Source: an uncultured virus (IMG/VR IMGVR_UViG_3300031720_000001) (Duplodnaviria > Heunggongvirae > Uroviricota > Caudoviricetes). From it: 64,000 nucleotides of DNA. The stretch lies in the IMG/VR virus record IMGVR_UViG_3300031720_000001, one strand, 5' to 3'. The position numbers and the translations under genes were made by a program. Below the pieces are notes generated by a model. That model ran no database searches, was not told the origin of the DNA, and saw only the letters and a program-made list of their open reading frames with translations. Below are positions 1 through 64,000 of this stretch, piece after piece (positions within the stretch are counted from its first letter, which is position 1; each line of letters starts with the position of its first letter).

Positions 1-226
1 AGGGCGCTTCGCTGTTACCACCCCGTCTCCTGTCCATGAACACGGGGCCCAGCGCTGCCGAGGGGCTCGGACGTTTGCCCTATTTTGGGGCGATAGGCGA
101 AGAGGTTGGTACGCTCGAGTGCGGGGAGCGACGAGGGGTTATTCCTTGCAAGAATACCCTGATGTCTAGTCAGGATTGCGTGTGGGCTCCCCGCGAGTGA
201 GCGTGACCAAAGGGCAAGCTAGCACC

Positions 227-592
227 CTACTCGTGGAACCGCACCATGATCTCGAGGTTCGGGGTCGCCAGCGTGGCATGGGTGTTGGTGATGGTGGCCC
301 GGAAGTCGGCGATCGACGTCCCGGTCTTGACGATGGCCAGCGGCACCGCGGTCGGCACCCCGACCGCCGCAGCGGCGGCGGTCACCTCGATCGCGTCGGC
401 GAACGGCACGTTCGAGCTCAGGAACGCGTAGTGCTGTGTCTTGAAGGTCTCGGGGAGAGTGACCCCGGGCGTGGACCCGGTCGCCCCGTGGAGCCCGATG
501 GTGCCCGCAGCGCCCGTCGTGAGCGACAGGCCGGTGATCCGGACCAGTCGGTCGGAGATTTGCTTGACGGTCGCAGTTCCTGTGAAGGCCAT
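227..592 (-). CDS. Small beta-rich protein, paralog of 3521-3883 (possible minor virion protein)
   Basis: MAFTGT..VRITG..GTIGL.GATG..EI..FH shared with 3521-3883; GGGAGAG upstream. Confidence 0.7.
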   Translation of the reverse strand: MAFTGTATVKQISDRLVRITGLSLTTGAAGTIGLHGATGSTPGVTLPETFKTQHYAFLSSNVPFADAIEVTAAAAAVGVPTAVPLAIVKTGTSIADFRATITNTHATLATPNLEIMVRFHE

Positions 593-657
593 GGACGCTC
601 TCCCTGCTTGTGCGATGACCCGGAGAGCCCCGAGGATCCACCCGCAGGGCGGCTACG

Positions 658-1686
658 TCAAGGTCGGCCGCTCCCCGTGCGGGACCGCTCGTCCTCTTCG
701 CGCTGGCGCTGGGCCAGCGCGATGTCGTCCTCCGAGGGGCCGCCGCCGACGTCCGCCGCCAGGTCGGAGAGGTCCGCGTCGGTCAGCGCGTCGTCCGGTA
801 AGAGGTCCCCATCGAGCTCGGTCGCCACCTTGAGCGGCGACGGCGGGGGCACCGGCGGAGCGGTCGGTGGTGCACCCAGTCGCACGAACGGCGGCGCCTG
901 AGACACCGTCTTGTCACGGGGCGGCGGCTGGGTCGGCCGCCCGGGCGCGATCACGGTCTTGTCGCGGTAGGCCGACTTGCGTTGGGCCACGCGTGTCTGC
1001 TGGGCATGGACGATCGGCCGCACCGCCGCCACCGCCGCGGCCTGCGCGCGCGCGAGCTCTGGATCCAGGGGGACGGCGCGAATCACATTGCCCCGACGCA
1101 CGATCGCCGGGAGCGCTGCGGCCTGCTCGTTCACGAGCAGGTGGTGCCCGGCCGGGATCGTGAACACGACGCCATCGGTGGGCACGGTCTGCGCCTCGTG
1201 GCCCACCAACTCGAACGCCGCGCCGAGCCCCGGCAGCGGCGTGATGCTGCCATCGCCATCGCCCAGGACGTCGCGCGCGTCGCGCTGGAGGCTCTCGAGC
1301 TCGGCGTTGGCCGCCTGCGCGCGCGCGTAGGGATCTCCCTCGGTACCTGTCCGGCCGCGCGCCCAGTCGCTCTCCTCCTCCGCGTCCTGGGCCTGCTGCA
1401 CCTGGTCGAGGTACTCCGCGGGCGGTGGAATGGCCATGTCCTCAACCCGGGCGGTTCGGCTCTTGCCACTGGCAACCACCTGGTCCTTGAGCTTGACCGC
1501 TTCAATCCAGGTCAGGTTCTCGCCCCACACGGCCACCCAGTCCTTGTCGCGCACCCGGTAGAGCTTGCCGGACGTCGCCTGGGCGATCGGGATCTTCGAG
1601 TGGGTCGTGGCCGTCCGGCCATCGGTGAACAGCGGCCTCCGGCCGGGGGGGACCTGGGATCCGGGCTTTCTGGGCTTGGGGGTCAT
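658..1686 (-). CDS. Hypothetical protein with Pro-rich and acidic C-terminus
   Basis: Long ORF; GGAGG just before the ATG of MTPKPRK. Confidence 0.6.
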   Translation of the reverse strand: MTPKPRKPGSQVPPGRRPLFTDGRTATTHSKIPIAQATSGKLYRVRDKDWVAVWGENLTWIEAVKLKDQVVASGKSRTARVEDMAIPPPAEYLDQVQQAQDAEEESDWARGRTGTEGDPYARAQAANAELESLQRDARDVLGDGDGSITPLPGLGAAFELVGHEAQTVPTDGVVFTIPAGHHLLVNEQAAALPAIVRRGNVIRAVPLDPELARAQAAAVAAVRPIVHAQQTRVAQRKSAYRDKTVIAPGRPTQPPPRDKTVSQAPPFVRLGAPPTAPPVPPPSPLKVATELDGDLLPDDALTDADLSDLAADVGGGPSEDDIALAQRQREEDERSRTGSGRP

Positions 1687-1700
1687 GCGAGGCCTCCAGG

Positions 1701-2156
1701 TCACGCTATCACACCGCGCTGGAGCCGGTCCGCGATCACGACCGAGGTGCTGTCCGGCAGCGACGCTCGACGTCCGGCCATCCAGTCCTCGATCCACGCG
1801 TTGGCGGCCTGGAGGTTTGTCTCCTCGAGTTGGGTCAGCGGCGGCTCGCCCAGCCACTCGCCGGTAAGGAGCATCGGATCGCGCTCCGGGTGGACCCGGT
1901 ACATCGTCACCCGCAGGAACTGCGGCACCTTGGAGCGTTGGGACGACGAGGTCGCGAAGAACAGGCCGCGCACGCACGCCGGCGCGGACATGTCGAGCTC
2001 GACGCACATCACCAGCGTCTCGGAGAGCGCCCACTCCCGCGAGCTGGCGCCCAAGACCGACAGGTACCGCCGAACGACCTCCTGGTAGTGCATAAGACTC
2101 ATCTTACAGGCAGGTGCATCAAATGGCAGCGGATCCATCGCGCATCGATCGTTCAA
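1701..2156 (-). CDS. Hypothetical protein (start uncertain)
   Basis: ORF with protein-like composition filling the gap between neighbours. Confidence 0.45.
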   Translation of the reverse strand: MNDRCAMDPLPFDAPACKMSLMHYQEVVRRYLSVLGASSREWALSETLVMCVELDMSAPACVRGLFFATSSSQRSKVPQFLRVTMYRVHPERDPMLLTGEWLGEPPLTQLEETNLQAANAWIEDWMAGRRASLPDSTSVVIADRLQRGVIA

Positions 2157-3517
2157 TGATCCCAGCCAAAGGACCCATGACCCCCATGACCAGACTCGGC
2201 ATGTCCGCCACCCTTTCCTTCTCGCTCGGCGCCTTGGCGCTCGCGTTGTTCGCCCACCCTGTGCTCGCCGATGAGATTGGCTATCGGAGCTTCAGCTCGT
2301 CGGCCGCCATCGGCCCACCGGCCGAGGAATTTGCCGCCAAGCTCCAGAGCCTCACGGCCACCGCGCTGGGCGCGCCCGAGGAGGTGCGGTTCATCAAGCT
2401 GGCCGGGCTGCCCGCGATCCCCGGGCAGTTCGGGGGGGACATCGTGTCGGCCGTCGCCGCCGGCACGACGGGCGGCGGGTTCGACGCGGCCTACATCTCG
2501 GGAAGCGATCTCAACAAGGTCTGGGGCTTCGTGTTCAACTCCGGCGTGCCGTTCGGTCCCACGTTCGACGAGTTCACGGGCTTTCTCTATGGCAAGTCGA
2601 TCGAGGGCGGCAAGACCGGCCTCGAGCTCGTGCAGGAGCTCCTGGATCTGCACCACCGCAACGTGGTGGCGATCCCGATCGTCGGCAGCCCCGAGCAGTT
2701 GTCCGGGTACTTCTCGGAGCCGATGGACGACGTGCACGGCCACAAGGGCATCGGCCTGGCAGGGCTGTGCGGCAAGCCCTGGGTCTTGCGCTACCTTCCG
2801 CCGGCCGAGAACATCCTGGGCCTAGCCTGTGACGACCTGGTGGCGCAGGGCAAGGTCGCCAAGAAGCGGATCAGCTTCATCGCGGCGGTCCCGGGCGGCG
2901 GCTCGCTGATCGACGGCGTGCTCGCGGGTACGCTGCAGGGCTTCGAGTTCGCGACCCCGCTGGACGACGTGTCCCAACTCTTCAACACCGCCAATAACCC
3001 CGGCACGGTCGGGGTCCGCTTCGTCCACACGCCCGGGTGGCAGCAGCAGTTCCTGGTGACCTGGATGATCATCAACCGCGGGGTGTGGAACACGCTCAGC
3101 GCCGGGCAGCGGGCGATCACGCTGTCGGTCGCGCGCGATCACGTCGTGTCGTCGTACGGCGAGAACCTGCGCCGCCAGGGCGCAGCACTGCAGTTCATCC
3201 TGGACGCCAACAAGAAGGACGGCAACCCCAACAACGACATGGTGCTGAGCCGGTGGACCCTGCGCGACCAGGGGCGGCTACGCGACGCGACGATTCGATT
3301 TCTCAACGCGCGCATCGACGACGCGGCGCTGCCCGCTGGCGACCGCACCGACTACGCCCGGGTGCTGGAGGCGTTCCGGCTCTACGTGCACGACAACGTC
3401 CATTACTGGGACCGCCGGCAGGTCGACACCCAGCAGCGGTTTGAGGACTGGGCCGATCGGTCGGGCAACTGCTGGGACGAGAAGTGCGACCCGCAGCGCT
3501 GCAGCCGACGTCCCTAG
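2156..3517 (+). CDS. Secreted TRAP (DctP/TakP-like) solute-binding protein
   Basis: Signal peptide ALALFAHPVLA-DE; GGFDAAY..SGVPFG..GLEL..NVVAIP..EQLSGYF pattern resembles DctP/TakP proteins. Confidence 0.6.
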   Translation: MIPAKGPMTPMTRLGMSATLSFSLGALALALFAHPVLADEIGYRSFSSSAAIGPPAEEFAAKLQSLTATALGAPEEVRFIKLAGLPAIPGQFGGDIVSAVAAGTTGGGFDAAYISGSDLNKVWGFVFNSGVPFGPTFDEFTGFLYGKSIEGGKTGLELVQELLDLHHRNVVAIPIVGSPEQLSGYFSEPMDDVHGHKGIGLAGLCGKPWVLRYLPPAENILGLACDDLVAQGKVAKKRISFIAAVPGGGSLIDGVLAGTLQGFEFATPLDDVSQLFNTANNPGTVGVRFVHTPGWQQQFLVTWMIINRGVWNTLSAGQRAITLSVARDHVVSSYGENLRRQGAALQFILDANKKDGNPNNDMVLSRWTLRDQGRLRDATIRFLNARIDDAALPAGDRTDYARVLEAFRLYVHDNVHYWDRRQVDTQQRFEDWADRSGNCWDEKCDPQRCSRRP

Positions 3518-3520
3518 CGA

Positions 3521-3883
3521 TCACCCGTGGAACTTGATGTAGATCTCGAGTAGCGGTGTCGGGGTGCCCAGGTCGGTCCCGATCTCGATCCGGAAGTCCT
3601 CCTCGGTCGCGCCGGTCTTGACCACGACCGGGTTGCAGAGCGCCTCGCCAAGCGCCGCCAACCGGAAGGACGCGTCGACGCTGTCTTGCAGCGAGATCAC
3701 CGCGTCGCCGCGGGAATACGGCGCCGGCCGGAAGGACGCTGGCAACCGGACATCCGGGGGCGTCCCGGTCGCGCCTGCAAGGCCGATCGTGCCCCCGGTG
3801 CCATCGCCTGGCAGTGCGACCCCGGTGATACGCACGATGCCATCGGTGATCTGCGTGATGATGGGCGTCCCGGTGAAGGCCAT
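3521..3883 (-). CDS. Small beta-rich protein, paralog of 227-592
   Basis: Clear N- and C-terminal similarity to 227-592. Confidence 0.7.
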   Translation of the reverse strand: MAFTGTPIITQITDGIVRITGVALPGDGTGGTIGLAGATGTPPDVRLPASFRPAPYSRGDAVISLQDSVDASFRLAALGEALCNPVVVKTGATEEDFRIEIGTDLGTPTPLLEIYIKFHG

Positions 3884-3884
3884 G

Positions 3885-4229
3885 TCAGGCGACCTCGCTG
3901 GCGACCGGCGCGTCCGTGCATTGGGGGCACGCCCAGCCGTCGATCTTCTCATCCCAGCGCCAGCCACTGGGCTCAAGCACGGCGACCGGAGGGACGCCGC
4001 AAGACACGCTCTGCTGATGCCCGCATCGACAGGTCACGAGCAGATGGGGCATCCTTGGCATCTTGGCAAGGATCCGGTCCATCTCCTGCTTTGTGAGGGC
4101 CGGGGGCTGATCAGCGACTGGGCCAAATAACCGTCGCATGACCCACTGATCGACCTGACGGCGGACCACGTTGATCGCGATGAACGCGAACAGGCACGCG
4201 ACAAAACAGACCACGAACAACTGCGACAT
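3885..4229 (-). CDS. Membrane-anchored Zn-ribbon hypothetical protein
   Basis: N-terminal hydrophobic helix; CRCG and CPQC. Confidence 0.5.
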   Translation of the reverse strand: MSQLFVVCFVACLFAFIAINVVRRQVDQWVMRRLFGPVADQPPALTKQEMDRILAKMPRMPHLLVTCRCGHQQSVSCGVPPVAVLEPSGWRWDEKIDGWACPQCTDAPVASEVA

Positions 4230-4239
4230 GACCTCGATC

Positions 4240-4602
4240 CTACACCGTGGGATCGGAGCCGCGGCGAAAGATCACCCGCCATACCGCCGCCGCCAGCGGG
4301 ATCGACAGGGTGGCAACGATCTGGAGCAGCTTGTAGCGGTCGCTCCGCTTCATCTCCTCCACCCCCGCCCGGAGCTGGCCAAGCACATTGGCCTGCCACA
4401 CGGCGGTCGGATCGGTGATCGTCGGCGTCGAGAGCGTGGTGGTGTCCGCCGGGTCGTCGCCCAAGGACCCCAGCATGACCGACGTGACCACCCGCCGGGA
4501 TGGCAGTTGCGTGGACACCCCGCCCATCGCCCGGTACCACGATGGGCCGTGGGTCATGTCGCCCGCCAGCGCGCGGCGTCGTCGTCGAGGATGGTAGGAC
4601 AT
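4240..4602 (-). CDS. Small membrane protein with MxY/basic/LGD leader (virion-protein-like)
   Basis: MSYHPRRRRR..MLGSLGDD; C-terminal hydrophobic helix followed by RR. Confidence 0.65.
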   Translation of the reverse strand: MSYHPRRRRRALAGDMTHGPSWYRAMGGVSTQLPSRRVVTSVMLGSLGDDPADTTTLSTPTITDPTAVWQANVLGQLRAGVEEMKRSDRYKLLQIVATLSIPLAAAVWRVIFRRGSDPTV

Positions 4603-4611
4603 CAGCGCCCC

Positions 4612-5244
4612 TTAGTTGGCGGAGAACACGCCCAGGTTTTGGCTCTGCCCGATCGCGTCGTCGATCTGTAGATCCGACAGGTCGTCTTCGGCATTCGGCG
4701 CATTGGTCGGCGCCGCCGCCGCGGCAGTCCCGCGCGGTGGCATGCCGGTCTTGCTGTACCGCCCCGGATCGTACGTGTCGTTGTAGCTGTACTCGTTGGG
4801 GTCCTCGTGCACCGGCTGGAGCTGCGGCATCGCCGCCAACTGGCTGGTGTCCGCTGCCTCGAGCTCGGGCGATGCGTCGGCGACCATCCAGCCCAGCTTG
4901 GGGATGTACAACTGGATGAGCGACTGCAACGCGGCGATCGCCGCCCCCACGGTGATCGGCGTGTGGTACTTGGCCAGCCACTTCACCCGGTGCGCCAGGA
5001 ACCACGCCGCCAGGAAGGCGCCGATCGAGACCCCGGCGCCCACGTGCTTGCCCCACGACGGCTTTTTGGCGGCGATCTGCGTCGCCGCGACCCTGGTCGT
5101 GAACCGGGTCACCGCGAAGCTCGCGAACCCCGGGCCCACCCACTCGGCCAGGTCCGTGAACAGCGGCGGGTTACGCCGGGGTGCCGGGTCCGAAGGGGTC
5201 CGGCGGCTCCGGCGTTTCTTGTACCGTCGATGTAGACGCGCCAT
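4612..5244 (-). CDS. Arg-rich RRNP membrane protein, paralog of the C-terminal half of 51718-53331
   Basis: RRNP..DLA..F..TR..LAK...IQ..P aligns by eye with the 51718 protein. Confidence 0.65.
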   Translation of the reverse strand: MARLHRRYKKRRSRRTPSDPAPRRNPPLFTDLAEWVGPGFASFAVTRFTTRVAATQIAAKKPSWGKHVGAGVSIGAFLAAWFLAHRVKWLAKYHTPITVGAAIAALQSLIQLYIPKLGWMVADASPELEAADTSQLAAMPQLQPVHEDPNEYSYNDTYDPGRYSKTGMPPRGTAAAAAPTNAPNAEDDLSDLQIDDAIGQSQNLGVFSAN

Positions 5245-5328
5245 GCGTGGTTTGCTCCGCGGGGCGCGGACCGGAGAAACGCGCCTTCACGGCAAGGGTA
5301 CCCGCAACCCGCACGGTTCCACAAGAGG

Positions 5329-5787
5329 TTACGATGTGCGCGCCACCCGGACGTCCCGGGCCTCGATCGCTACCTGGATGACCTCGTCGAGCTCGTCGAG
5401 TGGCAAGGTCGCCATCATCTTCCTGATGTAGGCTGCGTTGATCTCGCGCGTCGTCGCCCCCGGCTCCACGCCGAGCGTCTCGTAGTGGTCCGGCGGCTTG
5501 CCCCTCCGGAACACCTCCTCGGACATCGCGCCAGATCTGTCTTGTTCCACTACCCTACCACTGCCCAGCGCACGGAAGTCGTTGGGGTGTAACCCCTCGA
5601 ACCAGTGCGGCACGCACAGATACCACGGCGCGCCGTCGGGCCCGGGCGCCATCTCCACCAGGACACACTCCCGTGCCCCCTGGGTCGGCCGCGGCCGGCG
5701 GGCCACCCGGTTCTGTGCACGCACGCGATCACACTCGTCGCAGGAGGGAACGATCTGAATCGCCACGTCGGTCTCGGCCCGGGCCAT
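5329..5787 (-). CDS. Zn-finger protein with truncated J-domain-like C-terminus
   Basis: CDEC..CVPH; DHYETLGVEPGATTREINAAY without HPD. Confidence 0.5.
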   Translation of the reverse strand: MARAETDVAIQIVPSCDECDRVRAQNRVARRPRPTQGARECVLVEMAPGPDGAPWYLCVPHWFEGLHPNDFRALGSGRVVEQDRSGAMSEEVFRRGKPPDHYETLGVEPGATTREINAAYIRKMMATLPLDELDEVIQVAIEARDVRVARTS

Positions 5788-5831
5788 GGCCGTTTGTACG
5801 GGGAGAGTCTGACGGTGCTAGCATCGCTTCC

Positions 5832-6257
5832 ATGCACCGACTCATTCTCCTGACCGCGCTCTGGGCAGGATGCGCGGCCGATCCCCCGCCCGCCCCGCTC
5901 GACCCCACCGGTAACTGGTCCATGACGTGCGCCTGGACCCGTGGCTCGTGCCAATTGACCGGCTCGTTCGCCGCGCTCGTCACCGTGCTACGCATCGGCG
6001 ACGGCTACGTGATCAACGAGACCCGACCCGAGGTCCGCGTCACCGGCACCGTGCTCTGCACCTCCGCGCGCTGCACCTTGTCGTTCACCGAGTCGGGCCC
6101 GGGGCCCCAGGGATCGGCCGTCCAGCAGATCTCTCTGTCCGCCAACCTGGCCGTTGACCCGCTCGACGCCATCACGGGCGCGGGCTCCGTCACCTACCGG
6201 TTCACCGACGGCAGCGCGTGCGACCACCAGTTCACCGCGGATGGCTGGCGCGACTAG
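5832..6257 (+). CDS. Lipoprotein, beta-rich
   Basis: MHRLILLTALWAGC lipobox; several Cys. Confidence 0.6.
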   Translation: MHRLILLTALWAGCAADPPPAPLDPTGNWSMTCAWTRGSCQLTGSFAALVTVLRIGDGYVINETRPEVRVTGTVLCTSARCTLSFTESGPGPQGSAVQQISLSANLAVDPLDAITGAGSVTYRFTDGSACDHQFTADGWRD

Positions 6258-6290
6258 GAGATTTCCTGGTCTGGGCTAGGGTGCGTCACC

Positions 6291-6614
6291 ATGCCCAACG
6301 CACCCTCTCAGACCATGACCGCCGCCCACCAACGCCGCATCGTCGTCGCCGTCCGCGACCGCATCACCGGCGTGTCCGGCGCCGACACCACGACGCCCCT
6401 GGTCGTCACCAGCAACCAGCCCACCCGTGTGACCGGCGCGGTCGATCCGAACGACAACCGCGCGATCATCCTGACCGCGACCACCAACGTGGGCGGCGCC
6501 ACGATCACCGTGCAGGAGAACCCGTCGACGCCCGATCCGCTCAACATCCCCGTGACCGTCGAGGCACCGCCCGACCTCAGCGGCGTGGACTTCGTGTCCG
6601 CGACCCAGATCTAA
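6291..6614 (+). CDS. Small Ig-like beta protein
   Basis: Thr/Val-rich beta pattern; strong GC3 codon bias. Confidence 0.5.
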   Translation: MPNAPSQTMTAAHQRRIVVAVRDRITGVSGADTTTPLVVTSNQPTRVTGAVDPNDNRAIILTATTNVGGATITVQENPSTPDPLNIPVTVEAPPDLSGVDFVSATQI

Positions 6615-6979
6615 TCCGGTTCCGGGTCTGGCGCCGTGGTCATCCGGCTGAACTCCGCCCAGACCGTTGCCACCATGTCGGTGATCGGTGTGAGCTCGGC
6701 GCCCGGCCGATAAAACATCGCGACACCGATTCCCAGCACCGCCCCGGCGAGCTCGTTCCGGGGATGCGACTCCTGGAACACGTCGAGGATGATGCCCAGG
6801 AGGCTCCCGGTCCACAGCCGCGGCGGGACGTCGCCGATCGCCGCGACCAGCCGGCGCAGGTCGTCGCGTAGCGGCTCGGCCGCCGCCTCGAGCTGCGCGC
6901 TGATCCGCACCATCGCCTCCAGGTCCTTCGCGGGGATCTCCTGGGTGGGTCGGTCGGAGATGGTCGGTCGTTCGGACAT
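6611..6979 (-). CDS. Hypothetical protein
   Basis: ORF downstream of 6989-7738 on the same strand. Confidence 0.5.
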   Translation of the reverse strand: MSERPTISDRPTQEIPAKDLEAMVRISAQLEAAAEPLRDDLRRLVAAIGDVPPRLWTGSLLGIILDVFQESHPRNELAGAVLGIGVAMFYRPGAELTPITDMVATVWAEFSRMTTAPDPEPD

Positions 6980-6988
6980 CCGCGCATC

Positions 6989-7738
6989 CTACGTGCGGAC
7001 CAGCGTTTTCTCCAACTCCTTCCAGTACAGCTCGCACGCCCCGTGGTGGCCCGACCGCAACCGGCATGGCTCGTTGCGATAGGTCAGGCGAGCGCAGCGC
7101 GAGTCCGGGGCCTCCGGCGCCATCCGCTGCCGCCGGACGAAGTAGTGCACCTGGCACTTCCAGCTATCGTCGCCGAACACTGCGCCACGGAGATTCTCGC
7201 GGCGCTCCTCGATCTGCGGCTGGCACCCCAGGCAGATGACCTGGTATTCGCCCCAATCGTTGCCGCCCGCCGCCCGGGGGTTGGGGGTCTTCTTTTGCTC
7301 CATGATCCGCACCGTGCCGCAGTCGAGGCAGCGCGGCGTCGTGTCCAGCGCGAGCTCGCACCTCCGCTCGGAGGCGTCGATCGATGACTGGATCGCGCGA
7401 TCGTGATCGACCAGGGCATCGCGCGCGAACAGGACCGCGTACACCCAGAGCCACGACGAGCCCTCCACGTACAGCCGCGGGAAGTGCCACGCGTTCTGGC
7501 CCTGGCCGTCGACGTAGCGCACCTCGTCGATCGGGCGGCCCGGCATGTCGATGTCGACATCGCGGATCCCGCGCCGGAGCACGAAGGTGTAGCGACCGTC
7601 ATCGCCGGTCGACGACGACGCGATCGTAATCGCGGGCTCCGGGAGGTCGATGTCTTTGACGAGCGCCTCGATGTTGGCAAACGCGTGCGCGAACGTGGAT
7701 CCCTCGACCGGTCCGCTGCCAGGGTTGATGATGACCAT
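6989..7738 (-). CDS. Hypothetical phage protein with CxxC pairs
   Basis: AGGAG RBS; CLDC and CLGC. Confidence 0.6.
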   Translation of the reverse strand: MVIINPGSGPVEGSTFAHAFANIEALVKDIDLPEPAITIASSSTGDDGRYTFVLRRGIRDVDIDMPGRPIDEVRYVDGQGQNAWHFPRLYVEGSSWLWVYAVLFARDALVDHDRAIQSSIDASERRCELALDTTPRCLDCGTVRIMEQKKTPNPRAAGGNDWGEYQVICLGCQPQIEERRENLRGAVFGDDSWKCQVHYFVRRQRMAPEAPDSRCARLTYRNEPCRLRSGHHGACELYWKELEKTLVRT

Positions 7739-7760
7739 CTCGAATCTCCTTGGTGTCGTG

Positions 7761-8714
7761 TCAGTGCATCCTATACGAGACGTTGGTCACCCGGCCATCC
7801 CAGCACGCCCGGCAGTTCCGGCACATGTTGACCGCGCTGTCGATCGCGTGGCACACGATCGCCCCCTTCTGACGGAGCGGTGGACGCTCGCCCAACCGGT
7901 GTGTCGTGGACGTCGGCAGATGTGCGATCTCCGCGGGCACCTCCGGTGCCTTGCCGATGTAGTGCGCCGACAGCCGGACGGTCAGGTTGTCCGGGATCAC
8001 CCCGCCCGCCCGCAGGTACTGGACGACGTCGCCATACTCGCGGGTCGGGAGCCAGTGCCGCACGTTCGGCGTCGCCTCCGCTACTGCACAGATCGCGGCC
8101 AGGTGCCACGCCCCGTGCAGGTCCCCGGAATCGTGCCACCGGAACGCGGGCTCGCCCCCGGCCTCCACGTAGTCCAGGATCAAGACGATCATCGCCTCGA
8201 TCCAGTAGCGGTGCCGGATCGCCGCTTGGCGCTTGGCCCGGGCCGCGACCGCCGCATGCCAGTAGCGATAGAAGTTCCGGCGCGCGTAGCAGCCCGAGCA
8301 CGTCGAGGTCGGGTCGTCCACGAGCGCCGACCCAGCCCGGCACTGGAACGCGTCGATCCCGTACGCCGCGCCGGGCATCTTCGACGGCTGGCCCAGGGTC
8401 CCGGCGATGGCGCTCGCCTGCTGCGTGGTCATCTTCAGCGCCAGCTCGAGGCGAGCTCGTAGCGGCCGGGGCAGGCGCTCGGCGTCGCCGCGCGCGAACT
8501 TGCCGCCCCCGTTGATGGTCTCGCACGCGGGCACCATCGTCGTGCCGTCGCCCAGGTCCACCGGCTCCGCGTGCTTGGCCCGGGTGCGCTTGCACCAGAT
8601 ACAGCGCGGCTCGTCAAAGTCATCGAACAGCGCCGCAATGGACTGTGGGGTCGGCGAGCTCAGAACCGGCAGCGAGACCCGACGCGGGGCGGTGACCACC
8701 TTGACGCTTGGCAT
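7761..8714 (-). CDS. GP88-like phage protein (radical-SAM-like Fe-S)
   Basis: SKMPG..C..CSGCYA..FRWHDSGD..HWLPTRE..NLTVRLS..CRNCRACW. Confidence 0.75.
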   Translation of the reverse strand: MPSVKVVTAPRRVSLPVLSSPTPQSIAALFDDFDEPRCIWCKRTRAKHAEPVDLGDGTTMVPACETINGGGKFARGDAERLPRPLRARLELALKMTTQQASAIAGTLGQPSKMPGAAYGIDAFQCRAGSALVDDPTSTCSGCYARRNFYRYWHAAVAARAKRQAAIRHRYWIEAMIVLILDYVEAGGEPAFRWHDSGDLHGAWHLAAICAVAEATPNVRHWLPTREYGDVVQYLRAGGVIPDNLTVRLSAHYIGKAPEVPAEIAHLPTSTTHRLGERPPLRQKGAIVCHAIDSAVNMCRNCRACWDGRVTNVSYRMH

Positions 8715-8745
8715 CCCGCCATGATCGCCCGGCGGTCTGACACGG

Positions 8746-8760
8746 CTTGCCAGTGGCAAG
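8746..8760. promoter_or_regulatory. Palindromic operator CTTGCCAGTGGCAAG
   Basis: Perfect palindrome upstream of the GP88-like gene. Confidence 0.7.
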
Positions 8761-8761
8761 A

Positions 8762-9079
8762 TCAGCGGCGGCGGGCGATCATCTCGAGCCGGTCACAGTC
8801 CGGCGTCCAGACCTGGTGTGCGAGGATGTAGTGCTCTGCCTGCTGCGGCCACACGAACCCGAACGCCCCCAGGTCGCAGGTACCCAGGCGGGAGTGGCAG
8901 ATCCGGCAGTTGGCAAACCCCAGGTAGGCAATCGCGATCGTGCCCGCGGAGAGCACCGCTGCCAGCGCGCTGCGCCGCTCGGCGGAGATGTCGGTGCGGA
9001 CGAAGTCCTGGGGCCGCTCACCGCGCAGCATCCCCCAGAACAGGATGCGGCGGACGCGGTCGGGATCGGGCTGGATCAT
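8762..9079 (-). CDS. Hypothetical protein with CRIC motif
   Basis: YLGFANCRIC..FVWP..HYILAH. Confidence 0.5.
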   Translation of the reverse strand: MIQPDPDRVRRILFWGMLRGERPQDFVRTDISAERRSALAAVLSAGTIAIAYLGFANCRICHSRLGTCDLGAFGFVWPQQAEHYILAHQVWTPDCDRLEMIARRR

Positions 9080-9210
9080 GTGGTGGGCCTTTGACGTGTG
9101 ACGGCAGGTCGTGCGACCCATGATGGCATGGGGTTCGAGGGTTTTACAGAGATCGCCATCTTGCTCCGCCTCCTTGAGCTCACCATCCACATCCACGAGA
9201 GGATCCGTCA

Positions 9211-9526
9211 CATGCCCACGCCCACGTCCATCGCCGAGCTTCAGGCCACGGTCGGCCAACTCCAGGCCTCGATCAACGCGTTCCAACCCGTACTGCAAGC
9301 CTCGCTCGACCTGACGGGCGTCGCCGTCGCCAAGCTCGAGGAGTTGTTCCAGCTGATCCAAAGCATGGGGACAGCGCCGACCCCGGAGCAGCTCCAAGAG
9401 ATCTCCGCTACGATCGCCGCCGCGAAGGAGACGATCTCCGGTGACATCGCCTCGCTGAACCTCAGAAACGCGGCGGTGCAGAACGAGCTGGAGAAGATCA
9501 ACCAGCCGCCCACGACCGGCGGCTAG
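9211..9526 (+). CDS. Coiled-coil hypothetical protein
   Basis: Heptad pattern; GAGGA upstream of MPTPTS. Confidence 0.5.
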
Positions 9527-9527
9527 G

Positions 9528-9836
9528 TCACCAGTGCTCATCCAGCAAGGCCAGGGAGGTATCGGCCTGCAACAGTTCGCGTAGCGCGGTCATGATCCGG
9601 CGTGGCACGACCTCGAACTCCGAGGACTCTTGCGCCGGGATCGCCACGAGATCGACGGTGTGCGCGTTCTTCTTGCTGAAGGTCGGCGCCGAGATCTCGA
9701 CGGTGGTGAGCCGTCCCCCGCAGCCGTCTCGCAGACAGGCCCGTCGACGTCGCAGGGATCCAACGTTTGGCCGGGTCTCGAGCACCTTGGTGTCGTCCCC
9801 GCAGACCGGACAGCGAATCCCATCACCGGCGCTCAT
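9528..9836 (-). CDS. NrdR-like zinc-ribbon regulator
   Basis: CPVCG..TKVLETR..RRRRAC..CGGRLTTVE. Confidence 0.7.
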   Translation of the reverse strand: MSAGDGIRCPVCGDDTKVLETRPNVGSLRRRRACLRDGCGGRLTTVEISAPTFSKKNAHTVDLVAIPAQESSEFEVVPRRIMTALRELLQADTSLALLDEHW

Positions 9837-9845
9837 GATGGTGGG

Positions 9846-10181
9846 CTAGCCGCAGATCCCGATGTGCTCGTAGTACTCGCAATTATGCTCACCCTCCTGG
9901 CATAACCGATTGCATTTCATGATCGAGACACACCACAGGCTGCAATTGATGTCGGCCGAGATGCCCCCGGTCGGGTCGCACATCGGCGCGCACGTCAGCG
10001 GGTTCGGGTCTCCACCCCCACCTCCTCCACCGGGGCCCGGACCGCAGGTATCCCCCACCCAGTGCCCATCCTCGTCGAGCGCACAGATCGGGCTCGACAT
10101 CGAGCTCGACGCGGGCTCACCTACGGGCTCACCCACGCAGCCCGCTAGCACCATACATACGAACAGACTCTGTCCTCTCAT
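9846..10181 (-). CDS. Cys-rich lipoprotein
   Basis: VLAGC lipobox; Gly linker; many Cys. Confidence 0.55.
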   Translation of the reverse strand: MRGQSLFVCMVLAGCVGEPVGEPASSSMSSPICALDEDGHWVGDTCGPGPGGGGGGGDPNPLTCAPMCDPTGGISADINCSLWCVSIMKCNRLCQEGEHNCEYYEHIGICG

Positions 10182-11017
10182 TCCGTCCTCACTCCTTGCT
10201 CGCCGTTGATGGTGTCCGCAGGTGCGGGCGAGCTTTGCGCTCCCTGCGGGGTCAACTCCTCGATCAGCGCTCGAACCGCCTGGGCGCGCTGCCGCGAGTC
10301 CTTGGCGTAGTCCGCGAACATGGTCGCGGTGCGCTCCATGGTGACCGCCTTGATCTCCAGGCCCTGGCGATCGGACGAGCGCATCGCGTCCACCAGGAGG
10401 TTCACCGCGCGGCCGACCTCGGGGAAGTGCCAGCCGTGCGCGATCTCGATCCCCGACGCCGCCTCGAAGGCCTTCACCTTGGCCGCCAGCGCCTCCAGCG
10501 CGCGGGTGTCCCCTTCCTTGGAGTGCTGGCGCTCGGTCTGGATCGCCTGATTGATGTCCTGGTTGCGCTGGTTCAGGACCTCGTCGTGCTGGGTCCGGGG
10601 GACCCAGTGCTTGGTCACCGATCGCAGCATCGCGGCCACGAAGAACCGGTCCAGCGGGGCCGCCTTGCGCTTCTTGGCCCGGCGCACCACGCGGAGCACG
10701 CGGTTGACCGGCGTTAGGATGCCCCAGGTCGGCGGGATGAGTAGCCCGTCGATGATCGCGGGGTCAGACACGGTCAACCACCAGAAGTCGCAGTACTTGC
10801 CGACCGCGTCGGTCTTGGAGACGTCGAGAAGTTCCCGGCGCGTGTCGCGGCGCGAGATCTTGCACTCGTAGCCGTGGATCTCCATGCCGCGGCTGGGGTA
10901 CATGCCCATCGCCACCACGTCGGCGCGGCGCCGAGCCCGGGCGCCCACGCCATCGGCCAGCTCGGTGAACACCTGCCACCCGGGCCCTTCATGCCGGCGC
11001 CGGATGAGTGCGATCAC
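10178..11017 (-). CDS. MmcB-like PD-(D/E)xK nuclease-fold protein
   Basis: E..RRADVVA..GYECKISRRD..YCDFWW; GTGA overlap with upstream stop. Confidence 0.65.
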   Translation of the reverse strand: MIALIRRRHEGPGWQVFTELADGVGARARRRADVVAMGMYPSRGMEIHGYECKISRRDTRRELLDVSKTDAVGKYCDFWWLTVSDPAIIDGLLIPPTWGILTPVNRVLRVVRRAKKRKAAPLDRFFVAAMLRSVTKHWVPRTQHDEVLNQRNQDINQAIQTERQHSKEGDTRALEALAAKVKAFEAASGIEIAHGWHFPEVGRAVNLLVDAMRSSDRQGLEIKAVTMERTATMFADYAKDSRQRAQAVRALIEELTPQGAQSSPAPADTINGEQGVRTE

Positions 11018-11268
11018 GGGATGACCTTGCGCAGTGCGGTGTTGTAGGCGTCCAGGCACCGGAACAGCGCCCGGTCATCGCGCTCGATCGCCGCGTACAC
11101 GCTGTCGTCGCTCGAGGTCTCGTCGGTGAGCCGCGCGCGGGTCCGCGCCGCCGTCCGCTTGGCCGCCTCGAGCGAGACCGTCGCCTTGGCGATCTCGAGC
11201 AGCACGGGCCTGGCCTCGCTCCAGATCGCCTCGTCGTCCGTGGTCTCCAGTTGGGTGAGGCTGATCAT
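11014..11268 (-). CDS. Hypothetical protein
   Basis: AGGAG RBS; coupled to 10178-11017. Confidence 0.55.
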   Translation of the reverse strand: MISLTQLETTDDEAIWSEARPVLLEIAKATVSLEAAKRTAARTRARLTDETSSDDSVYAAIERDDRALFRCLDAYNTALRKVIP

Positions 11269-11339
11269 TGGGGAACTCCTGGGGTGCGGGATGCGCCTCG
11301 AAGGCGTGTGGTTGTAGCGGTACCAAGCGGGGTCGTCGT

Positions 11340-12305
11340 TCACAGAACCTCCGGGAACGCCTTGTGCTGCTCGCCATCGAGCTTGGGCAGTCCGATGATG
11401 GGGGACCCGCCCGAGCGCCGCGCCTTCTTGCTCGAGGACTCGCCGCACGCGATCCGGCGGCCGGCCTCCGCTTGCTTCAGGAAGTACGGAACGCCCGAGG
11501 CCTTGCACTGATCGCGTAGATCGGCAAACCAGTCGGGGTGCGCCTCGCGGGCGCCAAGGCCGCTCTCGCAACCCGCGATCAGCCAGCCAATGTCCGGCAG
11601 GTGGCTACGTAGATCCAGGCGCTCCAGCAGCGGCTCGCAGCTGAGCAGGCGCACCCCCGCGGGGGTCGCGCGCAGTTCTGGGATCCGTTCGTCGGCGGCC
11701 TTCTGGTTCTCGACCGAGACGCCCTGCCAGATCCAGGGGACCGGGAAGTTCTCCACGTCGCACCACTCCTTGCGCCGCGGCCGGTTCCAGTGCCCAGCGC
11801 CCCGGATGCGCTCGCCGGACGGCAGCGCGTAGTTCGTCAGCACCTCAAGACACATCTCGACCGACCACCGCGCGTACCACTGCCGCATGCGGCGCGCGCG
11901 CTTGGTCAGGATGATGTAGGTGTGCTGCGCGGCCAGCGCCATCACACCGAACACCACCGCGATCTGCTCGTCGCTGAGCTTCTCGTGGAACAAGTCGCTC
12001 ATCGAGTTCACGAAGATCCGCCGCGGTCGCCGCCATCCCAGCGGGTCGGCGAGGTGCGCAGGAACCATCCGGACCTCGCCCGTCCACCCGGGCTCGAGAC
12101 GATGCCGGGGGACATCTCGAACTGTGTCGTCCCGGATCACCACCAGCCGGCGCCTCGCTAGGCCCTCGTAGGGAAGCCCAGGGCCGCAATACCGGGCCGC
12201 CGTCCGCTCGGCGTAGCAGTGTCGGCAGCCCTCGCTCACCCGGGAACACCCGCGCACCGGGTTCCAAGTCGAGTCGCACCATTCAATGCCCGTCGTGTCA
12301 GACAT
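11340..12305 (-). CDS. DUF5131 / phage Gp37-Gp68 family protein
   Basis: TGIEWCDSTWNPVRGCSRVSEGCRHCYAE..IFVNSMSDLFHE..ILTKR..SCEPLL..GCESG..FLKQ. Confidence 0.9.
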   Translation of the reverse strand: MSDTTGIEWCDSTWNPVRGCSRVSEGCRHCYAERTAARYCGPGLPYEGLARRRLVVIRDDTVRDVPRHRLEPGWTGEVRMVPAHLADPLGWRRPRRIFVNSMSDLFHEKLSDEQIAVVFGVMALAAQHTYIILTKRARRMRQWYARWSVEMCLEVLTNYALPSGERIRGAGHWNRPRRKEWCDVENFPVPWIWQGVSVENQKAADERIPELRATPAGVRLLSCEPLLERLDLRSHLPDIGWLIAGCESGLGAREAHPDWFADLRDQCKASGVPYFLKQAEAGRRIACGESSSKKARRSGGSPIIGLPKLDGEQHKAFPEVL

Positions 12306-12307
12306 GG

Positions 12308-12946
12308 TCACTCCCACTGGCTCGGTCGTGGGCAGTGCTGCGACCACGCCGACTCACTCGCCGGGAGCGCCCGTCGGATCACCAGGCGATGCACTTCCTC
12401 TGGCCCCTTGGACGCCGGGGTCAGGATGTGGTCGTCGCCAGGACCATCCGACGCCAGCGCGTCGAGGTGTCTCGAGCCACTCCTGCGAATGATGGTGCGC
12501 GACCCGGCGAGCAGTTCCCACTCGTCGCCAGCGACGCGACGCATCCAGCCGATGCGGGTGACCGAGTAGCCGTAGCGTCCTGGGAGTTGGATGATCTTCA
12601 GACCGTTCTTCATGTCGATCTCCTGCAGTAATAACTTCGAGAGGTCGGCGGCGTCGGCGTCGGCGTCGGCGTCGTCGGCGGCGGCGGCGTCGGCGGCGGC
12701 GGCGGCGTCGGCGGCGGCGTCGGCGGCGGCGGCGGCGGCGGCGTCGGCGGCGTCGGCGTCGGCGGCGGCGGCGGCGTCGGCGGCGGCGGCGGCGGCGTCG
12801 GCGTCGGCGGCGGCGGCGGCGATAATCCAGAGCGCGAACCCCAGTCGTGTGGGCCGCCACCCCAACGCGAGTTCGTAGTCACCAAGGACCTCCCTGGTCT
12901 CCGGATCGGACCGGTCGTCCAGTAACCGTGAATGATAGGTGCTCAT
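12308..12946 (-). CDS. Hypothetical protein with a 59-codon Ala/Asp tract
   Basis: ORF spans the GCC/GAC repeat in frame; second AGGAG-ATG start at 12613. Confidence 0.55.
   Translation of the reverse strand: MSTYHSRLLDDRSDPETREVLGDYELALGWRPTRLGFALWIIAAAAADADAAAAAADAAAAADADAADAAAAAAADAAADAAAAADAAAADDADADADAADLSKLLLQEIDMKNGLKIIQLPGRYGYSVTRIGWMRRVAGDEWELLAGSRTIIRRSGSRHLDALASDGPGDDHILTPASKGPEEVHRLVIRRALPASESAWSQHCPRPSQWE
12644..12820. repeat. Trinucleotide GGC/GTC tandem tract (177 bp)
   Basis: Direct reading of the sequence. Confidence 0.95.
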
Positions 12947-12948
12947 GG

Positions 12949-13329
12949 TCACGCCGATCCGTTCCGTGGACCGGTCCACCGACCGAAGTCCACACGACAC
13001 ACCTCGCCACGACGCTGCATGCGGACCAGGGAGCTACGCACGGTGTTCAACTTCTCGCCAAGCAGCACCGCGAGCTCGCTTGGCGAGAACGCCACGCCGT
13101 GCTTGAGCACGTGGCGGAGCTTGCCGCGACAGGGTAAGGAGTTCCATTCCCCCCGGATCCGCGCGTAGCACTCCATCACCCGGATCTCCGAGGCGAGCGT
13201 GTCCAGGGTATGTTGGAGCGCGATGACTCGCTGACGTTTGCTTGCCACCAAGGAGCCAAGGACGTCCGGACCGGGCGATCGCATCTGTGACACGGCCTTG
13301 GTCAGATCCAGCGTGGTAAGTTCTCTCAT
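12949..13329 (-). CDS. Small HTH protein
   Basis: FSPSELAVLLGEKLNTVRSSLVRMQRRG winged-HTH-like pattern. Confidence 0.55.
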   Translation of the reverse strand: MRELTTLDLTKAVSQMRSPGPDVLGSLVASKRQRVIALQHTLDTLASEIRVMECYARIRGEWNSLPCRGKLRHVLKHGVAFSPSELAVLLGEKLNTVRSSLVRMQRRGEVCRVDFGRWTGPRNGSA

Positions 13330-13579
13330 TGGGAGCCCTTGGTTGCGAGCATTGCCCGACCTGCGACGGTCAGGCGGTACAGCATCACCTCGCCCTCCAC
13401 CTCGCGGTCCATGTCGCGGCCCCAGCCGTCACGGCATAGGAGCCCCAGTCGCTCGAGGCGCTTGAAGTGCCGGTGCTGTCCGGCACCGCGTGGGAAGATC
13501 CCGGCATGGAACTGACGCTCCAGCGTGTCGGCCCGTAACAGCGTGTCGATGTCGTTCGTGGTGAGGCGTGATGTCATGT

Positions 13580-14440
13580 TTAGGAGCCTCGCTTGAACGT
13601 GTACGCCCACACCCACGGGTTACTCTCCCACAACCCCCGCTTGCGGTTGAGCGCGTCCCAGCCCGCGATGAACGCCTCTCCCTCGGATGGGTACAGCATG
13701 CATCGGCCGTCATCGACCCCGAACACGTAGCCGACCCGCGGGGGCCCATCCTCGTCGGCCGGGATCCGTCCTGGGACCACGCCCTCCCAGCGCATCTCCT
13801 CCACGGTGAGGTCCTGCAGCCGCACGAGGCGCGCCGACTGGACGTCGAGCTTGGTGCGCGCGGCCCACCGGGGCATGAACCAGGGACTCCGCCACTTGTC
13901 GCGGTGGACCCCGTTTCTGTGCGCGTCCACCCAGCGATCTGCAGCGTCGGCGGTGTTCTCGATCCGCTGGAACGCACCGTCCGCCTCGAACAGGATACCA
14001 TCGACCATGTCCGCCGGCCGCTCGTAGGTCCGCCACTTCTCCAGCATCAGCACCCGCGCCGCGCCGGTGGCCGGGGGGAGCACCTGCCAGCACTTCCGGC
14101 CATTACCCAGGTCCGCCAGGAACGTGACGCCGTCGTGGATCCACGGGCACACGAAGTCGAACTCCCCGGGCCGGAGCCCCAGGGTCCCGGTGGGGGTCCG
14201 CGCCGTCACCGCACCCGCGCCGCCAATGGCGGCCTTGTAGAGGCCCGGCTTTGCGATCCGGATCGGGAGCCCCACCTCGGCCAACTCCGAGGTGATCGTG
14301 CGCCGGATCCGCACGCGCAGTTGAGCCGCGACCCGCCGGGACTGCACCTTGGCGTCCGCCCGGATCGCAAGCACCGAGGCCCGGCAGAACGGCACACCCA
14401 GATCGCCGTTAGCCACGCTCGCGCTCCCCGTCGTGATCAC
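13580..14440 (-). CDS. Conserved phage protein (ASCH-like)
   Basis: WRSPWFMPRWAAR..RLQDLT..EGV..WESNPWVW. Confidence 0.7.
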   Translation of the reverse strand: MITTGSASVANGDLGVPFCRASVLAIRADAKVQSRRVAAQLRVRIRRTITSELAEVGLPIRIAKPGLYKAAIGGAGAVTARTPTGTLGLRPGEFDFVCPWIHDGVTFLADLGNGRKCWQVLPPATGAARVLMLEKWRTYERPADMVDGILFEADGAFQRIENTADAADRWVDAHRNGVHRDKWRSPWFMPRWAARTKLDVQSARLVRLQDLTVEEMRWEGVVPGRIPADEDGPPRVGYVFGVDDGRCMLYPSEGEAFIAGWDALNRKRGLWESNPWVWAYTFKRGS

Positions 14441-14961
14441 CCGCCATCGGGCACCTCGTGGCGGCGGTTCCAGATCTCCGCGAGCCGCTCTCGGGCCTCG
14501 CGGATCTCGGCCTCCGTTGGGTAGCGCAATGGGAACGGCGCCTTACCGCCTGTACCAATGCAGCGCTCGGCGAGCGCGATGTGGCAAGCGTCTCTGCCGA
14601 TCGCGTCGGTCAGAGTGCCGTCCAGAAGGCTGTTGTGAAGTTCGCGGATCTGCGCGTCCGTGATCGTCGTCCCAGTCAGTCTCATCCTCTTCTGAGGCTG
14701 AGGCCCCTCCTCTTCAATCTTTGCATCGCAGAAGCACCGCGGTTGCGAGCACGCAACGCCGATCAGCCGGTAGCGCTGCCCTGTATCCAGGTCCGTGATG
14801 ACGCCGTAGTCCCCGCCGCCGCGGCGAGCCTTGGCATGGTCGGCCTCGGTCACGCGAAGCGCCACCCGCTCGCCCTGGTACAAGGGCGTCAGGAAAGGCT
14901 CCTCGAGCGGCACCACGTGCTGCATCTTGTCCTCGGACAATGGCCAGGGTCCCTTGATCAT
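14437..14961 (-). CDS. Hypothetical protein
   Basis: MIKGPWP start overlaps the stop of the MTase gene (ATGA). Confidence 0.5.
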   Translation of the reverse strand: MIKGPWPLSEDKMQHVVPLEEPFLTPLYQGERVALRVTEADHAKARRGGGDYGVITDLDTGQRYRLIGVACSQPRCFCDAKIEEEGPQPQKRMRLTGTTITDAQIRELHNSLLDGTLTDAIGRDACHIALAERCIGTGGKAPFPLRYPTEAEIREARERLAEIWNRRHEVPDGG

Positions 14962-15494
14962 GTTCTCCCCCAGGTGGTCCACCGGGTCAGGTGGGCAAAG
15001 GTTTTCGTGAACGCCGCCGCGCGCGGCCCGAAGTAGATCAGCGCGGGTTCGAACCGGCAACCCTGCCGTGTCATCGCCGCCCGCTTGTTCTTGGCCTTGC
15101 TGGGCAGGTTCGGGGGGCGCAGGAACGGGATCCGCTTCAGCGCCAGGATGCGGGGGTTGCGGCGCGTGAGCATGCACTGCATCGACCACCACCGCGAGGA
15201 GGTCGACATCATGCACAGCCGGATGTGCTCGCGCACATTGCCTAGCTTGAACTCGGTCAACATCTTGACCGTCCACGCCTCGGCCTGCGAGTACGGGTCG
15301 TTCTGGTAGCCCGACCGCGCCACCGGCCTCTTGAGGCACCAAGGCAAGACAAGGCCGCTGTGGGTGTACGCCATGCGCGCCAGGATGATGCTCTGCTCGT
15401 TCGAGCACGGGTCGATGTCGACCGGACCGCCATGAAAGTCCGCCAGCGGGTCGGCGATCTCGGGCGGCGAGCACCAGGCGTCGGAGTCGCTCAT
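14958..15494 (-). CDS. Phage Dam-like N6-adenine DNA methyltransferase
   Basis: W.SPPE..IDPCSN..GL..PW..NDPYS (NPPY-like motif IV). Confidence 0.65.
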   Translation of the reverse strand: MSDSDAWCSPPEIADPLADFHGGPVDIDPCSNEQSIILARMAYTHSGLVLPWCLKRPVARSGYQNDPYSQAEAWTVKMLTEFKLGNVREHIRLCMMSTSSRWWSMQCMLTRRNPRILALKRIPFLRPPNLPSKAKNKRAAMTRQGCRFEPALIYFGPRAAAFTKTFAHLTRWTTWGRT

Positions 15495-15503
15495 GTCCCT
15501 GGC

Positions 15504-15848
15504 TCATTTCTTCTTGGTGACGGCCCGCCGCCGGCTCACGCGACCGCTGGGCGCTTCGCTCGAGAGGGTCACCCGCATCACCATCTCGTACTGCGGCAGG
15601 GTCGTGAGCTCGCCGGGAGCCCGGAGCCGCCACTCGACCCCCGTCACGTAGAGATCCATCGTGCCGAGCTCGAGGTCGCCCGTATCGCCGCGTTTGGCGT
15701 AGTCGGCGTAGATCCGATCACCGACCTGGGGGCGGAAGGTGTCCGGGGCGCTCAATGTCACGCCGTCGATGCGGAGCACCCGGGCGTCGACGTCGCGCAC
15801 CAGAATCTCCTCCTTGGCGTCAAAGCGATATTCAACGGGGAATGTCAT
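15504..15848 (-). CDS. Hypothetical protein
   Basis: Coupled ORF in the minus-strand run. Confidence 0.5.
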   Translation of the reverse strand: MTFPVEYRFDAKEEILVRDVDARVLRIDGVTLSAPDTFRPQVGDRIYADYAKRGDTGDLELGTMDLYVTGVEWRLRAPGELTTLPQYEMVMRVTLSSEAPSGRVSRRRAVTKKK

Positions 15849-16140
15849 CGGGCACCGTCCGCGGAAAAGACCTCGTCATCGAGCCGGAGTTCGATGATGC
15901 CAGTGTCCGTCGCGTTCCGGCTTGGTTCTGGGCTCGGCCCAGGTTCCGCCGCGCTCCACCGACCGCCGGTCAACTTCGGGATCCCGGTCGCGACGTCCTC
16001 CCAGTTGTCCGCCAGTAGGTCCTCCGTAGTGAGCCGATAGGTGTAGCCCTCAGCCCACTGGACAAAGCCAGCCCCGCCCCGAACCCGCATGTACGCACGA
16101 CCGTTCTTCTTGCTGAGCGTGAGCGCCTCGATGATGGTCA

Positions 16141-16389
16141 TCACTCCCTCTCTTTGCCACTGGCAAGTTGTGCGGCGGCCAGCCGGACCTGAGCCTCCCA
16201 CGCGTGCCGGTAGGCCGCCTCAAGCCGCTCGAGGTGCGCGACCTTCGCGGCAAGCTTGGTCTCGTTCGCGCGCGCAGCGGCCAACTCGGCGCGCAGCGGC
16301 AGCACCACGTCGCTCTCGAAGTTGTGGAGCTTGATGCTCAGATCACGGACGCGTTGATTTGCGTCGTGTAGGGGATTGCGCCGGCGCAT
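16141..16389 (-). CDS. Small coiled-coil protein starting MRRRNP
   Basis: Heptad pattern; RRNP motif. Confidence 0.45.
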   Translation of the reverse strand: MRRRNPLHDANQRVRDLSIKLHNFESDVVLPLRAELAAARANETKLAAKVAHLERLEAAYRHAWEAQVRLAAAQLASGKERE

Positions 16390-16430
16390 GCGGACCTCAT
16401 CTCGAATCTCGGGCGGTAACCGTACTACGG

Positions 16431-16898
16431 TCAGTCGAACTCCAGCAAGGAGAAGCGCGTCTCCGACGGGTCACCCTCGGGCTTGGGTGCGACCTCCTCC
16501 TTCATGCCTTCTGAATCCGGAGTCGTGGACGCGGCGAGGTGCTGGTGAAGCGCGGCCTCACGGCGGGCGGCATCGCGCTCGGCGATGGCGGCATCACGCT
16601 CGGCACGGGTCTTTGCGTGGTGGCGCTGGGAGACGCGGAGATCGCGCTGCACACGCTCGAGATCCGTCTCATGCTCGCGGACCTTGCCTTCGAGGATGGA
16701 GATCTTCGAGCGATACTCGATCAGGTGGCGGTGTGCGTTGGACTCAGCGTGCTGCGCGTTGGCCAGGGCTTGCTGGGTTCGCTGGAGCACGGTGAGTTGG
16801 CCGGACAACGCACATGCGCGGTGGAGTACCTCGGTGCCGTCGATCACGAACTTCTGGGGCTCGACGATCGGGGACTGACACACCGCGCATGTCGCCAT
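16431..16898 (-). CDS. Zn-finger plus coiled-coil protein
   Basis: CAVC..HRAC; C-terminal RFSLLEFD. Confidence 0.55.
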   Translation of the reverse strand: MATCAVCQSPIVEPQKFVIDGTEVLHRACALSGQLTVLQRTQQALANAQHAESNAHRHLIEYRSKISILEGKVREHETDLERVQRDLRVSQRHHAKTRAERDAAIAERDAARREAALHQHLAASTTPDSEGMKEEVAPKPEGDPSETRFSLLEFD

Positions 16899-16923
16899 GG
16901 TCAGGAAAGTTTACGGCATCTGA

Positions 16924-17187
16924 CTAGCAGCCGCCCGGGCGGCAGCTCACTCCCGGGCGATGCGAGAAGCATCCGTCCGACTCGCACCCCGCGGACCCGC
17001 AGTTGTCGCTGGGCCCGTCGCAACTCGGATACCCGGCGGTCGTCGGGCAGGTCACGTCTGCGGTCGGATCGGTGACCACGCCACCGACGACCTTTCGCAG
17101 TTGCTCGCCGAGGACAACTCGCAGATTTCCGGTCAACTGCCGCACCGTCTCGCCGGTGATCGCCAACTTCTTGTTCGTTTTCTTCAT
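16924..17187 (-). CDS. RiPP-precursor-like peptide (double-glycine leader, Cys/Ser/Thr-rich core)
   Basis: MKKTNKKLAITGETVRQL..LRKVVGG followed by a core with 6 Cys. Confidence 0.65.
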   Translation of the reverse strand: MKKTNKKLAITGETVRQLTGNLRVVLGEQLRKVVGGVVTDPTADVTCPTTAGYPSCDGPSDNCGSAGCESDGCFSHRPGVSCRPGGC

Positions 17188-17282
17188 CTCGCTCGTTTCT
17201 CATGCGGAGGGAATTGTCCGCATCCGCGACACGCTACTGCAGGTAGAAATTGAAAATGTGAAGTCTCACGGAGCGCTTTGCA

Positions 17283-18437
17283 TCAGGGCATCGAATCCCG
17301 CAGCATCGCGACCCGGGCGTCGCGCCACGCCAGCGTCTTCCGCGCACACTCGAGCTCTGCGAGAAGGTCGCACCCCAGGAGCAGGCGGGCGCTCCAGCGC
17401 CGGTTCGTGTGCGCGTTGTACTCGGCCAGGAGCGCGAAGTCGGGGAGCCCCACCCCTTGCTGCACCCAGCGCGGAATCATCGCGCCTACGGCCTCCTGGT
17501 AGCCCTTATCGCAGGATCCATCCCAACTCCCCGGACCGGGTTGCGCGAGCTCGCGCAGCACCTGAGCGGCACCGTACGGAGGAACCAGCGTCAGCGTGGG
17601 ACGGTTGGTTCCCATGCCAGTCTCGTGCCCCCCCCCCGATCCCCCCTCTCCGGAAGGAGAAGATAGATCCGGGATCCGGGATCCGGGATCCTGGATCCTG
17701 TTCGTATCCGATACGGTATCGGGTACGGTTTCCGGACTATTGATTTTGTTCGATTGACGCAGAACAGCAGAGTTATCCACAGGAGAGGTCGAAGCCTGTG
17801 GATAACTTCCAGCGTCCGGGATCGGCGAACCGTTCCCGGAACCATTCCCGGACGGCACGGGAGACGCAAGGAGGACAGTTGGAGGCGCAAAGAGGGAGGG
17901 CTGCACCTGTGTGGTCGTGTCGGAGTCGGCCAGTCGGCGGACGCCACGACGACGCGGCACCGGGATCGGCACCCGGGCAAAGGTCTCGCTCCAGGCCGCT
18001 TCGTGGTGCGGCGTGACGACCTTGTCCGAGCGCTTGGCGCCGGTGTCGATGATCCATCGCAGGGTGGGGATATGGGCATCGCGGACCCCGCACTCGGGGA
18101 CGCTCTTGAACCGGGTCCACCAGGACCGGATCGCGTTGCCGTTGTGGGGGAACTCCCCGGGGTCGGGCAGCATGCAGAGGCGCAGCACGCGGCTCTTGGC
18201 GTCGTACTCGGCCATCTCGCGGTCGAGCAGCTTGCCCAGGCTGTCGATCACGACGTCCGGTGATTGGTGCGCGGCGTCCGCCATCGTGGGGATCCCGCCT
18301 TGCCAGAGCCCGGGCGCGTGCCGCTTGGCCTCCGCGGTCGTGTAGAGCGCCAGCCACAGGATACGTGTCGAATCGTCGAGCGCGACGAAGGGCTCCCAGT
18401 CCCAGAGCCCCGAGCCCAGCCGGGTGAACGCGGTCAT
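17283..18437 (-). CDS. Putative replication initiator (N-terminal wHTH) containing an origin
   Basis: W....F..L....RILWLAL..GL..MAD..L..L N-terminus typical of phage replisome organisers; internal DnaA boxes and repeats. Confidence 0.65.
   Translation of the reverse strand: MTAFTRLGSGLWDWEPFVALDDSTRILWLALYTTAEAKRHAPGLWQGGIPTMADAAHQSPDVVIDSLGKLLDREMAEYDAKSRVLRLCMLPDPGEFPHNGNAIRSWWTRFKSVPECGVRDAHIPTLRWIIDTGAKRSDKVVTPHHEAAWSETFARVPIPVPRRRGVRRLADSDTTTQVQPSLFAPPTVLLASPVPSGNGSGNGSPIPDAGSYPQASTSPVDNSAVLRQSNKINSPETVPDTVSDTNRIQDPGSRIPDLSSPSGEGGSGGGHETGMGTNRPTLTLVPPYGAAQVLRELAQPGPGSWDGSCDKGYQEAVGAMIPRWVQQGVGLPDFALLAEYNAHTNRRWSARLLLGCDLLAELECARKTLAWRDARVAMLRDSMP
17667..17852. promoter_or_regulatory. 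Putative replication origin: inverted DnaA boxes, GGATCC tandem repeats, AT-rich patch
   Basis: TTATCCACA at 17773-17781 and TGTGGATAA at 17797-17805 in a 13-bp inverted repeat; GATCC(G/T)GG repeats at 17667-17699; AT-rich 17737-17757. Confidence 0.7.
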
Positions 18438-18835
18438 GGCACCCGCCGCCGGGGCCGGCGTCGCGCCAAGCTCCCCAGGCGCTCGCCACCGATCATCTCG
18501 TTGGATAGCCGGTTCTTGACGTCGCACAGGTGCTGGATCTGCGCGTTGAAGATCCGGATCGTCTCGTTGGCCTGTGCCACCCACCGGTTGTGTTTCTCGA
18601 CGACCTCGTCCAGTTCCTTCTGCTGAGCCTGGGTGTGGGCCTCCCACAGTTCCTGGTTTCTCGCTTGGTAGCGGAGGAACCACCACGGGTCGAGCTCGGC
18701 GTCACAGTCGCTACAGGACAGCGACGCCGCGTCGTCGTCGACCTCGACGTGAAGGTGTGGACAGGTGCCTTTCTTCTTGCGCCGGATGAACGCTTCGATC
18801 GGGATGACCCCGCCCCCGCCGACCTGCGCGGTCAA
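18434..18835 (-). CDS. Zn-finger coiled-coil phage protein
   Basis: CPH..CSDC..DPW; coupled to the initiator gene. Confidence 0.55.
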   Translation of the reverse strand: MTAQVGGGGVIPIEAFIRRKKKGTCPHLHVEVDDDAASLSCSDCDAELDPWWFLRYQARNQELWEAHTQAQQKELDEVVEKHNRWVAQANETIRIFNAQIQHLCDVKNRLSNEMIGGERLGSLARRRPRRRVP

Positions 18836-19466
18836 TCGCCATCTCCGCTGCCGTAGCCACCCAAGTCCGGCGGCTCGGGGAAGTTGCGATCGTCGTAGAT
18901 CGTGGTGGTCCCCCAATAGGTCCCATCCCGCAAGGCCTCTGCAGTCTCGATCGCGAGCGCCAACCCCTCCTTGCGGAGGTACCTCGAGAGCACTGGGAAG
19001 CGTGTCATCGTAAAAACCCCCAAAGCGCGGTCAAGGCAATGAGACTACATGCACAGACCGCTGTGGGTCATCCGCTTCGGTCCGCCAATGACACGATCGT
19101 GACACGCCCGACCCAAACGACTCGCCGCCACCACTCCGGATGAGCGTACCCTCACGTGGGAGGCCCCGCTGGACAAGGACAATAACCCACACGAGCGAAA
19201 CACCCGCCACTTCACCCCGGATGCCTCCGTCGGGTGGGCGTTCGCGGTGGCCACCCTGGAGCGCCTGAGCGGGTGGGCGATCCAGGCGCTCCGACTGGGG
19301 ACCCTGCTCCTCCTGCAGCAGTGCATCCGCACGATGGCCCAACCCGGCGGCGACAAGCGCGCGCTCCTGGCCCGCGCCAAGGAGCTCCTGGCCGCTCTCG
19401 ATCACCTGCCGTGGAACGACGCCTCCCCGACCCCGACGCCCGCACCACCGCCGGTAGCGCCGCTCC

Positions 19467-20330
19467 CTAGAGGTGCGACGTCACCGCTACGTGGCCCGGA
19501 TCGGTGATGACCCAGTGGCCGCCGTCCGCGCGCGCGACCAGCCCCACGTTGCCGGAGTGGACATCGCCAAAAAAGATGTGCTGCTGGGTGTAGACCTCGA
19601 GCATGCCATCGGCCAGCCGGCGCAGTTGCGGGATCTTGGTCTGACGCGCCATCTTGTCGACCGACGACACCCAGAGCGAGAGCGCCGTGCGCGCCATATC
19701 GTGGACCCGTTCCATCTTCACGACCGCCAGTTGCTCGAACACGTCATTGACGTCCACCAGATCCACAAATCCGAACGTGGCGTTGGCACTGCCCTGCCAC
19801 GACTCCCGGTGCTTCTCGAGCCACGTCGACGTCACGTGCCCCCCCAGCGCTGCGTAGGCAAACTGCGCCGCGGCGTGCTGGGCATGCAGGTAGTCGACCG
19901 CGAGCCCGCCCAGCACCTTCTCCAGATCGCCGACGTGGGTCGCGCTCTCGCGCCAGAGCAGGTGAACCGCGCGCTTCTTGTGGCGGGCGGCGAGCGCGAC
20001 CACCTGGCGGTAGATAACGCAGATCGGCCGCACCAGCGTGGCCGCCAGATCGGCCGCGAACTCCGCCTCGGTCTCGTCGGTCGTGACCTTCATGACCACC
20101 TCTGGGTCATAGGTCGGGTACACGCAACCATAGTGGCCGCAGCCGTACTCGTGCACGCTGCCTGAGATTCGATCGGCCGAGGTCGCGCGGATGTCGTCCA
20201 GCCGGGGGCGCCACGCCGGCGGAACGGTGTCGTTCAGGACCTCCCACGACTCGGCCAGGATGTCGGTCACCCAGGCGGGGTTGGCCACCAGTCGCCCATG
20301 GCGGGCGCGCGCATGAGAGGGGCGTCCCAT
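19467..20330 (-). CDS. Protein-kinase-like protein
   Basis: YGCGHYGCVY Gly loop, VVMKVT, E, DVHSGN catalytic loop, ITDPG. Confidence 0.7.
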   Translation of the reverse strand: MGRPSHARARHGRLVANPAWVTDILAESWEVLNDTVPPAWRPRLDDIRATSADRISGSVHEYGCGHYGCVYPTYDPEVVMKVTTDETEAEFAADLAATLVRPICVIYRQVVALAARHKKRAVHLLWRESATHVGDLEKVLGGLAVDYLHAQHAAAQFAYAALGGHVTSTWLEKHRESWQGSANATFGFVDLVDVNDVFEQLAVVKMERVHDMARTALSLWVSSVDKMARQTKIPQLRRLADGMLEVYTQQHIFFGDVHSGNVGLVARADGGHWVITDPGHVAVTSHL

Positions 20331-20506
20331 GGTCAGTTGCCCTCGAGCAGGATGATCTGTTCCACGGCCTCGTTCCCACGCGGACCCTCGAGATGCGCGG
20401 ACAGCGCGATGATCAGATCGCGCCGAACCTGGCCTGCGATCACATCCCACTCGTCCGCAGCATCCTGTCTCTCCATGACCATGGCGAATGATATCCTAGC
20501 GTCAGT

Positions 20507-21358
20507 TTGGAGATCTCCGCAAAGAACCTGCAGGCGTTCCGCGCTTGGCTCACCCAGCGCGGCCGGTCGGACGACACCGCCGAACTCTACATCGGCAACC
20601 TCAGGTCCTGCGCCGCCCACCCCAAGGGACTCACCCACCGCCTGATCGCGGGCGAGCTCGCCCCCAACACCGTCCGCACCAACCTCGCCGCCCTCCGCGC
20701 CTGGGCCAAGTTCAGCGGCGACGTCGCCTTCGCCCAGCGCCTGGGCGACATCCGCCTACCCCCCGCACGCCGGGTCAAGACCAAGCTGCCGCTGGGCGCT
20801 GCGGACTGGAAAAAGGTCGTGCGCCACCTGCAGACCTGCCCCATGCGCCCCGAGGTCATGCGCCACGTGCTGCTGATCATGGCGATCCGGGGCTTCCGGT
20901 CGGGCGACGTCCTCCGCATGAAGCGGACCGAGATCGTGCGCGCGCTTGCCACTGGCAAGCTCACCTACGAGGGCAAGGGTCGCAAGCGGATCGAGTTCTC
21001 GGCCGAATTGCTCCGGGATCAGTTCCAGGCGCTGGCCCAGATCAAGGGCTGGGAGCGGGTGAGCGACCTGTTGGGAACGGGGACCAGTCGACGGGGGCTC
21101 TCGCGCAAGGTCTGGCGGGCGGCGATCCGCACGGCCAAGGGCTGCGGGATCCCTGAGATGAACCCGCACCGCTACCGGCACACGGTCGCCACCCAGTTCC
21201 TGGCCGAGCTCGCGGGCGACCCCAACGCAATCGTGAAGCTCCAGAAGTGGATGGCGTGGGAGAGCATGGGGACCGCGGCGCGCTACGTCGATCAGATCTC
21301 GGTCGACGAGCTCGACAAGGTCGGCGCCGGCCTGGTCGCGAACCTGCTCCGTAAGTAG
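20507..21358 (+). CDS. Tyrosine recombinase/integrase
   Basis: GFRSGD (Arg), GKG (Lys), HRYRH, W..Y catalytic residues; SAM-like N-terminal domain. Confidence 0.88.
   Translation: MEISAKNLQAFRAWLTQRGRSDDTAELYIGNLRSCAAHPKGLTHRLIAGELAPNTVRTNLAALRAWAKFSGDVAFAQRLGDIRLPPARRVKTKLPLGAADWKKVVRHLQTCPMRPEVMRHVLLIMAIRGFRSGDVLRMKRTEIVRALATGKLTYEGKGRKRIEFSAELLRDQFQALAQIKGWERVSDLLGTGTSRRGLSRKVWRAAIRTAKGCGIPEMNPHRYRHTVATQFLAELAGDPNAIVKLQKWMAWESMGTAARYVDQISVDELDKVGAGLVANLLRK
20945..20959. promoter_or_regulatory. Palindromic operator inside the integrase CDS
   Basis: CTTGCCACTGGCAAG written with rare CTT and ACT codons. Confidence 0.6.
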
Positions 21359-21440
21359 CCCCTCGCCGGTGACGTCCCGTGCTAGGCCCGCAACCCAGGC
21401 CCGACACCGCTCTTACCTGAGCTACTTCACCGACGAGGGG

Positions 21441-21523
21441 TAGCAGGGGGAGGGAATCGAACCCTCCTGTGCCTTTCGGCGCCGGGTTATGAGCCCGGCT
21501 CGCGCCCGGTGCGTGTCCCTGCA
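21441..21523 (-). tRNA. Atypical tRNA with CAU anticodon (initiator-like, long variable arm)
   Basis: GCAGGG/CCCTGC acceptor stem; CCGGG-CTCATAA-CCCGG anticodon arm; GCC-GAAA-GGC variable arm; GGAGGG-TTCGATT-CCCTCC T arm. Confidence 0.75.
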
Positions 21524-21649
21524 GATCACATCGTAGCAGGATCACGTGGCCACAGGAGGGGCATCGTTCGTACTTGCCGAACGGGTCCTCCCCCAGACGG
21601 GACAGCGGTGCGCCGCAGCGTGGGCGCGGGCGCTGGGTGTCGCGGGCGA

Positions 21650-21862
21650 TCACCGACAGAAACACCCGAGGTCCGTGATGCAGATGCAGCAGATCCCGTC
21701 GGTGCAGCAGGTCGATGTGTCGCCCGAGATCGTGCATACCGTCACGAAGTCTGTGGACCCTGTGAACTTCTCCAGGGCTTGCACGGCCTCCTCGGTCTCC
21801 GTGGTGAGACAGGCGGCGATCAGGGCAACGACGATCACGAAGGCGGGTCTCATCTGTGGCAT
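21650..21862 (-). CDS. Small Cys-rich lipoprotein-like peptide
   Basis: IAAC lipobox-like; CC..CC..C tail; AGGAG RBS. Confidence 0.5.
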   Translation of the reverse strand: MPQMRPAFVIVVALIAACLTTETEEAVQALEKFTGSTDFVTVCTISGDTSTCCTDGICCICITDLGCFCR

Positions 21863-21883
21863 CGGGGGGCTCCTGGTTCGTGT

Positions 21884-22621
21884 TTACGCCACGTCGCGGG
21901 TATCGAGGCCATCGAGGTGCACCCACACCAGCGCCTGCGGGGCAACGCTTGGCAGGTGCCCCAGGAGCGCCAGGAGCGCACTGCGGTCGGTGTCGATCTG
22001 CACGCCAAAGTTTTGCCGCACCGGGATGACGTAGGGGCGGTAGAGCGGCCGGACCGAAGCCACCGCGTCGAGCCACCCCTTGCGCTGGGTCTCGGATAGA
22101 TCCTCCCAGGTCTCCCACCCGTGCGGCGGGTTCCGGGGCTCGATCGGCCCGGGGAAGGGCCCGGTGCTCGCCGACCCCTGCGCGTCGCGGTACGCCTTGT
22201 ACATCGCCATCGCGATGCGCGTACGGCCCGCTCCCTCGATCTCGACCTGGTCGTGACCGCCGATGCCGCCATAGAAATCGCGCGGGCCCATGAGGTCGGA
22301 GAGCGGACGCATCATCACGGGGCGCGAGCCGACGACCAGCGTCACGGTGGTCGAGTGCTGCCACGCGTGCCACGCGGCGGCCAGCGCCGCGCTCTGGTGG
22401 AGCTCGGAGACGTTGGAGCGCGCGTACCAGTTCAGAACGACCAACGACGTGTCGCTGGCGACCTGGCCGGCGACCTGGAGGTTGGTGAGGCGGTAGTTGC
22501 CGATGTTGCGGTTGCCGAACAGCTTGATCCAGCACTCATTCCTCTCCGCCATGTCACGCGGCGAAAACGCGTCCCAATAGTTGGCGTTCATCCTCTCCCT
22601 GTAACCGTGAAGGCGTGGCAT
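21884..22621 (-). CDS. Paralog of capsid candidate 53434-54009
   Basis: Identical MPRLHGYRER start; KLFGN.NIGN..LTNLQVAGQ.ASD; PVRQNF; LDGL.TRDV. Confidence 0.8.
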   Translation of the reverse strand: MPRLHGYRERMNANYWDAFSPRDMAERNECWIKLFGNRNIGNYRLTNLQVAGQVASDTSLVVLNWYARSNVSELHQSAALAAAWHAWQHSTTVTLVVGSRPVMMRPLSDLMGPRDFYGGIGGHDQVEIEGAGRTRIAMAMYKAYRDAQGSASTGPFPGPIEPRNPPHGWETWEDLSETQRKGWLDAVASVRPLYRPYVIPVRQNFGVQIDTDRSALLALLGHLPSVAPQALVWVHLDGLDTRDVA

Positions 22622-22710
22622 GGGGCGCTACCGGTGGGGTCTAGCCTACACCATGCCCTCCCCGGGTAGAGGTGGATCATTGGCCCCGTCCTTTGTAGTC
22701 TTGCCTGCAT

Positions 22711-23028
22711 ATGGCAATGTCTCCGGAAGCAGTCCCTGTGCCCCCGATCTCCCATCCGCCGCCGATGTCCCGCCCGCCGTTCGTGGATGTCGACCGGCTC
22801 CGCAACGCCTACGGCATGGTGGCGGTGATCTCGCAGCGGCTCACCAACGGGATGCTGACGTTCGCGATCTTCCGGGAGTTCGAGCGCGACGGCGGGAGCG
22901 CCCGGACCAACTTCATCCCCGAGGACCTGGCCGATGTCTACCTGGACTTCGCCAAGGTCGTGGTCAACCGGATGCGCGAGCTCCGGGCGGCCGGGGATCT
23001 GCCGATCGCGGTCGCGGCCCGGACCTGA
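22711..23028 (+). CDS. Hypothetical protein
   Basis: ORF directly upstream of the endolysin. Confidence 0.5.
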   Translation: MAMSPEAVPVPPISHPPPMSRPPFVDVDRLRNAYGMVAVISQRLTNGMLTFAIFREFERDGGSARTNFIPEDLADVYLDFAKVVVNRMRELRAAGDLPIAVAART

Positions 23029-23031
23029 GCC

Positions 23032-23919
23032 ATGCTGGTCGGCATCGACTACGCCAAGGTGGACAACAACGCGGTCCCCGACTTCGCCAAGTTCCAGGCG
23101 GCGTGCGCGGCGGCCGGATCCCGCGCGGGGGTGGCGATCTTCCGCGCCGCGTGGGGCACCCAGCCCGACGACACCCTGGGGCGCGACTGGAACCGCGCGC
23201 TGGCCGCCGGGCTCACCTGCGGTGGCTACCTGTTCCTGCGCATGCCCCACCCAGGCTTCACCGGCACGGCCGAAGATCAGGTCCACGTGTTCGCGGACAC
23301 TGTGGGGCCGCTGACCGGCCAGCACCTGGTGCCGACGATCGACATCGAGGACACCGGGCTCCCCGCAGCGCAGGAGCTCGAGTGGGTACACCGGGCGTGG
23401 GCCGAGATGCGGTCGATCTACGGCGTGCCGCCCATGATCTACACCTCCGATCGGGTGTGGCGAGAGGACTTGCACGACCTCCCCGCCGGCGAGTTGGTCG
23501 ACTCGCCGCTCTGGGTGGCCAAGCCGTGGCCGTGGGCCGTGCGATCGGCGCCCCACCTGACCAGCGAGGCGTTCGCCCCCGGCAAGAACGATCCGATCGT
23601 CCCCAAGCCGTGGGGCCCGGGCAACTGGTGGATGCACCAGTACCAGGGCGATGCCCATCCGGTGCCGGGCTTCACCAGCACGGTGGATCTATCCCGGTTC
23701 CATCTCATGCAGACCGGCGAGACCGGTGCCCGGGTCGCGTGGGTGCAGCGCCGGCTGGGCATGCGGCCAACCGGCGCGCCGGCCTACCCCGTGTTCGATG
23801 GCGAGATGCTGGCCAATGTCCGGGCGTTCCAGGCCCAGCACGGCCTCGTCGTCGATGGCGTGATCGGCCCGCGGACGTTTGCGGGCCTGTCGTGGTCGCC
23901 GCCCGTCCTGGCGGCATGA
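23032..23919 (+). CDS. GH25 muramidase with C-terminal peptidoglycan-binding domain (endolysin)
   Basis: GIDY, GGYLF, IDIED, PMIYTS, LWVA, HQY; VQRRLG..VRAFQAQHGLVVDGVIGPRT. Confidence 0.85.
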   Translation: MLVGIDYAKVDNNAVPDFAKFQAACAAAGSRAGVAIFRAAWGTQPDDTLGRDWNRALAAGLTCGGYLFLRMPHPGFTGTAEDQVHVFADTVGPLTGQHLVPTIDIEDTGLPAAQELEWVHRAWAEMRSIYGVPPMIYTSDRVWREDLHDLPAGELVDSPLWVAKPWPWAVRSAPHLTSEAFAPGKNDPIVPKPWGPGNWWMHQYQGDAHPVPGFTSTVDLSRFHLMQTGETGARVAWVQRRLGMRPTGAPAYPVFDGEMLANVRAFQAQHGLVVDGVIGPRTFAGLSWSPPVLAA

Positions 23920-24533
23920 CGTGCATCGCCCCGCGCCGCGGCCTGCGCTGCGATCGGCCGGCCGCGCCCGGGAGCCTGTTCTGCCGGACCCACGAGAAGG
24001 CGCCCGCCGCGCGCCGCGGCGGCTGGCTCTCGGCCGAACTCCGGCGCCGTAAGATGGCTGCCAGCCCGACCGAGGCGCTGGACGCCTCGAACATCACTCC
24101 GCCCAAGCCGGGCAGCAACATCGCCGGGCCCCGCCGTAGCCTGTGGGTCGGCGGCCGGCCGCCGTTCGATCGCGACCTCCCGGACTTCGACGTGCTGGTC
24201 CTGTGCGCCCGCGAGCTCCAGCCCGAGCAGGTCGCGTTCCATGGCTACGTGATCCGGTGCCCCATCCCGGACGACGTCCTGAGCTCGCCCGAGATCCGGA
24301 TGGTCATGGGGACCGCCCGCCTCGTGGCCGACTCGCTCATCGCCCGCCGCCACATCCTGGTCACCTGCTCGGCTGGCCGGAATCGATCTGCGCTGGTCGC
24401 CAGCTTGGCGCTGGCCCACGTCACCCGGCTATCCGCCGACGCCTTGATCCGGATCATGCGCGCCCGCCGCCACCCCGACTGCCTCTACAACCCCCACTTC
24501 CGGGAACTGCTGCAGAGGTTCGTGCGGCGCTGA
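23916..24533 (+). CDS. Dual-specificity/PTP-like phosphatase
   Basis: PIPDD acid loop; ILVTCSAGRNRS CX5R motif. Confidence 0.8.
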   Translation: MTCIAPRRGLRCDRPAAPGSLFCRTHEKAPAARRGGWLSAELRRRKMAASPTEALDASNITPPKPGSNIAGPRRSLWVGGRPPFDRDLPDFDVLVLCARELQPEQVAFHGYVIRCPIPDDVLSSPEIRMVMGTARLVADSLIARRHILVTCSAGRNRSALVASLALAHVTRLSADALIRIMRARRHPDCLYNPHFRELLQRFVRR

Positions 24534-24747
24534 GGTGCACGTCATTTCGGCACCCCCGGGCAGTGCTTCGATCGGCTGTTATGGCCCGCCGCGCCGCACG
24601 ATGTGCAGTGACACGGGCGCCGCTCGGCCCTCGGAGGCCGCACGGCCGCGCCATGGATCGCCACCGGGCGGGGTTCGTCTTCGGGGAGCCCCTCCCAGAG
24701 CCCGATCGTCGCGCTCATGTGCGGAACGGGGATCCCACGCTGCAACG

Positions 24748-25128
24748 TCAGCGGGGGTCGTACCACCGACACACCCCTCCACGAGGCACGGCCCCGCCGG
24801 TGTCGGCGACGCGACCGATCGCGCCCAGGTGATCGCCGTCGGTCCAGTGGTACACCCACACGCTCCAGGCCATCCGGCCGCCAGGCACGGCGACCGACGA
24901 TCCCATGAACGGGTCGAAGTCCGGGGCGACCACGATCCGCACACCCAGCGGCGCCGGCACGATCGACGGCACCACGAGCTCGGCGTCCGCGGGCAACATG
25001 TCCGCCTCGAAGTCCGTGCACGCGGCCTGGCGCAGGAACGCCTCGGGCCCGGGCAGGTTGTCACCGCACCCGGTCAGCGCCAGCACTGCACAGCCAACCC
25101 AACAGATGATCACGTTCACTCGAAGCAT
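24748..25128 (-). CDS. Lipoprotein
   Basis: LALTGC-GDN lipobox; AGGAG RBS. Confidence 0.55.
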   Translation of the reverse strand: MLRVNVIICWVGCAVLALTGCGDNLPGPEAFLRQAACTDFEADMLPADAELVVPSIVPAPLGVRIVVAPDFDPFMGSSVAVPGGRMAWSVWVYHWTDGDHLGAIGRVADTGGAVPRGGVCRWYDPR

Positions 25129-25149
25129 CTCGAATCTCCTTTGCCGACC

Positions 25150-25509
25150 TCAGAACCCGATGATGGCGTTGTACTGGGCCAGGAGCTGCGCCGCCTGACC
25201 CGTCGTGATCCCATTGCCAATCAACGAGAACGCCATCCAGCACAATCGATATAAGATTTGCGCGGCGTCCGTCAACCGGTCAATCGGGACATTCGTCGCC
25301 GGGAGTGTGACGCCCAGCGCGAAGAACACGGTAAGCCAGTTGCCAACGGGCGCCCCGCCCGGGAGCGACGCGGGAAAGAACGGTAGGCTGTTCTGACAGA
25401 ACAGGGCGATGCGCCCGGAGGTGCCGCCGAGCTGGTTGGCCAGCCACAGAACGTGCAGGTTGTCGAACGCCTGCCCGGCCGCCTGATCCAGCGTGGTCGC
25501 GGTCGCCAT
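25150..25509 (-). CDS. Helical protein, paralog of 28568-28936
   Basis: MATATTL..AAGQ.F.NL..YR.CW..LLA.YN..F. Confidence 0.75.
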   Translation of the reverse strand: MATATTLDQAAGQAFDNLHVLWLANQLGGTSGRIALFCQNSLPFFPASLPGGAPVGNWLTVFFALGVTLPATNVPIDRLTDAAQILYRLCWMAFSLIGNGITTGQAAQLLAQYNAIIGF

Positions 25510-26306
25510 CAGATCTCCAGGTCGTCCGACAGCAGCACCCGGAGCGGCGCCGGGCCCGCCGACGTCAAGGACAGGACCAGCGCGTCAAACATCCCATCGG
25601 TGGAGGCCCTGATGACCCGCGTGATCTGGTTACCCGCGGCCACCGCCGTCGGGGTCAGGATCGTCGTCTCCTGGTGGTAGGGGTTGGCGCTGTCGTCCTG
25701 GGTGATCGCGTAGTTGAGGCCCACGATCCCGAACGTGTTGGCGCCGATCGCCTCGCGGTTGGTGAGCTCGACGTAGGCGTACTTGCGCCCGTAGTACGGC
25801 AAGACCAGGAAGAACCGCTGCAATACCACCGGGTAGTTCTGGAACACGTACTCCCGATCGTCACGCCCGGGCGTCACCGACCCCAGGGGCTTGAAGTACT
25901 CGATCACGTCGAGCCGGGGCGCCACGAAGTTGATGGCGTCGGAGGCCGCGTTGAACTTCGCCGGCTTAGAGATCGGCCGGTAGTTCGGGTCATAGATGTC
26001 GGCCGCCCAGATCAGGATCTTGGCGGTCCGGTTGGCCGGGGTGTACACGCTGTCGTTGCGGGCGTCGATCCGCCCCACGAACGCCCGGTTGGGCGACACC
26101 GAGGTGTGCTGCATGAAGGTCGCCACCTGGTCATCGAAGTAGGCGACGTTGACGTTGGCCAGATCGCTCTCGGGCCCGATCGCGATCCCGTGCCCCGACT
26201 GCGCCGACTCGTAGATGTCCCCCGGCGAGGTCAGGAGCGTGTTCAGCCGGAAGAACTGGTAGCCCCGGACGGCGTACTCGTCCGCGTTGGGTTGGGGGTA
26301 GCTCAC
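25509..26306 (-). CDS. Beta-rich protein, paralog of 28948-29721 (possible minor capsid/vertex protein)
   Basis: FFRLNTLLTSPGDIYES.QSGHG identical block; LVLPY.GRKYA; GMFDAL. Confidence 0.75.
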   Translation of the reverse strand: MSYPQPNADEYAVRGYQFFRLNTLLTSPGDIYESAQSGHGIAIGPESDLANVNVAYFDDQVATFMQHTSVSPNRAFVGRIDARNDSVYTPANRTAKILIWAADIYDPNYRPISKPAKFNAASDAINFVAPRLDVIEYFKPLGSVTPGRDDREYVFQNYPVVLQRFFLVLPYYGRKYAYVELTNREAIGANTFGIVGLNYAITQDDSANPYHQETTILTPTAVAAGNQITRVIRASTDGMFDALVLSLTSAGPAPLRVLLSDDLEI

Positions 26307-26339
26307 CTAGGGGACCATCCTTCCACGGGGAGCCAAAGA

Positions 26340-26354
26340 CTTGCCAGTGGCAAG
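26340..26354. promoter_or_regulatory. Palindromic operator
   Basis: Perfect intergenic copy. Confidence 0.7.
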
Positions 26355-26358
26355 ACGG

Positions 26359-26865
26359 CTAGATCTTGGAGCGTAGTGCGGCAGTGGCGCCTCCCAGTGC
26401 CCGGACGACCCCGCCGACCAGGCCGGCGATGACCTCAAGCCAGGGGATGGGCTCGATGACCCGCTTGACCCGGTTGATGCCAGCGGCGGCGATGTAGAGC
26501 CGCGTGCCCTTGGCGATGAAGAACTCGGTGGGCACGTCGGTCTCGAGCAGTTGGCCCTTGCCCGAGAGCACGGGCGTGATCGACGACAGGTTCCCGACCG
26601 CGACCGGACCGGCGGTCTCGAGCGTCAAAGTGACCTTGGCCCACACCATGTCGCCGTTGTAGATGATGTCGGTCGGCTCGCCGGACACCGGCACCTTGGT
26701 GAAGTAGGTGTCGACGAAGGTCCGGTGCTCGGCGGCGCCGGTGGTGTCGGCGGGTTCCGGGGACTGGGCGCGGGTGCGATCCAGCGAGATTGGGCCGATC
26801 TTGCTGCCGGGCCCGGGGCTGGCGGGGTTGCGCCGCCCGGTGAACATAGGTGGGAGCTTGCTCAC
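26359..26865 (-). CDS. RRNP-containing beta protein with C-terminal hydrophobic segment
   Basis: GTGA coupling; GRRNP; WLEVIAGLVGGVV. Confidence 0.6.
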   Translation of the reverse strand: MSKLPPMFTGRRNPASPGPGSKIGPISLDRTRAQSPEPADTTGAAEHRTFVDTYFTKVPVSGEPTDIIYNGDMVWAKVTLTLETAGPVAVGNLSSITPVLSGKGQLLETDVPTEFFIAKGTRLYIAAAGINRVKRVIEPIPWLEVIAGLVGGVVRALGGATAALRSKI

Positions 26866-27593
26866 GTGCGCCTCGCGATCAGGTAGAGCAGCAGTGCAAG
26901 CCCACCGCCGATGAGCAGCACTGTAACCGGGATCGGCGAGGAAAAATAGGGCTCTGCGTCTGGCGGCAGGGTGTACGGCCCCACCGGCGGATCCGGGATG
27001 CGCATGGGCGGCCCCGGGTAGCCGCCGGTGAGCGCCTGGCCGATGGCCCACTGCCGATCGATGTCGATCACGCGCTTGGCGACGGTCGCGGCGCTCTGGC
27101 TGCCGAGCGGGACGCCGCCCGAGGCCAGCACGTAGCGCACGATGGAGTTATAGACCCCACCGTCATCGAGCCCGACGGTGGAGGCGGCCAGGTTCGCGAG
27201 CTGGTGCGATCCGCCGCGCCCGACCGCGAACGCCAGCCGGGCGAGCTTCCAGCTATCCGCGGTCCCCAGGTGGACCTGCGGGAACGCCAGCGACCAGTAG
27301 ATGGCCTCGAGCGCGTACTCGAGCGAGCCGATCGCGATGTTGCTCTCGGGGTCGGCGCGGGCCGAGGGGTCGTACCCGAACAGCGGCGGGACGTAGGCGG
27401 CGACCTGCAGGTAGCCGATCTCGCCCAGCGACGCGTCCCCCGGCGCGGCGAAGTTGCCGCCCGATTCGTGCAGGATGAACGAGGCCAGGACGCCCGCGGG
27501 CAGGCCCCCGCGGTAGCGGTCGATCCACGGGCCCAACTGGTCGTAGATCAGGCCCGCGCGGGCGACATCGCCGTCGAACTGGGCATCCGCCAC
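26862..27593 (-). CDS. Lytic transglycosylase (SLT-like) with C-terminal membrane anchor
   Basis: ILHESGGN..GYLQV..DPESNIAIG; LLIGGGLALLLYLIARR. Confidence 0.7.
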   Translation of the reverse strand: MADAQFDGDVARAGLIYDQLGPWIDRYRGGLPAGVLASFILHESGGNFAAPGDASLGEIGYLQVAAYVPPLFGYDPSARADPESNIAIGSLEYALEAIYWSLAFPQVHLGTADSWKLARLAFAVGRGGSHQLANLAASTVGLDDGGVYNSIVRYVLASGGVPLGSQSAATVAKRVIDIDRQWAIGQALTGGYPGPPMRIPDPPVGPYTLPPDAEPYFSSPIPVTVLLIGGGLALLLYLIARRT

Positions 27594-27626
27594 AGGGAGG
27601 AGGGTAGCGCACCCCTGTCGCCGGTG

Positions 27627-27887
27627 TCACGCATCGACCGTGTCGGCGGTCTGGCACGGCAGGTTGCCGAGCCGAGCGTGGGCGGGACACAGGTCCTGGC
27701 CGGAGGCCTTGGCGGCGCACCCAGCGCACAGCTTGCGGTCGCAGGTCTTGCCCGTCTTGGCGCCACGGAGAGCGAAGTCGCAGAGCAGGGTGTGTTCGCG
27801 GACCTTGCACACCTCGCAGCGAGCGCGCGGTCGCCGGGTGCACACGACCGCGAAGCCGCCGGGCAGTGGGATCCGCTGGCAGGTCAT
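27627..27887 (-). CDS. Cys-rich zinc-finger phage protein
   Basis: CEVC..LCDF..TCDRKLCAGC..DLCPAH. Confidence 0.6.
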   Translation of the reverse strand: MTCQRIPLPGGFAVVCTRRPRARCEVCKVREHTLLCDFALRGAKTGKTCDRKLCAGCAAKASGQDLCPAHARLGNLPCQTADTVDA

Positions 27888-28534
27888 CAGTAGACCGTGC
27901 GGATGACCGGGCCTTCGAGGTGCATCACGACCGTCAGGTGATCGACGAGCCTGGGGCAGTCGATCCGGACCTCGAAGTTCTGGCGCTCGAGGACGGTCTG
28001 TCCGATGGGGATCCCAAGGACGGCCTCTCGCAGGTGGCACGTCACGATCGGACGGTTGCCGATCACGAGCCGGGCGACCACGTGGTCATGGATCGACAGA
28101 TCGCGCGACACCTCCGCGTAGAGTTGCTGGATGTCGAAGGTCAAGGCGCCTTCGCACTGGCCGGGGACCCTGAGGTTGGATCGGTGGACGGCGCCGATGT
28201 TGCGGATCCCGAACAGGTCGTGGAAATGGTGGCCGCAGCGCTCGGGCTCGAGGTCGACTGTGTCGTACAGGTTCTCCCACCGCGAGTCGAGCCACTGGGG
28301 CACGAGTTCGACGTTGCGGCGCCTGCCGCGCCAGAGCGCCTTGTCGCCCGGTGAGGTCTCCGACCACCGGACCTCGCCCGCGAACAGCGCGCGGACGCGC
28401 GGGATTGCCAGCGCGTAGATATCGCCATCGGTGAGGTTGGTGGGGACCTTTGGATCGGCCGCGCACTCGGCCGCGTACCAGAGCCGCGCCGCACGCTGAA
28501 GCACCATGCCTACCGGACCGTCGTGGATCGCCAT
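27887..28534 (-). CDS. Distant paralog of capsid candidate 53434-54009
   Basis: LYDT..LFG.RNIG..SNL.V.GQ..RQNF.V..HLEG...R.V. Confidence 0.6.
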   Translation of the reverse strand: MAIHDGPVGMVLQRAARLWYAAECAADPKVPTNLTDGDIYALAIPRVRALFAGEVRWSETSPGDKALWRGRRRNVELVPQWLDSRWENLYDTVDLEPERCGHHFHDLFGIRNIGAVHRSNLRVPGQCEGALTFDIQQLYAEVSRDLSIHDHVVARLVIGNRPIVTCHLREAVLGIPIGQTVLERQNFEVRIDCPRLVDHLTVVMHLEGPVIRTVY

Positions 28535-28567
28535 GCCAGAATCGTATCACGCGGCGCTGACGTCGAC

Positions 28568-28936
28568 TCAGAAGTTCAGGTTGTAGGCGGCCAGGAGCGC
28601 GGTCTGCTGGGCGGTCGAGATGTTGGGCGACGTCGTGCTGGGCTTGGCGCCCAGCCAGCAGATCCGGTACACGTAGTCGGCGACGGTGACGAGCTGCTCG
28701 TAGGGGATCTGTGCCGGGGCGACCACCGTGGGCATCTGCGTACCCGCCGAGCCGATCAGGATGAGCCACGCGGCGATCGGGCGCCCGACCGGGTCCCCAT
28801 CGGGGAACACGGGGAGGAGCGAGCTCGCGAACAGGCCGACCTTGGTCCGGAGGGCGGTGCCGCCTAGTTGCCAGATCGCGAACAGGTTCACGAACGACTG
28901 TCCAGCGGCGTGGCGGAGTGTGGTAGCGGTGGCCAT
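28568..28936 (-). CDS. Paralog of 25150-25509
   Basis: Sequence similarity; GAGGAG RBS. Confidence 0.75.
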   Translation of the reverse strand: MATATTLRHAAGQSFVNLFAIWQLGGTALRTKVGLFASSLLPVFPDGDPVGRPIAAWLILIGSAGTQMPTVVAPAQIPYEQLVTVADYVYRICWLGAKPSTTSPNISTAQQTALLAAYNLNF

Positions 28937-28947
28937 GGACACGCTCC

Positions 28948-29721
28948 TCAGGCGGGAGTATCGCTGACGATAACCTCGAACGGCGTCTGCGAGCCGCCGG
29001 TGATGTTCACGACGATCATCAAGGCATCGAACATCCCGGAGACCGCCGCGCGCACGAGGGAGGTATGGGTGCCGCCGATCGGAACCGCCAGGTCCTTGTC
29101 GATCACGAACTCCATCGCCTTGGTCTGGTCGTTCGGGTAGTACACGATGCCCACGACCGACCACGCCAAGGTCGCGCCGGAACTGTTGACGATCCGACAG
29201 CACGCGTACTTGCGGCCCCAGTACGGCAAGACCAGGTAGGAGTCGCGAATGGCCGCCGTCTCAATCTCGGGAAATCGGTACGTCTTATCGTTGCGCGTGG
29301 GGACCAGCGCCGGCTGAGGGCTGAAATACTGGATGACGTCCAACACGGGTGTGATGAAGGTCAGGCTGTCCTGGGCGGGGTCGAAGGTCGACGGCAAGAA
29401 GCTGGGGTCGTAGAGGTCCGACGGCCAGAGCATGATGCGGCCCGGGCGCTGGGATGGCGCGTAGGTGTCGCTGAGATTGTAGATCGGCCCCACGAACGAC
29501 CGCGGCGGCCCCACCTGGATCTGGTTGACCCCCGTCGGCACCTGGCCATCGAAGTAGGCGATGTTGACGTTGGCGACGTCGGAGAGGGGCCCCAGCGCCA
29601 GCCCGTGGCCGGACTGCTCGGACTCGTAGATGTCCCCCGGCGAGGTCAGGAGGGTGTTCAGCCGGAAGAACCCGCCGCCATTGGTGGCGTACTCGTTCGC
29701 GCTGGGTTGTGGGTACGCCAT
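28948..29721 (-). CDS. Paralog of 25509-26306
   Basis: Sequence similarity along the whole length. Confidence 0.75.
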   Translation of the reverse strand: MAYPQPSANEYATNGGGFFRLNTLLTSPGDIYESEQSGHGLALGPLSDVANVNIAYFDGQVPTGVNQIQVGPPRSFVGPIYNLSDTYAPSQRPGRIMLWPSDLYDPSFLPSTFDPAQDSLTFITPVLDVIQYFSPQPALVPTRNDKTYRFPEIETAAIRDSYLVLPYWGRKYACCRIVNSSGATLAWSVVGIVYYPNDQTKAMEFVIDKDLAVPIGGTHTSLVRAAVSGMFDALMIVVNITGGSQTPFEVIVSDTPA

Positions 29722-29738
29722 CCAAGGCAGAGCCTAAC

Positions 29739-30341
29739 TCACATAGCCGGGCGCGTACCAGGACTCACACCCAACGACTGCAGGAGCACGTCGGCCGCCG
29801 CGTTGATGGCCCTCATCCGATCGTCCGAGCCGCCGGTATGGTCGGAGTGATAGCGCTTGGCCATCCGCCGACGGGTCATCTTGACGAGATCTGGGGTCAG
29901 GGGCTCGCTGGGCGAGAACCCCAGGACCTGCCGCGCGTCGATCTCGGCGCGCCGGGCGTCGACGCGCGGATCGGGCGGCGGTGGGTACGGTTGCGCCTGC
30001 CGCCACCACCATGTGGACGGGTCGTGGCCCTGGCGAGCTCGCTGGTGCGTGGCGCCCTCGCTCTCGCCGGGTCGCAGGTCCGGGTGGTAGCCGGTCCCGA
30101 TCCCCTGGCTGCCCTGCCCGAACAGTTCATCCAGCGCGCCCAGGGTCGCGTCCGCGTTGATGGGCTTGCCCTGCAGGAAGTTCAAGAGCGATCGCGCCAC
30201 GACCTCGCTGGGGTGCTTGGGCCGGGATGCCTCCTGGAAGGCGATCCGGTGCGCCGGGCACAGCGGTGGATTGCCGGTCCCCTCGCGCGGGCAGCGCCGG
30301 GAGCGCTCGCGGTAACTGCACTTCAGCCGTCGGGGCGGCAT
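29739..30341 (-). CDS. J-domain-like protein (HSD in place of HPD)
   Basis: ARQVLG..AKRYHSDHTGGS..INAAADVL. Confidence 0.6.
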   Translation of the reverse strand: MPPRRLKCSYRERSRRCPREGTGNPPLCPAHRIAFQEASRPKHPSEVVARSLLNFLQGKPINADATLGALDELFGQGSQGIGTGYHPDLRPGESEGATHQRARQGHDPSTWWWRQAQPYPPPPDPRVDARRAEIDARQVLGFSPSEPLTPDLVKMTRRRMAKRYHSDHTGGSDDRMRAINAAADVLLQSLGVSPGTRPAM

Positions 30342-30533
30342 GTCACGCGCCGATCATCCGATTGGACGCGTCCACGGGGTAGCACGCGGTCCGGTGCGTG
30401 GGCGGCCTGTCCCGGGTGTGGTCCTTCGTGCAGGGGTTCATCTGCTGGGCGCGGGCCATCCGGGCGATGAACGCGCGCTGATGCTCTTGGGACCCGTACT
30501 GGTCGTCGATCGATCGCAGGTACTCGTAGACGG

Positions 30534-31295
30534 TCATCGCTCCGAAGTGTCGCAGACCCCCACAACCGATGACAAGCGCGTCCAGCCCTGGGCCAGCCGG
30601 AGCCAGGACGCGAACATCCGATGAAACCCCATCGCGGTCTCATCCAGGATCCGCTTGTACGCGATCCCGTGCGCGCCCAGGGGCGAGACGGGGGGCAGCA
30701 GATCGACCCCCAGCCGCATGTGCAGGTGATCGACCCGGTGGACATGCCAGTACGGCGAATCCTGGATGCCCAGGCGACGGACCACCGGCTCCATCTGCCG
30801 GAAGAACGCCTCCGCGAAGGCCTCGCCGCCCAGGTTGTGGCGCACGACCTGCTCGTCCGGGCTCTCCTCGCGCGCGGACCACAGACAGAGCTCGGCCAGC
30901 GTGTGGGTCTCCGTCGTCGGTGTCGCTGCGTGGCCGTAGCCGTGGGCCTCCATCCAGCGCCAGTGCTGCCTCGGGTGAGGGCCCTCCTCGTACGCGTGCT
31001 CCATGAACGTGTGGAGGAGCGGAGAGTCCCGGGGGCACATCCCGGCGCGTAGCATCAGCGCCTGGATGAACCGGTGCCCGAAGAACTCGAGGTCCGGCAT
31101 CCATCGTCGGATCGCCGACTCATCCATCGTCGGCAACGCCTGAAAGAACGCGTTCCGGCACACCGCGTCTCGGCGCTGCGTTGCGTACTGCACCAGCCAC
31201 TCCAGCGAGGGCACCACGGGTGGACTCACCCTCAGGTTCTGCGTGATCTCGGTCTCGGTCTCCATGTCGGTCTCCTTCATCTCGGGGGGTTGCAC
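30534..31295 (-). CDS. Heme-oxygenase-like diiron (iron-containing redox) protein
   Basis: EHAYEE.PH, E, YWHVH..D..H metal-ligand pattern. Confidence 0.6.
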   Translation of the reverse strand: MQPPEMKETDMETETEITQNLRVSPPVVPSLEWLVQYATQRRDAVCRNAFFQALPTMDESAIRRWMPDLEFFGHRFIQALMLRAGMCPRDSPLLHTFMEHAYEEGPHPRQHWRWMEAHGYGHAATPTTETHTLAELCLWSAREESPDEQVVRHNLGGEAFAEAFFRQMEPVVRRLGIQDSPYWHVHRVDHLHMRLGVDLLPPVSPLGAHGIAYKRILDETAMGFHRMFASWLRLAQGWTRLSSVVGVCDTSER

Positions 31296-31319
31296 ACAAT
31301 CATCCTCGTCACCGGCGGA

Positions 31320-32498
31320 TCACCTCCGCCGCTTTTTGCTGCTCCGGACGTTCTTGGTCGGCTGGACGTTCTTGGTCGGCTTGATTCCCTGGACGTGGCG
31401 CATGTAGGCCTGCCAGGGCTTGGCAAACGTCGCGGCATCCTTGAGGCCAACGACCCAGCGCGCGCCATCCATGAGTCCCCGCACGTAGTCGTGGGTTGGT
31501 GGCTTCTTGGTGGCCATGGCCAGGAAGTCATCGACCACCGCGTACGACGGCTTGGTCAGGGGCTTGACCGGCTGGACCGGGCGGGCCGGTGGAGGGGGCA
31601 GCGGCAGCGGGGCCTGCGCGCGCGGGGCCTTGGCCTTGCTCGAGGGGGCCTTCGTCGCAGAAGCCTTGGGAGGCTTCGCGGGCTTGGGCTCCGCCTGGGC
31701 GGCGATCCGCTGTTCCTTGGCGTGGACGCGCGCGCCGGTCTTGTCGCCTTCCTTGCGCGCCTCGACGACCCGGGAGGCCGCGTCGCGCTGCTTGCCCGGA
31801 TCGCGCTCGGCCGCCAGGTCCTTGAACTGCTCGTCCGTGATCTCGCCCGTCTTCCAGGACAGGAGAAGCTTGGGGCTGGCGTGCTCGCGGGCCGCCAGGA
31901 TCTTCGAGACCCAAGACTCACTCCTCCGGATCGCCTGGGCGATCTTGGCCAGGATGAAGTCCTTACCCGTGTCGGGATCCCGGCTGCCGCGCAGACGCTG
32001 GGCGGCCTCACTGAGCTCGAAGCTCGAGAGCCCGGCGCGGGTGCCGACCGCATCGAGCGCGCGCAGGAGGTACTTGTCGGCGAGCTCGCGGGTCCAGGTG
32101 ACGGGCTCGGACTCCAGGTCAAAGACCGGGATCAGGGTGTCGGGCGGCAGGTCCGCCTTCTCCACGGCCCGATATCGGCGCTGGCCGTCAATGACCAGGT
32201 TCACCACGGCGCCGTTGATGAAGATCTGCACGACCTCGAGGGGGACGCGGACGCCAGCGACGGTCTGGACGTGCTCCTCCACCTCGCTACTGGTGGTATC
32301 GGACAGGATGCTCTGCGTGAGCTCCTCGATCGAGGCGTCATCCAACCCGGTCTGGCTGCGCGGGTTCGCCCACCACTTGGTCTCGAGCAAGAGAGTCGAG
32401 AACGCCACGTAGCGGATCGCGCGCTGACCCTCCGGAGGGTCAGCGGTCGAGGGGTCGGCGGCCACGGACTGAGAATCGGAGTCGGTCTCGTTCTGCAT
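31320..32498 (-). CDS. ParB/KorB-like DNA-binding protein
   Basis: NPR..IEELTQSI..PL.V..IDGQRRYRA ParB box; HTH LAKIAQAIRRSESWVSKIL; GGAGGA RBS. Confidence 0.8.
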   Translation of the reverse strand: MQNETDSDSQSVAADPSTADPPEGQRAIRYVAFSTLLLETKWWANPRSQTGLDDASIEELTQSILSDTTSSEVEEHVQTVAGVRVPLEVVQIFINGAVVNLVIDGQRRYRAVEKADLPPDTLIPVFDLESEPVTWTRELADKYLLRALDAVGTRAGLSSFELSEAAQRLRGSRDPDTGKDFILAKIAQAIRRSESWVSKILAAREHASPKLLLSWKTGEITDEQFKDLAAERDPGKQRDAASRVVEARKEGDKTGARVHAKEQRIAAQAEPKPAKPPKASATKAPSSKAKAPRAQAPLPLPPPPARPVQPVKPLTKPSYAVVDDFLAMATKKPPTHDYVRGLMDGARWVVGLKDAATFAKPWQAYMRHVQGIKPTKNVQPTKNVRSSKKRRR

Positions 32499-32692
32499 AG
32501 TTCCTCCAGGGGTGAAGAAAAGGGGCGGGAGCGCACGCAGGGAAACGCGCGCCCTTCGCGTCGGCGGGCCCCGGGTGGGAGGGCACGCGTCGCTGGCTAC
32601 CGCCGTCGCCGTTCGTCCGGCGCGTTACCGCGGACGACTCAAGAGCTCGGCATGGGGCATCTCCATCTCGGGGATCGCATGATGCACAGGTT

Positions 32693-32711
32693 TTCTTGCC
32701 AGTGGCAAGAA
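32693..32711. promoter_or_regulatory. Extended palindromic operator upstream of the parB-like gene
   Basis: TTCTTGCCAGTGGCAAGAA. Confidence 0.75.
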
Positions 32712-32717
32712 CCGCGG

Positions 32718-32936
32718 CTAGCCCTTGCAGATCTTCATGTGGCCAGCGAGTTGCCAGCCGAAGTCCGACGGATCGTGTGAGGTCCCGTTCTCGCCGCAGT
32801 CCTCGCACGCCCAGGTCCAGGACGGGGCGTCCGGATCGTTGGGGGGCGCCTCGCGAACGTAGAACGACCGCATCCGTAAGCGAAGCGGGGGCTCTTGCGC
32901 AGGAAACGGCAGGGTCTCGGGCTTGGTCTCGGGCAT
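32718..32936 (-). CDS. Small C2H2-like Zn-finger protein
   Basis: CEDCG..HMKIC. Confidence 0.45.
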   Translation of the reverse strand: MPETKPETLPFPAQEPPLRLRMRSFYVREAPPNDPDAPSWTWACEDCGENGTSHDPSDFGWQLAGHMKICKG

Positions 32937-32953
32937 CTCGAAGCTCCAGAAAG

Positions 32954-34297
32954 TCAGAGGGTCTTGATCGCGTCCAGGGACGCGCGGATGAAGACAGCAG
33001 CTACCTGCGGGACGATCGCGTTGCCGTAGCCCGACAGGAGCCCCACGCGGTCGGGTACCCCATGAGCCAACGGGAATGTTCCGGGTTCAACTGGCCGGGC
33101 GACCGGGGGCCTCCCGGAGGGGTCGCGGCAGAGCACCCATTCGGCGCCGGCCCAGAATCCGCGAGTTGCGCCGACTCGTTCAGGTTGGACACGCCATGCC
33201 CGGAATCGCGCATCGCCTGCACCTGCGTGTGGGTCTTGGGCGGCTTGGCGTCGTGAGTCTGCGGGGTCGGCCACGCGCCCAGCCCCGCCACCTCGTTCAG
33301 CGGTCTCGCGTTCTCTCCGTGCTTGTTGCTGGCTGATGACTTCCAGTCCCGGGCCGCTGGTGTCGGCCAACTCGTCAGAACCGTGTTCTTCAGATCCTTG
33401 CCGCCGTGGGCGAACGTCTCCGCGCCTCCGCCCTTGGCGTCCCCCGCGACCGGTGTCGGCCAGCCCGCCAGGAATACGGTGTCCCGCAGGTTCGAGCGCC
33501 GACCGTTGAGGTGTGCCTCGCTTCCGCCGCCCGCTGCTCCGTTCGCCAAGGGTGTCGGCCATGCTGCGAGTCGCGCCTGAATCGACGGGTGGGTGATCGC
33601 CAGCCGGGGTCCGCTGGCCATGTTCCTCTTCATTGCAACGTAGTTCTCGATCGTGTTTCCCAACTCGGCGGCGACCGGCGTCGCCCACGCCGCCAGCACC
33701 ATCTTCGCCGCCCCGGTGAGCTTCAGACAGGGCTGGTTCGGATCGCCGTTCCGGTAGCTGTGTGTGGAGGCCTTCGAGCCGTCGGTCTCCAGGGGTGTAG
33801 GCCACGAAGTACAGGCGCTGTCGTCGGTGGGGGCTGCCAACGCCCGCTGCGCACAGATCCGCCGCCCCGACGGCGTAACCGCATCGCTCCAGGTCAGCGA
33901 AAACAAGGTCGAGCCACTCGAGACCAAGTGTGCTCGCAACCTGTTCTCCAAACACGATTGGAGGGCGACACTCACGGATGAGTGCGCACCATGCTGGCCA
34001 AAGATGTCGAGGGTCGAGAAACCCGCGCCGCGCGCCCGCATCCGAGAGTCCCTGACAGGGACAGGATCCGGTCCAGATGTCGGCGGCATCGCTGACCCCA
34101 GCGAGCCGGAGAGCATGCGACCACCCGCCGATCCCGGCGAAGAAATGTCGCTGTCCAGGCCCTGCAACGTCTCCTGGGGCAAGCTCGGCGATGGAGCGTC
34201 GGTCGATGATTCCGGGGGCGATGTGGCCATGGGCTTGTAGATCCTCCAGCCAGTCCGCTGCGAAGGGGGCATTCTCGTTGTAGAGGGTCGTCGTCAT
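32954..34297 (-). CDS. C5-cytosine DNA methyltransferase, catalytic subunit
   Basis: FFAGIGG (I), SCPCQ (IV), GEQV (VI), HRRQRLY (VIII), GYGNAIVP (X). Confidence 0.85.
   Translation of the reverse strand: MTTTLYNENAPFAADWLEDLQAHGHIAPGIIDRRSIAELAPGDVAGPGQRHFFAGIGGWSHALRLAGVSDAADIWTGSCPCQGLSDAGARRGFLDPRHLWPAWCALIRECRPPIVFGEQVASTLGLEWLDLVFADLERCGYAVGAADLCAAGVGSPHRRQRLYFVAYTPGDRRLEGLHTQLPERRSEPALSEAHRGGEDGAGGVGDAGRRRVGKHDRELRCNEEEHGQRTPAGDHPPVDSGATRSMADTLGERSSGRRKRGTPQRSALEPAGHRIPGGLADTGRGGRQGRRRGDVRPRRQGSEEHGSDELADTSGPGLEVISQQQARRERETAERGGGAGRVADPADSRRQAAQDPHAGAGDARFRAWRVQPERVGATRGFWAGAEWVLCRDPSGRPPVARPVEPGTFPLAHGVPDRVGLLSGYGNAIVPQVAAVFIRASLDAIKTL
33001..34272 (-). CDS. Overlapping alternative-frame MTase subunit (W[PA]TP repeats plus motif IX); start uncertain
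   Basis: Six W[PA]TP repeats and LNPEHSRWLMGYP. Confidence 0.7.
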   Translation of the reverse strand: MPPSQRTGWRIYKPMATSPPESSTDAPSPSLPQETLQGLDSDISSPGSAGGRMLSGSLGSAMPPTSGPDPVPVRDSRMRARGAGFSTLDIFGQHGAHSSVSVALQSCLENRLRAHLVSSGSTLFSLTWSDAVTPSGRRICAQRALAAPTDDSACTSWPTPLETDGSKASTHSYRNGDPNQPCLKLTGAAKMVLAAWATPVAAELGNTIENYVAMKRNMASGPRLAITHPSIQARLAAWPTPLANGAAGGGSEAHLNGRRSNLRDTVFLAGWPTPVAGDAKGGGAETFAHGGKDLKNTVLTSWPTPAARDWKSSASNKHGENARPLNEVAGLGAWPTPQTHDAKPPKTHTQVQAMRDSGHGVSNLNESAQLADSGPAPNGCSAATPPGGPRSPGQLNPEHSRWLMGYPTAWGSCRATATRSSRR

Positions 34298-34529
34298 GCG
34301 GAACGTTGCCGCTCGTACACGATGGGGTTGTGCTTGCTTACGGTATCGATGACCTGCCCGAGACTACCGATGGCCCCATCGTCGATCATGCGTCGCAACG
34401 TCGTGATTGTCCTCTTGTCGTACCCCGGCGGCACGTACCCCGGGCCGTGGTCGGGACAGTCATGGGGGACGGGGTCACGGCGCTGCTTGCCCCCGCGGGT
34501 GAAGCACCAGAGACATCGCGGTAGCCCGC

Positions 34530-35156
34530 TCATGGAGCCCTTCCGAGCTCGCGCTCGGCCGCCTCCATGGCCAGGTTGAGCTCGACCGCTCGCTCCCTGT
34601 TGCCGCCGGCGTCGGTGTGAGCAATCCGCATGAGCGAATGGTATTGCGCGCGCACCTGATCCAGAATGTCCTTACGCTGGAAGGCGCTGGCCGCGTTGGG
34701 GATGTGGGGCGAGAAGCCCAGCACGTGTCGCCAGTTCGGGCGCTCCTCCTGGCCGGGGGGCAACGCGTTGAAGCCCTGGAATGCACGCGACACCATGTCG
34801 CTGGCGCCCCAGCGCGCGAGGCCCCGGATCGCGTTGATCGAGAGCGCGATGGCGCGCAGGTTGTCGGCGATGGCGTGGTGGCGGTCGCACGCGATCACGC
34901 GCTCGGCGCCGTCGTGGACAAACCACACGGCGATCCCGGGATCCGTACCCCGGCGACCCTCCGCGTAGGGAAGGCCATCGCGGCGCACCGGCAGATCGCT
35001 GGTGATCACGATGTTGGCGGCGCCCAGCAGGCGGAGTTCCTCCCGGAGCGAGCTCAGCGCGGCCGAGAAGCCATGAAAGAACCGCGCGCCGCGGCGCTCA
35101 TCGGGGGGTGTGCGTTGCCAGCCGGGCGGCCACTGCAACGGGAATGGTTCACGCAT
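34530..35156 (-). CDS. Phage J-domain-containing protein (HTD in place of HPD)
   Basis: PLQWPPGWQRT..DPGIAVWF..IACD..NLRAIA..WRHVLG..AHTDAGG..LNLA. Confidence 0.75.
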   Translation of the reverse strand: MREPFPLQWPPGWQRTPPDERRGARFFHGFSAALSSLREELRLLGAANIVITSDLPVRRDGLPYAEGRRGTDPGIAVWFVHDGAERVIACDRHHAIADNLRAIALSINAIRGLARWGASDMVSRAFQGFNALPPGQEERPNWRHVLGFSPHIPNAASAFQRKDILDQVRAQYHSLMRIAHTDAGGNRERAVELNLAMEAAERELGRAP

Positions 35157-35460
35157 CTCGAATCTCCTGTGTGACGATACTACGATCGGTCAGTGACACG
35201 TGTGAACGGGTGCTCGGGGGCGTCGGGATCGACGTCGACTTTCTCCAGCTCAGAACCGGAGAACCAACCCGCCGAGTGCGCCCACCGGATGGCCATGGCC
35301 GCGTCGCAGCCACCATCCCGACCGGTGCTCTGGATCGGTGTCGTCTCCAAGTTATCGACGGCCTCGTGCCACGAGTCGCCGATGCCGATCGTGACGCTGT
35401 GCCCTGGCATACCGGTCTCGACGACGACACAGAGGTCGCCGTCCTTGTAGGTATGACTAC

Positions 35461-36135
35461 TCACAGCACATACTCCCGGGTCAGGAGCCGGCCGCCCCAG
35501 TCGATTTCGACGAGGCACGTGTTCTCCGAGTTGGTTCCCTGGCATGTCTTGCACGTGCCCAGGTGGTTACGGACCTGCATGCGGACCGAGGTCGGTGGGC
35601 TCATTTGCATCCAGGGGTGACGCCGGATCGCCTCGCAGGCCGTGAGCAGTCGCCGGAGGGTTTGCCACTCCTCGTCAGCGAGATCCGGCTCCGGAGTGGT
35701 TCGCCAGTCGATCGGCACGGACCCGTCGACCGCACAGTCACGCATCCAGGTCGGTGCGCGGTGCTGGATCGCTGAGGGGCCTTTGCGGGTCTTGCGGGGA
35801 TACAGCGCGAACGCTCGGAAGAGCTCGTTGCGCGCTAGCCTCAGGAACTCCTCCTCGGGAAGGCACCCACTGGCCCACCGCTGGCGCTGGTTCACGCTTC
35901 CCAGCCGGAGCGCTTCGGTCTCCTGCCACACGCGCAGGTTGTCCTCACTCAGTTGTTCGGCGACCGATAGGGGCACGGCTGTGACGTGCACGATCTCGAT
36001 CGGATGGATCCCGGGCCTGGCGCACGCAAGCCGCTTGGCGCGCTGCTCAGCATCTCCCTCGCTATCGGCGTCGACGTAGAGCCCCAGGAGCACGAGTACC
36101 TCCGCGCGGAAGCGCTGTGGTGATGGCGCGGTCAT
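35461..36135 (-). CDS. Hypothetical protein
   Basis: ATGA-coupled ORF. Confidence 0.55.
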   Translation of the reverse strand: MTAPSPQRFRAEVLVLLGLYVDADSEGDAEQRAKRLACARPGIHPIEIVHVTAVPLSVAEQLSEDNLRVWQETEALRLGSVNQRQRWASGCLPEEEFLRLARNELFRAFALYPRKTRKGPSAIQHRAPTWMRDCAVDGSVPIDWRTTPEPDLADEEWQTLRRLLTACEAIRRHPWMQMSPPTSVRMQVRNHLGTCKTCQGTNSENTCLVEIDWGGRLLTREYVL

Positions 36136-37055
36136 GGCACGACCTGTATCCCCGCCTCACGCCGCGCAAACGCGAGCGCGCGATCGTTCCGGTAGGCTTG
36201 CCAGCACACCATGGAACGCGTCCAGCGAAATCCTGCAGCACCCAGGCGCGCGCGCACGTCGGCGGCCGGCTTGCCTGGGAAGTACAGGCGCACCCGGTTA
36301 TCGGCCGGGCAATCCTCGAGTCGCGCGAGCTGGCCCTCGATCTCCGTCGCTTCGGTTGCCTGATCGCGGGCGACCACGGTCAACCGTCCACGCAGACGCC
36401 GGATGTTGGCTTGGTTGTTGGTGAGCTCAAACGCCGCGAATCCGATGCGCCCGCAGAAATCGCGTTTCAGGAGGTCGCGGGCGCGGCCTTCCGAGTGCCC
36501 GAGCGCCATCAACGCGGCGATCTGTGCGGCCTCCCCCGCGCGCGCGTGCTTGCGGATCGCAACGTTGGCGGCCTTCATGACCGCTTGGAGCTGCTCGGCC
36601 TTCGCGATCTTCTCGGCGAGCCGCGTCTGCGCGTCACCGTCGCCGGCCATGATCGGGCGCCACTCCGGGTGTAGGGTCTTGAGGATCGCCGCAAGCGCGG
36701 CCTTCCGGAACTCGATTAGTTCGTCGGTCTTGCGGCTTGCGTGATCGTTGCGCTTGCGCATGCGCTCCACGGGGAAGTTGCTCCCTCCGGTGATCATCGT
36801 GGACATGCAGCGCGCACGGGATCCGAGGTACGCGAGGTACCGCTTGCGGTATCCCTGTCGGTAGCGGGCGAACTCCTCCTCGAGCGTCGCGCGCTTCTCG
36901 TCGGTCGTGGCGTGCTCGGCGAGGCTGGCGTAGTCACTGGCGAGCGTGCTCGCGTAGCCCGCGCGCTCGGACGCAGCGCGATCCTCGGGTACAAAACTCG
37001 TGCCCGCGTGTGCGCGCTGCGCGAGCTCGAACGGGATGTCATTCTCGAACGTCAT
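36132..37055 (-). CDS. Conserved phage/plasmid early protein
   Basis: STMITGGSNFP; F.LTNNQANIRR; NRVRLYFPGKP..GFRW; AGGAG RBS. Confidence 0.65.
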   Translation of the reverse strand: MTFENDIPFELAQRAHAGTSFVPEDRAASERAGYASTLASDYASLAEHATTDEKRATLEEEFARYRQGYRKRYLAYLGSRARCMSTMITGGSNFPVERMRKRNDHASRKTDELIEFRKAALAAILKTLHPEWRPIMAGDGDAQTRLAEKIAKAEQLQAVMKAANVAIRKHARAGEAAQIAALMALGHSEGRARDLLKRDFCGRIGFAAFELTNNQANIRRLRGRLTVVARDQATEATEIEGQLARLEDCPADNRVRLYFPGKPAADVRARLGAAGFRWTRSMVCWQAYRNDRALAFARREAGIQVVP

Positions 37056-37522
37056 AGCAATCTCCTGCCCCCATGGGGCGCTGTTCACGTTGTTCAGGTC
37101 TCGTAGTCTGCGGTGTCGGTCATCTCGCCGTCGACGTGCAGTGACCCGCTGGCGTGGGGGACTTCCTTCGAATTCCCCGCGTCCGTGATCACGACCGTGC
37201 CGTCAGCGGATGCGCGCAATACCTCGTCGTACCCGAGGTTCGCCGCGATCGCGATCGCCCGCTCCTCGGTAGGACACCGCCGGCTATACACCGCCGCTCC
37301 GTTGTGGATCTCGGCAATCACGTAAGGGTCGTCGAACCCGCTGAACTTGCGGATCTCGATACAGCGACCGGAACCGGGAGCGTTCGTGGGGTTGTAGCAG
37401 GTCGCGATCTTCGTACTCGCTGGAGCGGTCGTCATTGAGAGTCCTTTGGTGGTGTGAGCGATGGTTTGAGCGATACGCGCGGACCGCACGCGCCGGTGGC
37501 GCGCGTACGATCAAGGCGCCGC

Positions 37523-38857
37523 TCAGATGCGCATCGGCATGACAACGCCTACGAGTCGCGCGGCGCTGATCGGCCGCATGACCGCGTCCTCGGTGGACCG
37601 GACCAGGATCGGATCCAACTCCCCCGCGAACGCGATCGTGACCTTGCTGTCTGGGATCTCTTCCAGGAGTTCGAGGAGGTAGTTGGGTGCGACTCCCCAG
37701 CGTCCCGATGCGTCGCATGACTCCGCCGGGATTGGCTCCTTGACATCCCCGGTGTCGGGATTGTCGGTCGCCACCGTGAGCGCTCCGGGGGAAAGAACCA
37801 GCTTTGCGCCGGTCGCATTCGAGGCCACGAGCTTCGCGCGCTGCAGCGCCTCGATCAGGCGCTTGCGCTCGACCGTGACGAGCGTGCGGTTATCCTTGGG
37901 GATCACTTGCTCGTACGGCGGAAATTGTGCATCGGTGAGTTTGACCGCAAGCGTCGCGTTACCCCGGCGCACGAAGAGGTGAGGCGCCTTGACCACAACC
38001 TGGCACTCGTTCGTGGGTCCACGCGTTCCCAGAAGCTTGCGCAACTCCGCCAATCCCTTGCGGGGGATGATGATCCCGGCCATCAGGGGGCCCCCGAACA
38101 CCATGCGCGCTCCCGACCATACCCACGGCTCCCGGACCTTCGTGAGCCGATGGCCATCCGTCGACACCATGGTGAGCGTCGTCCCGTCGCACTCCATGAG
38201 AGCGCCCGCGAGATGAAACCGCGTCTCATCGCGACAGAGCGAGAACTCCACCGATTCGATCGCAGCGCGCCATGCCTTTGCGTCCGCGGTCTGCCACGCC
38301 AGATCGCCGGGTGATGGCACCTTGGGGTAGTCACGATCGGCCATCGCATCGATCCGAGCCGACACCACTCCCGCTCCGACCATGACGTGAGACCCCTTAC
38401 CCGTGAGCGAGATGTCATCGCCCCCCGGGAGCGTGCGGACGAGCGCGTTCAGCTTGTGCGCGGCGACCGCCGTACCCGCATGCGCCGATCCCTTGCCCGT
38501 CGGGATCGCGATCGTGAGCCACACGTCGAGATCGGTACCCACGAGCTCCAGCTCGGCGCCGCTCGACCGGATGAGCACATTCCCCAGCATGGGCATGGTC
38601 GCTTTCTTGTCGACCACGGACGCGATGCGCGCCATCGCCCCCTTGAGGTCGGAGTGCTTGACCGACACGTCCGATCGGGGGACTGACGTCAGAACGGGAA
38701 CCGACGGGGTCCCTTGCTCGATCGCCACGACCGCGTCTTTGTCATCGACCAGGATTGTAGTTGTGATGGTCTCCGTGCTCGCGAGCGCGACGGCCAGTGA
38801 ATCAGAAATGGCGACGGTCGGAACAGCGATGGGAGATGCCTTGCGATTCTTTCTCAT
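37523..38857 (-). CDS. dnaN: DNA polymerase III beta sliding clamp (phage-encoded, N-terminal extension)
   Basis: MPMLGNVLI..GTDLD..DETRFHLAG..STDGHRL..IIPRKGL..FPPYEQVIP..VVMPMRI. Confidence 0.9.
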   Translation of the reverse strand: MRKNRKASPIAVPTVAISDSLAVALASTETITTTILVDDKDAVVAIEQGTPSVPVLTSVPRSDVSVKHSDLKGAMARIASVVDKKATMPMLGNVLIRSSGAELELVGTDLDVWLTIAIPTGKGSAHAGTAVAAHKLNALVRTLPGGDDISLTGKGSHVMVGAGVVSARIDAMADRDYPKVPSPGDLAWQTADAKAWRAAIESVEFSLCRDETRFHLAGALMECDGTTLTMVSTDGHRLTKVREPWVWSGARMVFGGPLMAGIIIPRKGLAELRKLLGTRGPTNECQVVVKAPHLFVRRGNATLAVKLTDAQFPPYEQVIPKDNRTLVTVERKRLIEALQRAKLVASNATGAKLVLSPGALTVATDNPDTGDVKEPIPAESCDASGRWGVAPNYLLELLEEIPDSKVTIAFAGELDPILVRSTEDAVMRPISAARLVGVVMPMRI

Positions 38858-38865
38858 GACATGGT

Positions 38866-38959
38866 CGTTTCTGCCCCCAAGGGGCCATGGTTGTAGCTGT
38901 AACCCTGCTTGCCAGTGGCAAGAGCGCTCGTCGCTCGTGACACCGATCCGCGGGCTACT
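38866..38959 (-). repeat. Intergenic regulatory direct repeat, copy 1
   Basis: 52 bp (38908-38959) identical to 39404-39455, plus a shared CCCCCAAGGGGCCATGGTTGTAGC block. Confidence 0.9.
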
Positions 38960-39347
38960 TGACCCCGGCGAGAACAGCGCTGACCGACAGCTTGTAGCGC
39001 TGGCCACTGGAATCGCTAGCAATCACAGGCAAGCGTCCTCTGTGGGCGGACATTCCCAGGAGCGTGTACTCCTTGCCATTGTGCCGGAACGTCTTGCCGA
39101 GCAGGCCAGGATCCAGGCCGATCGAATGAGCGAATCGCTGAAACGTTGTCGCCTCGCGTGAGAGCACCACTCCGTCGGTCGCCTTGATCGCGATCTCCAC
39201 CTTGCACGTGAAGTTGGTATGGGTAAAGGTTCCCCCTCGTAGCACGATCGCCACTCCCAACTCGTCAGCGAGCGGTCGCAACGCGGTATTGATCCGCTCG
39301 GACATCTCGGCGCACTGCGCACGATCGAACCCTGTGATCTTCGTCAT
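38955..39347 (-). CDS. Hypothetical phage protein bracketed by direct repeats
   Basis: GGAG RBS; lies exactly between the two repeat copies. Confidence 0.65.
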   Translation of the reverse strand: MTKITGFDRAQCAEMSERINTALRPLADELGVAIVLRGGTFTHTNFTCKVEIAIKATDGVVLSREATTFQRFAHSIGLDPGLLGKTFRHNGKEYTLLGMSAHRGRLPVIASDSSGQRYKLSVSAVLAGVK

Positions 39348-39359
39348 TTATGAGATCTC

Positions 39360-39455
39360 CGTTTCCGCCCCCAAGGGGCCATGGTTGTAGCCGGGTAACC
39401 CAACTTGCCAGTGGCAAGAGCGCTCGTCGCTCGTGACACCGATCCGCGGGCTACT
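39360..39455 (-). repeat. Intergenic regulatory direct repeat, copy 2
   Basis: Matches copy 1 at 38866-38959. Confidence 0.9.
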
Positions 39456-39858
39456 CGCCCGGGATGTCCCATGCTGCCTCGGTATAGCCGGGCACTTGTG
39501 TGATCGCGTGACACAGGATCGCCTGGACTGCCCCGGCCAGCACGCTCCCCTCCCAGTAATCAGCCTCGCATGCTTGGTACTCAAAGCATTGTGCAGCCTT
39601 GACGACCTGAATCGGTGTCAGCTTTCGCGCGAGCGAAATGCTACCTCCAGCGAGCTTGAAACACTCGACGACAGGGTCGTGAGGGTAGCGCGTGCGATAC
39701 GCGTGTACGTTCGCCGCGTAGAGAGCGCGTGCGGTGAGTTCCAGATCAGACCTGCTTGTATCTTCTGGCGTGTAGCGGGTCGGCTCGTACAGCCGGTTAC
39801 CGGTGGCGTATGCTGCCAGCATACAGATATGTGTGAATGAACAGATGAAGCAACTCAT
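39451..39858 (-). CDS. Hypothetical phage protein
   Basis: MSCFICS..AN..RY..K...CFEYQACE. Confidence 0.6.
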   Translation of the reverse strand: MSCFICSFTHICMLAAYATGNRLYEPTRYTPEDTSRSDLELTARALYAANVHAYRTRYPHDPVVECFKLAGGSISLARKLTPIQVVKAAQCFEYQACEADYWEGSVLAGAVQAILCHAITQVPGYTEAAWDIPGE

Positions 39859-40073
39859 TGCGCTCCTGGGGTAGCAGTCTTGCCGCACATCTCGCACGCG
39901 ATCTGGAATGTCGCCTCCCGGACGTGTTCCGGGGTCACGCGTTCGATCCGCTGACCGGAAATGTCTCGCCCGCTGTACTTGGCGGACGTCCCACAGTGGG
40001 CGCCGCAGAGGATCATCCCGTTATCGAGGAAGTACAGCGCGTGATCGACCGTGAACTGTTTGGACGTTCTCAT
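39855..40073 (-). CDS. Small Zn-binding protein
   Basis: CGAHCG..CEMCG; coupled ORF. Confidence 0.5.
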   Translation of the reverse strand: MRTSKQFTVDHALYFLDNGMILCGAHCGTSAKYSGRDISGQRIERVTPEHVREATFQIACEMCGKTATPGAQ

Positions 40074-40501
40074 GGTCCCACCTCGTCGGTATCCGCCGCG
40101 ATCCGGCGGAGTGTCGGCCGCAACACGGTGAGCACGCTGGCCAACTCGACGTCCGACAGGTCGTCACGTCCGGCGAATCCCAGCGTGCGTAGCGCGGCGA
40201 GTAGTTCCGTCTCACACCGCTCGAGTGCGTGACGAAACGACACGAGATCGGAGCGTTCCAAGAGCGTCGCCAGTTCGCCCCGGACAATGCCGAGCGCGGT
40301 CGTTTCGTCGGACTCCGGACAGAGTTCCCTGTGGTATCCGATCCCCTTGCAGGCCTCGCAGGTCGTCATGGCAACGCCGCACGTACCGCAGCAACCGGTG
40401 CCATCGCCGGTGCAAAGTGCACCGGCTGCGGATTCGTGGTCTGTGGCGGGTTCCCAGGCTGGCGCGCCAAACGAGTCCAGGAAATAGATCTTGGACGTCA
40501 C
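40070..40501 (-). CDS. Cys-rich hypothetical protein
   Basis: CCGTCG..CEACKG; coupled ORF. Confidence 0.45.
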   Translation of the reverse strand: MTSKIYFLDSFGAPAWEPATDHESAAGALCTGDGTGCCGTCGVAMTTCEACKGIGYHRELCPESDETTALGIVRGELATLLERSDLVSFRHALERCETELLAALRTLGFAGRDDLSDVELASVLTVLRPTLRRIAADTDEVGP

Positions 40502-41118
40502 GCGGTCCCCCGATCCGCCCGTTCACCGGCGCGCGCACGCTCACGCAATTGCTCCTCGAAGTCCGCGATCCGCTCGTCCAGTTCGCGAGCGCTTCCGTAG
40601 CGCGTGAGGCATGCGCCGTTCCAGAGATAGAACCGCGTGTCATCCGAGCCGTAGGCGTTCACGAACATACGCGCGAACTTCTGAGACCGGTACTCCGGGC
40701 CCATGAATGCCATGTAGGTTGCCCCCGGGTGCAGAACCCAGGCAAACGCATCGGTATGACGATGCGTGGCAAGCGCCGCAGCGTCGTGCCTCGTGAGGTC
40801 CGTCTCGAACCTCACGAGGAAGCCCTTTGCTTCGTGGCGCAGGAGCGCCAGCGCTGGATGCTCGGTCATGGCGCGCTTACGCATGGGGGAATAACTCCCC
40901 CGCCCGGATCCGGGCATCGATTGCGGCGCGAACGCGCTCGGCGCTACGCAGGTAGCAGTGACGCAGTTCCCCCGCGCCGTCCAGTTCCCAGAGACACACG
41001 TTGCAAGCGTCGTACATCGTGGCATCGGGCCATCGGCCGCTGTGCGACGCATCGGCGCGCACTGCCAGGATCTGCGCGCGCGTGACTACCGTGTGGGTAG
41101 GTGTGCAAAAGCGACACA

Positions 41119-41409
41119 TTACAGGTCACCCTTGGCGCGTTCGAGCAGTTTGTCGCGAAAGCCACCGAGATCGGGAGCGATCTTCGTCAGGCCATCATCG
41201 CCCGAGAACTTCCAGGCAACGATCTGGTCGCGCGTGAGGGTTCCCCAGTCGTCGGGACCCTGGATCTCGACGCGGTCGAACTTCCAACCCTCCCACAGTG
41301 CCGGGGTCATGTGCACAATCGCAACGCGCGCATCGCTCACGACCATGTATTGGCGCCACCCCTTCCCCTCGCGGACCAGAATCGCAGGCGCAGTATCTAC
41401 TTGTGCCAT
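41119..41409 (-). CDS. Hypothetical protein
   Basis: ORF downstream of a CCCC/GGGG leader motif. Confidence 0.45.
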   Translation of the reverse strand: MAQVDTAPAILVREGKGWRQYMVVSDARVAIVHMTPALWEGWKFDRVEIQGPDDWGTLTRDQIVAWKFSGDDGLTKIAPDLGGFRDKLLERAKGDL

Positions 41410-41508
41410 GAGGCACATCCTTCCGACCCCCAAGGGGCCATGCGAGTGAATCTCGCTGTATCGCGCCATCGATCGCGGACGATCGGTGGCAACTGTACAG
41501 AGGGATTC

Positions 41509-41739
41509 CTAGCGAACCGCTTGCAAATTGCCGCTCGCAAAGTGGCGCTGGCCCGTATCGTCGATGTTGCGCTCGTCTACCGCGGTCCATCGCGCCGGAT
41601 CATGGCTGCACAGACCGCACGCGCATACCTGGACAATCCACGTGCTACGCGAATCTGGACCTGTGTGATTGCCGGTGTTGCGCAGAAACTTGCCAGTGAG
41701 CCGAACGGACACGCCCGGCGAGAATTTTGGTTGCGACAT
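41509..41739 (-). CDS. Small SH3-like hypothetical protein (first gene of the leftward unit)
   Basis: FSPGVSVRL..NLQAV; leader motif upstream. Confidence 0.45.
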   Translation of the reverse strand: MSQPKFSPGVSVRLTGKFLRNTGNHTGPDSRSTWIVQVCACGLCSHDPARWTAVDERNIDDTGQRHFASGNLQAVR

Positions 41740-41815
41740 GAGACCCTTCTAGCCCCCAGGGGGCCATCGAACCCAGGAGCCAGCCTCCGGGGCAATCAGA
41801 GACAAATGCGAGAGT

Positions 41816-41830
41816 CTTGCCAGTGGCAAG
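41816..41830. promoter_or_regulatory. Palindromic operator in the divergent control region
   Basis: Perfect copy; TTGACA at 41906-41911. Confidence 0.7.
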
Positions 41831-42145
41831 AAATCAGGTCCGAGGGGCCATTCCGAGGGGTTGGCCCGACTCTGGCCGTCCGGAGTGGTGAAAACCGGCC
41901 AAAGGTTGACACTCCGGATGTGAAAAACGGACACGTTTCACCACTCCCGGGCAGCCTATCAGGTACTTGGGTCCGTTCTGTCAGGTCAATCCGGAGGTCT
42001 AGCAACCCCTGGGCCACAGGCCATGGCCTACGGACCCCTACTTCGAGGCCAGGGAAGCGCTCCGAAAGCGCTCTGCTACCCCACGATCGGGCCAGCGAAA
42101 TCGCGCATGATGTTCATGATGCGTCGAATCGAACCGAGGAACGAC

Positions 42146-42697
42146 ATGGCGGATGGCTTCGAGCTGGCACCAGCTCCTGCTGCGGGCCCGGATGGAGCGC
42201 TGGGGATGCCCGCGTTGCGGGTTCTGGCGCCCCCGCGCCCCCGGCTGTGCGAAGCGGGGCCCTGCCGGAACTACCACCGGTTCGAGATCCAACTCGAAGC
42301 GGCCAACCCCCGGGCGCAGACCGTGCCGGTAGCGCTCCCGCCGGGCACTCTGGGCGCGCAGGAGGTGCCCGGCGGCACGGTCTACCAGGCGCCCGCGACG
42401 TTCCACGTCGAGACGCACCACTACTGTTACCCGACGCCGGGGGTCGAGATGACGCTGGGGTCGCTACCCGTGACCATGTGCAACCGGTGGAACCCCTACC
42501 ACGACAGCATCACGCAGGACGCCGGCGCCATGTGGGACAACCGGAAGGCGTTCATGGAGTCGCCGGAGGGGGCCGCGTACCGGGCGGCGATCGCGGACTG
42601 GGAGAGCGCGCGTGCGCGCGAGATCGAGGACGCCGCCGATGCCGAGCGGCTGATCGCCCAGTCCCTGGGTATCGAGCCCGAAGGAGCCATGCAATGA
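42146..42697 (+). CDS. Hypothetical protein
   Basis: GAGGA RBS; Cys cluster. Confidence 0.6.
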   Translation: MADGFELAPAPAAGPDGALGMPALRVLAPPRPRLCEAGPCRNYHRFEIQLEAANPRAQTVPVALPPGTLGAQEVPGGTVYQAPATFHVETHHYCYPTPGVEMTLGSLPVTMCNRWNPYHDSITQDAGAMWDNRKAFMESPEGAAYRAAIADWESARAREIEDAADAERLIAQSLGIEPEGAMQ

Positions 42698-43152
42698 GCA
42701 TCGAGCAACTGCAACAGGACCTGACGCAGATCATGGGACGGCTCCTGGCCAACCCGCCGACCACGACGGCCGACCTGGTCCTCTTCCTCTCTGACAACCT
42801 CCTGCCCTGGCTGCAGTCCCAGGCCGAGGAGCTCGGTGAGATGGACGAGGCCATCGAGGACGTCGTTCACCAGTCGGTGGACGTGCTCCATCCCGAGAGC
42901 GGGGAGGTGTTCGCCGGCATCATCACGAGCGGGACGGCCATCGCCGCCGAGCTGGCGACGCGGGCCGGCAACGATGCGCGGCTCCTGAAGGTCATCAAGG
43001 AGTTCCGAACGCTGGCTGCGCGGGGCACGCAGCTCCTGGAGGAGATCGTGCTCGAGGACGATGAGGACGACGACGAGGACGATGAGGATGACGACGACGC
43101 GCCCGGGGCCGTCAACGGTGGGGCCCCTGGCACTGAAGGCAAGGACGCATGA
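42694..43152 (+). CDS. Helical protein with acidic tail
   Basis: ATGA coupling; EDDEDDDEDD tail. Confidence 0.65.
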   Translation: MSIEQLQQDLTQIMGRLLANPPTTTADLVLFLSDNLLPWLQSQAEELGEMDEAIEDVVHQSVDVLHPESGEVFAGIITSGTAIAAELATRAGNDARLLKVIKEFRTLAARGTQLLEEIVLEDDEDDDEDDEDDDDAPGAVNGGAPGTEGKDA

Positions 43153-44960
43153 GCCAAGAATTCGGCCCCAAGCGGAGACTCCTGCGGGATGTCCCGTCGC
43201 CCGAGACCGAGCTCGAGACGCCCGAGGCGCGCCGGGAGGCCCGGGATCCGGAGGTGCCCGCGGAGGACTCCGGGACGGATGACCGCGATCGCAAGGAAGC
43301 GGACGCGGAGCCCGAGGACCGGGCCAAGCGCGACAAGCGCGACAAGGCCGAGCGCATGTCGCCGACGATGACCGCGATCCGGAACGAGGAGGAGCGGTCG
43401 CTCAAGGAGTGGCTGGACGGCCTGGGCCAGGTCGGGGCGTTCAAGGTGCAGTTGCGTCGCGAGCAGCCCAAGCACGTCCGGGTGAACGGCCGCGACGTCA
43501 AGACCGAGGGATTCCTCGAGACCTACGATCACTCCATCGATGAGGAGTTCATCCAGAAGGAGCACGGCGGCGGCACGTACGCGATCAAGGTGACCCGCCG
43601 GGGTGCCAACGGCAGCTACAAGTACGAGCCCGGGCTTCACCGGACCATCACGATCGCCGGCGACCCCAGCCTCGAGCGGCTCCCCTCGAGCACGCCCGCG
43701 GCCGGCGCCGCTCCTGCGCCGACACAGCCCGCCGAGGGCCTGGGCTTCGTCAAGGAGACGTTCGGGGTGCTCACCAAGGAGATCGACCGCCTGCATGAGC
43801 GCAGCGAGCGCAAGGAGCCGGTGGTCCCCAAGGGCATCGACCCGGCGCTTCAGGTGGTGCTGGATCAGATGCGGCGCGACGCGGATCGCCGCGACAAGGA
43901 GGTCGGCGAGCTCCGGGTCGAGCTCGCGCGCGCGCGCGACACCAAGCCAGCCGAGGACCCCATCAAGGACAAGATCCTTGGCTCGCTGATCGACGGCGAA
44001 TCGGGCCGGATCGCCGCGCTCCGACTGACCCACGACTCAGAGCTCCGACAGATCAAGGACGCGACCGTCGCCGAACAGAGCCGGCGCGACGATCGCCACG
44101 AGCGCGACGTCGCGGCCCTGCGCGCCGGTCACGAGCGCGAGATCGCCACCATGAAGGCCAGCTACGAGCGCGAGATCGCCGCGCTCCGCCAGACCCACGA
44201 GGTCACCAGCGCGATCTCGACCCAGAGCAGCAACCTGCAATTGAAGGTGCTCGAGAACGACAACAAACGGCTGGAGCGCGAGCTCGACGCGCTCCGGATC
44301 GAGGTCAAGGACCTCCGTGCCCGCAAGGACAAGACCATCGTCGAGCAGGCCAAGGACCTCGAAACGATCAAGGACGCGCTGGGGCTCGACAGCGGTGACA
44401 AGACGAACTTCGACAAGCTGCTCGAGGTGGTCTCTAGCCCCGCCGCGGCCGAGTTCGTGGGTCGGATCGTCGGTGGCAAGGAGACCGCCGCCGCGACCAC
44501 GACGGCCGCCACCGCCCAGGCGGCGGGTCCGTCCCGGACCTTGGTCCAGGCGGCGGACGGCCAAAAGTACTGGCACGTGACCGACGGCAAGGGCGGCCAG
44601 CGCTTGGTCCCTGCCAAAAAGAAGCCCAAGGTGATCCCCGCGATCGTCAACCCGGATGGCACCGTGGCCACGCCGGAGATCGTCCTACCGGAGATCGACC
44701 CCACGCAGATCGCGGTGGTGGTGGGATACCTCGAGCGCGCCTTCGCTTCCCGGCAAGAACCCGAGGTGGTGGCACAGAGTGGGAGGACGACCGTCCCCGA
44801 GGAAATCCTGACGTGGATCCGCACGCATGACACCGAGCAGGTCTCCGGCGTTGACCTGTTCATGTCTAAGGTGGCAAAATTACCGGGCACCTCGCCCCTC
44901 TTGTCGCAGGCAGGAAAGAACTGGCTGCGCAAGGTGGGTAAGGCGCTCGTCGGCGACTGA
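43149..44960 (+). CDS. Large coiled-coil protein
   Basis: 603 aa ORF with a long heptad region. Confidence 0.75.
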   Translation: MSQEFGPKRRLLRDVPSPETELETPEARREARDPEVPAEDSGTDDRDRKEADAEPEDRAKRDKRDKAERMSPTMTAIRNEEERSLKEWLDGLGQVGAFKVQLRREQPKHVRVNGRDVKTEGFLETYDHSIDEEFIQKEHGGGTYAIKVTRRGANGSYKYEPGLHRTITIAGDPSLERLPSSTPAAGAAPAPTQPAEGLGFVKETFGVLTKEIDRLHERSERKEPVVPKGIDPALQVVLDQMRRDADRRDKEVGELRVELARARDTKPAEDPIKDKILGSLIDGESGRIAALRLTHDSELRQIKDATVAEQSRRDDRHERDVAALRAGHEREIATMKASYEREIAALRQTHEVTSAISTQSSNLQLKVLENDNKRLERELDALRIEVKDLRARKDKTIVEQAKDLETIKDALGLDSGDKTNFDKLLEVVSSPAAAEFVGRIVGGKETAAATTTAATAQAAGPSRTLVQAADGQKYWHVTDGKGGQRLVPAKKKPKVIPAIVNPDGTVATPEIVLPEIDPTQIAVVVGYLERAFASRQEPEVVAQSGRTTVPEEILTWIRTHDTEQVSGVDLFMSKVAKLPGTSPLLSQAGKNWLRKVGKALVGD

Positions 44961-44987
44961 CCGGCGACACGCCTCTCATCTCTCCGG

Positions 44988-45617
44988 GTGAAAGGCACGT
45001 TGACCGGATCGCAGCCACATCGCCCCCCCGCCCCCGGCTTGCCACTGGCAAGTCCCGGATACGGTGGGTCGCGCCTGTTCTGGCTGCCCGATCAGCCGCC
45101 GACGTCACGGGTTGGATACTCGGGGGCCCCGCAGACCATCGCGGTGATGCGCAAGGCCGCGCTGGACGACGCCAACCACTTCATCACCCGCGAGTTGGCC
45201 GAGACGGTCTGCGAGGGCCTGGACTCCAAGGACTACACCTCCGAGTACTTGGCGCTCTACCAGTTCCTCCTCCAGCGCACCCGGTACATGCGGGATCCCC
45301 GGCGCACCGAGCTCGTGCGGGCGCCCTACATCATCAGCCAGCAGATCATGGCAGGTCACCGGCCGAGCCTGGACTGCGACGACATGGCGTGCTGGTTGGC
45401 GGCGGCGGTGCTGGCGGTCGGCGGGCGGCCGGAGTACTGCACGGTCGCGTTCGCCCGGCTCATGTACGGCGATCAGCCGCAGTACTCCCACGTGTTCATG
45501 CGCGCCCTCGAGCCCCGCACGCGGGTCCATCTCGTCCTCGACCCGGTGGCGGCCGAGAAGACGCCGCAGATGCTCTCGCGAATCAAGCAAGCCGCAACGT
45601 GGCCGGTGGCGGCCTAG
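44988..45617 (+). CDS. Transglutaminase-like cysteine protease (candidate maturation protease)
   Basis: RYMRDP..ELV..P; LDCDDM (Cys), SHVF (His), LVLDP (Asp). Confidence 0.75.
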   Translation: MKGTLTGSQPHRPPAPGLPLASPGYGGSRLFWLPDQPPTSRVGYSGAPQTIAVMRKAALDDANHFITRELAETVCEGLDSKDYTSEYLALYQFLLQRTRYMRDPRRTELVRAPYIISQQIMAGHRPSLDCDDMACWLAAAVLAVGGRPEYCTVAFARLMYGDQPQYSHVFMRALEPRTRVHLVLDPVAAEKTPQMLSRIKQAATWPVAA

Positions 45618-45638
45618 GGACGTACACCAGGAGACAAC

Positions 45639-47336
45639 ATGGCCTACAACCTACCAAATGCATGGGACCCGGGGTTCGCGCTCCCGTCCAATGTCGTCGA
45701 CGAGGGCCTCGAGCGGCGCGGCTTTGTCACCAAGCAGATGCCGCGCGGCACCTATGACAATCCATCGGTGGGGACGGGTGGCTTCGCGGTCCCCCAGTAC
45801 ATCAAGGACGAGGGCTACGGCCAGGGCACGTTCACCACCAAGTGGCAGCCGTCGGGCTCCTACAACGGTCCCAGGGTCCCGCCCTGGCTGAACCAGCGCC
45901 CCAAGGTCGTCCAGCAGCGCCGGCTCCCCGGCGGCGGCCATGCGTACACGGTCCAGCCGCTGGGGGACGACGACGCGCCGATGCCCGCGCCGTTCGAGCA
46001 GTACGGGCAGCGCGCGGCTGCCGAGCTCCTGTCGCGTATCCGCACCTTGCCGCCCGGTCGCCGGCAGGCCGCGATGAAGGCGATCATGGACCAGGTCGAC
46101 AAGAGCCTGTGGAAGCGCACCCAGGACATCACCAAGCGCTACGTGGCGCAGGGCGTACCGGTCGTGCAGGCGTTCCCGCAGGCGCTGGCGCGCGCGCTGG
46201 CGACCGGGATCGCGGCCGAGCTCATCGATACGGGTCTGCGACGTACTGCACCCCAGGCCGCCTCGCTCCTGGGCCTGGGGTGCTATGGGCCACAGGCCTT
46301 GGGAGCGACGCGGGCCTCGCATGTCTCGGGCACGATCCTGGGACAGGGGCCCGTTCTGGTGCCGCCAGCGGCGACGACCAAGGGGGTGGGGGTCTTGACC
46401 GCGCCGGCGGTGCCGGCCGAGCCGACGCTGGTGGTGGCGGGGGTGGGCTTCACGCCGTCCAAGCTGACGCGCGCGTGGGCCACCGGGGTGCCGTCCAGCA
46501 CGGTGGCCAACCGCGCGGCGCCGCCGGACGTGCAGATCGACGATCCCCGGGACATCCCGGCCGAGGCCATCGCGTTCTTGCGCGACCAGCTCCTCACGTA
46601 CGTGGGCGACACGACGCGGTCGTTTTGCAGCACGGACGCCACGACCGGGTTCCCCGAGTGGGACGCCAGCACGTGGTTTGGCGCGCTGGGGATCACCTGC
46701 GATAACAAGATGAACATGCACGCGCTCTGGCACCTGCGGACGGCGATCGCTCCGTTCGCGCGGGTCAAGAACGAGCTCACCGGCGAGCCCATGGTGCTGC
46801 ACATCTCGCTGGCGGCCCGTGACATCTCCAAGCCGGGAGACCCGACCGCAAACCCCTTGGCGCTCAAGTTCTGGCTCTCCAAGGTCCCGGATCTGAGTCT
46901 CTGGCAGTCGATCTGGAACACGCTCATCTGGCTGCCGATGAAGATCGACCAGCACGTGCTCGCGCCCATCGTGCAGCCGATTGTTGACGTCGTGGGCACG
47001 GCCGGAACGGTGATCGGGGCGGGCGCGGGCGCGGTCGGCGACGCGGTCGGCGACGGGCTCAAGAAGCTGGGCGATCTGGCCTGCGACCTGCTCAAGACCC
47101 CGGGCGTCGGCGCCGCAGCGGGCGCGGCGGGCGCGGCGGTGGCCGGGGTGCCCCCCCAGGCGGGCGCGCAGGCAGGCCAGGCGGGCGCGCAGATCGCGCA
47201 GGGCGTGTGTGGCGCGCCGCCCCCGCCGCCGATGTTCATGCCCCAGTCGTCGATCTTGCCACTGGCACTCCTGGGCGGGGTCGCCGTGGTGGGCGCGATG
47301 CTCCTGTTCGGCGGCAAGAAGCGGAGTCCCCCATGA
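45639..47336 (+). CDS. Large virion-like membrane protein
   Basis: AGGAG RBS; MAY start; C-terminal TM helix followed by KKR. Confidence 0.75.
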   Translation: MAYNLPNAWDPGFALPSNVVDEGLERRGFVTKQMPRGTYDNPSVGTGGFAVPQYIKDEGYGQGTFTTKWQPSGSYNGPRVPPWLNQRPKVVQQRRLPGGGHAYTVQPLGDDDAPMPAPFEQYGQRAAAELLSRIRTLPPGRRQAAMKAIMDQVDKSLWKRTQDITKRYVAQGVPVVQAFPQALARALATGIAAELIDTGLRRTAPQAASLLGLGCYGPQALGATRASHVSGTILGQGPVLVPPAATTKGVGVLTAPAVPAEPTLVVAGVGFTPSKLTRAWATGVPSSTVANRAAPPDVQIDDPRDIPAEAIAFLRDQLLTYVGDTTRSFCSTDATTGFPEWDASTWFGALGITCDNKMNMHALWHLRTAIAPFARVKNELTGEPMVLHISLAARDISKPGDPTANPLALKFWLSKVPDLSLWQSIWNTLIWLPMKIDQHVLAPIVQPIVDVVGTAGTVIGAGAGAVGDAVGDGLKKLGDLACDLLKTPGVGAAAGAAGAAVAGVPPQAGAQAGQAGAQIAQGVCGAPPPPPMFMPQSSILPLALLGGVAVVGAMLLFGGKKRSPP

Positions 47337-47794
47337 GCAAGCCCACCAAGAACGCGCGCGAACTGCTGGTCCAGATCGGCATCGGTCACTTCAACGCCAC
47401 GATGGTCATGCCGTACATGTTCATCGCGCCAGCGACCACCGATCCGAAGTCCGCGCAGACCATCCTAATGGTGCAGGCGATCCAGCGCGCGCTGTGGCAA
47501 CTGGGCGCGCACGACGTGGCCGAGTCGGGGCGGCTCGACGAACCGACCGCGCGCGCGCTGGCGCAGGTGGTGGGCCCCAACTGGGAGCGCACGACCTGGG
47601 CGGGCAACATCTCAGCGGTCCTGACGGCCCGGGAGAATGGGCTCTCGCTGGCCGCGCCCGAACTGCCGTCCGGCATGCCAGTGGCGGTCGGCGGACCTCT
47701 GGACTTCTTGCCCGACGTGCCGGGCGGGCTCGTCACGTACGCGGTGGGAGCGTACTTCCTCTACCGTCACTTCACGCGAAAGGCGCGCACATGA
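47333..47794 (+). CDS. Membrane-anchored protein with a peptidoglycan-binding-like segment
   Basis: VQAIQRAL..G.LD..TARAL; C-terminal TM plus basic tail. Confidence 0.6.
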   Translation: MSKPTKNARELLVQIGIGHFNATMVMPYMFIAPATTDPKSAQTILMVQAIQRALWQLGAHDVAESGRLDEPTARALAQVVGPNWERTTWAGNISAVLTARENGLSLAAPELPSGMPVAVGGPLDFLPDVPGGLVTYAVGAYFLYRHFTRKART

Positions 47795-48441
47795 CCTACA
47801 CCACCAGCATGGTCCCTCGCCGCCGTCGCCGCGCGATGCTGGGCGACGCAGCGGACGACGATCCGTTCGCGGAGTTCTGGGCGCTGCTCGAGGGCGGCCA
47901 GCAGCCCGCGCCGTCGGACAACGTCACCCAGACCACGGGGGGCGGCACGTCGACGTCGGCCTCCGACTTCACCAACGTCGGCGGGATCTGCAAGCCCATG
48001 AACTTCCCGGCGCTGGACGCGGTGCGGGCGCTGCAGGGCCAACTCAACCGGGTGGCGCAGGTGAAGGGGCTGTCCAAGACGGCAGTCGACGGGGCGATCG
48101 GCCCTGGGACGCTGGCGCTGTTCCGGAAGGTCCAGTCGGCATCGAACGGATCGGTGATGGGCGATCCATCGTCGTGCATGGGAGTGGCGCCGGATGTCGA
48201 CGTACTGGGGGCACAGGTCAAGGACCTGGCGGACATGCTGGGCGCACCGGCGACGGTATCGGGTCCCATCGGCATCACGGTCCCCACGATCGTGACCAAG
48301 AGCGGCAAGACGGTGGTGGCGCCGACCGGCGGGATCGCGGCGTCGCTGGCGTCGATGTCCGGGATCGAGAAGATCGCGATCGTGGGCGTGGCCGGGGCGA
48401 TCGGCTACCTCCTCCTGGGCAAGAAGAAGCGGAGGAAGTGA
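47791..48441 (+). CDS. Membrane-anchored protein with a peptidoglycan-binding-like domain and MxY leader
   Basis: MTY..RRRRRAMLGD; VRALQ..VDGAIGPGT; TM followed by KKKRRK. Confidence 0.7.
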   Translation: MTYTTSMVPRRRRRAMLGDAADDDPFAEFWALLEGGQQPAPSDNVTQTTGGGTSTSASDFTNVGGICKPMNFPALDAVRALQGQLNRVAQVKGLSKTAVDGAIGPGTLALFRKVQSASNGSVMGDPSSCMGVAPDVDVLGAQVKDLADMLGAPATVSGPIGITVPTIVTKSGKTVVAPTGGIAASLASMSGIEKIAIVGVAGAIGYLLLGKKKRRK

Positions 48442-48731
48442 TGTCCAGGTTCCTGCAGGATTGTGTGCGACCACCCGGATCTGTGTTGGTTCTGGGCGAT
48501 GACGGCGCGGCGGTTCCGGTGCCGGCCGCGCCGCCCTTCAACCTCCGCGGGGCGCTGACGTCCGAGCCGGTCAAGACGGCGTCGGCGATCGCGCTCACCT
48601 ACCACGGCTACCGGCGGACCGGCTCGATCGTCTGGGCGCTGATCTACGGCCTCGCCGGTCGTCTGGTGCCGGTCGCGGCGGTGCCGATCTCCCTGGCCCA
48701 GGGCTACGGGCAGAAGAAGAGTTGCCCGTGA
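48441..48731 (+). CDS. Small membrane protein
   Basis: YHGYRRTGSIVWALIYG..VPISLAQGYG. Confidence 0.65.
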   Translation: MSRFLQDCVRPPGSVLVLGDDGAAVPVPAAPPFNLRGALTSEPVKTASAIALTYHGYRRTGSIVWALIYGLAGRLVPVAAVPISLAQGYGQKKSCP

Positions 48732-49057
48732 AGTACGCTTATCAATACACCGGGGCACCGCTCCTGCAGTGGGGGATGCACGCGCCCTATCAGTCGCGCG
48801 CGGCCGACACGGTCGCGCTGGGCTCCTTGGGCGGCTCGACCCTGGCCGGGCCCACGCTGGTTCTGCCAGCGCCCGGCGCGCCCGAGCCGATCGACGTCAC
48901 GCCCGGCATGGGCGGCTGCAGCTGCAGCGGATCGTGTGGCTGTGGCACGGGCACGGGGCTGTCCGGATTCGTCGACGCGATCCCGGGCGGCTACGTGACG
49001 CTCGGGATCGGCGCGCTGATCGCGTGGAGGATGCTGCGCAAGAAGCGGAGGCGGTGA
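48728..49057 (+). CDS. Small membrane protein
   Basis: GTG-KY start; LGSLGG, GMGG; C-terminal TM followed by RKKRRR. Confidence 0.65.
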   Translation: MKYAYQYTGAPLLQWGMHAPYQSRAADTVALGSLGGSTLAGPTLVLPAPGAPEPIDVTPGMGGCSCSGSCGCGTGTGLSGFVDAIPGGYVTLGIGALIAWRMLRKKRRR

Positions 49058-49338
49058 GCATGCATGTCGTGGCGACCATCCTTGGTATGCGGATTCGCGT
49101 GTCGCGCATGCCCATAGGCTTTCGCGTCCAACGGCTTGATGGCAACGACCTATCCCCGCCACCGGGCATGGCACTGCCGATGATCGGCATTGTCTGGAGT
49201 GCCATGATCGATCACATCGGACGTGGAGAATCGCGTCCTGTCGCGGAGGAGGGCGATGGGGTCACACTGGATCTGGGTATCATTGAGGCATCTTATGCCG
49301 ACGACGAGAGCAGGTTAGCGGAGATCGAGGCAGGGTGA
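49054..49338 (+). CDS. Hypothetical protein with atypical (lower-GC) codons
   Basis: Overlaps both neighbours by 4 bp; many A/T-ending codons. Confidence 0.45.
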   Translation: MSMHVVATILGMRIRVSRMPIGFRVQRLDGNDLSPPPGMALPMIGIVWSAMIDHIGRGESRPVAEEGDGVTLDLGIIEASYADDESRLAEIEAG

Positions 49339-49625
49339 AGTACTCGGTCTACGACTACACGCGGCGCGCCTACGACTACTACGAGGCGCCCGGGCCCGGC
49401 GGCACGCACGCCGGATCGCCCGCGGTCGCGCGCTCGCTGGGCCAGATAGGCACCGCGCCCGATCGCGCGTCGTGGCGGCTGCCGCTGGGCGCCAAGCGGG
49501 TCGGCAGCGGAGAGCGCCCGCAGGGCCGGATCGCCAGCCTGGGGAGCATGGACCTGACCTCCAATCCGCTCCGCCTGGGCATCCTGGCGGTCCTGGCTTA
49601 CGTTGGCTGGAGGGCACTGCAATGA
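49335..49625 (+). CDS. Small membrane protein
   Basis: YSVYDY..YDYYE; C-terminal TM. Confidence 0.65.
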   Translation: MKYSVYDYTRRAYDYYEAPGPGGTHAGSPAVARSLGQIGTAPDRASWRLPLGAKRVGSGERPQGRIASLGSMDLTSNPLRLGILAVLAYVGWRALQ

Positions 49626-50350
49626 CCTACACGAGCACGGCCATCAAGCGCTATCGACGCAGGAAGCCTCGGGGCCTGGGCGACCTGCTGGAGGACATCT
49701 TCCGGGGCGCCGGCGGCGGCAGCGCCGAGCAGCAGTGCATCAATGCCGCGAACCAGACCATGGCGCCCTTCGATGCCAAGGTCGACGACCTGGCCAAGAC
49801 CTGGACCCCGACCGGGTTCTACACCAGCAGCGAGCTCCGCGACATGGTGAGCGTGACGCTCCAGGCCGTGACCCGCGCCCAGGCGGCGCTCGACGCGGCG
49901 GCAGCCGAGCCCAACGCGTCCCAGGCCAGCGTCATGCGGGCGACCGACGACCTCGCGCGCGCGGGCAGCCGGTCGCTCGACTACCTGGGCGCCGCGCAGA
50001 CGGCCGACCAGCAGGGCCTACGCGTCGTCAACGCCCCGGGCCTCAAGCGCTGGGTCACCGACACCCTGGGCACCGCGTCCAGCGCGATGATCACCGCGTC
50101 GGTGATCGGCTGCATCACGCCGTGGTGGGTGGGCGCGATGTCGGCATTCCAGTCGGCGTTCGATACCGCGTGGGCGTTCGCCAAGCGGCTCACCGGCGCC
50201 GTGATCGCGATCGGCGAGACCGTGCTCAAGGTCGCCGACGACCTCCCCCAACTCTACGACGTGCTCAAGTACGCCCTGGTCGCCGGCGGGGCCTACTGGC
50301 TCTACATCCAGCTTGCCAACCTCAAGAGCTCGGGGCGCACGGTCCTGTGA
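49622..50350 (+). CDS. Helical membrane protein with MxY leader
   Basis: MTY..KRYRRRKPRGLGD; C-terminal TM. Confidence 0.7.
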   Translation: MTYTSTAIKRYRRRKPRGLGDLLEDIFRGAGGGSAEQQCINAANQTMAPFDAKVDDLAKTWTPTGFYTSSELRDMVSVTLQAVTRAQAALDAAAAEPNASQASVMRATDDLARAGSRSLDYLGAAQTADQQGLRVVNAPGLKRWVTDTLGTASSAMITASVIGCITPWWVGAMSAFQSAFDTAWAFAKRLTGAVIAIGETVLKVADDLPQLYDVLKYALVAGGAYWLYIQLANLKSSGRTVL

Positions 50351-50907
50351 CGACCAAGCGCAAAGCCGCGGTCATCCCGCCGGGCGCGACGGCTGCGGTG
50401 GACAAGTACGTCGAGTTCCACCGCTTTGGTCCCAGGCAGATCGGCGAGTTTCCGAGCTCGTTCGCGATCCCGTCGCGCATGTACCGAGCAGGGACCTCCA
50501 AGTGGGTCACCTACGAATCGAGCAAGGTCGACCCCGAGACGCTGGTCCGCCCCAAGCGGCCGGTCAGCTACATCCACGAGCACGACGCGGGGGTCACGAC
50601 CTACCTGACGACCGCGGGCGGCCTGGACCTCGAGCTCGAACGCGTGGACGTCCCGGCGGCGTTCCGCGGCACGCAGGCACTGACCCGGCTGGGCTTGTGC
50701 CTGGGGTTCTGTTTCGTCGATCCCGCCGGCAACAAGCGCGAGGCCCGCGGCGTGCGGCCGTTCCCGGTTCTGTACACCGTGCCCAGCGGCCGGTGTCTGA
50801 TCGTCCTGGAACTGCACCAGGAGCGCGGCGTCATTCATGATGCCGACGTGATCGCCATGATGTGGGGCGGCGGCCTGGGCGTGTTCGCCCGGGGGATCGA
50901 CGGCTGA
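50347..50907 (+). CDS. Hypothetical virion-operon protein
   Basis: GTGA coupling; Y.EFH..YIHEH..GG..V..RGIDG. Confidence 0.65.
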   Translation: MTTKRKAAVIPPGATAAVDKYVEFHRFGPRQIGEFPSSFAIPSRMYRAGTSKWVTYESSKVDPETLVRPKRPVSYIHEHDAGVTTYLTTAGGLDLELERVDVPAAFRGTQALTRLGLCLGFCFVDPAGNKREARGVRPFPVLYTVPSGRCLIVLELHQERGVIHDADVIAMMWGGGLGVFARGIDG

Positions 50908-50909
50908 CC

Positions 50910-51359
50910 ATGGCCACCGATCCGGTTGTCCCCACCTCGCTGATCACGGTGCTCATCATCGCCGTGACCGCCCTGTCGGGCGTGGTGGCGTACCTGTTCA
51001 AGCACTACCAGAACAAGCTGTCCGAGATGGAGAAGGACCGCCGGGAGCGCGAGGCCCAGCAGGTCCAGGAGCGCGCGGCGTGGGCGCAGGAGCGGGTCCG
51101 GCTCGAGAAGGAACAGGAGACCTTCGAGATCCGGGTCCGCGGCGAGTTCGAGGGCAAGCACAAGCTCGTCCTCGAGCACCAGGTGAAGATGGTGACCGAT
51201 CTCCACGAGGCGGCCCGCGAGCACGAGACCGCCTCGCGCCGAGAGTTCGCCACGACGATGGAGATGGTGGCCGACAAGAGCACCGAGGCCTCCGAGAAGG
51301 TGGCCGCCGTGCTCGATAAGTTCCTGGACCGGTTCGTCACCGGCCGGCGAAAGGGGTGA
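50910..51359 (+). CDS. N-terminal TM plus coiled-coil protein (holin-like?)
   Basis: One hydrophobic helix followed by charged heptads. Confidence 0.55.
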   Translation: MATDPVVPTSLITVLIIAVTALSGVVAYLFKHYQNKLSEMEKDRREREAQQVQERAAWAQERVRLEKEQETFEIRVRGEFEGKHKLVLEHQVKMVTDLHEAAREHETASRREFATTMEMVADKSTEASEKVAAVLDKFLDRFVTGRRKG

Positions 51360-51647
51360 CACGTGGGGACCAGACCACCCAGAAAGTTTCCCGATGGCTC
51401 AACCAATGGCCATCGGCTCGGACGAGCGGCGGTCCGCGCGATCGACGCCTATATGATGGTGGCCAAGAAGGCGGCCGAGCTCGCCGACCACCTGGACCAA
51501 CTGACCGCCCCGGGCGTGATCCGGGCGCTGCTCTCGGACGAGGACAGCCTGGTCATCGTGATCAAGGAGCTCACCGAAGGTCGCGAGTTGTAGGCGGCGG
51601 GGAACGTGCCAACTACCCCTTAAACCATCCGTGATCTCGCGATCCTC

Positions 51648-51685
51648 CTTGCCAGTGGCAAGAAAGGTTCCGAAGGGGGTTGACA
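51648..51685 (+). promoter_or_regulatory. Operator plus -35-like TTGACA upstream of the core/capsid genes
   Basis: Palindrome at 51648-51662; TTGACA at 51680-51685; no clear -10 box. Confidence 0.55.
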
Positions 51686-51717
51686 TAACAAGGCACCCTG
51701 TCCGCAGCCTGGACGTG

Positions 51718-53331
51718 ATGCCGATCCTCTACGTGAACGGGAAGCGCCGCGGAATGCGGGTGCGCGGCAGGGCACGGGTGAGCCTGACCGGGAACCCGAA
51801 GCGGAAGGCACGCAAAGGCAAGGTGCCGCCCGCACTGGCGCGGTACTGGAAGGCGCGGCGCTCGCCGGGGTCGGTCACACGTCGGCGTCGCAAGGGTCGC
51901 AGCTTTCTGCTGCGTGCGCGGAAGGCTAACCCCGCCAAGCGGGTCACACGGCGTGCCCATCGCGGCGTGCACGGAGCTCCGGCCAACGCGGGGTTCTGGA
52001 AGAAGAGGCGCCGTAAAGGCCGCAAGGGGCGGTACTCGGCATACCTATCCAGCGTGGCCGACAGTCGCGGTCGGAAGTCACGACATCGCGGTCGGAAGGC
52101 ACGACATCGCCGTCGCGCCCAGGCGGAATGGCACAAGGACGGCCCGGGTGGGCGATGGGTCCAGGGAGTACGTCGCAAGAAACGTCGCAAGACCAGTCAC
52201 AAGCGGCGCCGTCGAGCCCGCAGGAGCACACCAGTCATGGCGAAGCGTCGGAAGACTCGAAGGAAAGGCGGCGGTCGCTCGAAGGCAGCGCGCCGTCGCG
52301 CGGCACTCAAGGGCGTGCGCCGTCGGCGAGCTCGCGCGGCAACGCCCAAGCGTCGTCGTCGTCGTCAGTCGCGCGCGCGCCACACTAGGCGCCCCCGGCG
52401 TCGTCGGTCGCGGCGGACTGCTACCAAGCGTCGCCGCCGTCGTCGGTCGCACGCGGCCCCGACGCGGCGTCGTCGCCGGTCTCGGCGGTCGCACACGACG
52501 AAGCGCCGCCGTCGCAGGCGGTCGGCCACGAGGCGCGTCACCCGTCGCGGTCGCGGCCGTCGTGCCCACCTCGCCAAGACGATCTTGATGATCCCGGGCA
52601 AGACCCTGCGCGGTAACCCGGGTCGCCGCCGCCGTCGGAAGTCTCGTCGGCGCGGGCGTCGATCGTACCGTCGGTACGGGCGGCGGCGCTACCGGCGCAA
52701 CCCGGGAGGCTTCCTGATCGACCTGGCCAAGCGCGCTCTGCCGGTGCTGTTCGGGTTCTACGGGACCCGGCTGATCGTGAGCCGCATCGGCCCGATGATC
52801 CCGGGCGTCGCATCGCTGGGCACGCTGGCCGGTCCTGTTTTGTCCGTAGGCTCGGTCATCGGCATGAACTACTTCACCAAGAAGGTGGCGTTCCTGGCCA
52901 AGCACCGGACCGAGCTCATGCTGGGCTCGATGTTCTCGGCGATCGACATCGTCATCCAGGCGTTCGCGCCCGCCAGCGTCAAGGCGCTGGTCGGCATGAG
53001 CGACTACGTGGCGGTCGGCGACTACTTCTCGATGGGCGCCATCCCGCTGGACGACCGGATGACGATGTCGGACTACGTGGCGGTCGGCGGCGACGGCGTC
53101 GAGGAGGAGCTCGGGCTCGAGGAGGAGCTCGGCGTCGAGGAGGAGCTCGGCAATGACCTCCTGGGCGGCATGCCGGGCGCGGCCTCGCTGATGAAGCAGG
53201 TCCCCACGCAGCGGTTCATGCAGCCGATCCCTGCCCGGTCGTTCACGCGCCAGATCCCGGCGGCCGGTACGTCGTACGACAACCCCAACCAGCTCTACGC
53301 CGGCATCTTCAACGGCGGGTTCGGTCGCTAG
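51718..53331 (+). CDS. Protamine-like Arg-rich core protein fused to a membrane domain and acidic repeats
   Basis: About 330 aa of Arg/Lys runs with NP motifs, then hydrophobic helices, MSDYVAVG x2 and EEELG x3. Confidence 0.75.
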   Translation: MPILYVNGKRRGMRVRGRARVSLTGNPKRKARKGKVPPALARYWKARRSPGSVTRRRRKGRSFLLRARKANPAKRVTRRAHRGVHGAPANAGFWKKRRRKGRKGRYSAYLSSVADSRGRKSRHRGRKARHRRRAQAEWHKDGPGGRWVQGVRRKKRRKTSHKRRRRARRSTPVMAKRRKTRRKGGGRSKAARRRAALKGVRRRRARAATPKRRRRRQSRARHTRRPRRRRSRRTATKRRRRRRSHAAPTRRRRRSRRSHTTKRRRRRRSATRRVTRRGRGRRAHLAKTILMIPGKTLRGNPGRRRRRKSRRRGRRSYRRYGRRRYRRNPGGFLIDLAKRALPVLFGFYGTRLIVSRIGPMIPGVASLGTLAGPVLSVGSVIGMNYFTKKVAFLAKHRTELMLGSMFSAIDIVIQAFAPASVKALVGMSDYVAVGDYFSMGAIPLDDRMTMSDYVAVGGDGVEEELGLEEELGVEEELGNDLLGGMPGAASLMKQVPTQRFMQPIPARSFTRQIPAAGTSYDNPNQLYAGIFNGGFGR

Positions 53332-53433
53332 CTTCACCCCGAGATTCGAGATGCGGCGGGAGGCACCCGCCAGGTGACCACCCGGGGAAGTCCCCGCTCA
53401 CCGAACCAAACGTACAAGCAAGGACCTTCCGAC

Positions 53434-54009
53434 ATGCCTCGTCTCCACGGTTACCGCGAGCGTCTCCACCAGCCGGTGTGGGACACCCTCATTCGCACCA
53501 CCGGCGATCCGACGAACCCGATCGTCAACAGCACCAAGCTGTTTGGCAACGCGAACATCGGCAACCTCGCGCTCACCAACCTTCAGGTCGCCGGCCAACT
53601 CGCGTCCGATCAGACGTACGTGATCCTGGCGCTCCGGTGCTGGATGTTCTTCGACGGGACCAACCGCCGGAACAACTACCTGAACGTCACGTCGCAGTTG
53701 TTCTGGACCCTGGTCGTGGGCAACAAGCCCATGTTCCAGGCGCCGTGCTGGTACCACCCCGCCGGCGGCGGCGTCTGGGGCTTCGACTCGACCGCGTCGA
53801 TCTTCTCCCACGGCACGCCGGAGCAGGCGTCGATCCTGAAGCTCGCGCGTCCGATCATTGTTCCGGTGCGCCAGAACTTCGCGGCCTCCGCGGACTTCTT
53901 CGCGATCGGCACGACCTCGGCGCTGGACGGCCTCAACAGCGGCGCCACCGACGACGTGAAGAACATCATGTACATGCTGGACGGTCTGCAGACCCGCGAC
54001 GTCCAGTGA
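53434..54009 (+). CDS. Candidate major capsid protein 1 (single jelly-roll-like)
   Basis: 191 aa, beta-rich, strongly biased codons, AAGGA RBS; position after the core protein gene; fold is inferred. Confidence 0.6.
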   Translation: MPRLHGYRERLHQPVWDTLIRTTGDPTNPIVNSTKLFGNANIGNLALTNLQVAGQLASDQTYVILALRCWMFFDGTNRRNNYLNVTSQLFWTLVVGNKPMFQAPCWYHPAGGGVWGFDSTASIFSHGTPEQASILKLARPIIVPVRQNFAASADFFAIGTTSALDGLNSGATDDVKNIMYMLDGLQTRDVQ

Positions 54010-54129
54010 ACTAGCGCATCCGCGCTGGCGGCACCCCGAGATTCGAGCCTGTTACCGTCGGGGCCAAACCCTCGACGCGCACCACCCCGGCACGGGCCGG
54101 GCGCACCCCTTTCTCCGGGAGATCGACTC

Positions 54130-54753
54130 ATGGCCGGCAACGATCAGATCGCAGCGCTCATCCGCGGGCACAACACTGCGATCCGCAACCTCCAGCAGGG
54201 CCAGGCCCAGATCATCGCCGCGCTCAACGCGCTGCAGAGCCGTCCCCGGACCATCCAGGAGGAGATCGACGCCATCGAGGGGCGACGCATCGAAGGCGTG
54301 CTCTCGGGGGAGGTCACGTTCACCGCCGCCGACGTCGGACAGCGCGCGGCGCCCATCGTGTTTCAGGTTTCGCAGGATGGGCCGTTCATCATGACGCACT
54401 ACCCGCTGTGTCTGTGGCGGCCGACCGCGCCCACCAACGCCACCAACCTCAACCGGTGGCGCCCGGTGTCGACGTTCCCCCTGCCCGACCAGGTCGTCGA
54501 CACCGACATCATCGATCTGCTGTACGAGCTCAACGACGGCGGATCGCAGCGCCTGGGCCAGAACGAGGCGCGAGGCCCGCTGTTCTCCAGGCCCGACAAC
54601 ATCGTGCCGTGCCCCATCCCGACGGTGTGGTCGCCCAACGCGGCCATCCTGTTCCAGCCCACCTACCTGCGGTTGACCTGGGATGGCACCGTCGCACCGA
54701 CCCAGGGCACGCTCCACGTCGATCTGATCGGCTACCGCATCGCCAACCTCTGA
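54130..54753 (+). CDS. Candidate major capsid protein 2 (single jelly-roll-like)
   Basis: 207 aa, beta-rich; V.QDGPF..L.DGGSQR..P.P..L.V.L.GY; GGAG RBS; fold is inferred. Confidence 0.55.
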   Translation: MAGNDQIAALIRGHNTAIRNLQQGQAQIIAALNALQSRPRTIQEEIDAIEGRRIEGVLSGEVTFTAADVGQRAAPIVFQVSQDGPFIMTHYPLCLWRPTAPTNATNLNRWRPVSTFPLPDQVVDTDIIDLLYELNDGGSQRLGQNEARGPLFSRPDNIVPCPIPTVWSPNAAILFQPTYLRLTWDGTVAPTQGTLHVDLIGYRIANL

Positions 54754-55286
54754 TGTCCTACCACCGCCCACCGCGCTTGGCCCTGGTCGGTCGCGCTCGC
54801 GGCCGGAGCGAAACCATGTCCGGAGCCCTGCCCGTGGGCGACGTGGCCGGGTTGGTGGCGGGCGACCAGTTGCCGCAACTGGCCGCGGTCGTCAACCGGT
54901 TCGGGCCCGGCGCGCCGGCCGCCTACCAGTTCACCAGCAAGGTCTTCCCGGTTGCCACTGGCAAGATCGATCCCGAGATCGCGCTGGTGGCGACCACCAT
55001 CTACCTCCGGCGGGCGACCGACGCCTACAGCCAGTTCCACGATCCGGGGTCGGCGGCGGCGATCGCGCGGGCCAACGCGGGGTTTGGCGATCCGGTCGGC
55101 TTTGTGACCGCGAACCTGGCCGACGTGGTGACGACGATCGGCGGGTTCGCCGACAGCCTGGGGCTCCCCGCTGCGGGGGGCGCCGGATCGCTCCCGGGGC
55201 TCCCTTCCACGATCGCGGGGATCGACACGCAGACTGTCCTCCTGGTTGCAGGCGGGGCCCTTGCGCTCTGGATGGTGACCCGATGA
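54753..55286 (+). CDS. Membrane-anchored protein with MxY leader
   Basis: MSYHRPPR..VGD; C-terminal TM. Confidence 0.65.
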   Translation: MSYHRPPRLALVGRARGRSETMSGALPVGDVAGLVAGDQLPQLAAVVNRFGPGAPAAYQFTSKVFPVATGKIDPEIALVATTIYLRRATDAYSQFHDPGSAAAIARANAGFGDPVGFVTANLADVVTTIGGFADSLGLPAAGGAGSLPGLPSTIAGIDTQTVLLVAGGALALWMVTR

Positions 55287-55894
55287 GCACCTCGATCACC
55301 ACGCGGGAGGTCCAGCAGGCAGCGGCCGAGCTCGCGCGCATGCGCGCGGCGCTCACGAGCTGGCTCCGCTATCGGACGCTGAACGACCGGGTGCTGGCCG
55401 GGACGGCGGCGGTGCGTAAGCCACTGACCTACGCCCAGCGCGTGGTGGCGAGCGCGCGCGACATGCAGACCGAGCAGGACCTCGCCAACAAGCTCCACGC
55501 GCTGCTCGAGGTGGTGATGCCCGGCCAGGACCTGCCCAACGCCGATCTCCGCTCGAACCCCGCGGGGGCGGTACAACTAGCGCAGGTGGCGATCATGGGT
55601 GGGACCCAGGTCGCCGGGCCCGTGGCGACCGGGGGGCTGTTCACGGCGGGTCATCCCTGGCTATGGCCGGTCCTCATCGTCGGCGGCCTGCTCATCACGG
55701 TCACGACCGCGATCAAGACCGCCGCGGACGTGGCCAAGGATCGAGAGGAGAAGGCCTGCATCGAGGCGGGGGCGTGCACGGACTACGGGTTCTGGCTCAA
55801 GGCGGGCGGGGTCGCGGTCCTGGCGTTCCTGGCATGGCATCACATGGGCGGGCGGGAGGCGGTTCATTCGCTGACCAAGAAGAGGAGGTCGTGA
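55283..55894 (+). CDS. Two-TM membrane protein
   Basis: Two hydrophobic helices; KKRRS tail. Confidence 0.7.
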   Translation: MSTSITTREVQQAAAELARMRAALTSWLRYRTLNDRVLAGTAAVRKPLTYAQRVVASARDMQTEQDLANKLHALLEVVMPGQDLPNADLRSNPAGAVQLAQVAIMGGTQVAGPVATGGLFTAGHPWLWPVLIVGGLLITVTTAIKTAADVAKDREEKACIEAGACTDYGFWLKAGGVAVLAFLAWHHMGGREAVHSLTKKRRS

Positions 55895-55912
55895 CCGAGC
55901 TCGGCTAAGGCC

Positions 55913-55950
55913 GCCCGTCGACGCAAGTCGGCGCGGGAGGTTTTTGTTTC
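55913..55950 (+). terminator. Possible intrinsic terminator
   Basis: Imperfect GC hairpin around a GCAA loop followed by TTTTTGTTT. Confidence 0.45.
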
Positions 55951-56027
55951 GAACACCAATAAGAAAACCCGGAGAGACGCGCCTGCCCAGAGCGGCGGGC
56001 GACCTTGGCCGAGCTCCACGAGACACC

Positions 56028-56375
56028 ATGAACTACATCCGCCGATACCGACGCCCGCGACCCCGTGCGATGCACGGGATGGGCGATCTCGCGAGCACGA
56101 TCGGGACCGCGATCGACATCGCTGCCGATCCGTATCTGGCGGAGGTGGTCTGCCGCATCGGGCAGCTCAAGAACATCGATCACGGCGAGCCGGTGGCGAC
56201 CTGCGTGGAGACCCCGCCGGGCGCGATCGGTGGCGTCGGGCTTCGCAACGCCGCGCCGGTCCTGCGGGGCTACGTCTACGCCCAGCAGAACAAGTGGGTG
56301 TACCCCCTGGCGGTGATGGTCGTCTTGGGGATCCCGCTCCTGATCGGCTACGAGCTCGGAAAGGGGCAAGGATGA
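56028..56375 (+). CDS. Small membrane protein with MxY leader
   Basis: MNYIRRYRRPRPRAMHGMGD; C-terminal TM. Confidence 0.7.
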   Translation: MNYIRRYRRPRPRAMHGMGDLASTIGTAIDIAADPYLAEVVCRIGQLKNIDHGEPVATCVETPPGAIGGVGLRNAAPVLRGYVYAQQNKWVYPLAVMVVLGIPLLIGYELGKGQG

Positions 56376-56662
56376 AGACCTCCACGCTCTTGCTCCTGGG
56401 TGGCGCGGCGGTCGTCGGCTACCTGTACGCCAAGCGCAAGGCGGATGGCGCGGCGGCGGCGACGACCCGGGCGCAGTCGCTGACCGCCCCGGCGCCGACC
56501 GTCAACGTCATCGTCGACCGCGACGACGACTACGGTCCTGCGTGGTCGTGGGGTGGCCCGGCCTGGGGCGCCCGATCGTGGGGCGGCTTTCGAGGCGGCG
56601 GCCACGGTCACGGTCACGGCGGCCACGGCCATGGCGGCCACGGCCATGGAGGGCACCACTGA
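56372..56662 (+). CDS. Small membrane protein with Gly/His-rich tail
   Basis: N-terminal TM; GHGHGHGG repeats. Confidence 0.6.
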   Translation: MKTSTLLLLGGAAVVGYLYAKRKADGAAAATTRAQSLTAPAPTVNVIVDRDDDYGPAWSWGGPAWGARSWGGFRGGGHGHGHGGHGHGGHGHGGHH

Positions 56663-57312
56663 TGAGCTACGAACGCGATCCGGATCGATCGACCCGGGGC
56701 CCGGGGGCGATCGCCGCGCTCGATCGACCGGGCGGCCGGCGCGATCAGCGGCGGGTCATGCGCGCGCAGGCCACGATCGCCCGCGATCGGGCGATGTCCG
56801 CCGTCACCCGTGGGGCGCTCGGCCGGATCGCGCTCGACAAGCCGCCCGGCAGCGGGATCTCGATCGTGCCCAAGATCCCGATCAAGGTGGCGGCGCCCCC
56901 ACCCCCACTGCCCCTGCCGGTGGGTCCCGTGATGGTCCGGTTCCCGGACAGCCCGCCACCGTCCCCGGTGCCGCTGCCCATGCCGGTCACGACGATGAAG
57001 CCGCCGACCACCGTCGAGTCGCCGCCCATCATCCCGATCATCACGCCGGTCGTCGACCTGCCGCCGCTGGCGCTACCCCCGATCCCTGGCCCGTCGGGCG
57101 GCAAGAGCTCGGGCGGATCGGGCGGGATGAGCTCGGGCGCGGGCACGGTCATGACCAGCGGGGGCGTCCGGCCGCCGATCCAGGTCACCATCGGGCCCGA
57201 TGCCCCGCTCCCGGACGTCGCCGTGGCCGAGGACCACACCACCCGGAACCTCTTGCTGGTGGGTGGCGGCGCGCTGGCGCTCTACCTGCTCCTGCGCAAG
57301 CGAGGTCGGTGA
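56662..57312 (+). CDS. Pro-rich membrane-anchored protein
   Basis: MSY start; C-terminal TM followed by RKRGR. Confidence 0.65.
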   Translation: MSYERDPDRSTRGPGAIAALDRPGGRRDQRRVMRAQATIARDRAMSAVTRGALGRIALDKPPGSGISIVPKIPIKVAAPPPPLPLPVGPVMVRFPDSPPPSPVPLPMPVTTMKPPTTVESPPIIPIITPVVDLPPLALPPIPGPSGGKSSGGSGGMSSGAGTVMTSGGVRPPIQVTIGPDAPLPDVAVAEDHTTRNLLLVGGGALALYLLLRKRGR

Positions 57313-57590
57313 TGGGCTACCTGGCCCCCGGAGACTTCGCGGCGTGGCGGCGCCGCCACGGCCTTGGTGACGGGCCGATCACGAGCCCGTCGCAGGTGGA
57401 CGCGCCCGCAGACACGGGATGGTTGCAGACGCTGGTCAGCGACCTGTTCGCACCGAGCTCAGGCGCGGCAACGCCCGGGCCCGAATCGGGGGCCGCCGGG
57501 AGCTCGGGCGTGCCCGCTTGGCTCCTCGTGGCAGCGGCGGGCGGCCTGGGGTACTACCTGCTCACCCGCCAGAGGAAGAAGAGGGCGTAA
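57312..57590 (+). CDS. Small membrane protein with MxY leader
   Basis: MGY..RRRHGLGD; TM followed by RQRKKR. Confidence 0.7.
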   Translation: MGYLAPGDFAAWRRRHGLGDGPITSPSQVDAPADTGWLQTLVSDLFAPSSGAATPGPESGAAGSSGVPAWLLVAAAGGLGYYLLTRQRKKRA

Positions 57591-57976
57591 TGCCGTACTT
57601 TCGCAAGCTGCCTCCCGCGCCCCGCCCCCGCTCGCTGTTCGGGTTCGGGGACTTCAACGACGAGTCGCCGTGCGCGTCGATCCCGGTCGGCGATGCGTAT
57701 CGCAAGCCGGGCAACTACTGCGCCACCGCCGATGGCGGCTACACGACCTTCAACGCGGACGGGTCGGTCTACGCGGTCCCGGTCGCCAAGCCACCGGACA
57801 CCTCGATCATCGGCAAGATCGGCGGCGCCATCCTGGGCGCGCTCACCCCCCAACCACCGGTCTACCCCCCGGGCATGATGCCCGGCGTGCCGGTCGGGAT
57901 GTCCACCACCACCAAGATCGCCCTGGCCGGCGGCGCGCTCCTGGTGGTCGCACTGATCGCGCGTCGCCGCGGATAA
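57590..57976 (+). CDS. Small membrane protein with MxY leader
   Basis: MPYFRK..RPRSLFGFGD; TM followed by RRR. Confidence 0.7.
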   Translation: MPYFRKLPPAPRPRSLFGFGDFNDESPCASIPVGDAYRKPGNYCATADGGYTTFNADGSVYAVPVAKPPDTSIIGKIGGAILGALTPQPPVYPPGMMPGVPVGMSTTTKIALAGGALLVVALIARRRG

Positions 57977-57985
57977 AGGACCTCC

Positions 57986-58267
57986 ATGGCCTACACCAAG
58001 AACACCCTCATCAGCCGCGCGGGCTACAACGGCCGTCGCAACGGCATGGGCGACGTCTGGGACTCGATCACGGGCGCTGCAGGGTCCGTATTGAAGTTCT
58101 ACGGGACGTCGCAGCAGGCCCAGGGCGCCGCGCTGGCCACCGCGCAGCAGAACAAGGACCTTACCACGGCGCTCCTGTCGCGCCAGGGCATGGGGATGGA
58201 GACCATCCTGCTCCTGGGCGGCGTGGGGCTGGCGGCGTTCCTCCTGCTCCGCAAAAAGAGCGCGTAG
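57986..58267 (+). CDS. Small membrane protein with MxY leader
   Basis: MAY..RRNGMGD; TM followed by RKK. Confidence 0.75.
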   Translation: MAYTKNTLISRAGYNGRRNGMGDVWDSITGAAGSVLKFYGTSQQAQGAALATAQQNKDLTTALLSRQGMGMETILLLGGVGLAAFLLLRKKSA

Positions 58268-58774
58268 ATGGCGCAGGCGCTCAGCATCGACCTGACCGAC
58301 CCAGCCGTCCAGCGCATGTTGGGGGGTGGGGAAGTTGCCAGTGGCAAGCGAGGCATCGTCCAACTCGCGGGCGACCGGGGGATGTCGTCCACGACCTACC
58401 TCGAGCAGGGCAAGCACGAGGTGGTGGTGGTCTACAAGGACACATTCCTGACGGTGGATGTGTACTTGGTGGCGGGCGCCGTGCCGGAGGTGTGGGTCAT
58501 CTGCCCCGGGTGCCACAAGGCCTGTCGCATCCCCAGCGGCACCAAGGCGGTGGACTTCGATCCGGGCGCCCCCAACCCCGTGCGGGCGCAGATCGTCAGA
58601 TCGGGGGTGCGCGAACTCATCGCGATGGCCGCGCGCGGCCGGCTCTCGGTCGAGCCGTTCCAGTGCACGTGGGAGACCGGTGGCGAGGCCCACGTCGCGG
58701 GTGGGGTGCACACCGGCGCGTCGCTGTGCCGGCAGAAGCTCGTGATCGACGATAACCGCGCCAAGGACGCGTGA
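58268..58774 (+). CDS. Zn-binding hypothetical protein
   Basis: ICPGC..FQCTW..LC. Confidence 0.6.
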   Translation: MAQALSIDLTDPAVQRMLGGGEVASGKRGIVQLAGDRGMSSTTYLEQGKHEVVVVYKDTFLTVDVYLVAGAVPEVWVICPGCHKACRIPSGTKAVDFDPGAPNPVRAQIVRSGVRELIAMAARGRLSVEPFQCTWETGGEAHVAGGVHTGASLCRQKLVIDDNRAKDA

Positions 58775-58777
58775 CGT

Positions 58778-60454
58778 GTGGCGGTCATGCCCCGGGAACT
58801 CCGGTTCGAGCAGCGGATCATCCTGGAGGGGATGGCGCGGGCTCTCTGGGTGCATGCGTTCATGATCTGGTCGATCGAGGTCGAGCCGCCGCCCTACCCC
58901 GTCCAGGGCGGCGATGATGTCCGGTGGGATGACATCGCTCCCGACAACGCGTCGACGCGCGCCGCTTCGGGCCAAGCGGCGGAGGCGCTGGCGCAGTTGA
59001 TTGGCCAGGCGAACCGCCTGGGCGACTATCCGCTGGCGAAGCTGTTTGCCAAGGTGTCCGCGAAGTGGGACGCCGATCGCGCGTACGCCTTCGGTCAGGA
59101 GGTCGCGCACCTCTGCATGGGGACGCGCGATGCGGACGACAGCGTGTTCTTCCTACCGCGAGGCCGGCCCGGTGCCGGTGAACGGCGATGGGACCCGGTG
59201 CTCCCAAACTTCAAGGTCGATCTCGACGATGACGGGCGGGATCTGACCTGGGACGGTGGGCTCAGCTACCCGACGCGGAACTGCGGATGCCACGCCAACC
59301 CTGCCGCCCCGGGCGAGGTCAAGCAGATCCTGGTGATCGAGGACGACCCGCAACTCCAGCGCGCGTATCCCCGGATGATGCGCAAGATGTACCCCGGTGC
59401 AGAGGTCACGATCGTCGACAACTACGACGACGCGATCGGCTACCTGGACACCCGCCCGGCCGACCTCATCATCAGCGATGTCGATCTGGTGGGCGACCGA
59501 ACGGGCATCGACGTGTTCGGGTGGGTGCGGGAGAACCACCCCGAACTCGTGGACCGCTACGTGTTCGTGACCGGCGGCAACCCCCAGGTCGAGCAATTGC
59601 ACTACCGCTATGCGGAGAAGCCCGCGACGGTCGCGGAGATCCAGGCGGCGATCGACAAGCCGACGCCACGCCAGAACCCACCCTCGAAGACGGTGACCGC
59701 CGCGGCGGCGCGCAAGCTGGTGAAGGTCCCGATCTCGGACGAGGCTGCGGAGCGGGTCGCCGAGTGCATCAACGAGGTCGTGCGATCGGCGCAGAGCGCA
59801 CCACCGCGGGCGCCGCCGGGCGACTTCCGGGAGCGATTCGACGCGGCGTTCGACCGACTGGATCGCGGCCATAACTACGTGCTGGTCTACGACCTACGCC
59901 AGGCGCTGCCGGATCTGTCGCGGGCGGAGTTCGATGCCGCGCTCAACCACTTGCGTCGCCAGAAGCTCTATTCGATGGACAGCGCCGACGGCCGCCACGT
60001 GAGGCTGTCGGCTCCGCAGCGCGAGGCGGGCATCCAGGAGGCCGGATCGAACCTGGTCTATGTCCAGCGCCGCGAGCCGCCGATGAAGGCTGTGCCGATC
60101 ACCCGACCGATGGACCTCCCGACGTTCGCAGCAGCGGTCCTGGAGGTGCTGCCCACGATCGAGCAGGACCCAGATGCCGACGATCGAGCGCGCGGGCGGT
60201 TCGGGTCCGAGAAGGTGTTCATCGGCGCGATCTGGCGTCGCCTCGAGCACGATCCGCGGTTTGCCGGGATGACCAAGGCGCAGTTCCAGCGCCACCTCGT
60301 CGACGCCCAGCGCGAGGGGATCCTGAATCTGGCGCGCGCGGACCTGGTGGCCGCGATGAACCACGCCGAGGTCATGTCATCCGAGATCCGCGATCACGGA
60401 TCGGAGTTCCACTTCGTGATCGATCCCGTCGCGCGCCAGCGCCGAGGTTGGTGA
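58778..60454 (+). CDS. Multidomain protein with a central response-regulator receiver domain
   Basis: ILVIEDD..DLIISDVDL..TG.D..FVTG..EKP; domain bounded by ANP and RQNP. Confidence 0.7.
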   Translation: MAVMPRELRFEQRIILEGMARALWVHAFMIWSIEVEPPPYPVQGGDDVRWDDIAPDNASTRAASGQAAEALAQLIGQANRLGDYPLAKLFAKVSAKWDADRAYAFGQEVAHLCMGTRDADDSVFFLPRGRPGAGERRWDPVLPNFKVDLDDDGRDLTWDGGLSYPTRNCGCHANPAAPGEVKQILVIEDDPQLQRAYPRMMRKMYPGAEVTIVDNYDDAIGYLDTRPADLIISDVDLVGDRTGIDVFGWVRENHPELVDRYVFVTGGNPQVEQLHYRYAEKPATVAEIQAAIDKPTPRQNPPSKTVTAAAARKLVKVPISDEAAERVAECINEVVRSAQSAPPRAPPGDFRERFDAAFDRLDRGHNYVLVYDLRQALPDLSRAEFDAALNHLRRQKLYSMDSADGRHVRLSAPQREAGIQEAGSNLVYVQRREPPMKAVPITRPMDLPTFAAAVLEVLPTIEQDPDADDRARGRFGSEKVFIGAIWRRLEHDPRFAGMTKAQFQRHLVDAQREGILNLARADLVAAMNHAEVMSSEIRDHGSEFHFVIDPVARQRRGW

Positions 60455-60458
60455 GGGG

Positions 60459-61070
60459 ATGGCGTACGCGCGACGCCATGGCGGTCGGATCGCAATGGGG
60501 GCGACGGTCTCGACCGCAGCACCCGAGGCCGGACGGCCGCAGCCGCCGATCTACCCGCTCCAGATCGGCGCGCACGGCGGCTGGCGCGAGGTCCGCGCGT
60601 CACCCGCGGATGGAGCGTGCGGCGTGCACGGCTACCCGTGCGAGCACCCGGGCGTCGACGTCGCGGGGGCGGCCGGGACCTGGGTGGTCGCGCCCGAGTC
60701 CGGCACCATCGTGATGGTGGGCGACGGCAACGCGCCGCCGTTCGTGGGCTACGGGCCGTGGTTCGCGATCATCTTGGGCCAGAGCGGAAAATACCACTTC
60801 CTGGGGCACCTCGAGCCGGGGACGGCCGGGATTGGCCCCATGGGAACGGAGGTGGTGGCCGGGCAGCCGATCGGGACCACCAGCTCGGCCAACCATACCC
60901 ACTGGGAGGTTCGATCCAAGATGGTCCCGGACTTCGCGGCCGGGGAGGATAACTTCTCCAACAACACCGATCCGATCGGCTGGCTCGCGATGGCGGCGCT
61001 CGGCCTTGGGACCATCCTGGTCGTCGGCGGCGCGGTCCTTCTGTTTGTCCTCTTGCGGAGGCGGTCATGA
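60459..61070 (+). CDS. M23 family peptidase with C-terminal membrane anchor
   Basis: HPGVD, GHL, HTHWE; TM followed by RRRS; MAYARR leader. Confidence 0.8.
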   Translation: MAYARRHGGRIAMGATVSTAAPEAGRPQPPIYPLQIGAHGGWREVRASPADGACGVHGYPCEHPGVDVAGAAGTWVVAPESGTIVMVGDGNAPPFVGYGPWFAIILGQSGKYHFLGHLEPGTAGIGPMGTEVVAGQPIGTTSSANHTHWEVRSKMVPDFAAGEDNFSNNTDPIGWLAMAALGLGTILVVGGAVLLFVLLRRRS

Positions 61071-63223
61071 GCAACATCTACACGAGCCTGCCCGTCCCGG
61101 CCGGTAACGGCGTCGGCGCCGCGGTCGACGTCAGTCCGCTGGGCGCGCTCAAGACCATCGTGGTGGTCGGCACGGCGCAGTGCACGGTCAACGTCGAGTA
61201 CAACAACGATCCCGCCCAGCTCGGCTCCTGGCAGTCGGCCGCGACGATCCAGAACAGCGGCGCCCAGACGGTCCAGGTCGCGTGCCGGTGGATGCGGACG
61301 CGAATCTCGAACTTCAATGTCAACGTCGGCGGCACCAGCGGGGTCAACGTCGGTGGCATCAACTCCGGCTCGCTGTTCACGGCGTTGCCGGTCCCCGCCG
61401 GCAACGGCGCGGGCGCTGCGGTCGACGTCAGCGCGTTCGGGGGCACGTTCAAGACCGTCCAGGTCGGCGGGCCGTTCCGGGGCACGTTGATCGTCGAGGT
61501 CTCGGAGGATGGGACGGTCGAGTGGGCGCAGCCGTTCTCGTTCGGCGCGCCGGGCGCCGACTCGCAGGTGCTGATCGCCCGGTTCATGCGGGTCCGCCGG
61601 GTCGGCGTGCCGGTCATCAGCCCCGGGCTGCCGGTGGTCAACGTGGGGTTCGCGCTGGTCGCCGACGTCTCGAGCGGCGGCGCGATCGTGGCCGATGGCA
61701 ACTACGGCGACGTCACGGTGTCGCTGGCGGGCACCCAGTGGACCGTGAACCCCTTGCCCGAGAGCCGGATCGTCGGGCTCGTGGCCGACCTGGCCGCGCG
61801 CGTCCCGATCACCCGGCAGATCACCACCACTGCGCCGCTCACGATCGACGGCGGGGCCAGCGCCGACCTGTCCGCGAACCGGACGCTTGCGATCAACACC
61901 TCGGGGTTAGTGCCGTCCACGCGCACACTGCAGGGCACCGCGCCGATCTCGATCAACGGCAGCAACGCCCCGCAGGACCTGTCGGCCAACCGGATCTTCG
62001 CGGTCTCGCCGTTCGACACCCTCCTGCAAGGCGTGGTCAACGCCAGCGGCGGCGCGGGCAACGTACTCCGCGGCGACAACACGTGGCAGACCCTCGCCCA
62101 GTTCACCGCTGCGTTGAACCTGTTCACCACCACCCTGCAGGGCGTCGTACCGGCGAGCGGGGCCGCCCCCAACTTCCTGCGCGGCGATGCCACATGGTCG
62201 ACCATCGCCCAGGTCACTGCCGCCCTGAACGTCTTCACGACGGTCCTGCAGGGCCTCGTACCAGCGAGCGGAGCTGCCGCGAACTTCCTGCGCGGCGACG
62301 CGACGTGGTCCACGATCGCCCAGGTCACCGCCGCGTTGGACCTGTTCACCACCACCCTCCGGGGACTGACCAGCCCCAGCGGCGCGGCCGCAAATTTCCT
62401 GCGCGGCGACAATACGTGGTCCACGGTCGTCCAGGTCACCGCCGCCCTGAACCTGTTCACGACCACGCTCCAGGGCCTGGTACCCGCCAGCGGCGCGGCC
62501 GGCAACGTGCTGCGCGGGAACGCGACGTGGTCGACGATCACCCAACTCACCGCCGCCCTGGATCCGTTCACGACGGCCCTGCAGGGGGTCACGACTGCCA
62601 GCACGGCTGCCGCAAACTTCCTGCGCGGCGACAACACGTGGTCCACCGTCGTCCAGGTCACCGCCGCGTTGAACCTGTTCACGACCACGCTCCAGGGCCT
62701 GGTACCCGCCAGCGGCGCGGCCGGCAACGTGCTGCGCGGGAACGCGACGTGGTCGACGATCACCCAACTCACCGCCGCCCTGGACGTGTTCACCTCCGTG
62801 CTGCAGGGGGTCGTACCCGCCAGCGGCGGCGGGACCGCGAACTTCCTCCGCGCCGATGGCACGTGGGCCGCGCCCACCTCCGGCGCCGCGGCCATGTTCG
62901 ACACCGTGCTCAACCCCGCCACCATCACGTTCGGGGCGGCGTTCGACAACTGGAACCCGGGCGCCTTGGGGCAGAACACGCTCATCCGGTGCACGACCGA
63001 TGGATCGACCCGATCGGTGCGCGGCATGGTCGGCGGCGTCGACGGCAAGGTGGTGTGCCTCGCCAACGTGAACTCCAGCACCGCGGTGGGTGAGTCCTGG
63101 GTGGCGGAGGACGCTGCCGCGACGGCCGCCAACCGGTTCCGGTCGGGGTTCACCAGCGGCGGCTGCCTGTATCGCTACGACGGCACCCTGAGCCGCTGGG
63201 TGCTCATCACGGGCACGCCGTAA
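61067..63223 (+). CDS. Spike/fibre-like receptor-binding protein
   Basis: Duplicated N-terminal beta domain (LPVPAGNG.GAAVDVS x2); 37-aa repeats with LRG..TW. Confidence 0.7.
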   Translation: MSNIYTSLPVPAGNGVGAAVDVSPLGALKTIVVVGTAQCTVNVEYNNDPAQLGSWQSAATIQNSGAQTVQVACRWMRTRISNFNVNVGGTSGVNVGGINSGSLFTALPVPAGNGAGAAVDVSAFGGTFKTVQVGGPFRGTLIVEVSEDGTVEWAQPFSFGAPGADSQVLIARFMRVRRVGVPVISPGLPVVNVGFALVADVSSGGAIVADGNYGDVTVSLAGTQWTVNPLPESRIVGLVADLAARVPITRQITTTAPLTIDGGASADLSANRTLAINTSGLVPSTRTLQGTAPISINGSNAPQDLSANRIFAVSPFDTLLQGVVNASGGAGNVLRGDNTWQTLAQFTAALNLFTTTLQGVVPASGAAPNFLRGDATWSTIAQVTAALNVFTTVLQGLVPASGAAANFLRGDATWSTIAQVTAALDLFTTTLRGLTSPSGAAANFLRGDNTWSTVVQVTAALNLFTTTLQGLVPASGAAGNVLRGNATWSTITQLTAALDPFTTALQGVTTASTAAANFLRGDNTWSTVVQVTAALNLFTTTLQGLVPASGAAGNVLRGNATWSTITQLTAALDVFTSVLQGVVPASGGGTANFLRADGTWAAPTSGAAAMFDTVLNPATITFGAAFDNWNPGALGQNTLIRCTTDGSTRSVRGMVGGVDGKVVCLANVNSSTAVGESWVAEDAAATAANRFRSGFTSGGCLYRYDGTLSRWVLITGTP
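62009..62875 (+). repeat. 111-bp (37-aa) coding tandem repeat, 7 full copies plus 1 partial
   Basis: Repeat units counted in the translation. Confidence 0.9.
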
Positions 63224-63281
63224 ACCGCCGCAGCCCATAGGGGTGGAAATTCAGCGTGAGGCGGATTACCGTATCACGCCG

Positions 63282-63431
63282 ATGCAGATCATCCACCACG
63301 CGCCCGCTGCGCGCGGCGTCAACCAGCTCATGTACGTGGGCGACGTCGCCGAACCGCCAGCGATCCCGGTCGCGGTCAAGATCGCCGTGGTGCTCGCGGT
63401 CGGCTGGCTGGTGCTACGTCGACGGCGATGA
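63282..63431 (+). CDS. Very small membrane protein
   Basis: YVGD motif; TM followed by RRRR. Confidence 0.5.
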   Translation: MQIIHHAPAARGVNQLMYVGDVAEPPAIPVAVKIAVVLAVGWLVLRRRR

Positions 63432-63640
63432 CCGACGCGGTCCATAAGACCATGTACGGTCGTCCGTGCGAGAAGTGCGGTGGCGTGCTGCTCGCCCAGT
63501 CCGAACTGCACCTGGAGGCCGGGCGCTACGCCGAACCCGTCCTCAAGACCTGGCTCCAGTGCGAGAACTGCGGCGATGTCACGCCCAACGAGGCGGCGCT
63601 GGCTCCGGCTGCCGGCCGACCAACCGGAGCTCCGAATTGA
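63428..63640 (+). CDS. Small Zn-ribbon protein
   Basis: CEKCG..CENCG; ATGA coupling. Confidence 0.5.
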   Translation: MTDAVHKTMYGRPCEKCGGVLLAQSELHLEAGRYAEPVLKTWLQCENCGDVTPNEAALAPAAGRPTGAPN

Positions 63641-64000
63641 CGCGCCCGTTCATCCGCTACTTCGCGCTCACCGACGACTCCCCCGTCGGGCGCGTGTCGT
63701 TCGAGTACATGCGAGGGCTCCTGCGCATCGGCTCGGTCCGCGTCGCAACGATGGGCGCTGGGCTCTCGGGGCGGTGGGAACCCTTCGCGCGCCTCCTCAT
63801 CACCCCGCTCCCGGCGACCGGGTATGTCAACGTGGTGTGCTGCCTACCCGGGCAGTGGTCGTGGACCCAGCGGGTCCCCATGCCCAACGTGGACGCCCAG
63901 CACCAGGTCACGTCCACCGACTGGGCGACCCACCGCGTCGAGCTCTACACCGCCGGCGTGCGGAACGTGCTCCTGGTCGGGAGCCCGCCTCCGCAAGCCC
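63637..64000 (+). CDS. Partial hypothetical protein running off the window
   Basis: TTGA overlap with the upstream stop; open frame with GC3 bias. Confidence 0.4.
   Translation, partial: MTRPFIRYFALTDDSPVGRVSFEYMRGLLRIGSVRVATMGAGLSGRWEPFARLLITPLPATGYVNVVCCLPGQWSWTQRVPMPNVDAQHQVTSTDWATHRVELYTAGVRNVLLVGSPPPQA

Follow-up and report, generated by a model that had tools for sequence, protein, structure and literature searches.

Dispersed palindromes and an orphan ParB-family protein in a soil phage genome: a candidate system of genome-wide control

Palindromes dispersed over the phage genome

The window, which is the whole 64-kb stretch of DNA analyzed here, comes from a 92-kb phage-like contig from soil with a GC content of 68%. 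A pattern search identified 13 exact matches to TTGCCASTGGCAA, or TTGCCA(C/G)TGGCAA, and the full 15-mer CTTGCCASTGGCAAG was present at nine of these 13 sites (Table 1; exact matches start one nucleotide after the 15-mer starts given earlier). No match was found in any of 100 dinucleotide-preserving shuffles, and the base composition predicts about 0.001 copies by chance (0.16^6 x 0.34^6 x 0.68 x 64000). Both the 13 dispersed copies and the chance expectation reported in the initial annotation were thus reproduced. With up to two mismatches, the window contained 15 matches, compared with a shuffle mean of 0.74. Beyond the exact sites, these comprised the near-copy that had already been noticed, starting at 47256 with one mismatch, and a copy with two mismatches at 41528, TTGCCGCTCGCAA, whose membership of the array is doubtful because of that shuffle mean.

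Of the sites with no more than one mismatch, eight of 14 are intergenic (about half by the earlier estimate), while non-coding DNA makes up 14% of the window; the genes and their starts were called independently and crudely in this analysis, so that distances to start codons are approximate. The site at 16154, counted as coding, falls within the final 13 nt of a gene. As previously described, the sites inside genes use A/T-ending codons that are rare here, with CTT accounting for 3.6% of Leu, GTT for 4.7% of Val, ACT for 2.8% of Thr, and AGT for 3.9% of Ser codons.

Table 1. Palindromic sites and associated features in the 64-kb window
Feature	Position	Strand	Start of 13-mer match	Context
Site CTTGCCACTGGCAAC	1462..1476		1463	Inside CDS 658-1686 (-)
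Site CTTGCCAGTGGCAAG	8746..8760		8747	Intergenic, divergent gap; ~32 nt upstream of GP88-family gene 7761-8714 (-)
Site TTTGCCACTGGCAAG	16153..16167		16154	Last 13 nt of ORF 16141-16389 (-); ~9 nt upstream of start of 15845-16144 (-)
Site	20945..20959		20946	Within tyrosine-recombinase-like gene 20507-21358 (+); CTT GCC ACT GGC AAG = L A T G K
Site	26340..26354		26341	Between two (-) genes: 5 nt after 26359-26847, ~34 nt before 25509-26306
Predicted orphan ParB-family protein gene	31320..32498	-		392 aa
Conserved structured leader	32524..32604	-		4 helices, compensatory changes
Site	32695..32709		32696	197 nt upstream of ParB-like start codon
Site	38908..38922		38909	~51 nt upstream of DNA polymerase III beta-like clamp gene (-); within 66-nt direct repeat
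Site	39404..39418		39405	~57 nt upstream of gene 38955-39347 (-); second 66-nt repeat copy, 94% identical
Copy TTGCCGCTCGCAA, 2 mismatches (membership doubtful)	41528..41540		41528	
Site	41816..41830		41817	Large divergent non-coding region separating - and + strand gene blocks
Site	45038..45052		45039	Between (+) genes 43149-44960 and 45144-45617
Near-copy CTTGCCACTGGCACT, 1 mismatch	47255..47269		47256	68 nt before stop of 45639-47336 (+)
Site	51648..51662		51649	55 nt after 51453-51593 (+); at/just before 5' end of long ORF 51631-53331 (+)
Site	54951..54965		54952	Inside CDS ending 55286 (+); GTT GCC ACT GGC AAG
Site	58334..58348		58335	Inside CDS 58268-58774 (+), 67 nt from start; variable, indel-rich protein part

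A divergent ParB-family protein

The product of the gene at 31320-32498 is, by profile and predicted fold, a divergent ParB-family protein. It has an N-terminal ParB/Srx-like domain containing a DGQRR box and a helix-turn-helix (RSESWVSKIL), which are followed, after a linker, by a small helical C-terminal domain and a basic tail; the first two elements stand in the order found in the ParB/Spo0J/KorB/Noc superfamily. A profile of 35 homologs matched the solved ParB/Spo0J chains 4umk, 1vz0, and 6t1f, and the match to 4umk (E 4.6e-4) spanned both domains. Additionally, a Foldseek search with an AlphaFold2 model of the protein (pLDDT 85.7) gave Noc 7nfu as the best match (E 4e-8), as well as ParB 6t1f (E 1e-7) and KorB 8qa9 (E 2.9e-6), over about 240 aligned columns. 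These matches bear out the initial description of the protein as ParB/KorB-like, which Pfam misses: the window protein had no ParB match (PF02195/PF17762) at E values up to 10, and its TIGR00180 score (18.6 bits) was below the cut-off of 58.45. Among the 35 homologs, 17 matched TIGR00180, eight HTH_ParB, seven ParB_N, and seven TIGR04285.

The equivalent of the arginine-rich box II (GERRxRA) is DGQRR (D104 G105 Q106 R107 R108), which is invariant in all 35 aligned homologs and aligns with GERR of Spo0J and ParB, with Gln in place of Glu. At box III (ENxQRxDL), the ENIQREDL of 4umk is matched by avgtRegL, in which only the invariant R154 and the Leu are kept. The Glu-Asn pair of box III is linked to CTP hydrolysis and clamp closure; because this pair is not conserved, nucleotide hydrolysis by the ParB-like protein is doubtful.

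Conservation, spacing, and form of the sites among related phages

Eight of nine related phage records (73-89 kb) contain 9-15 copies of this palindrome or of a TTTCCA/TGGAAA variant. With at most one mismatch to TTKCCASTGGMAA, there were 15 matches in G006, 14 each in G001, G002, G003, and G010, 13 in G007, 10 in G009, and 9 in G004, compared with 0-1 for the reversed pattern used as a control, although the related genomes share ancestry and their counts are therefore not independent. The motif is common to relatives whose ParB-like proteins share only 38-50% identity with that of the window. Five unrelated viral contigs had a match, with one copy each, and in a weak test of whether the motif is HIP1-like, all 13 motif matches in three MAG bins (about 19 Mb; the bins may not represent hosts) were located on the phage contig.

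The motif is under selection at the DNA level. Many site positions are common to relatives, including some inside genes that are kept by means of rare codons. Synonymous-site conservation, raised as a check in the initial annotation, is evident in the tyrosine-recombinase-like gene, where the site position is common to relatives and the codons CTT GCC ACT GGC AAG are kept, whereas the motif-less G005 has CTC TCG ACG GGC AAG (L S T G K). At another in-gene position, the L A S G of G005 is encoded by CTG GCG AGC GGC. G009 and G010 carry exact sites at the same codons as the near-copy of the window.

The density in the soil phage and its relatives is one site per about 5 kb, and the spacing is more even than expected by chance (gap CV 0.29-0.52 vs about 0.9; P <= ~0.01 in seven of nine genomes), relative both to random positions and to positions drawn from gene junctions. 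Even spacing would be in keeping with a structural or processing role, in which the sites serve as packaging, nicking, cleavage, replication-priming, or site-specific modification signals and no regulator is involved; the genomes encode methyltransferases, and G001 also has an HNH nuclease and a QueD homolog. We consider such signals very improbable, since cutting or nicking both strands of a palindrome would break the genome into pieces, the 13-15 specified bases are far longer than usual methyltransferase targets, and the 7-1-7 geometry is unlike that of tyrosine-recombinase core sites, which have spacers of 6-8 bp.

Across the genomes, some 17 sites occupy the gap separating a stop codon from the Shine-Dalgarno sequence, 9-18 nt ahead of a start codon, and the 15-mer can form a 6-bp stem with a 3-nt loop (-6.4 kcal/mol), as would suit an RNA-level hairpin upstream of ribosome-binding sites that controls translation, processing, or stability. 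This explanation is scarcely credible, however, because half-sites change without compensation (12 of the 15 sites in G006 are non-complementary at pair 3-11), the symmetry extends through the would-be loop (CCA-S-TGG), and there are sites in the middle of genes and in divergent gaps. The lack of orientation bias also speaks against it: the centre base of non-coding sites is C in 22 cases and G in 12, which is not significant (p = 0.12). The independent variation of half-sites, together with the lack of orientation bias, points to a dimeric site in DNA and not to a stem.

The site upstream of the ParB-like gene

A site upstream of the ParB-like gene, as in the window, was identified in 23 of 33 related loci, including nine short contigs in which it is the sole site. 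This is the best-kept position (eight of nine genomes), although other positions are nearly as widespread (seven of nine), which counts against a special link between site and gene. G005 has lost all dispersed copies and retains only a symmetric variant, CTTGCAACTTGCAAG, at the exact ParB-upstream position. On the minus strand at 32695..32709, the half-site TTGCCA is located 18 nt before CATCAT in a -35/-10-like arrangement, and in 10 of 14 aligned leaders a -10-like CATGATG (variant CATCATG) occurs at a constant distance after the site, pointing to a putative promoter. The structured leader lies between this promoter-like element and the ParB-like start codon. Multiple dispersed palindromes, one of them at the putative promoter of the regulator's own gene, form a KorB-type arrangement.

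We lean towards the reading that the orphan ParB-family protein encoded by the phage recognizes the palindrome as its specific site and would serve autoregulated genome-wide control and perhaps DNA organization, and not ParA-driven partition. Alternatively, another dimeric DNA-binding protein of the phage, such as an immunity or timing repressor, might bind the palindromes and have the ParB-like gene as one target. Covariation between the helix-turn-helix and the motif was not found among the genomes compared, since RSESWVSKIL is identical whether a genome carries TTGCCA sites, TTTCCA sites, or, like G005, no dispersed sites at all, and G010 combines a different helix-turn-helix (RDPGTVSKFL) with the standard motif. 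The retention of the ParB-like protein in G005 without dispersed sites likewise counts against the preferred reading and in favor of another binder, and several families occur in at least six of the eight motif genomes and are absent from G005 (e.g., the family of window 63637-64000). A precedent is offered by the mycobacteriophage repressors, which have numerous stoperators scattered over the genome (PMC9283540). The ParB-like gene was present in all seven family members found among viral contigs, so that its phyletic pattern cannot separate it from other core genes. Nevertheless, another binder seems rather unlikely, given that the ParB-upstream site is conserved more widely than any other and is the sole position retained by G005, and that no second recognized site-specific DNA-binding fold was found in the 95 window ORFs by Pfam or in ParB-family searches. 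The best phyletic candidate has no likeness to DNA-binding proteins, and a single motif-less genome lies behind that comparison.

ParA and partition

Partition had been proposed as one role of the sites, with parA to be sought in the flanks. No ParA-type or CbiA/AAA_31 gene was found by Pfam in the 95 ORFs of the window (64 kb of the 92-kb contig), no ParA-type Pfam match was found among the 131 ORFs searched, of 134, in G001, and PF13614 and PF01656 were each detected in none of five complete relatives, with positive controls detected in 14 of 14 cases. The ParA-binding motif, given as [LFI]G[KR]G[LFI] (PMC12704722), was absent from the window protein and from the matched segments of 33 loci. 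A classical ParABS partition system is not supported by the sequences searched.

The ParB-like protein might still bind the sites as dispersed centromeres, by which an extrachromosomal prophage would be segregated or positioned with a host ParA or independently of ParA, following the model of phage N15, in which SopB is described as using the centromere sites IR1-4 (PMC7205306). In MAG bins, the related contigs (72.8 and 88.7 kb) have the size of a whole phage and are not integrated. A screen of 185,579 species, represented by one genome each, found no integrated copy, and the small tyrosine recombinase could resolve dimers. We regard this possibility as distinctly unlikely, because both ParA and the ParA-binding motif are absent from the sequences searched above, and because 14 evenly spaced sites, many of them between a stop codon and a ribosome-binding site, exceed the needs of segregation.

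Comparison with known systems

The comparison with the 6-1-6 operators of RK2 KorB, made in the initial annotation, is apt: the OB core of KorB, TTTAGCGGCTAAA, is described as a 13-bp palindrome with 6-1-6 geometry, and a reference title gives 12 KorB binding sites (PMC11790492). The phage protein resembles KorB (RK2, IncP) in its predicted ParB-family architecture, in which a helix-turn-helix accompanies an N-terminal nucleotide-binding domain, and in having about a dozen dispersed 13-bp palindromes of 6-1-6 geometry, one of which would control its own operon. Unlike KorB, it belongs to a phage and not a plasmid, no IncC/ParA partner was found in the sequences searched, the site sequence differs, and the sites are evenly spaced genome-wide and often lie within operons or genes. 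The similarity between the two proteins is at the fold level only.

The Noc/NBS system of nucleoid occlusion in Bacillus likewise combines an orphan ParB paralog without ParA and many dispersed palindromes, and both the best Foldseek match and the TIGR04285 matches (seven of 35 family members) point to Noc. Noc is a chromosomal protein that uses an N-terminal amphipathic helix to tether DNA to the membrane, whereas the phage protein belongs to a phage replicon and has an acidic N-terminus with pLDDT <50 at residues 1-4 and 8-21. Noc is itself referred to as an orphan ParB (PMC12704722). With SopB and IR1-4 of the phage-plasmid N15, the present system shares several separate palindromic ParB-type sites on a phage genome (PMC7205306), but N15 has SopA, a ParA, and four sites, whereas here no ParA was found in the sequences searched and there are at least 13 evenly spaced sites.

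In Cluster A mycobacteriophages, stoperators are described as numerous genome-wide sites at which bound repressor stops transcription, and as asymmetric sites bound by monomeric repressor (PMC9283540). Many sites of the present array resemble those of the L5/Bxb1 type in occupying short gaps between co-oriented genes; unlike stoperators, they are palindromic without orientation bias and have a ParB-family protein as their candidate binder. The palindrome and the centre-base ratio (22:12, p = 0.12) do not fit a stoperator-type system with an asymmetric, transcription-oriented site.

Proposed function

In the preferred reading, each 15-bp palindrome, cTTGCCA(C/G)TGGCAAg, would be bound by a dimer of the ParB-like protein, with the helix-turn-helix making the contact. 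One site, some 200 nt upstream of the ParB-like gene, overlaps the -35-like position and would provide autoregulation, while the remaining sites, about every 5 kb and mostly at gene junctions, would allow the protein to reach the entire genome. On the model of KorB, ParB, and Noc, we infer that nucleotide-dependent clamps might load at the sites and slide outwards. The likely outcome would be genome-wide silencing or timing of transcription, in a KorB-like or stoperator-like manner, perhaps together with DNA organization. ParB-type sites across a phage genome would thereby represent plasmid-style control or organization of the whole genome.

A further-reaching view, which we offer tentatively as possible though not probable, is that this clade of soil phages marks its whole genome for its own ParB-like clamp, a ParA-less "self-painting" that would serve the phage as master silencer or for immunity, or else would shield or organize its DNA. 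If so, loading sites about every 5-6 kb would be selected even in genes at the cost of rare codons, and sliding clamps could cover the entire phage chromosome. G005-like relatives appear to have given up this system, retaining just the autoregulatory site.

KorB-type global regulators act with a clamp-locking co-repressor, KorA or TrbA, which has its own operator. Clustered CCACTCCGG-type repeats were observed in the divergent region of the window, and they are only a lead towards the operator of a KorA/TrbA-like co-repressor.

Palindromic sites in the window

The window contains 13 exact copies of the palindrome TTGCCASTGGCAA, each where the initial annotation had placed it, and none was found in 100 dinucleotide-preserving shuffles. 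The near-copy noted at the same time differs from the palindrome at a single position, and there is one doubtful further copy; with up to 2 mismatches allowed, 15 matches were present against a shuffle mean of 0.74. The extended motif CTTGCCASTGGCAAG was found at nine of the 13 sites, and the GC content was 64-70% along the entire window. About half of the sites had been described as intergenic, and by our own gene calls, based on codon usage, intergenic positions account for 8 of the 14 sites that have no more than 1 mismatch, compared with 14% non-coding DNA. The coding sites use CTT, GTT, ACT, and AGT, which are rare as claimed, each making up 2.8-4.7% of its own codon family. The palindrome observation was thus confirmed in all respects that could be checked.

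Coordinates of the features (nt unless kb is given)
Sequence	Feature	Position	Strand	Remarks
Window	ParB-like protein	31320-32498	-	392 aa
Window	Leader element	32524-32604	-	Four helices, alignment A4
Window	Site at gene end	16154		Within the final 13 nt of a gene
Window	Near-copy of palindrome	47256		1 mismatch
Window	Doubtful copy of palindrome	41528		2 mismatches
Window	66-nt direct repeat	38899-38964; 39395-39460		94% identical
Window	25-nt repeat	38865-38889; 39359-39383; 41418-41442; 41744-41768		Internal hairpin GGCCCC(TT)GGGGGC
Window	CCACTCCGG/ACTCCGGAGTG-type cluster	41880-41949		Three copies in 70 nt
G004	CCACTCCGG/ACTCCGGAGTG-type cluster	77.7-78.6 kb
G006	CCACTCCGG/ACTCCGGAGTG-type cluster	74237-74343
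G007	CCACTCCGG/ACTCCGGAGTG-type cluster	4027-4133
G005	Clustered non-coding array	16.9-18.5 kb		~20 copies of CTCAAGGC-atgga-GCCTTGAG
G004	Clustered non-coding array	26.7-27.2 kb		At least 7 copies of CTCGGCGCTGCCGAG
Window	Presumed structural genes	42000-64000	+
Window	Receiver-domain protein	58778-60454	+	558 aa; PF00072, E 4.6e-8
G001	QueD/PTPS homolog	L011:5682-6092		E 6e-29
G001	DUF1643 protein	L011:2321-2902
G001	Protein with weak Cas12f1-like TNB match	L011:14498-16459		653 aa

Other repeats were found near the sites. The 66-nt direct repeat contains the palindrome with its upstream flank and appears to be a site-plus-promoter module duplicated before two successive genes. Each copy of the 25-nt repeat lies directly upstream of the start of a minus-strand gene, and a palindromic site or near-site precedes three of the four. 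Additionally, palindromic repeats of the CCACTCCGG/ACTCCGGAGTG type are clustered in the divergent control region, adjoining a palindromic site, in the window and in three related genomes. Their 9-mer is not over-represented across the window (27 occurrences against ~40 expected), and the cluster may serve a second regulator as its operator.

Occurrence of the motif in related genomes

Alignment-based scans recovered 7 related viral contigs (75.6-86.4 kb), 3 contigs from metagenome-assembled genome (MAG) bins, and 32 metagenome loci, whereas a single-protein scan of the viral_contigs collection had found no relative. Direct terminal repeats were present in six of the seven viral contigs. A role of the palindromes as a processing or packaging signal is considered very improbable. 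Identity to the window's ParB-like protein was 38-51% for the viral and MAG-bin loci and 33-56% for the metagenome loci. Exact copies of TTGCCASTGGCAA numbered 10 in G001, 7 in G002, 11 in G003, and 1 in G004, with none in G005, G006, or G007; G006 and G007 have the same core but TTTCCA/TGGAAA half-sites. When sites were counted as matches to TTKCCASTGGMAA with no more than 1 mismatch, there were 14 each in the window (64 kb), G001, G002, G003, and G010, 15 in G006, 13 in G007, 10 in G009, 9 in G004, and none in G005. Flank scores were bimodal among the relatives compared, sites being either nearly perfect or random.

The possibility of a host-wide (HIP1-like) repeat, which the initial annotation had proposed to check against the host chromosome, was addressed in part. 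The three MAG bins (~19 Mb in total), which are perhaps not the hosts, held 1, 4, and 8 matches, every one on a phage contig, and among unrelated viral contigs, five had a chance match, with a single copy each. These results speak against a host-wide repeat.

Clustered non-coding repeat arrays were observed in G004 and G005, the two genomes with weak or no dispersed sites; no arrays of this kind were seen in the motif-rich genomes.

Spacing and conservation of the sites

The even spacing of the sites is a point beyond the initial annotation. The coefficient of variation of the gaps between successive sites was 0.29-0.52, compared with ~0.9 at random placement, and spacing was more even than random at P <= ~0.01 in seven of nine genomes (the exceptions being G004, P = 0.32, and G007, P = 0.10), although the nine tests are not independent because the genomes are related. 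The result was unchanged when random positions were restricted to gene junctions.

Several site positions are common to the clade: upstream of the ParB-like gene (8/9 genomes), upstream of the 25509-26306 family (7/9), within the 3' end of 45639-47336 (7/9), and within the recombinase-like gene (7/8). Conservation at the synonymous level, suggested earlier as a check on the coding sites, was borne out by codon alignments: the window and its relatives G001 and G003 encode the recombinase peptide L-A-T-G-K as CTT GCC ACT GGC AAG, and in G009 the central C is replaced by G, changing Thr to Ser. The site in 58268-58774 is kept despite an indel-rich, poorly conserved protein region. In the motif-less G005, the recombinase has L-S-T-G-K as CTC TCG ACG GGC AAG, and another gene encodes L-A-S-G as CTG GCG AGC GGC without a site. 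Judged from these codons, G005 would be a natural control, in which the system is gone and codons relax to the GC-rich norm.

The palindrome as a probable DNA site

A reading of the palindrome as an RNA hairpin would agree with ~17 sites across the genomes located 9-18 nt ahead of a start codon, between the preceding stop and the Shine-Dalgarno sequence, and with a possible hairpin of the 15-mer (-6.4 kcal/mol). However, the half-sites vary independently, and pair 3-11 is non-complementary in 12 of the 15 sites of G006; this uncompensated variation led us to reject the hairpin, which we regard as scarcely credible. Moreover, palindrome symmetry continues through the centre, sites also occur mid-gene and in divergent gaps, and in non-coding sites the orientation of the centre base is not biased (22:12, p = 0.12). 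The properties of the sites are compatible with a dimeric protein acting on double-stranded DNA. A target for a tyrosine recombinase was rejected on the site geometry.

Identity of the ParB-like protein

No Pfam ParB domain matched the window's ParB-like protein at E up to 10, and a single-sequence search of solved structures likewise gave no match. PF02195 and PF17762 occur in some of its 111 homologs. A profile built from 35 homologs (alignment A1) matched the solved ParB/Spo0J chains 4umk (E 4.6e-4), 1vz0, and 6t1f, covering both the N-terminal domain and the helix-turn-helix. The AlphaFold2 model was confident (pLDDT 85.7), and its top Foldseek structures were Noc, ParB, and KorB (E 4e-8 to 3e-6). 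Of these 35 family members, 17 matched TIGR00180, 7 the Noc model, 7 Pfam ParB_N, and 8 HTH_ParB; the window's own protein scored 18.6 bits with TIGR00180, far under the cut-off of 58.45. Taken together, the profile, model, Foldseek, and family-model matches place the protein in the ParB fold as a divergent member, in agreement with the ParB/KorB-like identity first proposed from sequence. The 35-homolog alignment has an invariant arginine box, DGQRR, and the box III Glu-Asn is not conserved in the profile alignment. In an exhaustive profile search, 527 cluster representatives matched at E <=0.001, 131 of them at E <=1e-30; this is a distinct family, moderate in size.

Link between the sites and the ParB-like gene

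The strongest apparent tie of the palindrome to the ParB-like protein is one of position. The survey covered 33 loci, after removal of L055, L056, and L065 (identical to records L001, L002, and L006) and of six partial matches without the 5' end of the gene. A site lies within 900 nt upstream of the ParB-like match in 23 loci, including 9 short contigs where it is the only site. The ten siteless loci include six of the G004 clade with a 2-mismatch remnant, CTTGCCACTGTCATG, at that position, two with too short an upstream sequence, and L070, with an unrelated one. In G005, the tenth of these loci, this position holds a perfectly symmetric variant, CTTGCAACTTGCAAG, and no other such site occurs in its genome. 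A -10-like CATGATG (CATCATG in the window) follows the site at a fixed distance in 10 of 14 aligned leaders, which would put the half-site TTGCCA at a -35-like position in a putative promoter-like arrangement. Scans for sigma-70 and terminator consensus sequences were no better than shuffles (3 vs 1.9 and 7 vs 7.5).

Binding by another phage protein is the less likely reading, though one to be taken seriously. Evidence against the tie to the ParB-like protein is that G005 keeps it and lacks the array, and that G010 has a changed helix-turn-helix, yet the standard motif. Covariation between the helix-turn-helix and the motif was sought and not found, RSESWVSKIL being constant across motif variants; changes in the segment GEITDEQFKDL follow the variants, and here phylogeny confounds. 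The genes absent from G005, a weak comparison with a single motif-less genome, offer few candidates and no recognisable DNA-binding fold; the family present in 9/9 motif genomes and not in G005 had neither fold nor profile matches that were informative. Since a core-protein profile search of viral_contigs recovered the same 7 contigs, the collections scanned contained no ParB-less relative for comparison.

A conserved structured element, found in G005 too, lies in the leader of ~200 nt that separates the ParB-like start codon from the site. Pairing was 91.5% of alignment cells, compared with 78.5% in shuffles and 37-53% with partners slid, and compensatory changes occur at ten pairs. An Rfam search of the leader found no family (one match, E 0.26, under the gathering score). 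The element may be a new cis-regulatory RNA.

Proposed mechanism and known systems

ParB-family nucleotide switches act in chromosome and plasmid segregation, in Noc, and in long-range silencing by KorB, and members with dispersed palindromic sites (KorB, Noc, and N15 SopB) are known. We lean towards the reading that the ParB-like protein would load at the palindromes as an autoregulated, genome-wide regulator or organiser; the even spacing would then be the product of selection for whole-genome coverage. Partition had been offered as one function, with parA to be sought nearby. No ParA was found among the 95 window ORFs or among 131 of 134 ORFs of G001, PF13614 and PF01656 each matched in none of five complete relatives (positive controls, 14/14), and the ParA-binding motif is absent from the ParB-like protein. 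These results make classical partition unlikely, and dispersed centromeres of the N15 kind are judged improbable.

For the regulator or organiser that we favour, KorB is among the nearest working models, with dispersed 13-bp palindromes as loading sites and promoter silencing at a distance; it is a CTP-dependent sliding clamp (PMC11790492). Another is Noc, which is an orphan member of the ParB family and likewise has many dispersed sites. In phage terms, stoperators are the nearest model (PMC9283540). The ParB fold can bind CTP, ATP, or GTP, and many orphan ParB-like proteins occur on phages and other mobile elements, according to the portion of a survey available to us, which gives no functions for them (PMC12704722). 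The model of ParB activators of phage T-dioxygenases was rejected, because these activators have no DNA-binding domain (PMC13229309) and no TET/JBP family was found among the 95 window ORFs.

Searches of open-access papers and preprints yielded no account of a phage clade in which ParB-type sites form a conserved, evenly spaced array across the genome. The clade offers a test case with a defined protein, a 15-bp site, a natural set of ~14 regularly spaced copies in each genome, and variants that occur in nature (TTTCCA half-sites, the symmetric TTGCAA form, and one genome without the array). If binding and sliding hold true, the phage would control or organise its whole genome by a ParB clamp without ParA, and selection for regularly spaced sites would be explained.

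Features of the genome carrying the array

Megablast with 20 kb of the window against phage and plasmid collections, and tblastn with two window proteins against phages, gave no match. The stretch was found in one sequencing run only, which comes from a soil metagenome and is probably the source sample; no RNA run was found to contain it. Pfam and PHROGs identified a DNA polymerase III beta-like clamp, a primase-like protein, two DNA methyltransferases, a GH25 endolysin with a peptidoglycan-binding domain, an M23 peptidase, a small tyrosine recombinase, a GP88 protein, and a DUF5131 protein. Neither recognised any of the presumed structural genes; terminase, portal, and capsid proteins went unidentified both in the window and in G001, a complete relative. 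One presumed structural protein fell into protein-atlas clusters labelled viral (Uroviricota). The virion genes of the clade are unusually divergent. The window's ParB-like protein is encoded on a contig of 92,154 bp, and we take the element to be a novel tailed-phage-like genome of high GC content and ~92 kb, 64 kb of which lie in the window. A protein with a response-regulator receiver domain is encoded in the presumed structural block. Additionally, G001 encodes a DUF1643 protein, a protein with a weak TNB match, and a QueD/PTPS homolog, the last of which hints at DNA modification of the 7-deazaguanine type.

Follow-up and report, generated by a model that had tools for sequence, protein, structure and literature searches.

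A conserved N-terminal tag on predicted membrane-anchored late proteins of an uncultured bacterial virus and a transglutaminase-like enzyme that may remove it

Introduction

Can proteins with little else in common be marked for the same viral particle by a short sequence at their N-terminus, and is that sequence then cut off? This question is raised by the late genes of the uncultured virus described here. The window (the whole stretch of DNA that was analysed) comprises 64 kb of a virus genome of ~86 kb, which possesses terminal repeats and has a G+C content of 68%.

General Features of the Virus and its Late Module

The source is an uncultured bacterial virus with jelly-roll capsid proteins and no tail genes, belonging to a group so far undescribed. 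No tailed-phage prohead protease, portal, terminase or HK97-type capsid protein was found by Pfam and PHROG searches (E ≤ 0.001–0.01) in the window or in the scanned part of G001, a complete relative from which 34 proteins, mainly of its 46–86 kb region, were included in the Pfam scan. The virus encodes both a GH25 lysozyme and an M23 peptidase (Pfam), and apart from M23 no further protease was detected by Pfam in the window and the scanned part of G001. The late module was taken as the plus strand from 43 to 64 kb, in which 30 proteins were counted.

A single jelly-roll, capsid-like protein is predicted at 53434..54009 (plus strand), with 675 homologues and an AF2 model of pLDDT 78. The best structural match of this model by VIA-align was SPV1 6oj0_T (Z 8.5, 136 aligned residues, rmsd 3.4), the next rows being at Z 6.7; the capsid proteins of SH1, HCIV-1, HHIV-2 and P23-77 ranked after SPV1. 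The gene at 51631..53331 (plus strand) encodes an Arg/Lys-rich, core-like protein which has, near its C-terminus, three tandem tag-like modules of the form D-Y-hydrophobic-x-hydrophobic-G-[DAGS], followed by EEELG repeats. These modules account for three of the seven motif matches found proteome-wide (shuffles, 2.1 ± 1.4). A short paralogue of this core protein is located at 4612–5244, adjoining the tagged gene at 4240..4602. The gene content suggests a particle with a jelly-roll shell, a membrane inside it and a DNA core rich in Arg; we infer the membrane within the particle from one feature, the many small, putatively anchored proteins of the structural module.

Late Proteins Carrying a Shared Tag

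The tag has three parts, namely M-x-Y at the start, a basic linker that differs greatly in length and the motif [G/A]-[L/M/V]-G-[D/A/G/S]. The original prediction had named a series of ORFs as sharing such a leader, and all of these were found, with their starts as described. On the plus strand they include 47791..48441 (MTY, RRRRR, AMLG-D; predicted to be tail-anchored, with orthologue leaders of 7–22 residues), 49622..50350 (MTY, YRRRKPRGLG-D) and 57312..57590 (MGY, RRRHGLG-D), together with the putatively tail-anchored products of 54753..55286 (MSY, LPVG-D), 56028..56375 (MNY, RRYRRPRPRAMHGMG-D), 57590..57976 (MPY, RSLFGFG-D) and 57986..58267 (MAY, RRNGMG-D). In the family of 56028, all 13 orthologues keep M1 and Y3 but differ in the linker. 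The tagged, putatively tail-anchored protein at 60459..61070 (plus strand; MAY, RIAMG-A) is an M23 peptidase (Pfam Peptidase_M23, E 2e-9), and a distant tagged protein is encoded on the minus strand at 4240..4602 (MSY, PRRRRRALAG-D, LGSLG-D). The 565-aa protein at 45639..47336 (plus strand) begins M-A-Y (9 of 10 orthologues share the Tyr at residue 3), ends in a predicted C-terminal anchor with a KKRSPP tail and contains an internal Y-T-V-Q-P-L-G-D-D-D at residues ~101–110.

The listed ORFs do not agree in all details. Three plus-strand genes lack a clear G-D motif: 56662..57312 (M-S-Y, T-R-G-P-G-A-I-A, predicted C-terminal anchor; Tyr at residue 3 in 9/9 orthologues) and two genes with GTG starts, 48728..49057 (M-K-Y, A-L-G-S-L, RKKRRR tail) and 49335..49625 (M-K-Y-S-V-Y-D-Y). 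A predicted small membrane protein at 48441..48731 (plus strand) has the G-D motif (V-L-G-D-D) and no Tyr in the window; Tyr is present in its orthologues, which start MMY, MRY or MY. The predicted small anchor protein at 63243..63431 (plus strand), whose start codon is uncertain, has an internal M-Y-V-G-D directly before its hydrophobic segment.

Enrichment of the Tag over Controls

Tyrosine occupies residue 3 in 12 of the 30 late-module proteins compared with 2% expected, Tyr making up 2.1% of residues and x-Tyr following 7 of 348 internal Met residues; outside the late module it is found there in 4 of 56 proteins. The binomial P for Tyr at residue 3 is 5e-13, or 3e-5 when five alternative starts per gene are allowed. 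A composite scan of stop-to-stop ORFs was also carried out, with the N-terminal criteria of a start codon, Y or F at residues 2–4 and hydrophobic-G/S-small within 45 residues, and the C-terminal criteria of a hydrophobic segment and a tail with at least two basic residues. This gave 9 matches among 100 late plus-strand ORFs versus 1 among 118 late antisense ORFs, and 0/266 and 3/261 in the left 43 kb. The leader motif was thus enriched over controls far beyond chance, as had been anticipated, the antisense and non-late ORFs being nearly empty.

At 68% G+C, Arg, Gly and Ala are plentiful, and two pairs of tagged proteins (47791 with 57312 being the one named) show weak similarity, so that the pattern could be regarded as a by-product of high G+C, start-codon choice or paralogy of small proteins. 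This is very improbable given the nearly empty controls. Furthermore, start codons were set by alignment position, independently of Tyr, and most of the tagged proteins are without mutual similarity in an all-against-all BLASTP comparison, in keeping with their description as otherwise unrelated. The tag is not a nucleotide artefact either, as codon 2 is diverse and Tyr is kept (in the 94 orthologues that have Tyr at residue 3, 25 forms of codon 2 were found, whereas codon 3 was TAC in 83 and TAT in 11), and the pattern holds across the G+C range, persisting in relatives of 50–70% G+C, including L028 at 50%.

Conservation in Related Viruses

Orthologues on 12 related virus contigs retain the tag. 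For 12 of the 13 window families starting M-x-Y, Tyr was found at residues 2–4 in 6–13 of 9–13 orthologues, and the family of 57312 has two members only, both with Tyr at residues 2–4. In the orthologue comparison no tag was seen on the capsid-like proteins, the enzyme, 50347, 55283 and 58268. At 42 distinct related loci, selected for encoding the enzyme, the tag was identified downstream of the enzyme gene in 165 of 1504 ORFs versus 9 of 1706 antisense ORFs, with at least one match at every locus. The 13 distant loci (enzyme identity ≤57%) gave 41/415 ORFs versus 3/459 antisense. Judged from sequence, the leader is a real, conserved and modular signal on late proteins which are predicted to be membrane-anchored.

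Architecture of the Leader and of the C-Terminal Anchor

Leaders are 7 to ~37 residues in length (median 18), orthologues differing by large indels, and M-x-Y is separated from the Gly motif by 0 to ~20 residues; modularity of this kind would be typical of a propeptide. The Arg-rich stretch, originally listed as an element of the leader, is missing from orthologues with leaders of 7–8 residues and so cannot be an essential part. Upstream of the junction the mean charge is +3.0, and over the next 12 residues it is −1.8, with Arg at 15.7% before the junction versus 0.8% after, and P3 is Gly or Ala in 61 of 100 junctions; the rule used for locating junctions partly fixes P2, P1 and P1′, and places no constraint on P3 and the charges. 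The residue following the junction is Asp, Ala, Gly or Ser, and never the Cys of a lipobox.

At the C-terminus, tagged proteins have a hydrophobic anchor and then a basic tail. It had been predicted that nearly all would end in a transmembrane helix and basic tail, which proved correct for the majority: 8 of 12 tagged proteins passed a strict hydropathy cut-off versus 1 of 18 untagged proteins (Fisher P 6e-4), the remaining four having C-termini that are hydrophobic but weaker. A dozen of the late proteins are best explained as single-pass membrane proteins held by a C-terminal anchor, and their location would be the virion membrane. Their topology is ambiguous, since a basic leader and a basic tail around one hydrophobic segment cannot both satisfy the positive-inside rule. 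A helix with a basic tail is likewise a feature of sortase and exosortase sorting signals; no signature motif common to the families was seen ahead of the helix on inspection, and no sortase or exosortase was detected by Pfam in the window or the scanned part of G001.

The leader may also be considered as an export or membrane-insertion signal for host machinery, in which case the N-terminal domain would cross the membrane and the basic tail would stay in the cytoplasm. Such a tail is compatible with the cytoplasm by the positive-inside rule, and the peptidoglycan peptidase 60459–61070 would have to get to the cell wall. However, the hydrophobic core of a signal peptide was not found in 94 orthologue sequences, the best 10-residue hydropathy within the first 30 residues having a median of 0.6 and reaching at least 1.8 in 5 of the 94, and the leaders have neither a lipobox Cys nor a twin-Arg consensus followed by a hydrophobic stretch. 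Sec, Tat and lipoprotein signal peptides were rejected for want of this core. In addition, the enzyme has no visible signal peptide, yet in relatives a tagged module follows it in the same polypeptide. An export role is therefore considered improbable.

The Candidate Leader Peptidase

The candidate leader peptidase is the 209-aa product of 44988..45617 (plus strand), which was originally put forward as a Cys-His-Asp enzyme. This assignment is upheld by C130, H168 and D185, which are invariant among 47 aligned relatives; in total 709 relatives were found at E ≤ 1e-3. The enzyme is present in all nine loci reaching that far, the window included, and in this virus it has neither tag nor membrane anchor. 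Pfam Transglut_core is matched by 31 of the 47 relatives (best E 1.3e-16) and Peptidase_C93 (BTLCP) by just one, the window enzyme itself matching no family at E ≤ 0.01. Its sequence profile matched LapG (4u65_E) in the PDB at E 0.0011. The AF2 model (pLDDT 88.8) gave Foldseek matches to 3kd4 (E 8e-5), LapG 4u65_E (1e-4), LapG 4fgq and 3isr, with further matches to PeiP, PeiW, TgpA, Rad4 and PNGase, all of them modest (E 8e-5 to 1e-3, TM 0.3–0.5, prob 0.9–1.0). On the evidence of alignment and model, the enzyme is assigned a transglutaminase-like fold with the papain-type order of the triad.

Among the longer relatives of the enzyme, encoded by other viruses, 11 of 22 contain a homologue of the tagged protein 49335–49625 as a fused module, and 19 of the 22 have a hydrophobic C-terminal segment. 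The fusion homology begins at the Tyr of this protein, downstream of the enzyme domain, and BLASTP with 49335–49625 identified P0177 (E 4e-12) and P0144 (E 5e-11), both alignments running from residue 3. Among 24 fusion proteins, not all of them independent, hydrophobic-G-[DE] occurred 19 times within 52 residues downstream of the catalytic Asp versus 3.7 expected, a five-fold enrichment found in 13 of the 24. Gene position and natural fusions support a genetic tie between the enzyme and the tagged proteins.

Proposed Function of the Tag

It is proposed, with a probability of roughly 0.45, that the tag is a sorting signal which is probably removed by the transglutaminase-like cysteine enzyme 44988–45617. 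M-x-Y would form an aromatic anchor adjoining the free N-terminus, the basic linker being optional, and the junction would consist of [G/A]-[L/M/V]-G, then D/A/G/S and an acidic stretch. The tag would serve as an assembly or sorting signal marking viral membrane proteins for the nascent particle and would probably be clipped at the Gly junction by the enzyme, which is encoded at the operon head and whose S2 pocket would take up the hydrophobic residue of the junction, as is the case in papain-type enzymes. A tentative and rather doubtful extension would treat the tag as a code that lets an internal-membrane virus select its own proteins from the host membrane. The capsid or scaffold lattice under assembly, or the enzyme, would capture the tail-anchored proteins by the tag, the triplicate module would tether the Arg-rich DNA-condensing protein to this machinery, and the transglutaminase-like protease would then trim the tags, so that the particle matures.

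Some observations count against cutting. A protease that reads just its cleavage site needs no Tyr near a free N-terminus, a feature which docking fits at least equally, and three tandem copies of the motif in the core protein are more typical of a repeated binding module. The tag could thus be an uncleaved docking peptide, its Y-hydrophobic-x-hydrophobic-G-D strand binding the capsid or scaffold lattice and tethering the tail-anchored and core proteins to the shell, and the enzyme would then have another job, such as cell-wall hydrolysis at entry or protein cross-linking. This agrees with the restriction of Tyr to residues 2–4 and with the retention of the tandem internal copies in 12 of 13 relatives. 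The prophage cell-wall isopeptidases PeiP and PeiW are among the structural neighbours of the enzyme model, making a lytic role possible, and in other viruses the enzyme is predicted to be membrane-anchored, like the M23 peptidase of this virus. However, the variable linker between the motifs is odd for one docking strand, and a processing site is suggested by the small residues at the junction, by the hydrophobic residue located two positions upstream of it and by the sharp charge switch. The virus also has a lysozyme and an M23 peptidase already. Docking without cleavage is regarded as the less likely explanation, though one to be taken seriously.

Comparison with Known Systems

The proposed removal of a sorting signal by the enzyme has partial parallels elsewhere. 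LapG is described as a Cys-His-Asp transglutaminase-like protease which cuts LapA in its N-terminal module between the small residues Ala108 and Ala109, and the distance of this site from the N-terminus is conserved (PMC3032545). With LapG and the bacterial transglutaminase-like cysteine proteinases (BTLCP), the enzyme here has in common the Cys-His-Asp residues and the transglutaminase-like fold, and LapG chains are among its best profile and fold matches. Unlike LapG, which is periplasmic, controlled by c-di-GMP and has one large adhesin substrate, it has no apparent signal peptide and would act on about a dozen small candidate viral substrates. The B (B2) protease of lasso-peptide systems is reported to be homologous to transglutaminases and to remove a leader with a conserved Tyr motif, YxxPxL (PMC10368454). 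There, too, the Tyr motif lies in the leader at some distance from a small-residue junction, but the tagged proteins here are predicted membrane proteins of 60–565 aa and not peptides. Lasso-peptide biosynthesis was rejected because of this size range and because Pfam searches of the window and the scanned part of G001 detected neither a macrolactam synthetase (asparagine-synthetase-like) nor a PqqD-like leader-recognition protein.

In phage T4, the capsid targeting sequence (CTS) is removed by the prohead protease gp21. The diverse internal proteins of T4 are described as having only the conserved CTS in common, which encapsidates them into the scaffolding core (PMC3012670). The likeness is an analogy of design only, in that a short N-terminal tag is common to otherwise unrelated particle proteins. 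T4 differs in being a tailed phage whose tag directs soluble internal proteins to the head and whose protease is of another class. Here, the cargo would be membrane proteins with a tail anchor, and the candidate for the protease is transglutaminase-like.

The original prediction took adenovirus protease (adenain) as its model; the catalytic arrangement of adenain is His-Glu/Asp-Cys. The order of its catalytic residues along the chain is reported to differ from papain, and its sites to combine a hydrophobic residue with Gly, e.g., IVGL-G (PMC4246237). Adenain is similar in being a virion cysteine protease with hydrophobic and Gly sites and with basic core-protein precursors among its substrates, but the substrates in adenovirus lack both a tail anchor and an N-terminal Tyr. 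With its Cys-His-Asp triad and transglutaminase-like fold, the enzyme here is not a relative of adenain, and the comparison is an analogy only; identity with adenain was rejected on the differing catalytic order and on the absence of adenain chains from the 50 best Foldseek matches.

Sulfolobus polyhedral virus 1 (SPV1), SH1, HHIV-2 and P23-77 are internal-membrane viruses which likewise possess a single jelly-roll capsid protein and many small membrane proteins in the structural module. The genomes of these named viruses are roughly 17–31 kb, compared with ~86 kb here, where the host is bacterial and uncultured. For viruses of this kind the Simuloviridae family profile gives genomes of 16–19 kb (PMC12642351). 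No common tag or transglutaminase-like enzyme was found in the literature for SPV1, SH1, HHIV-2 and P23-77.

Significance

The sequence comparisons point to a so far undescribed way of sorting, and perhaps trimming, viral membrane proteins. To our knowledge, how viral proteins are selected over host proteins when the internal membrane of PRD1 or PM2 is built remains unsolved, and a portable tag on a dozen unrelated anchored proteins would open this selection to direct testing. We know of no transglutaminase-like cysteine protease acting as a virion maturation enzyme; if the proposal is true, virion maturation gains a new enzyme class. The tag also provides a practical marker of structural membrane proteins where almost nothing matches Pfam or PHROGs, and the proposal, if true, would give a handle on a widespread group of ~86 kb viruses without a published description, as indicated by the numbers of homologues of the capsid-like protein and of the enzyme.

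Genome context of the late module

The G+C content of the 64-kb window was found to be 62–72%, with a mean of about 68%. Its genes are encoded on the minus strand as far as about 40 kb, and the plus strand takes over from 43 kb. The left part carries accessory genes of the phage type, encoding GP88, DUF5131, an integrase, a C5 methylase, DnaN, and a GH25 lysozyme that includes a peptidoglycan-binding domain. Pfam and PHROG matches are nearly absent from the plus-strand module at 43149–63640, in which an M23 peptidase and a receiver domain were the sole matches above Pfam's own cut-off. A response-regulator receiver domain (Pfam E 4.6e-8) lies in a 558-aa late protein (58778–60454, plus strand), which is unusual inside a structural module. 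A 718-aa protein encoded at 61067–63223 (plus strand) contains some eight repeats in tandem, each roughly 36 residues long (F-T-T-x-L-Q-G-x-V-P-A-S-G ... L-R-G-D-x-T-W-S-T). Relatives share its first 200 residues and differ at the C-terminus, the pattern expected of a host-recognition fibre. A coiled-coil protein is encoded at 43149–44960.

Syntenic relatives of the window are found on contigs of 55–88 kb, from soils and sediments; two of them, G001 and G002 (86,414 and 86,334 bases), have direct terminal repeats and are classed as complete. No terminase, portal or HK97-type capsid was detected by Pfam in the window or in the scanned part of G001 (34 proteins, mostly from 46–86 kb). In a part of its genome beyond the window's coverage, G001 also encodes a 653-aa protein (L017:14498–16459) whose Cas12f1-like TNB domain stays under the family's cut-off (Pfam E 5.9e-5). 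No cultured phage matches, none of 50,697 phage records giving a match. Three MAG bins with related contigs were labelled Peribacteria, Galbitalea, and Myxococcales; these labels are mutually inconsistent and no host is therefore claimed for the virus.

A shared N-terminal tag on late proteins

The original prediction described a leader of M-x-Y, an Arg-rich stretch and a hydrophobic-Gly motif on otherwise unrelated late ORFs. Every example it listed is present in the window, and the sharing is real, with Tyr found at residue 3 in 12 of 30 late-module proteins (binomial P 5e-13, rising to 3e-5 once five possible starts per gene are allowed for) as opposed to 4 of 56 proteins outside the module. 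Tyr makes up 2.1% of all residues, and of 348 internal Met, 7 are followed by x-Tyr. Enrichment was controlled with the antisense strands, with shuffled sequences, and with the left 43 kb.

The tag is also conserved. Orthologue starts in 12 related loci were set by alignment position and not by Tyr, and on this basis Tyr stands at residues 2–4 in 6–13 of 9–13 members in twelve of the thirteen M-x-Y families of the window and in both members of the small 57312 family. No orthologue of the capsid-like proteins, the enzyme encoded at 44988–45617, 50347, 55283, or 58268 has Tyr in these positions. The 94 orthologues with Tyr at residue 3 use 25 distinct codons for residue 2 but only TAC and TAT for the Tyr, which indicates selection at the protein level.

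To anchor the leaders, the earliest hydrophobic-[G/S]-small motif with a non-basic stretch behind it was taken as the junction, a rule which itself fixes P2, P1, and P1' in part, and 100 of 105 leaders (from 11 families) could be anchored. In 56028, for example, the junction reads G-M-G with Asp behind it. They range from 7 to about 37 residues with a median of 18, three longer values probably being misplaced anchors. Leaders carry a mean charge of +3.0 and the 12 residues behind them one of -1.8, with Arg falling from 15.7 to 0.8% and Asp rising from 2.2 to 13.5%. The rule leaves the position ahead of the hydrophobic residue free, and Gly or Ala occupies it in 61 of 100 leaders. Between orthologues of one protein, the linker may differ by 20 residues, and the shortest leaders (M-G-Y-L-S-M-G then D; M-T-Y-L-R-P-M-G then D-D) have no basic stretch at all. 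The N-terminal Tyr and the Gly junction of the predicted leader are thus its conserved parts, but the Arg-rich stretch is optional.

A prepilin-type leader was ruled out, as the Gly is not followed by a hydrophobic stretch with Glu. Transglutaminase cross-linking through the motif was also rejected, since Asp, Ala, Gly, and Ser, none of them an acyl donor, account for most residues after the Gly; Gln occurs directly after the junction Gly only in the lineage of the very distant contig L029.

Membrane anchors, core-like and capsid-like proteins

Under a strict hydropathy threshold, a hydrophobic C-terminal segment is present in 8 of 12 tagged and 1 of 18 untagged proteins (Fisher P 6e-4). In the remaining four tagged proteins, the C-terminus is more weakly hydrophobic. 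Most of the C-terminal tails contain 3–6 Lys/Arg. The basic leader and the basic tail flank one hydrophobic segment, and they cannot both lie on the cytoplasmic side. A central Gly-Gly or Gly-x-Gly, which may be a helix-packing motif, is common to the anchors of 45639, 47791, 56662, 57312, 57590, 57986, and 60459 (for example, L-L-L-L-G-G-V-G-L-A-A-F-L-L-L).

The unit found in the tag recurs, as D-Y-hydrophobic-x-hydrophobic-G-[DAGS], in three tandem copies inside the Arg-rich protein encoded at 51631–53331, just ahead of its EEELG repeat, and the triple unit is retained in 12 of 13 orthologues. In its strict form, this motif is found 7 times in the proteome compared with 2.1 ± 1.4 times in shuffles. 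This protein (plus strand, 566 aa) has about 350 Arg/Lys-rich residues, then two hydrophobic segments, and EEELG repeats at its end; it resembles a core protein that condenses DNA. Its 210-aa paralogue at the opposite end of the window (4612–5244, minus strand) lacks the long basic stretch. R-R-N-P-G or R-K-N-P-G punctuation recurs in basic proteins, both in the window (53190–53240) and in the very distant contig L028 (L028:13534–15138).

The protein encoded at 53434–54009 has 675 homologues, all unnamed, and its AF2 model (pLDDT 78) is a jelly roll. Structurally it aligns best with the Sulfolobus polyhedral virus 1 capsid protein, at Z 8.5 over 136 residues with an rmsd of 3.4; the matches below it, starting at Z 6.7, include capsid proteins of HCIV-1, HHIV-2, P23-77, and SH1. 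Another capsid-like protein is encoded at 54130–54753. A second set of capsid-like paralogues is encoded on the minus strand (21884–22621, 27887–28534, 25509–26306, 28948–29721, 227–592, and 3521–3976), two of which are related to 53434–54009; one pair in this set begins M-x-Y-P-Q-P and another M-A-F-T-G. In a distant relative, the capsid-like gene is interrupted by an ORF with a LAGLIDADG-type motif (L027:14244–15672), the insert being either a putative intron or a putative intein with a homing endonuclease.

The candidate maturation enzyme

Pfam gave no match for the 44988–45617 protein itself, and 709 relatives were found in the representative library at E≤1e-3. Among 47 aligned relatives, D103, E108, D129, C130, G145, H168, and D185 are invariant, which upholds the predicted Cys-His-Asp enzyme (C130, H168, D185). 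Pfam assigned 31 of these relatives to Transglut_core, eight to DUF553, four to the CEP76 peptidase-like domain, two to Rad4, and one to BTLCP. Searched against the PDB, the enzyme profile matched PNGase and, at E 0.0011, LapG (4u65_E), and the AF2 model (pLDDT 88.8) matched 3kd4, LapG, 3isr, PeiP, and TgpA. On these grounds the protein is a transglutaminase-like enzyme with a Cys-His-Asp triad in papain order and not an adenain, and the likeness to adenovirus protease in the original prediction does not hold as kinship.

Five relatives (P0143, P0145, P0149, P0167, and P0221) carry a large intein-like insert directly ahead of the catalytic Cys (D-C-D-D box), which would fit an important, highly conserved active site. 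The possibility that the enzyme is itself tagged was ruled out, as some close relatives have M-G-Y-G-G at a possible start and others L-G-Y-G-G or P-G-Y-G-G there. Complex prediction of enzyme residues 36–209 (47 rows) with residues 1–50 of the tagged protein 56028–56375 (13 rows) scored 0.00 in both runs and is evidence neither way.

Linkage and fusion of tag and enzyme

Viral and metagenome contigs were scanned with a 12-row enzyme alignment. This yielded 51 loci, including the window, in which the enzyme gene is followed by 3 kb or more of sequence; 42 were distinct after removal of nine duplicates. A composite tag-plus-anchor scan of these 42 matched 165 of 1504 plus-strand ORFs vs. 9 of 1706 antisense ORFs, with 1–6 matches in every locus; in the 13 loci with enzyme identity ≤57%, the counts were 41 of 415 and 3 of 459. 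The same design is seen on the very distant contig L028 (49.5% G+C, enzyme 36% identical), where leaders include M-Y-V-D-K-L-Q-G-V-G then I-L-D-D and also M-Q-F-L-S-G-L-G, and where each of the proteins concerned has a C-terminal anchor with a basic tail. In L029 (58.7% G+C) the junction is G-L-G-Q, and the enzyme is fused to a segment Y-A-R-L-R-G-L-G-Q-D-D plus a C-terminal anchor. These results show that the tag travels with the enzyme; as the loci were selected for having the enzyme, they are silent on the tag without it.

Fusions were analyzed in 22 longer enzyme relatives (267–322 aa) picked by length. A hydrophobic C-terminal segment is present in 19, of which 15 have at least two basic tail residues, and 11 of the 22 contain the Y-S-V-Y-D-Y module of the tagged protein 49335–49625. 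BLASTP of the latter matched P0177 (E 4e-12) and P0144 (E 5e-11), both alignments beginning exactly at Tyr 3. In 24 fusion-type proteins the catalytic Asp is recognizable, and the 52 residues that follow it contain 19 occurrences of hydrophobic-G-[DE], where the remaining sequence of these proteins would predict 3.7; the sites lie in 13 of the 24 and some are homologous, so that the counts are not independent. Self-processing viral polyproteins are usually laid out in this way, the protease being joined to a substrate-like module by the site that it cuts. The parallel is suggestive and falls short of proof.

Proposed role and alternatives

A joint reading, to which we give a probability of about 45%, is that the tagged proteins would populate an internal virion membrane and that the tag would direct them to the assembling particle, as the internal copies may do for the core protein. 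The enzyme would cut after the junction Gly, and its S2 pocket would accommodate the hydrophobic P2 residue, in the manner of papain-type enzymes. The main rival, somewhat unlikely, is that the tag is an uncleaved docking strand and that the enzyme has another job, e.g., cell-wall hydrolysis; the requirement for Tyr next to a free N-terminus and the tandem internal copies in the core protein favor it. A host export signal is improbable, as hydropathy revealed no hydrophobic core in the leaders, which are therefore not classical signal peptides. That the tag is a compositional artefact is contradicted by the controls and deserves hardly any credence. The interpretation first proposed is supported in part: the tag, its modularity, conservation and limitation to anchored late proteins, the enzyme fold and triad, the linkage, and the fusions are shown, and the internal membrane, the sorting by the tag, and the cut are inferred.

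The closest design precedent for the tag is the T4 capsid targeting sequence, which is removed by gp21. Diverse T4 internal proteins have only this sequence in common, and it loads them into the scaffolding core (PMC3012670). LapG, the closest enzyme precedent, is a BTLCP with a C-H-D triad and cuts LapA between Ala108 and Ala109 (PMC3032545). The lasso-peptide B protease, homologous to transglutaminases, removes a leader whose YxxPxL motif lies well upstream of the junction (PMC10368454), and adenovirus protease, of a separate cysteine protease class, recognizes sites such as IVGL-G (PMC4246237). None of the four systems is known to pair tail-anchored membrane proteins of a virus with a transglutaminase-like enzyme. 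Literature searches, with subscription journals and supplements outside their coverage, found no paper on this virus group, on phage membrane proteins that have a tag in common, or on a transglutaminase-like maturation protease. The tagged, putative particle proteins and the candidate maturation enzyme, with its putative cleavage, are a system in an undescribed group of viruses.
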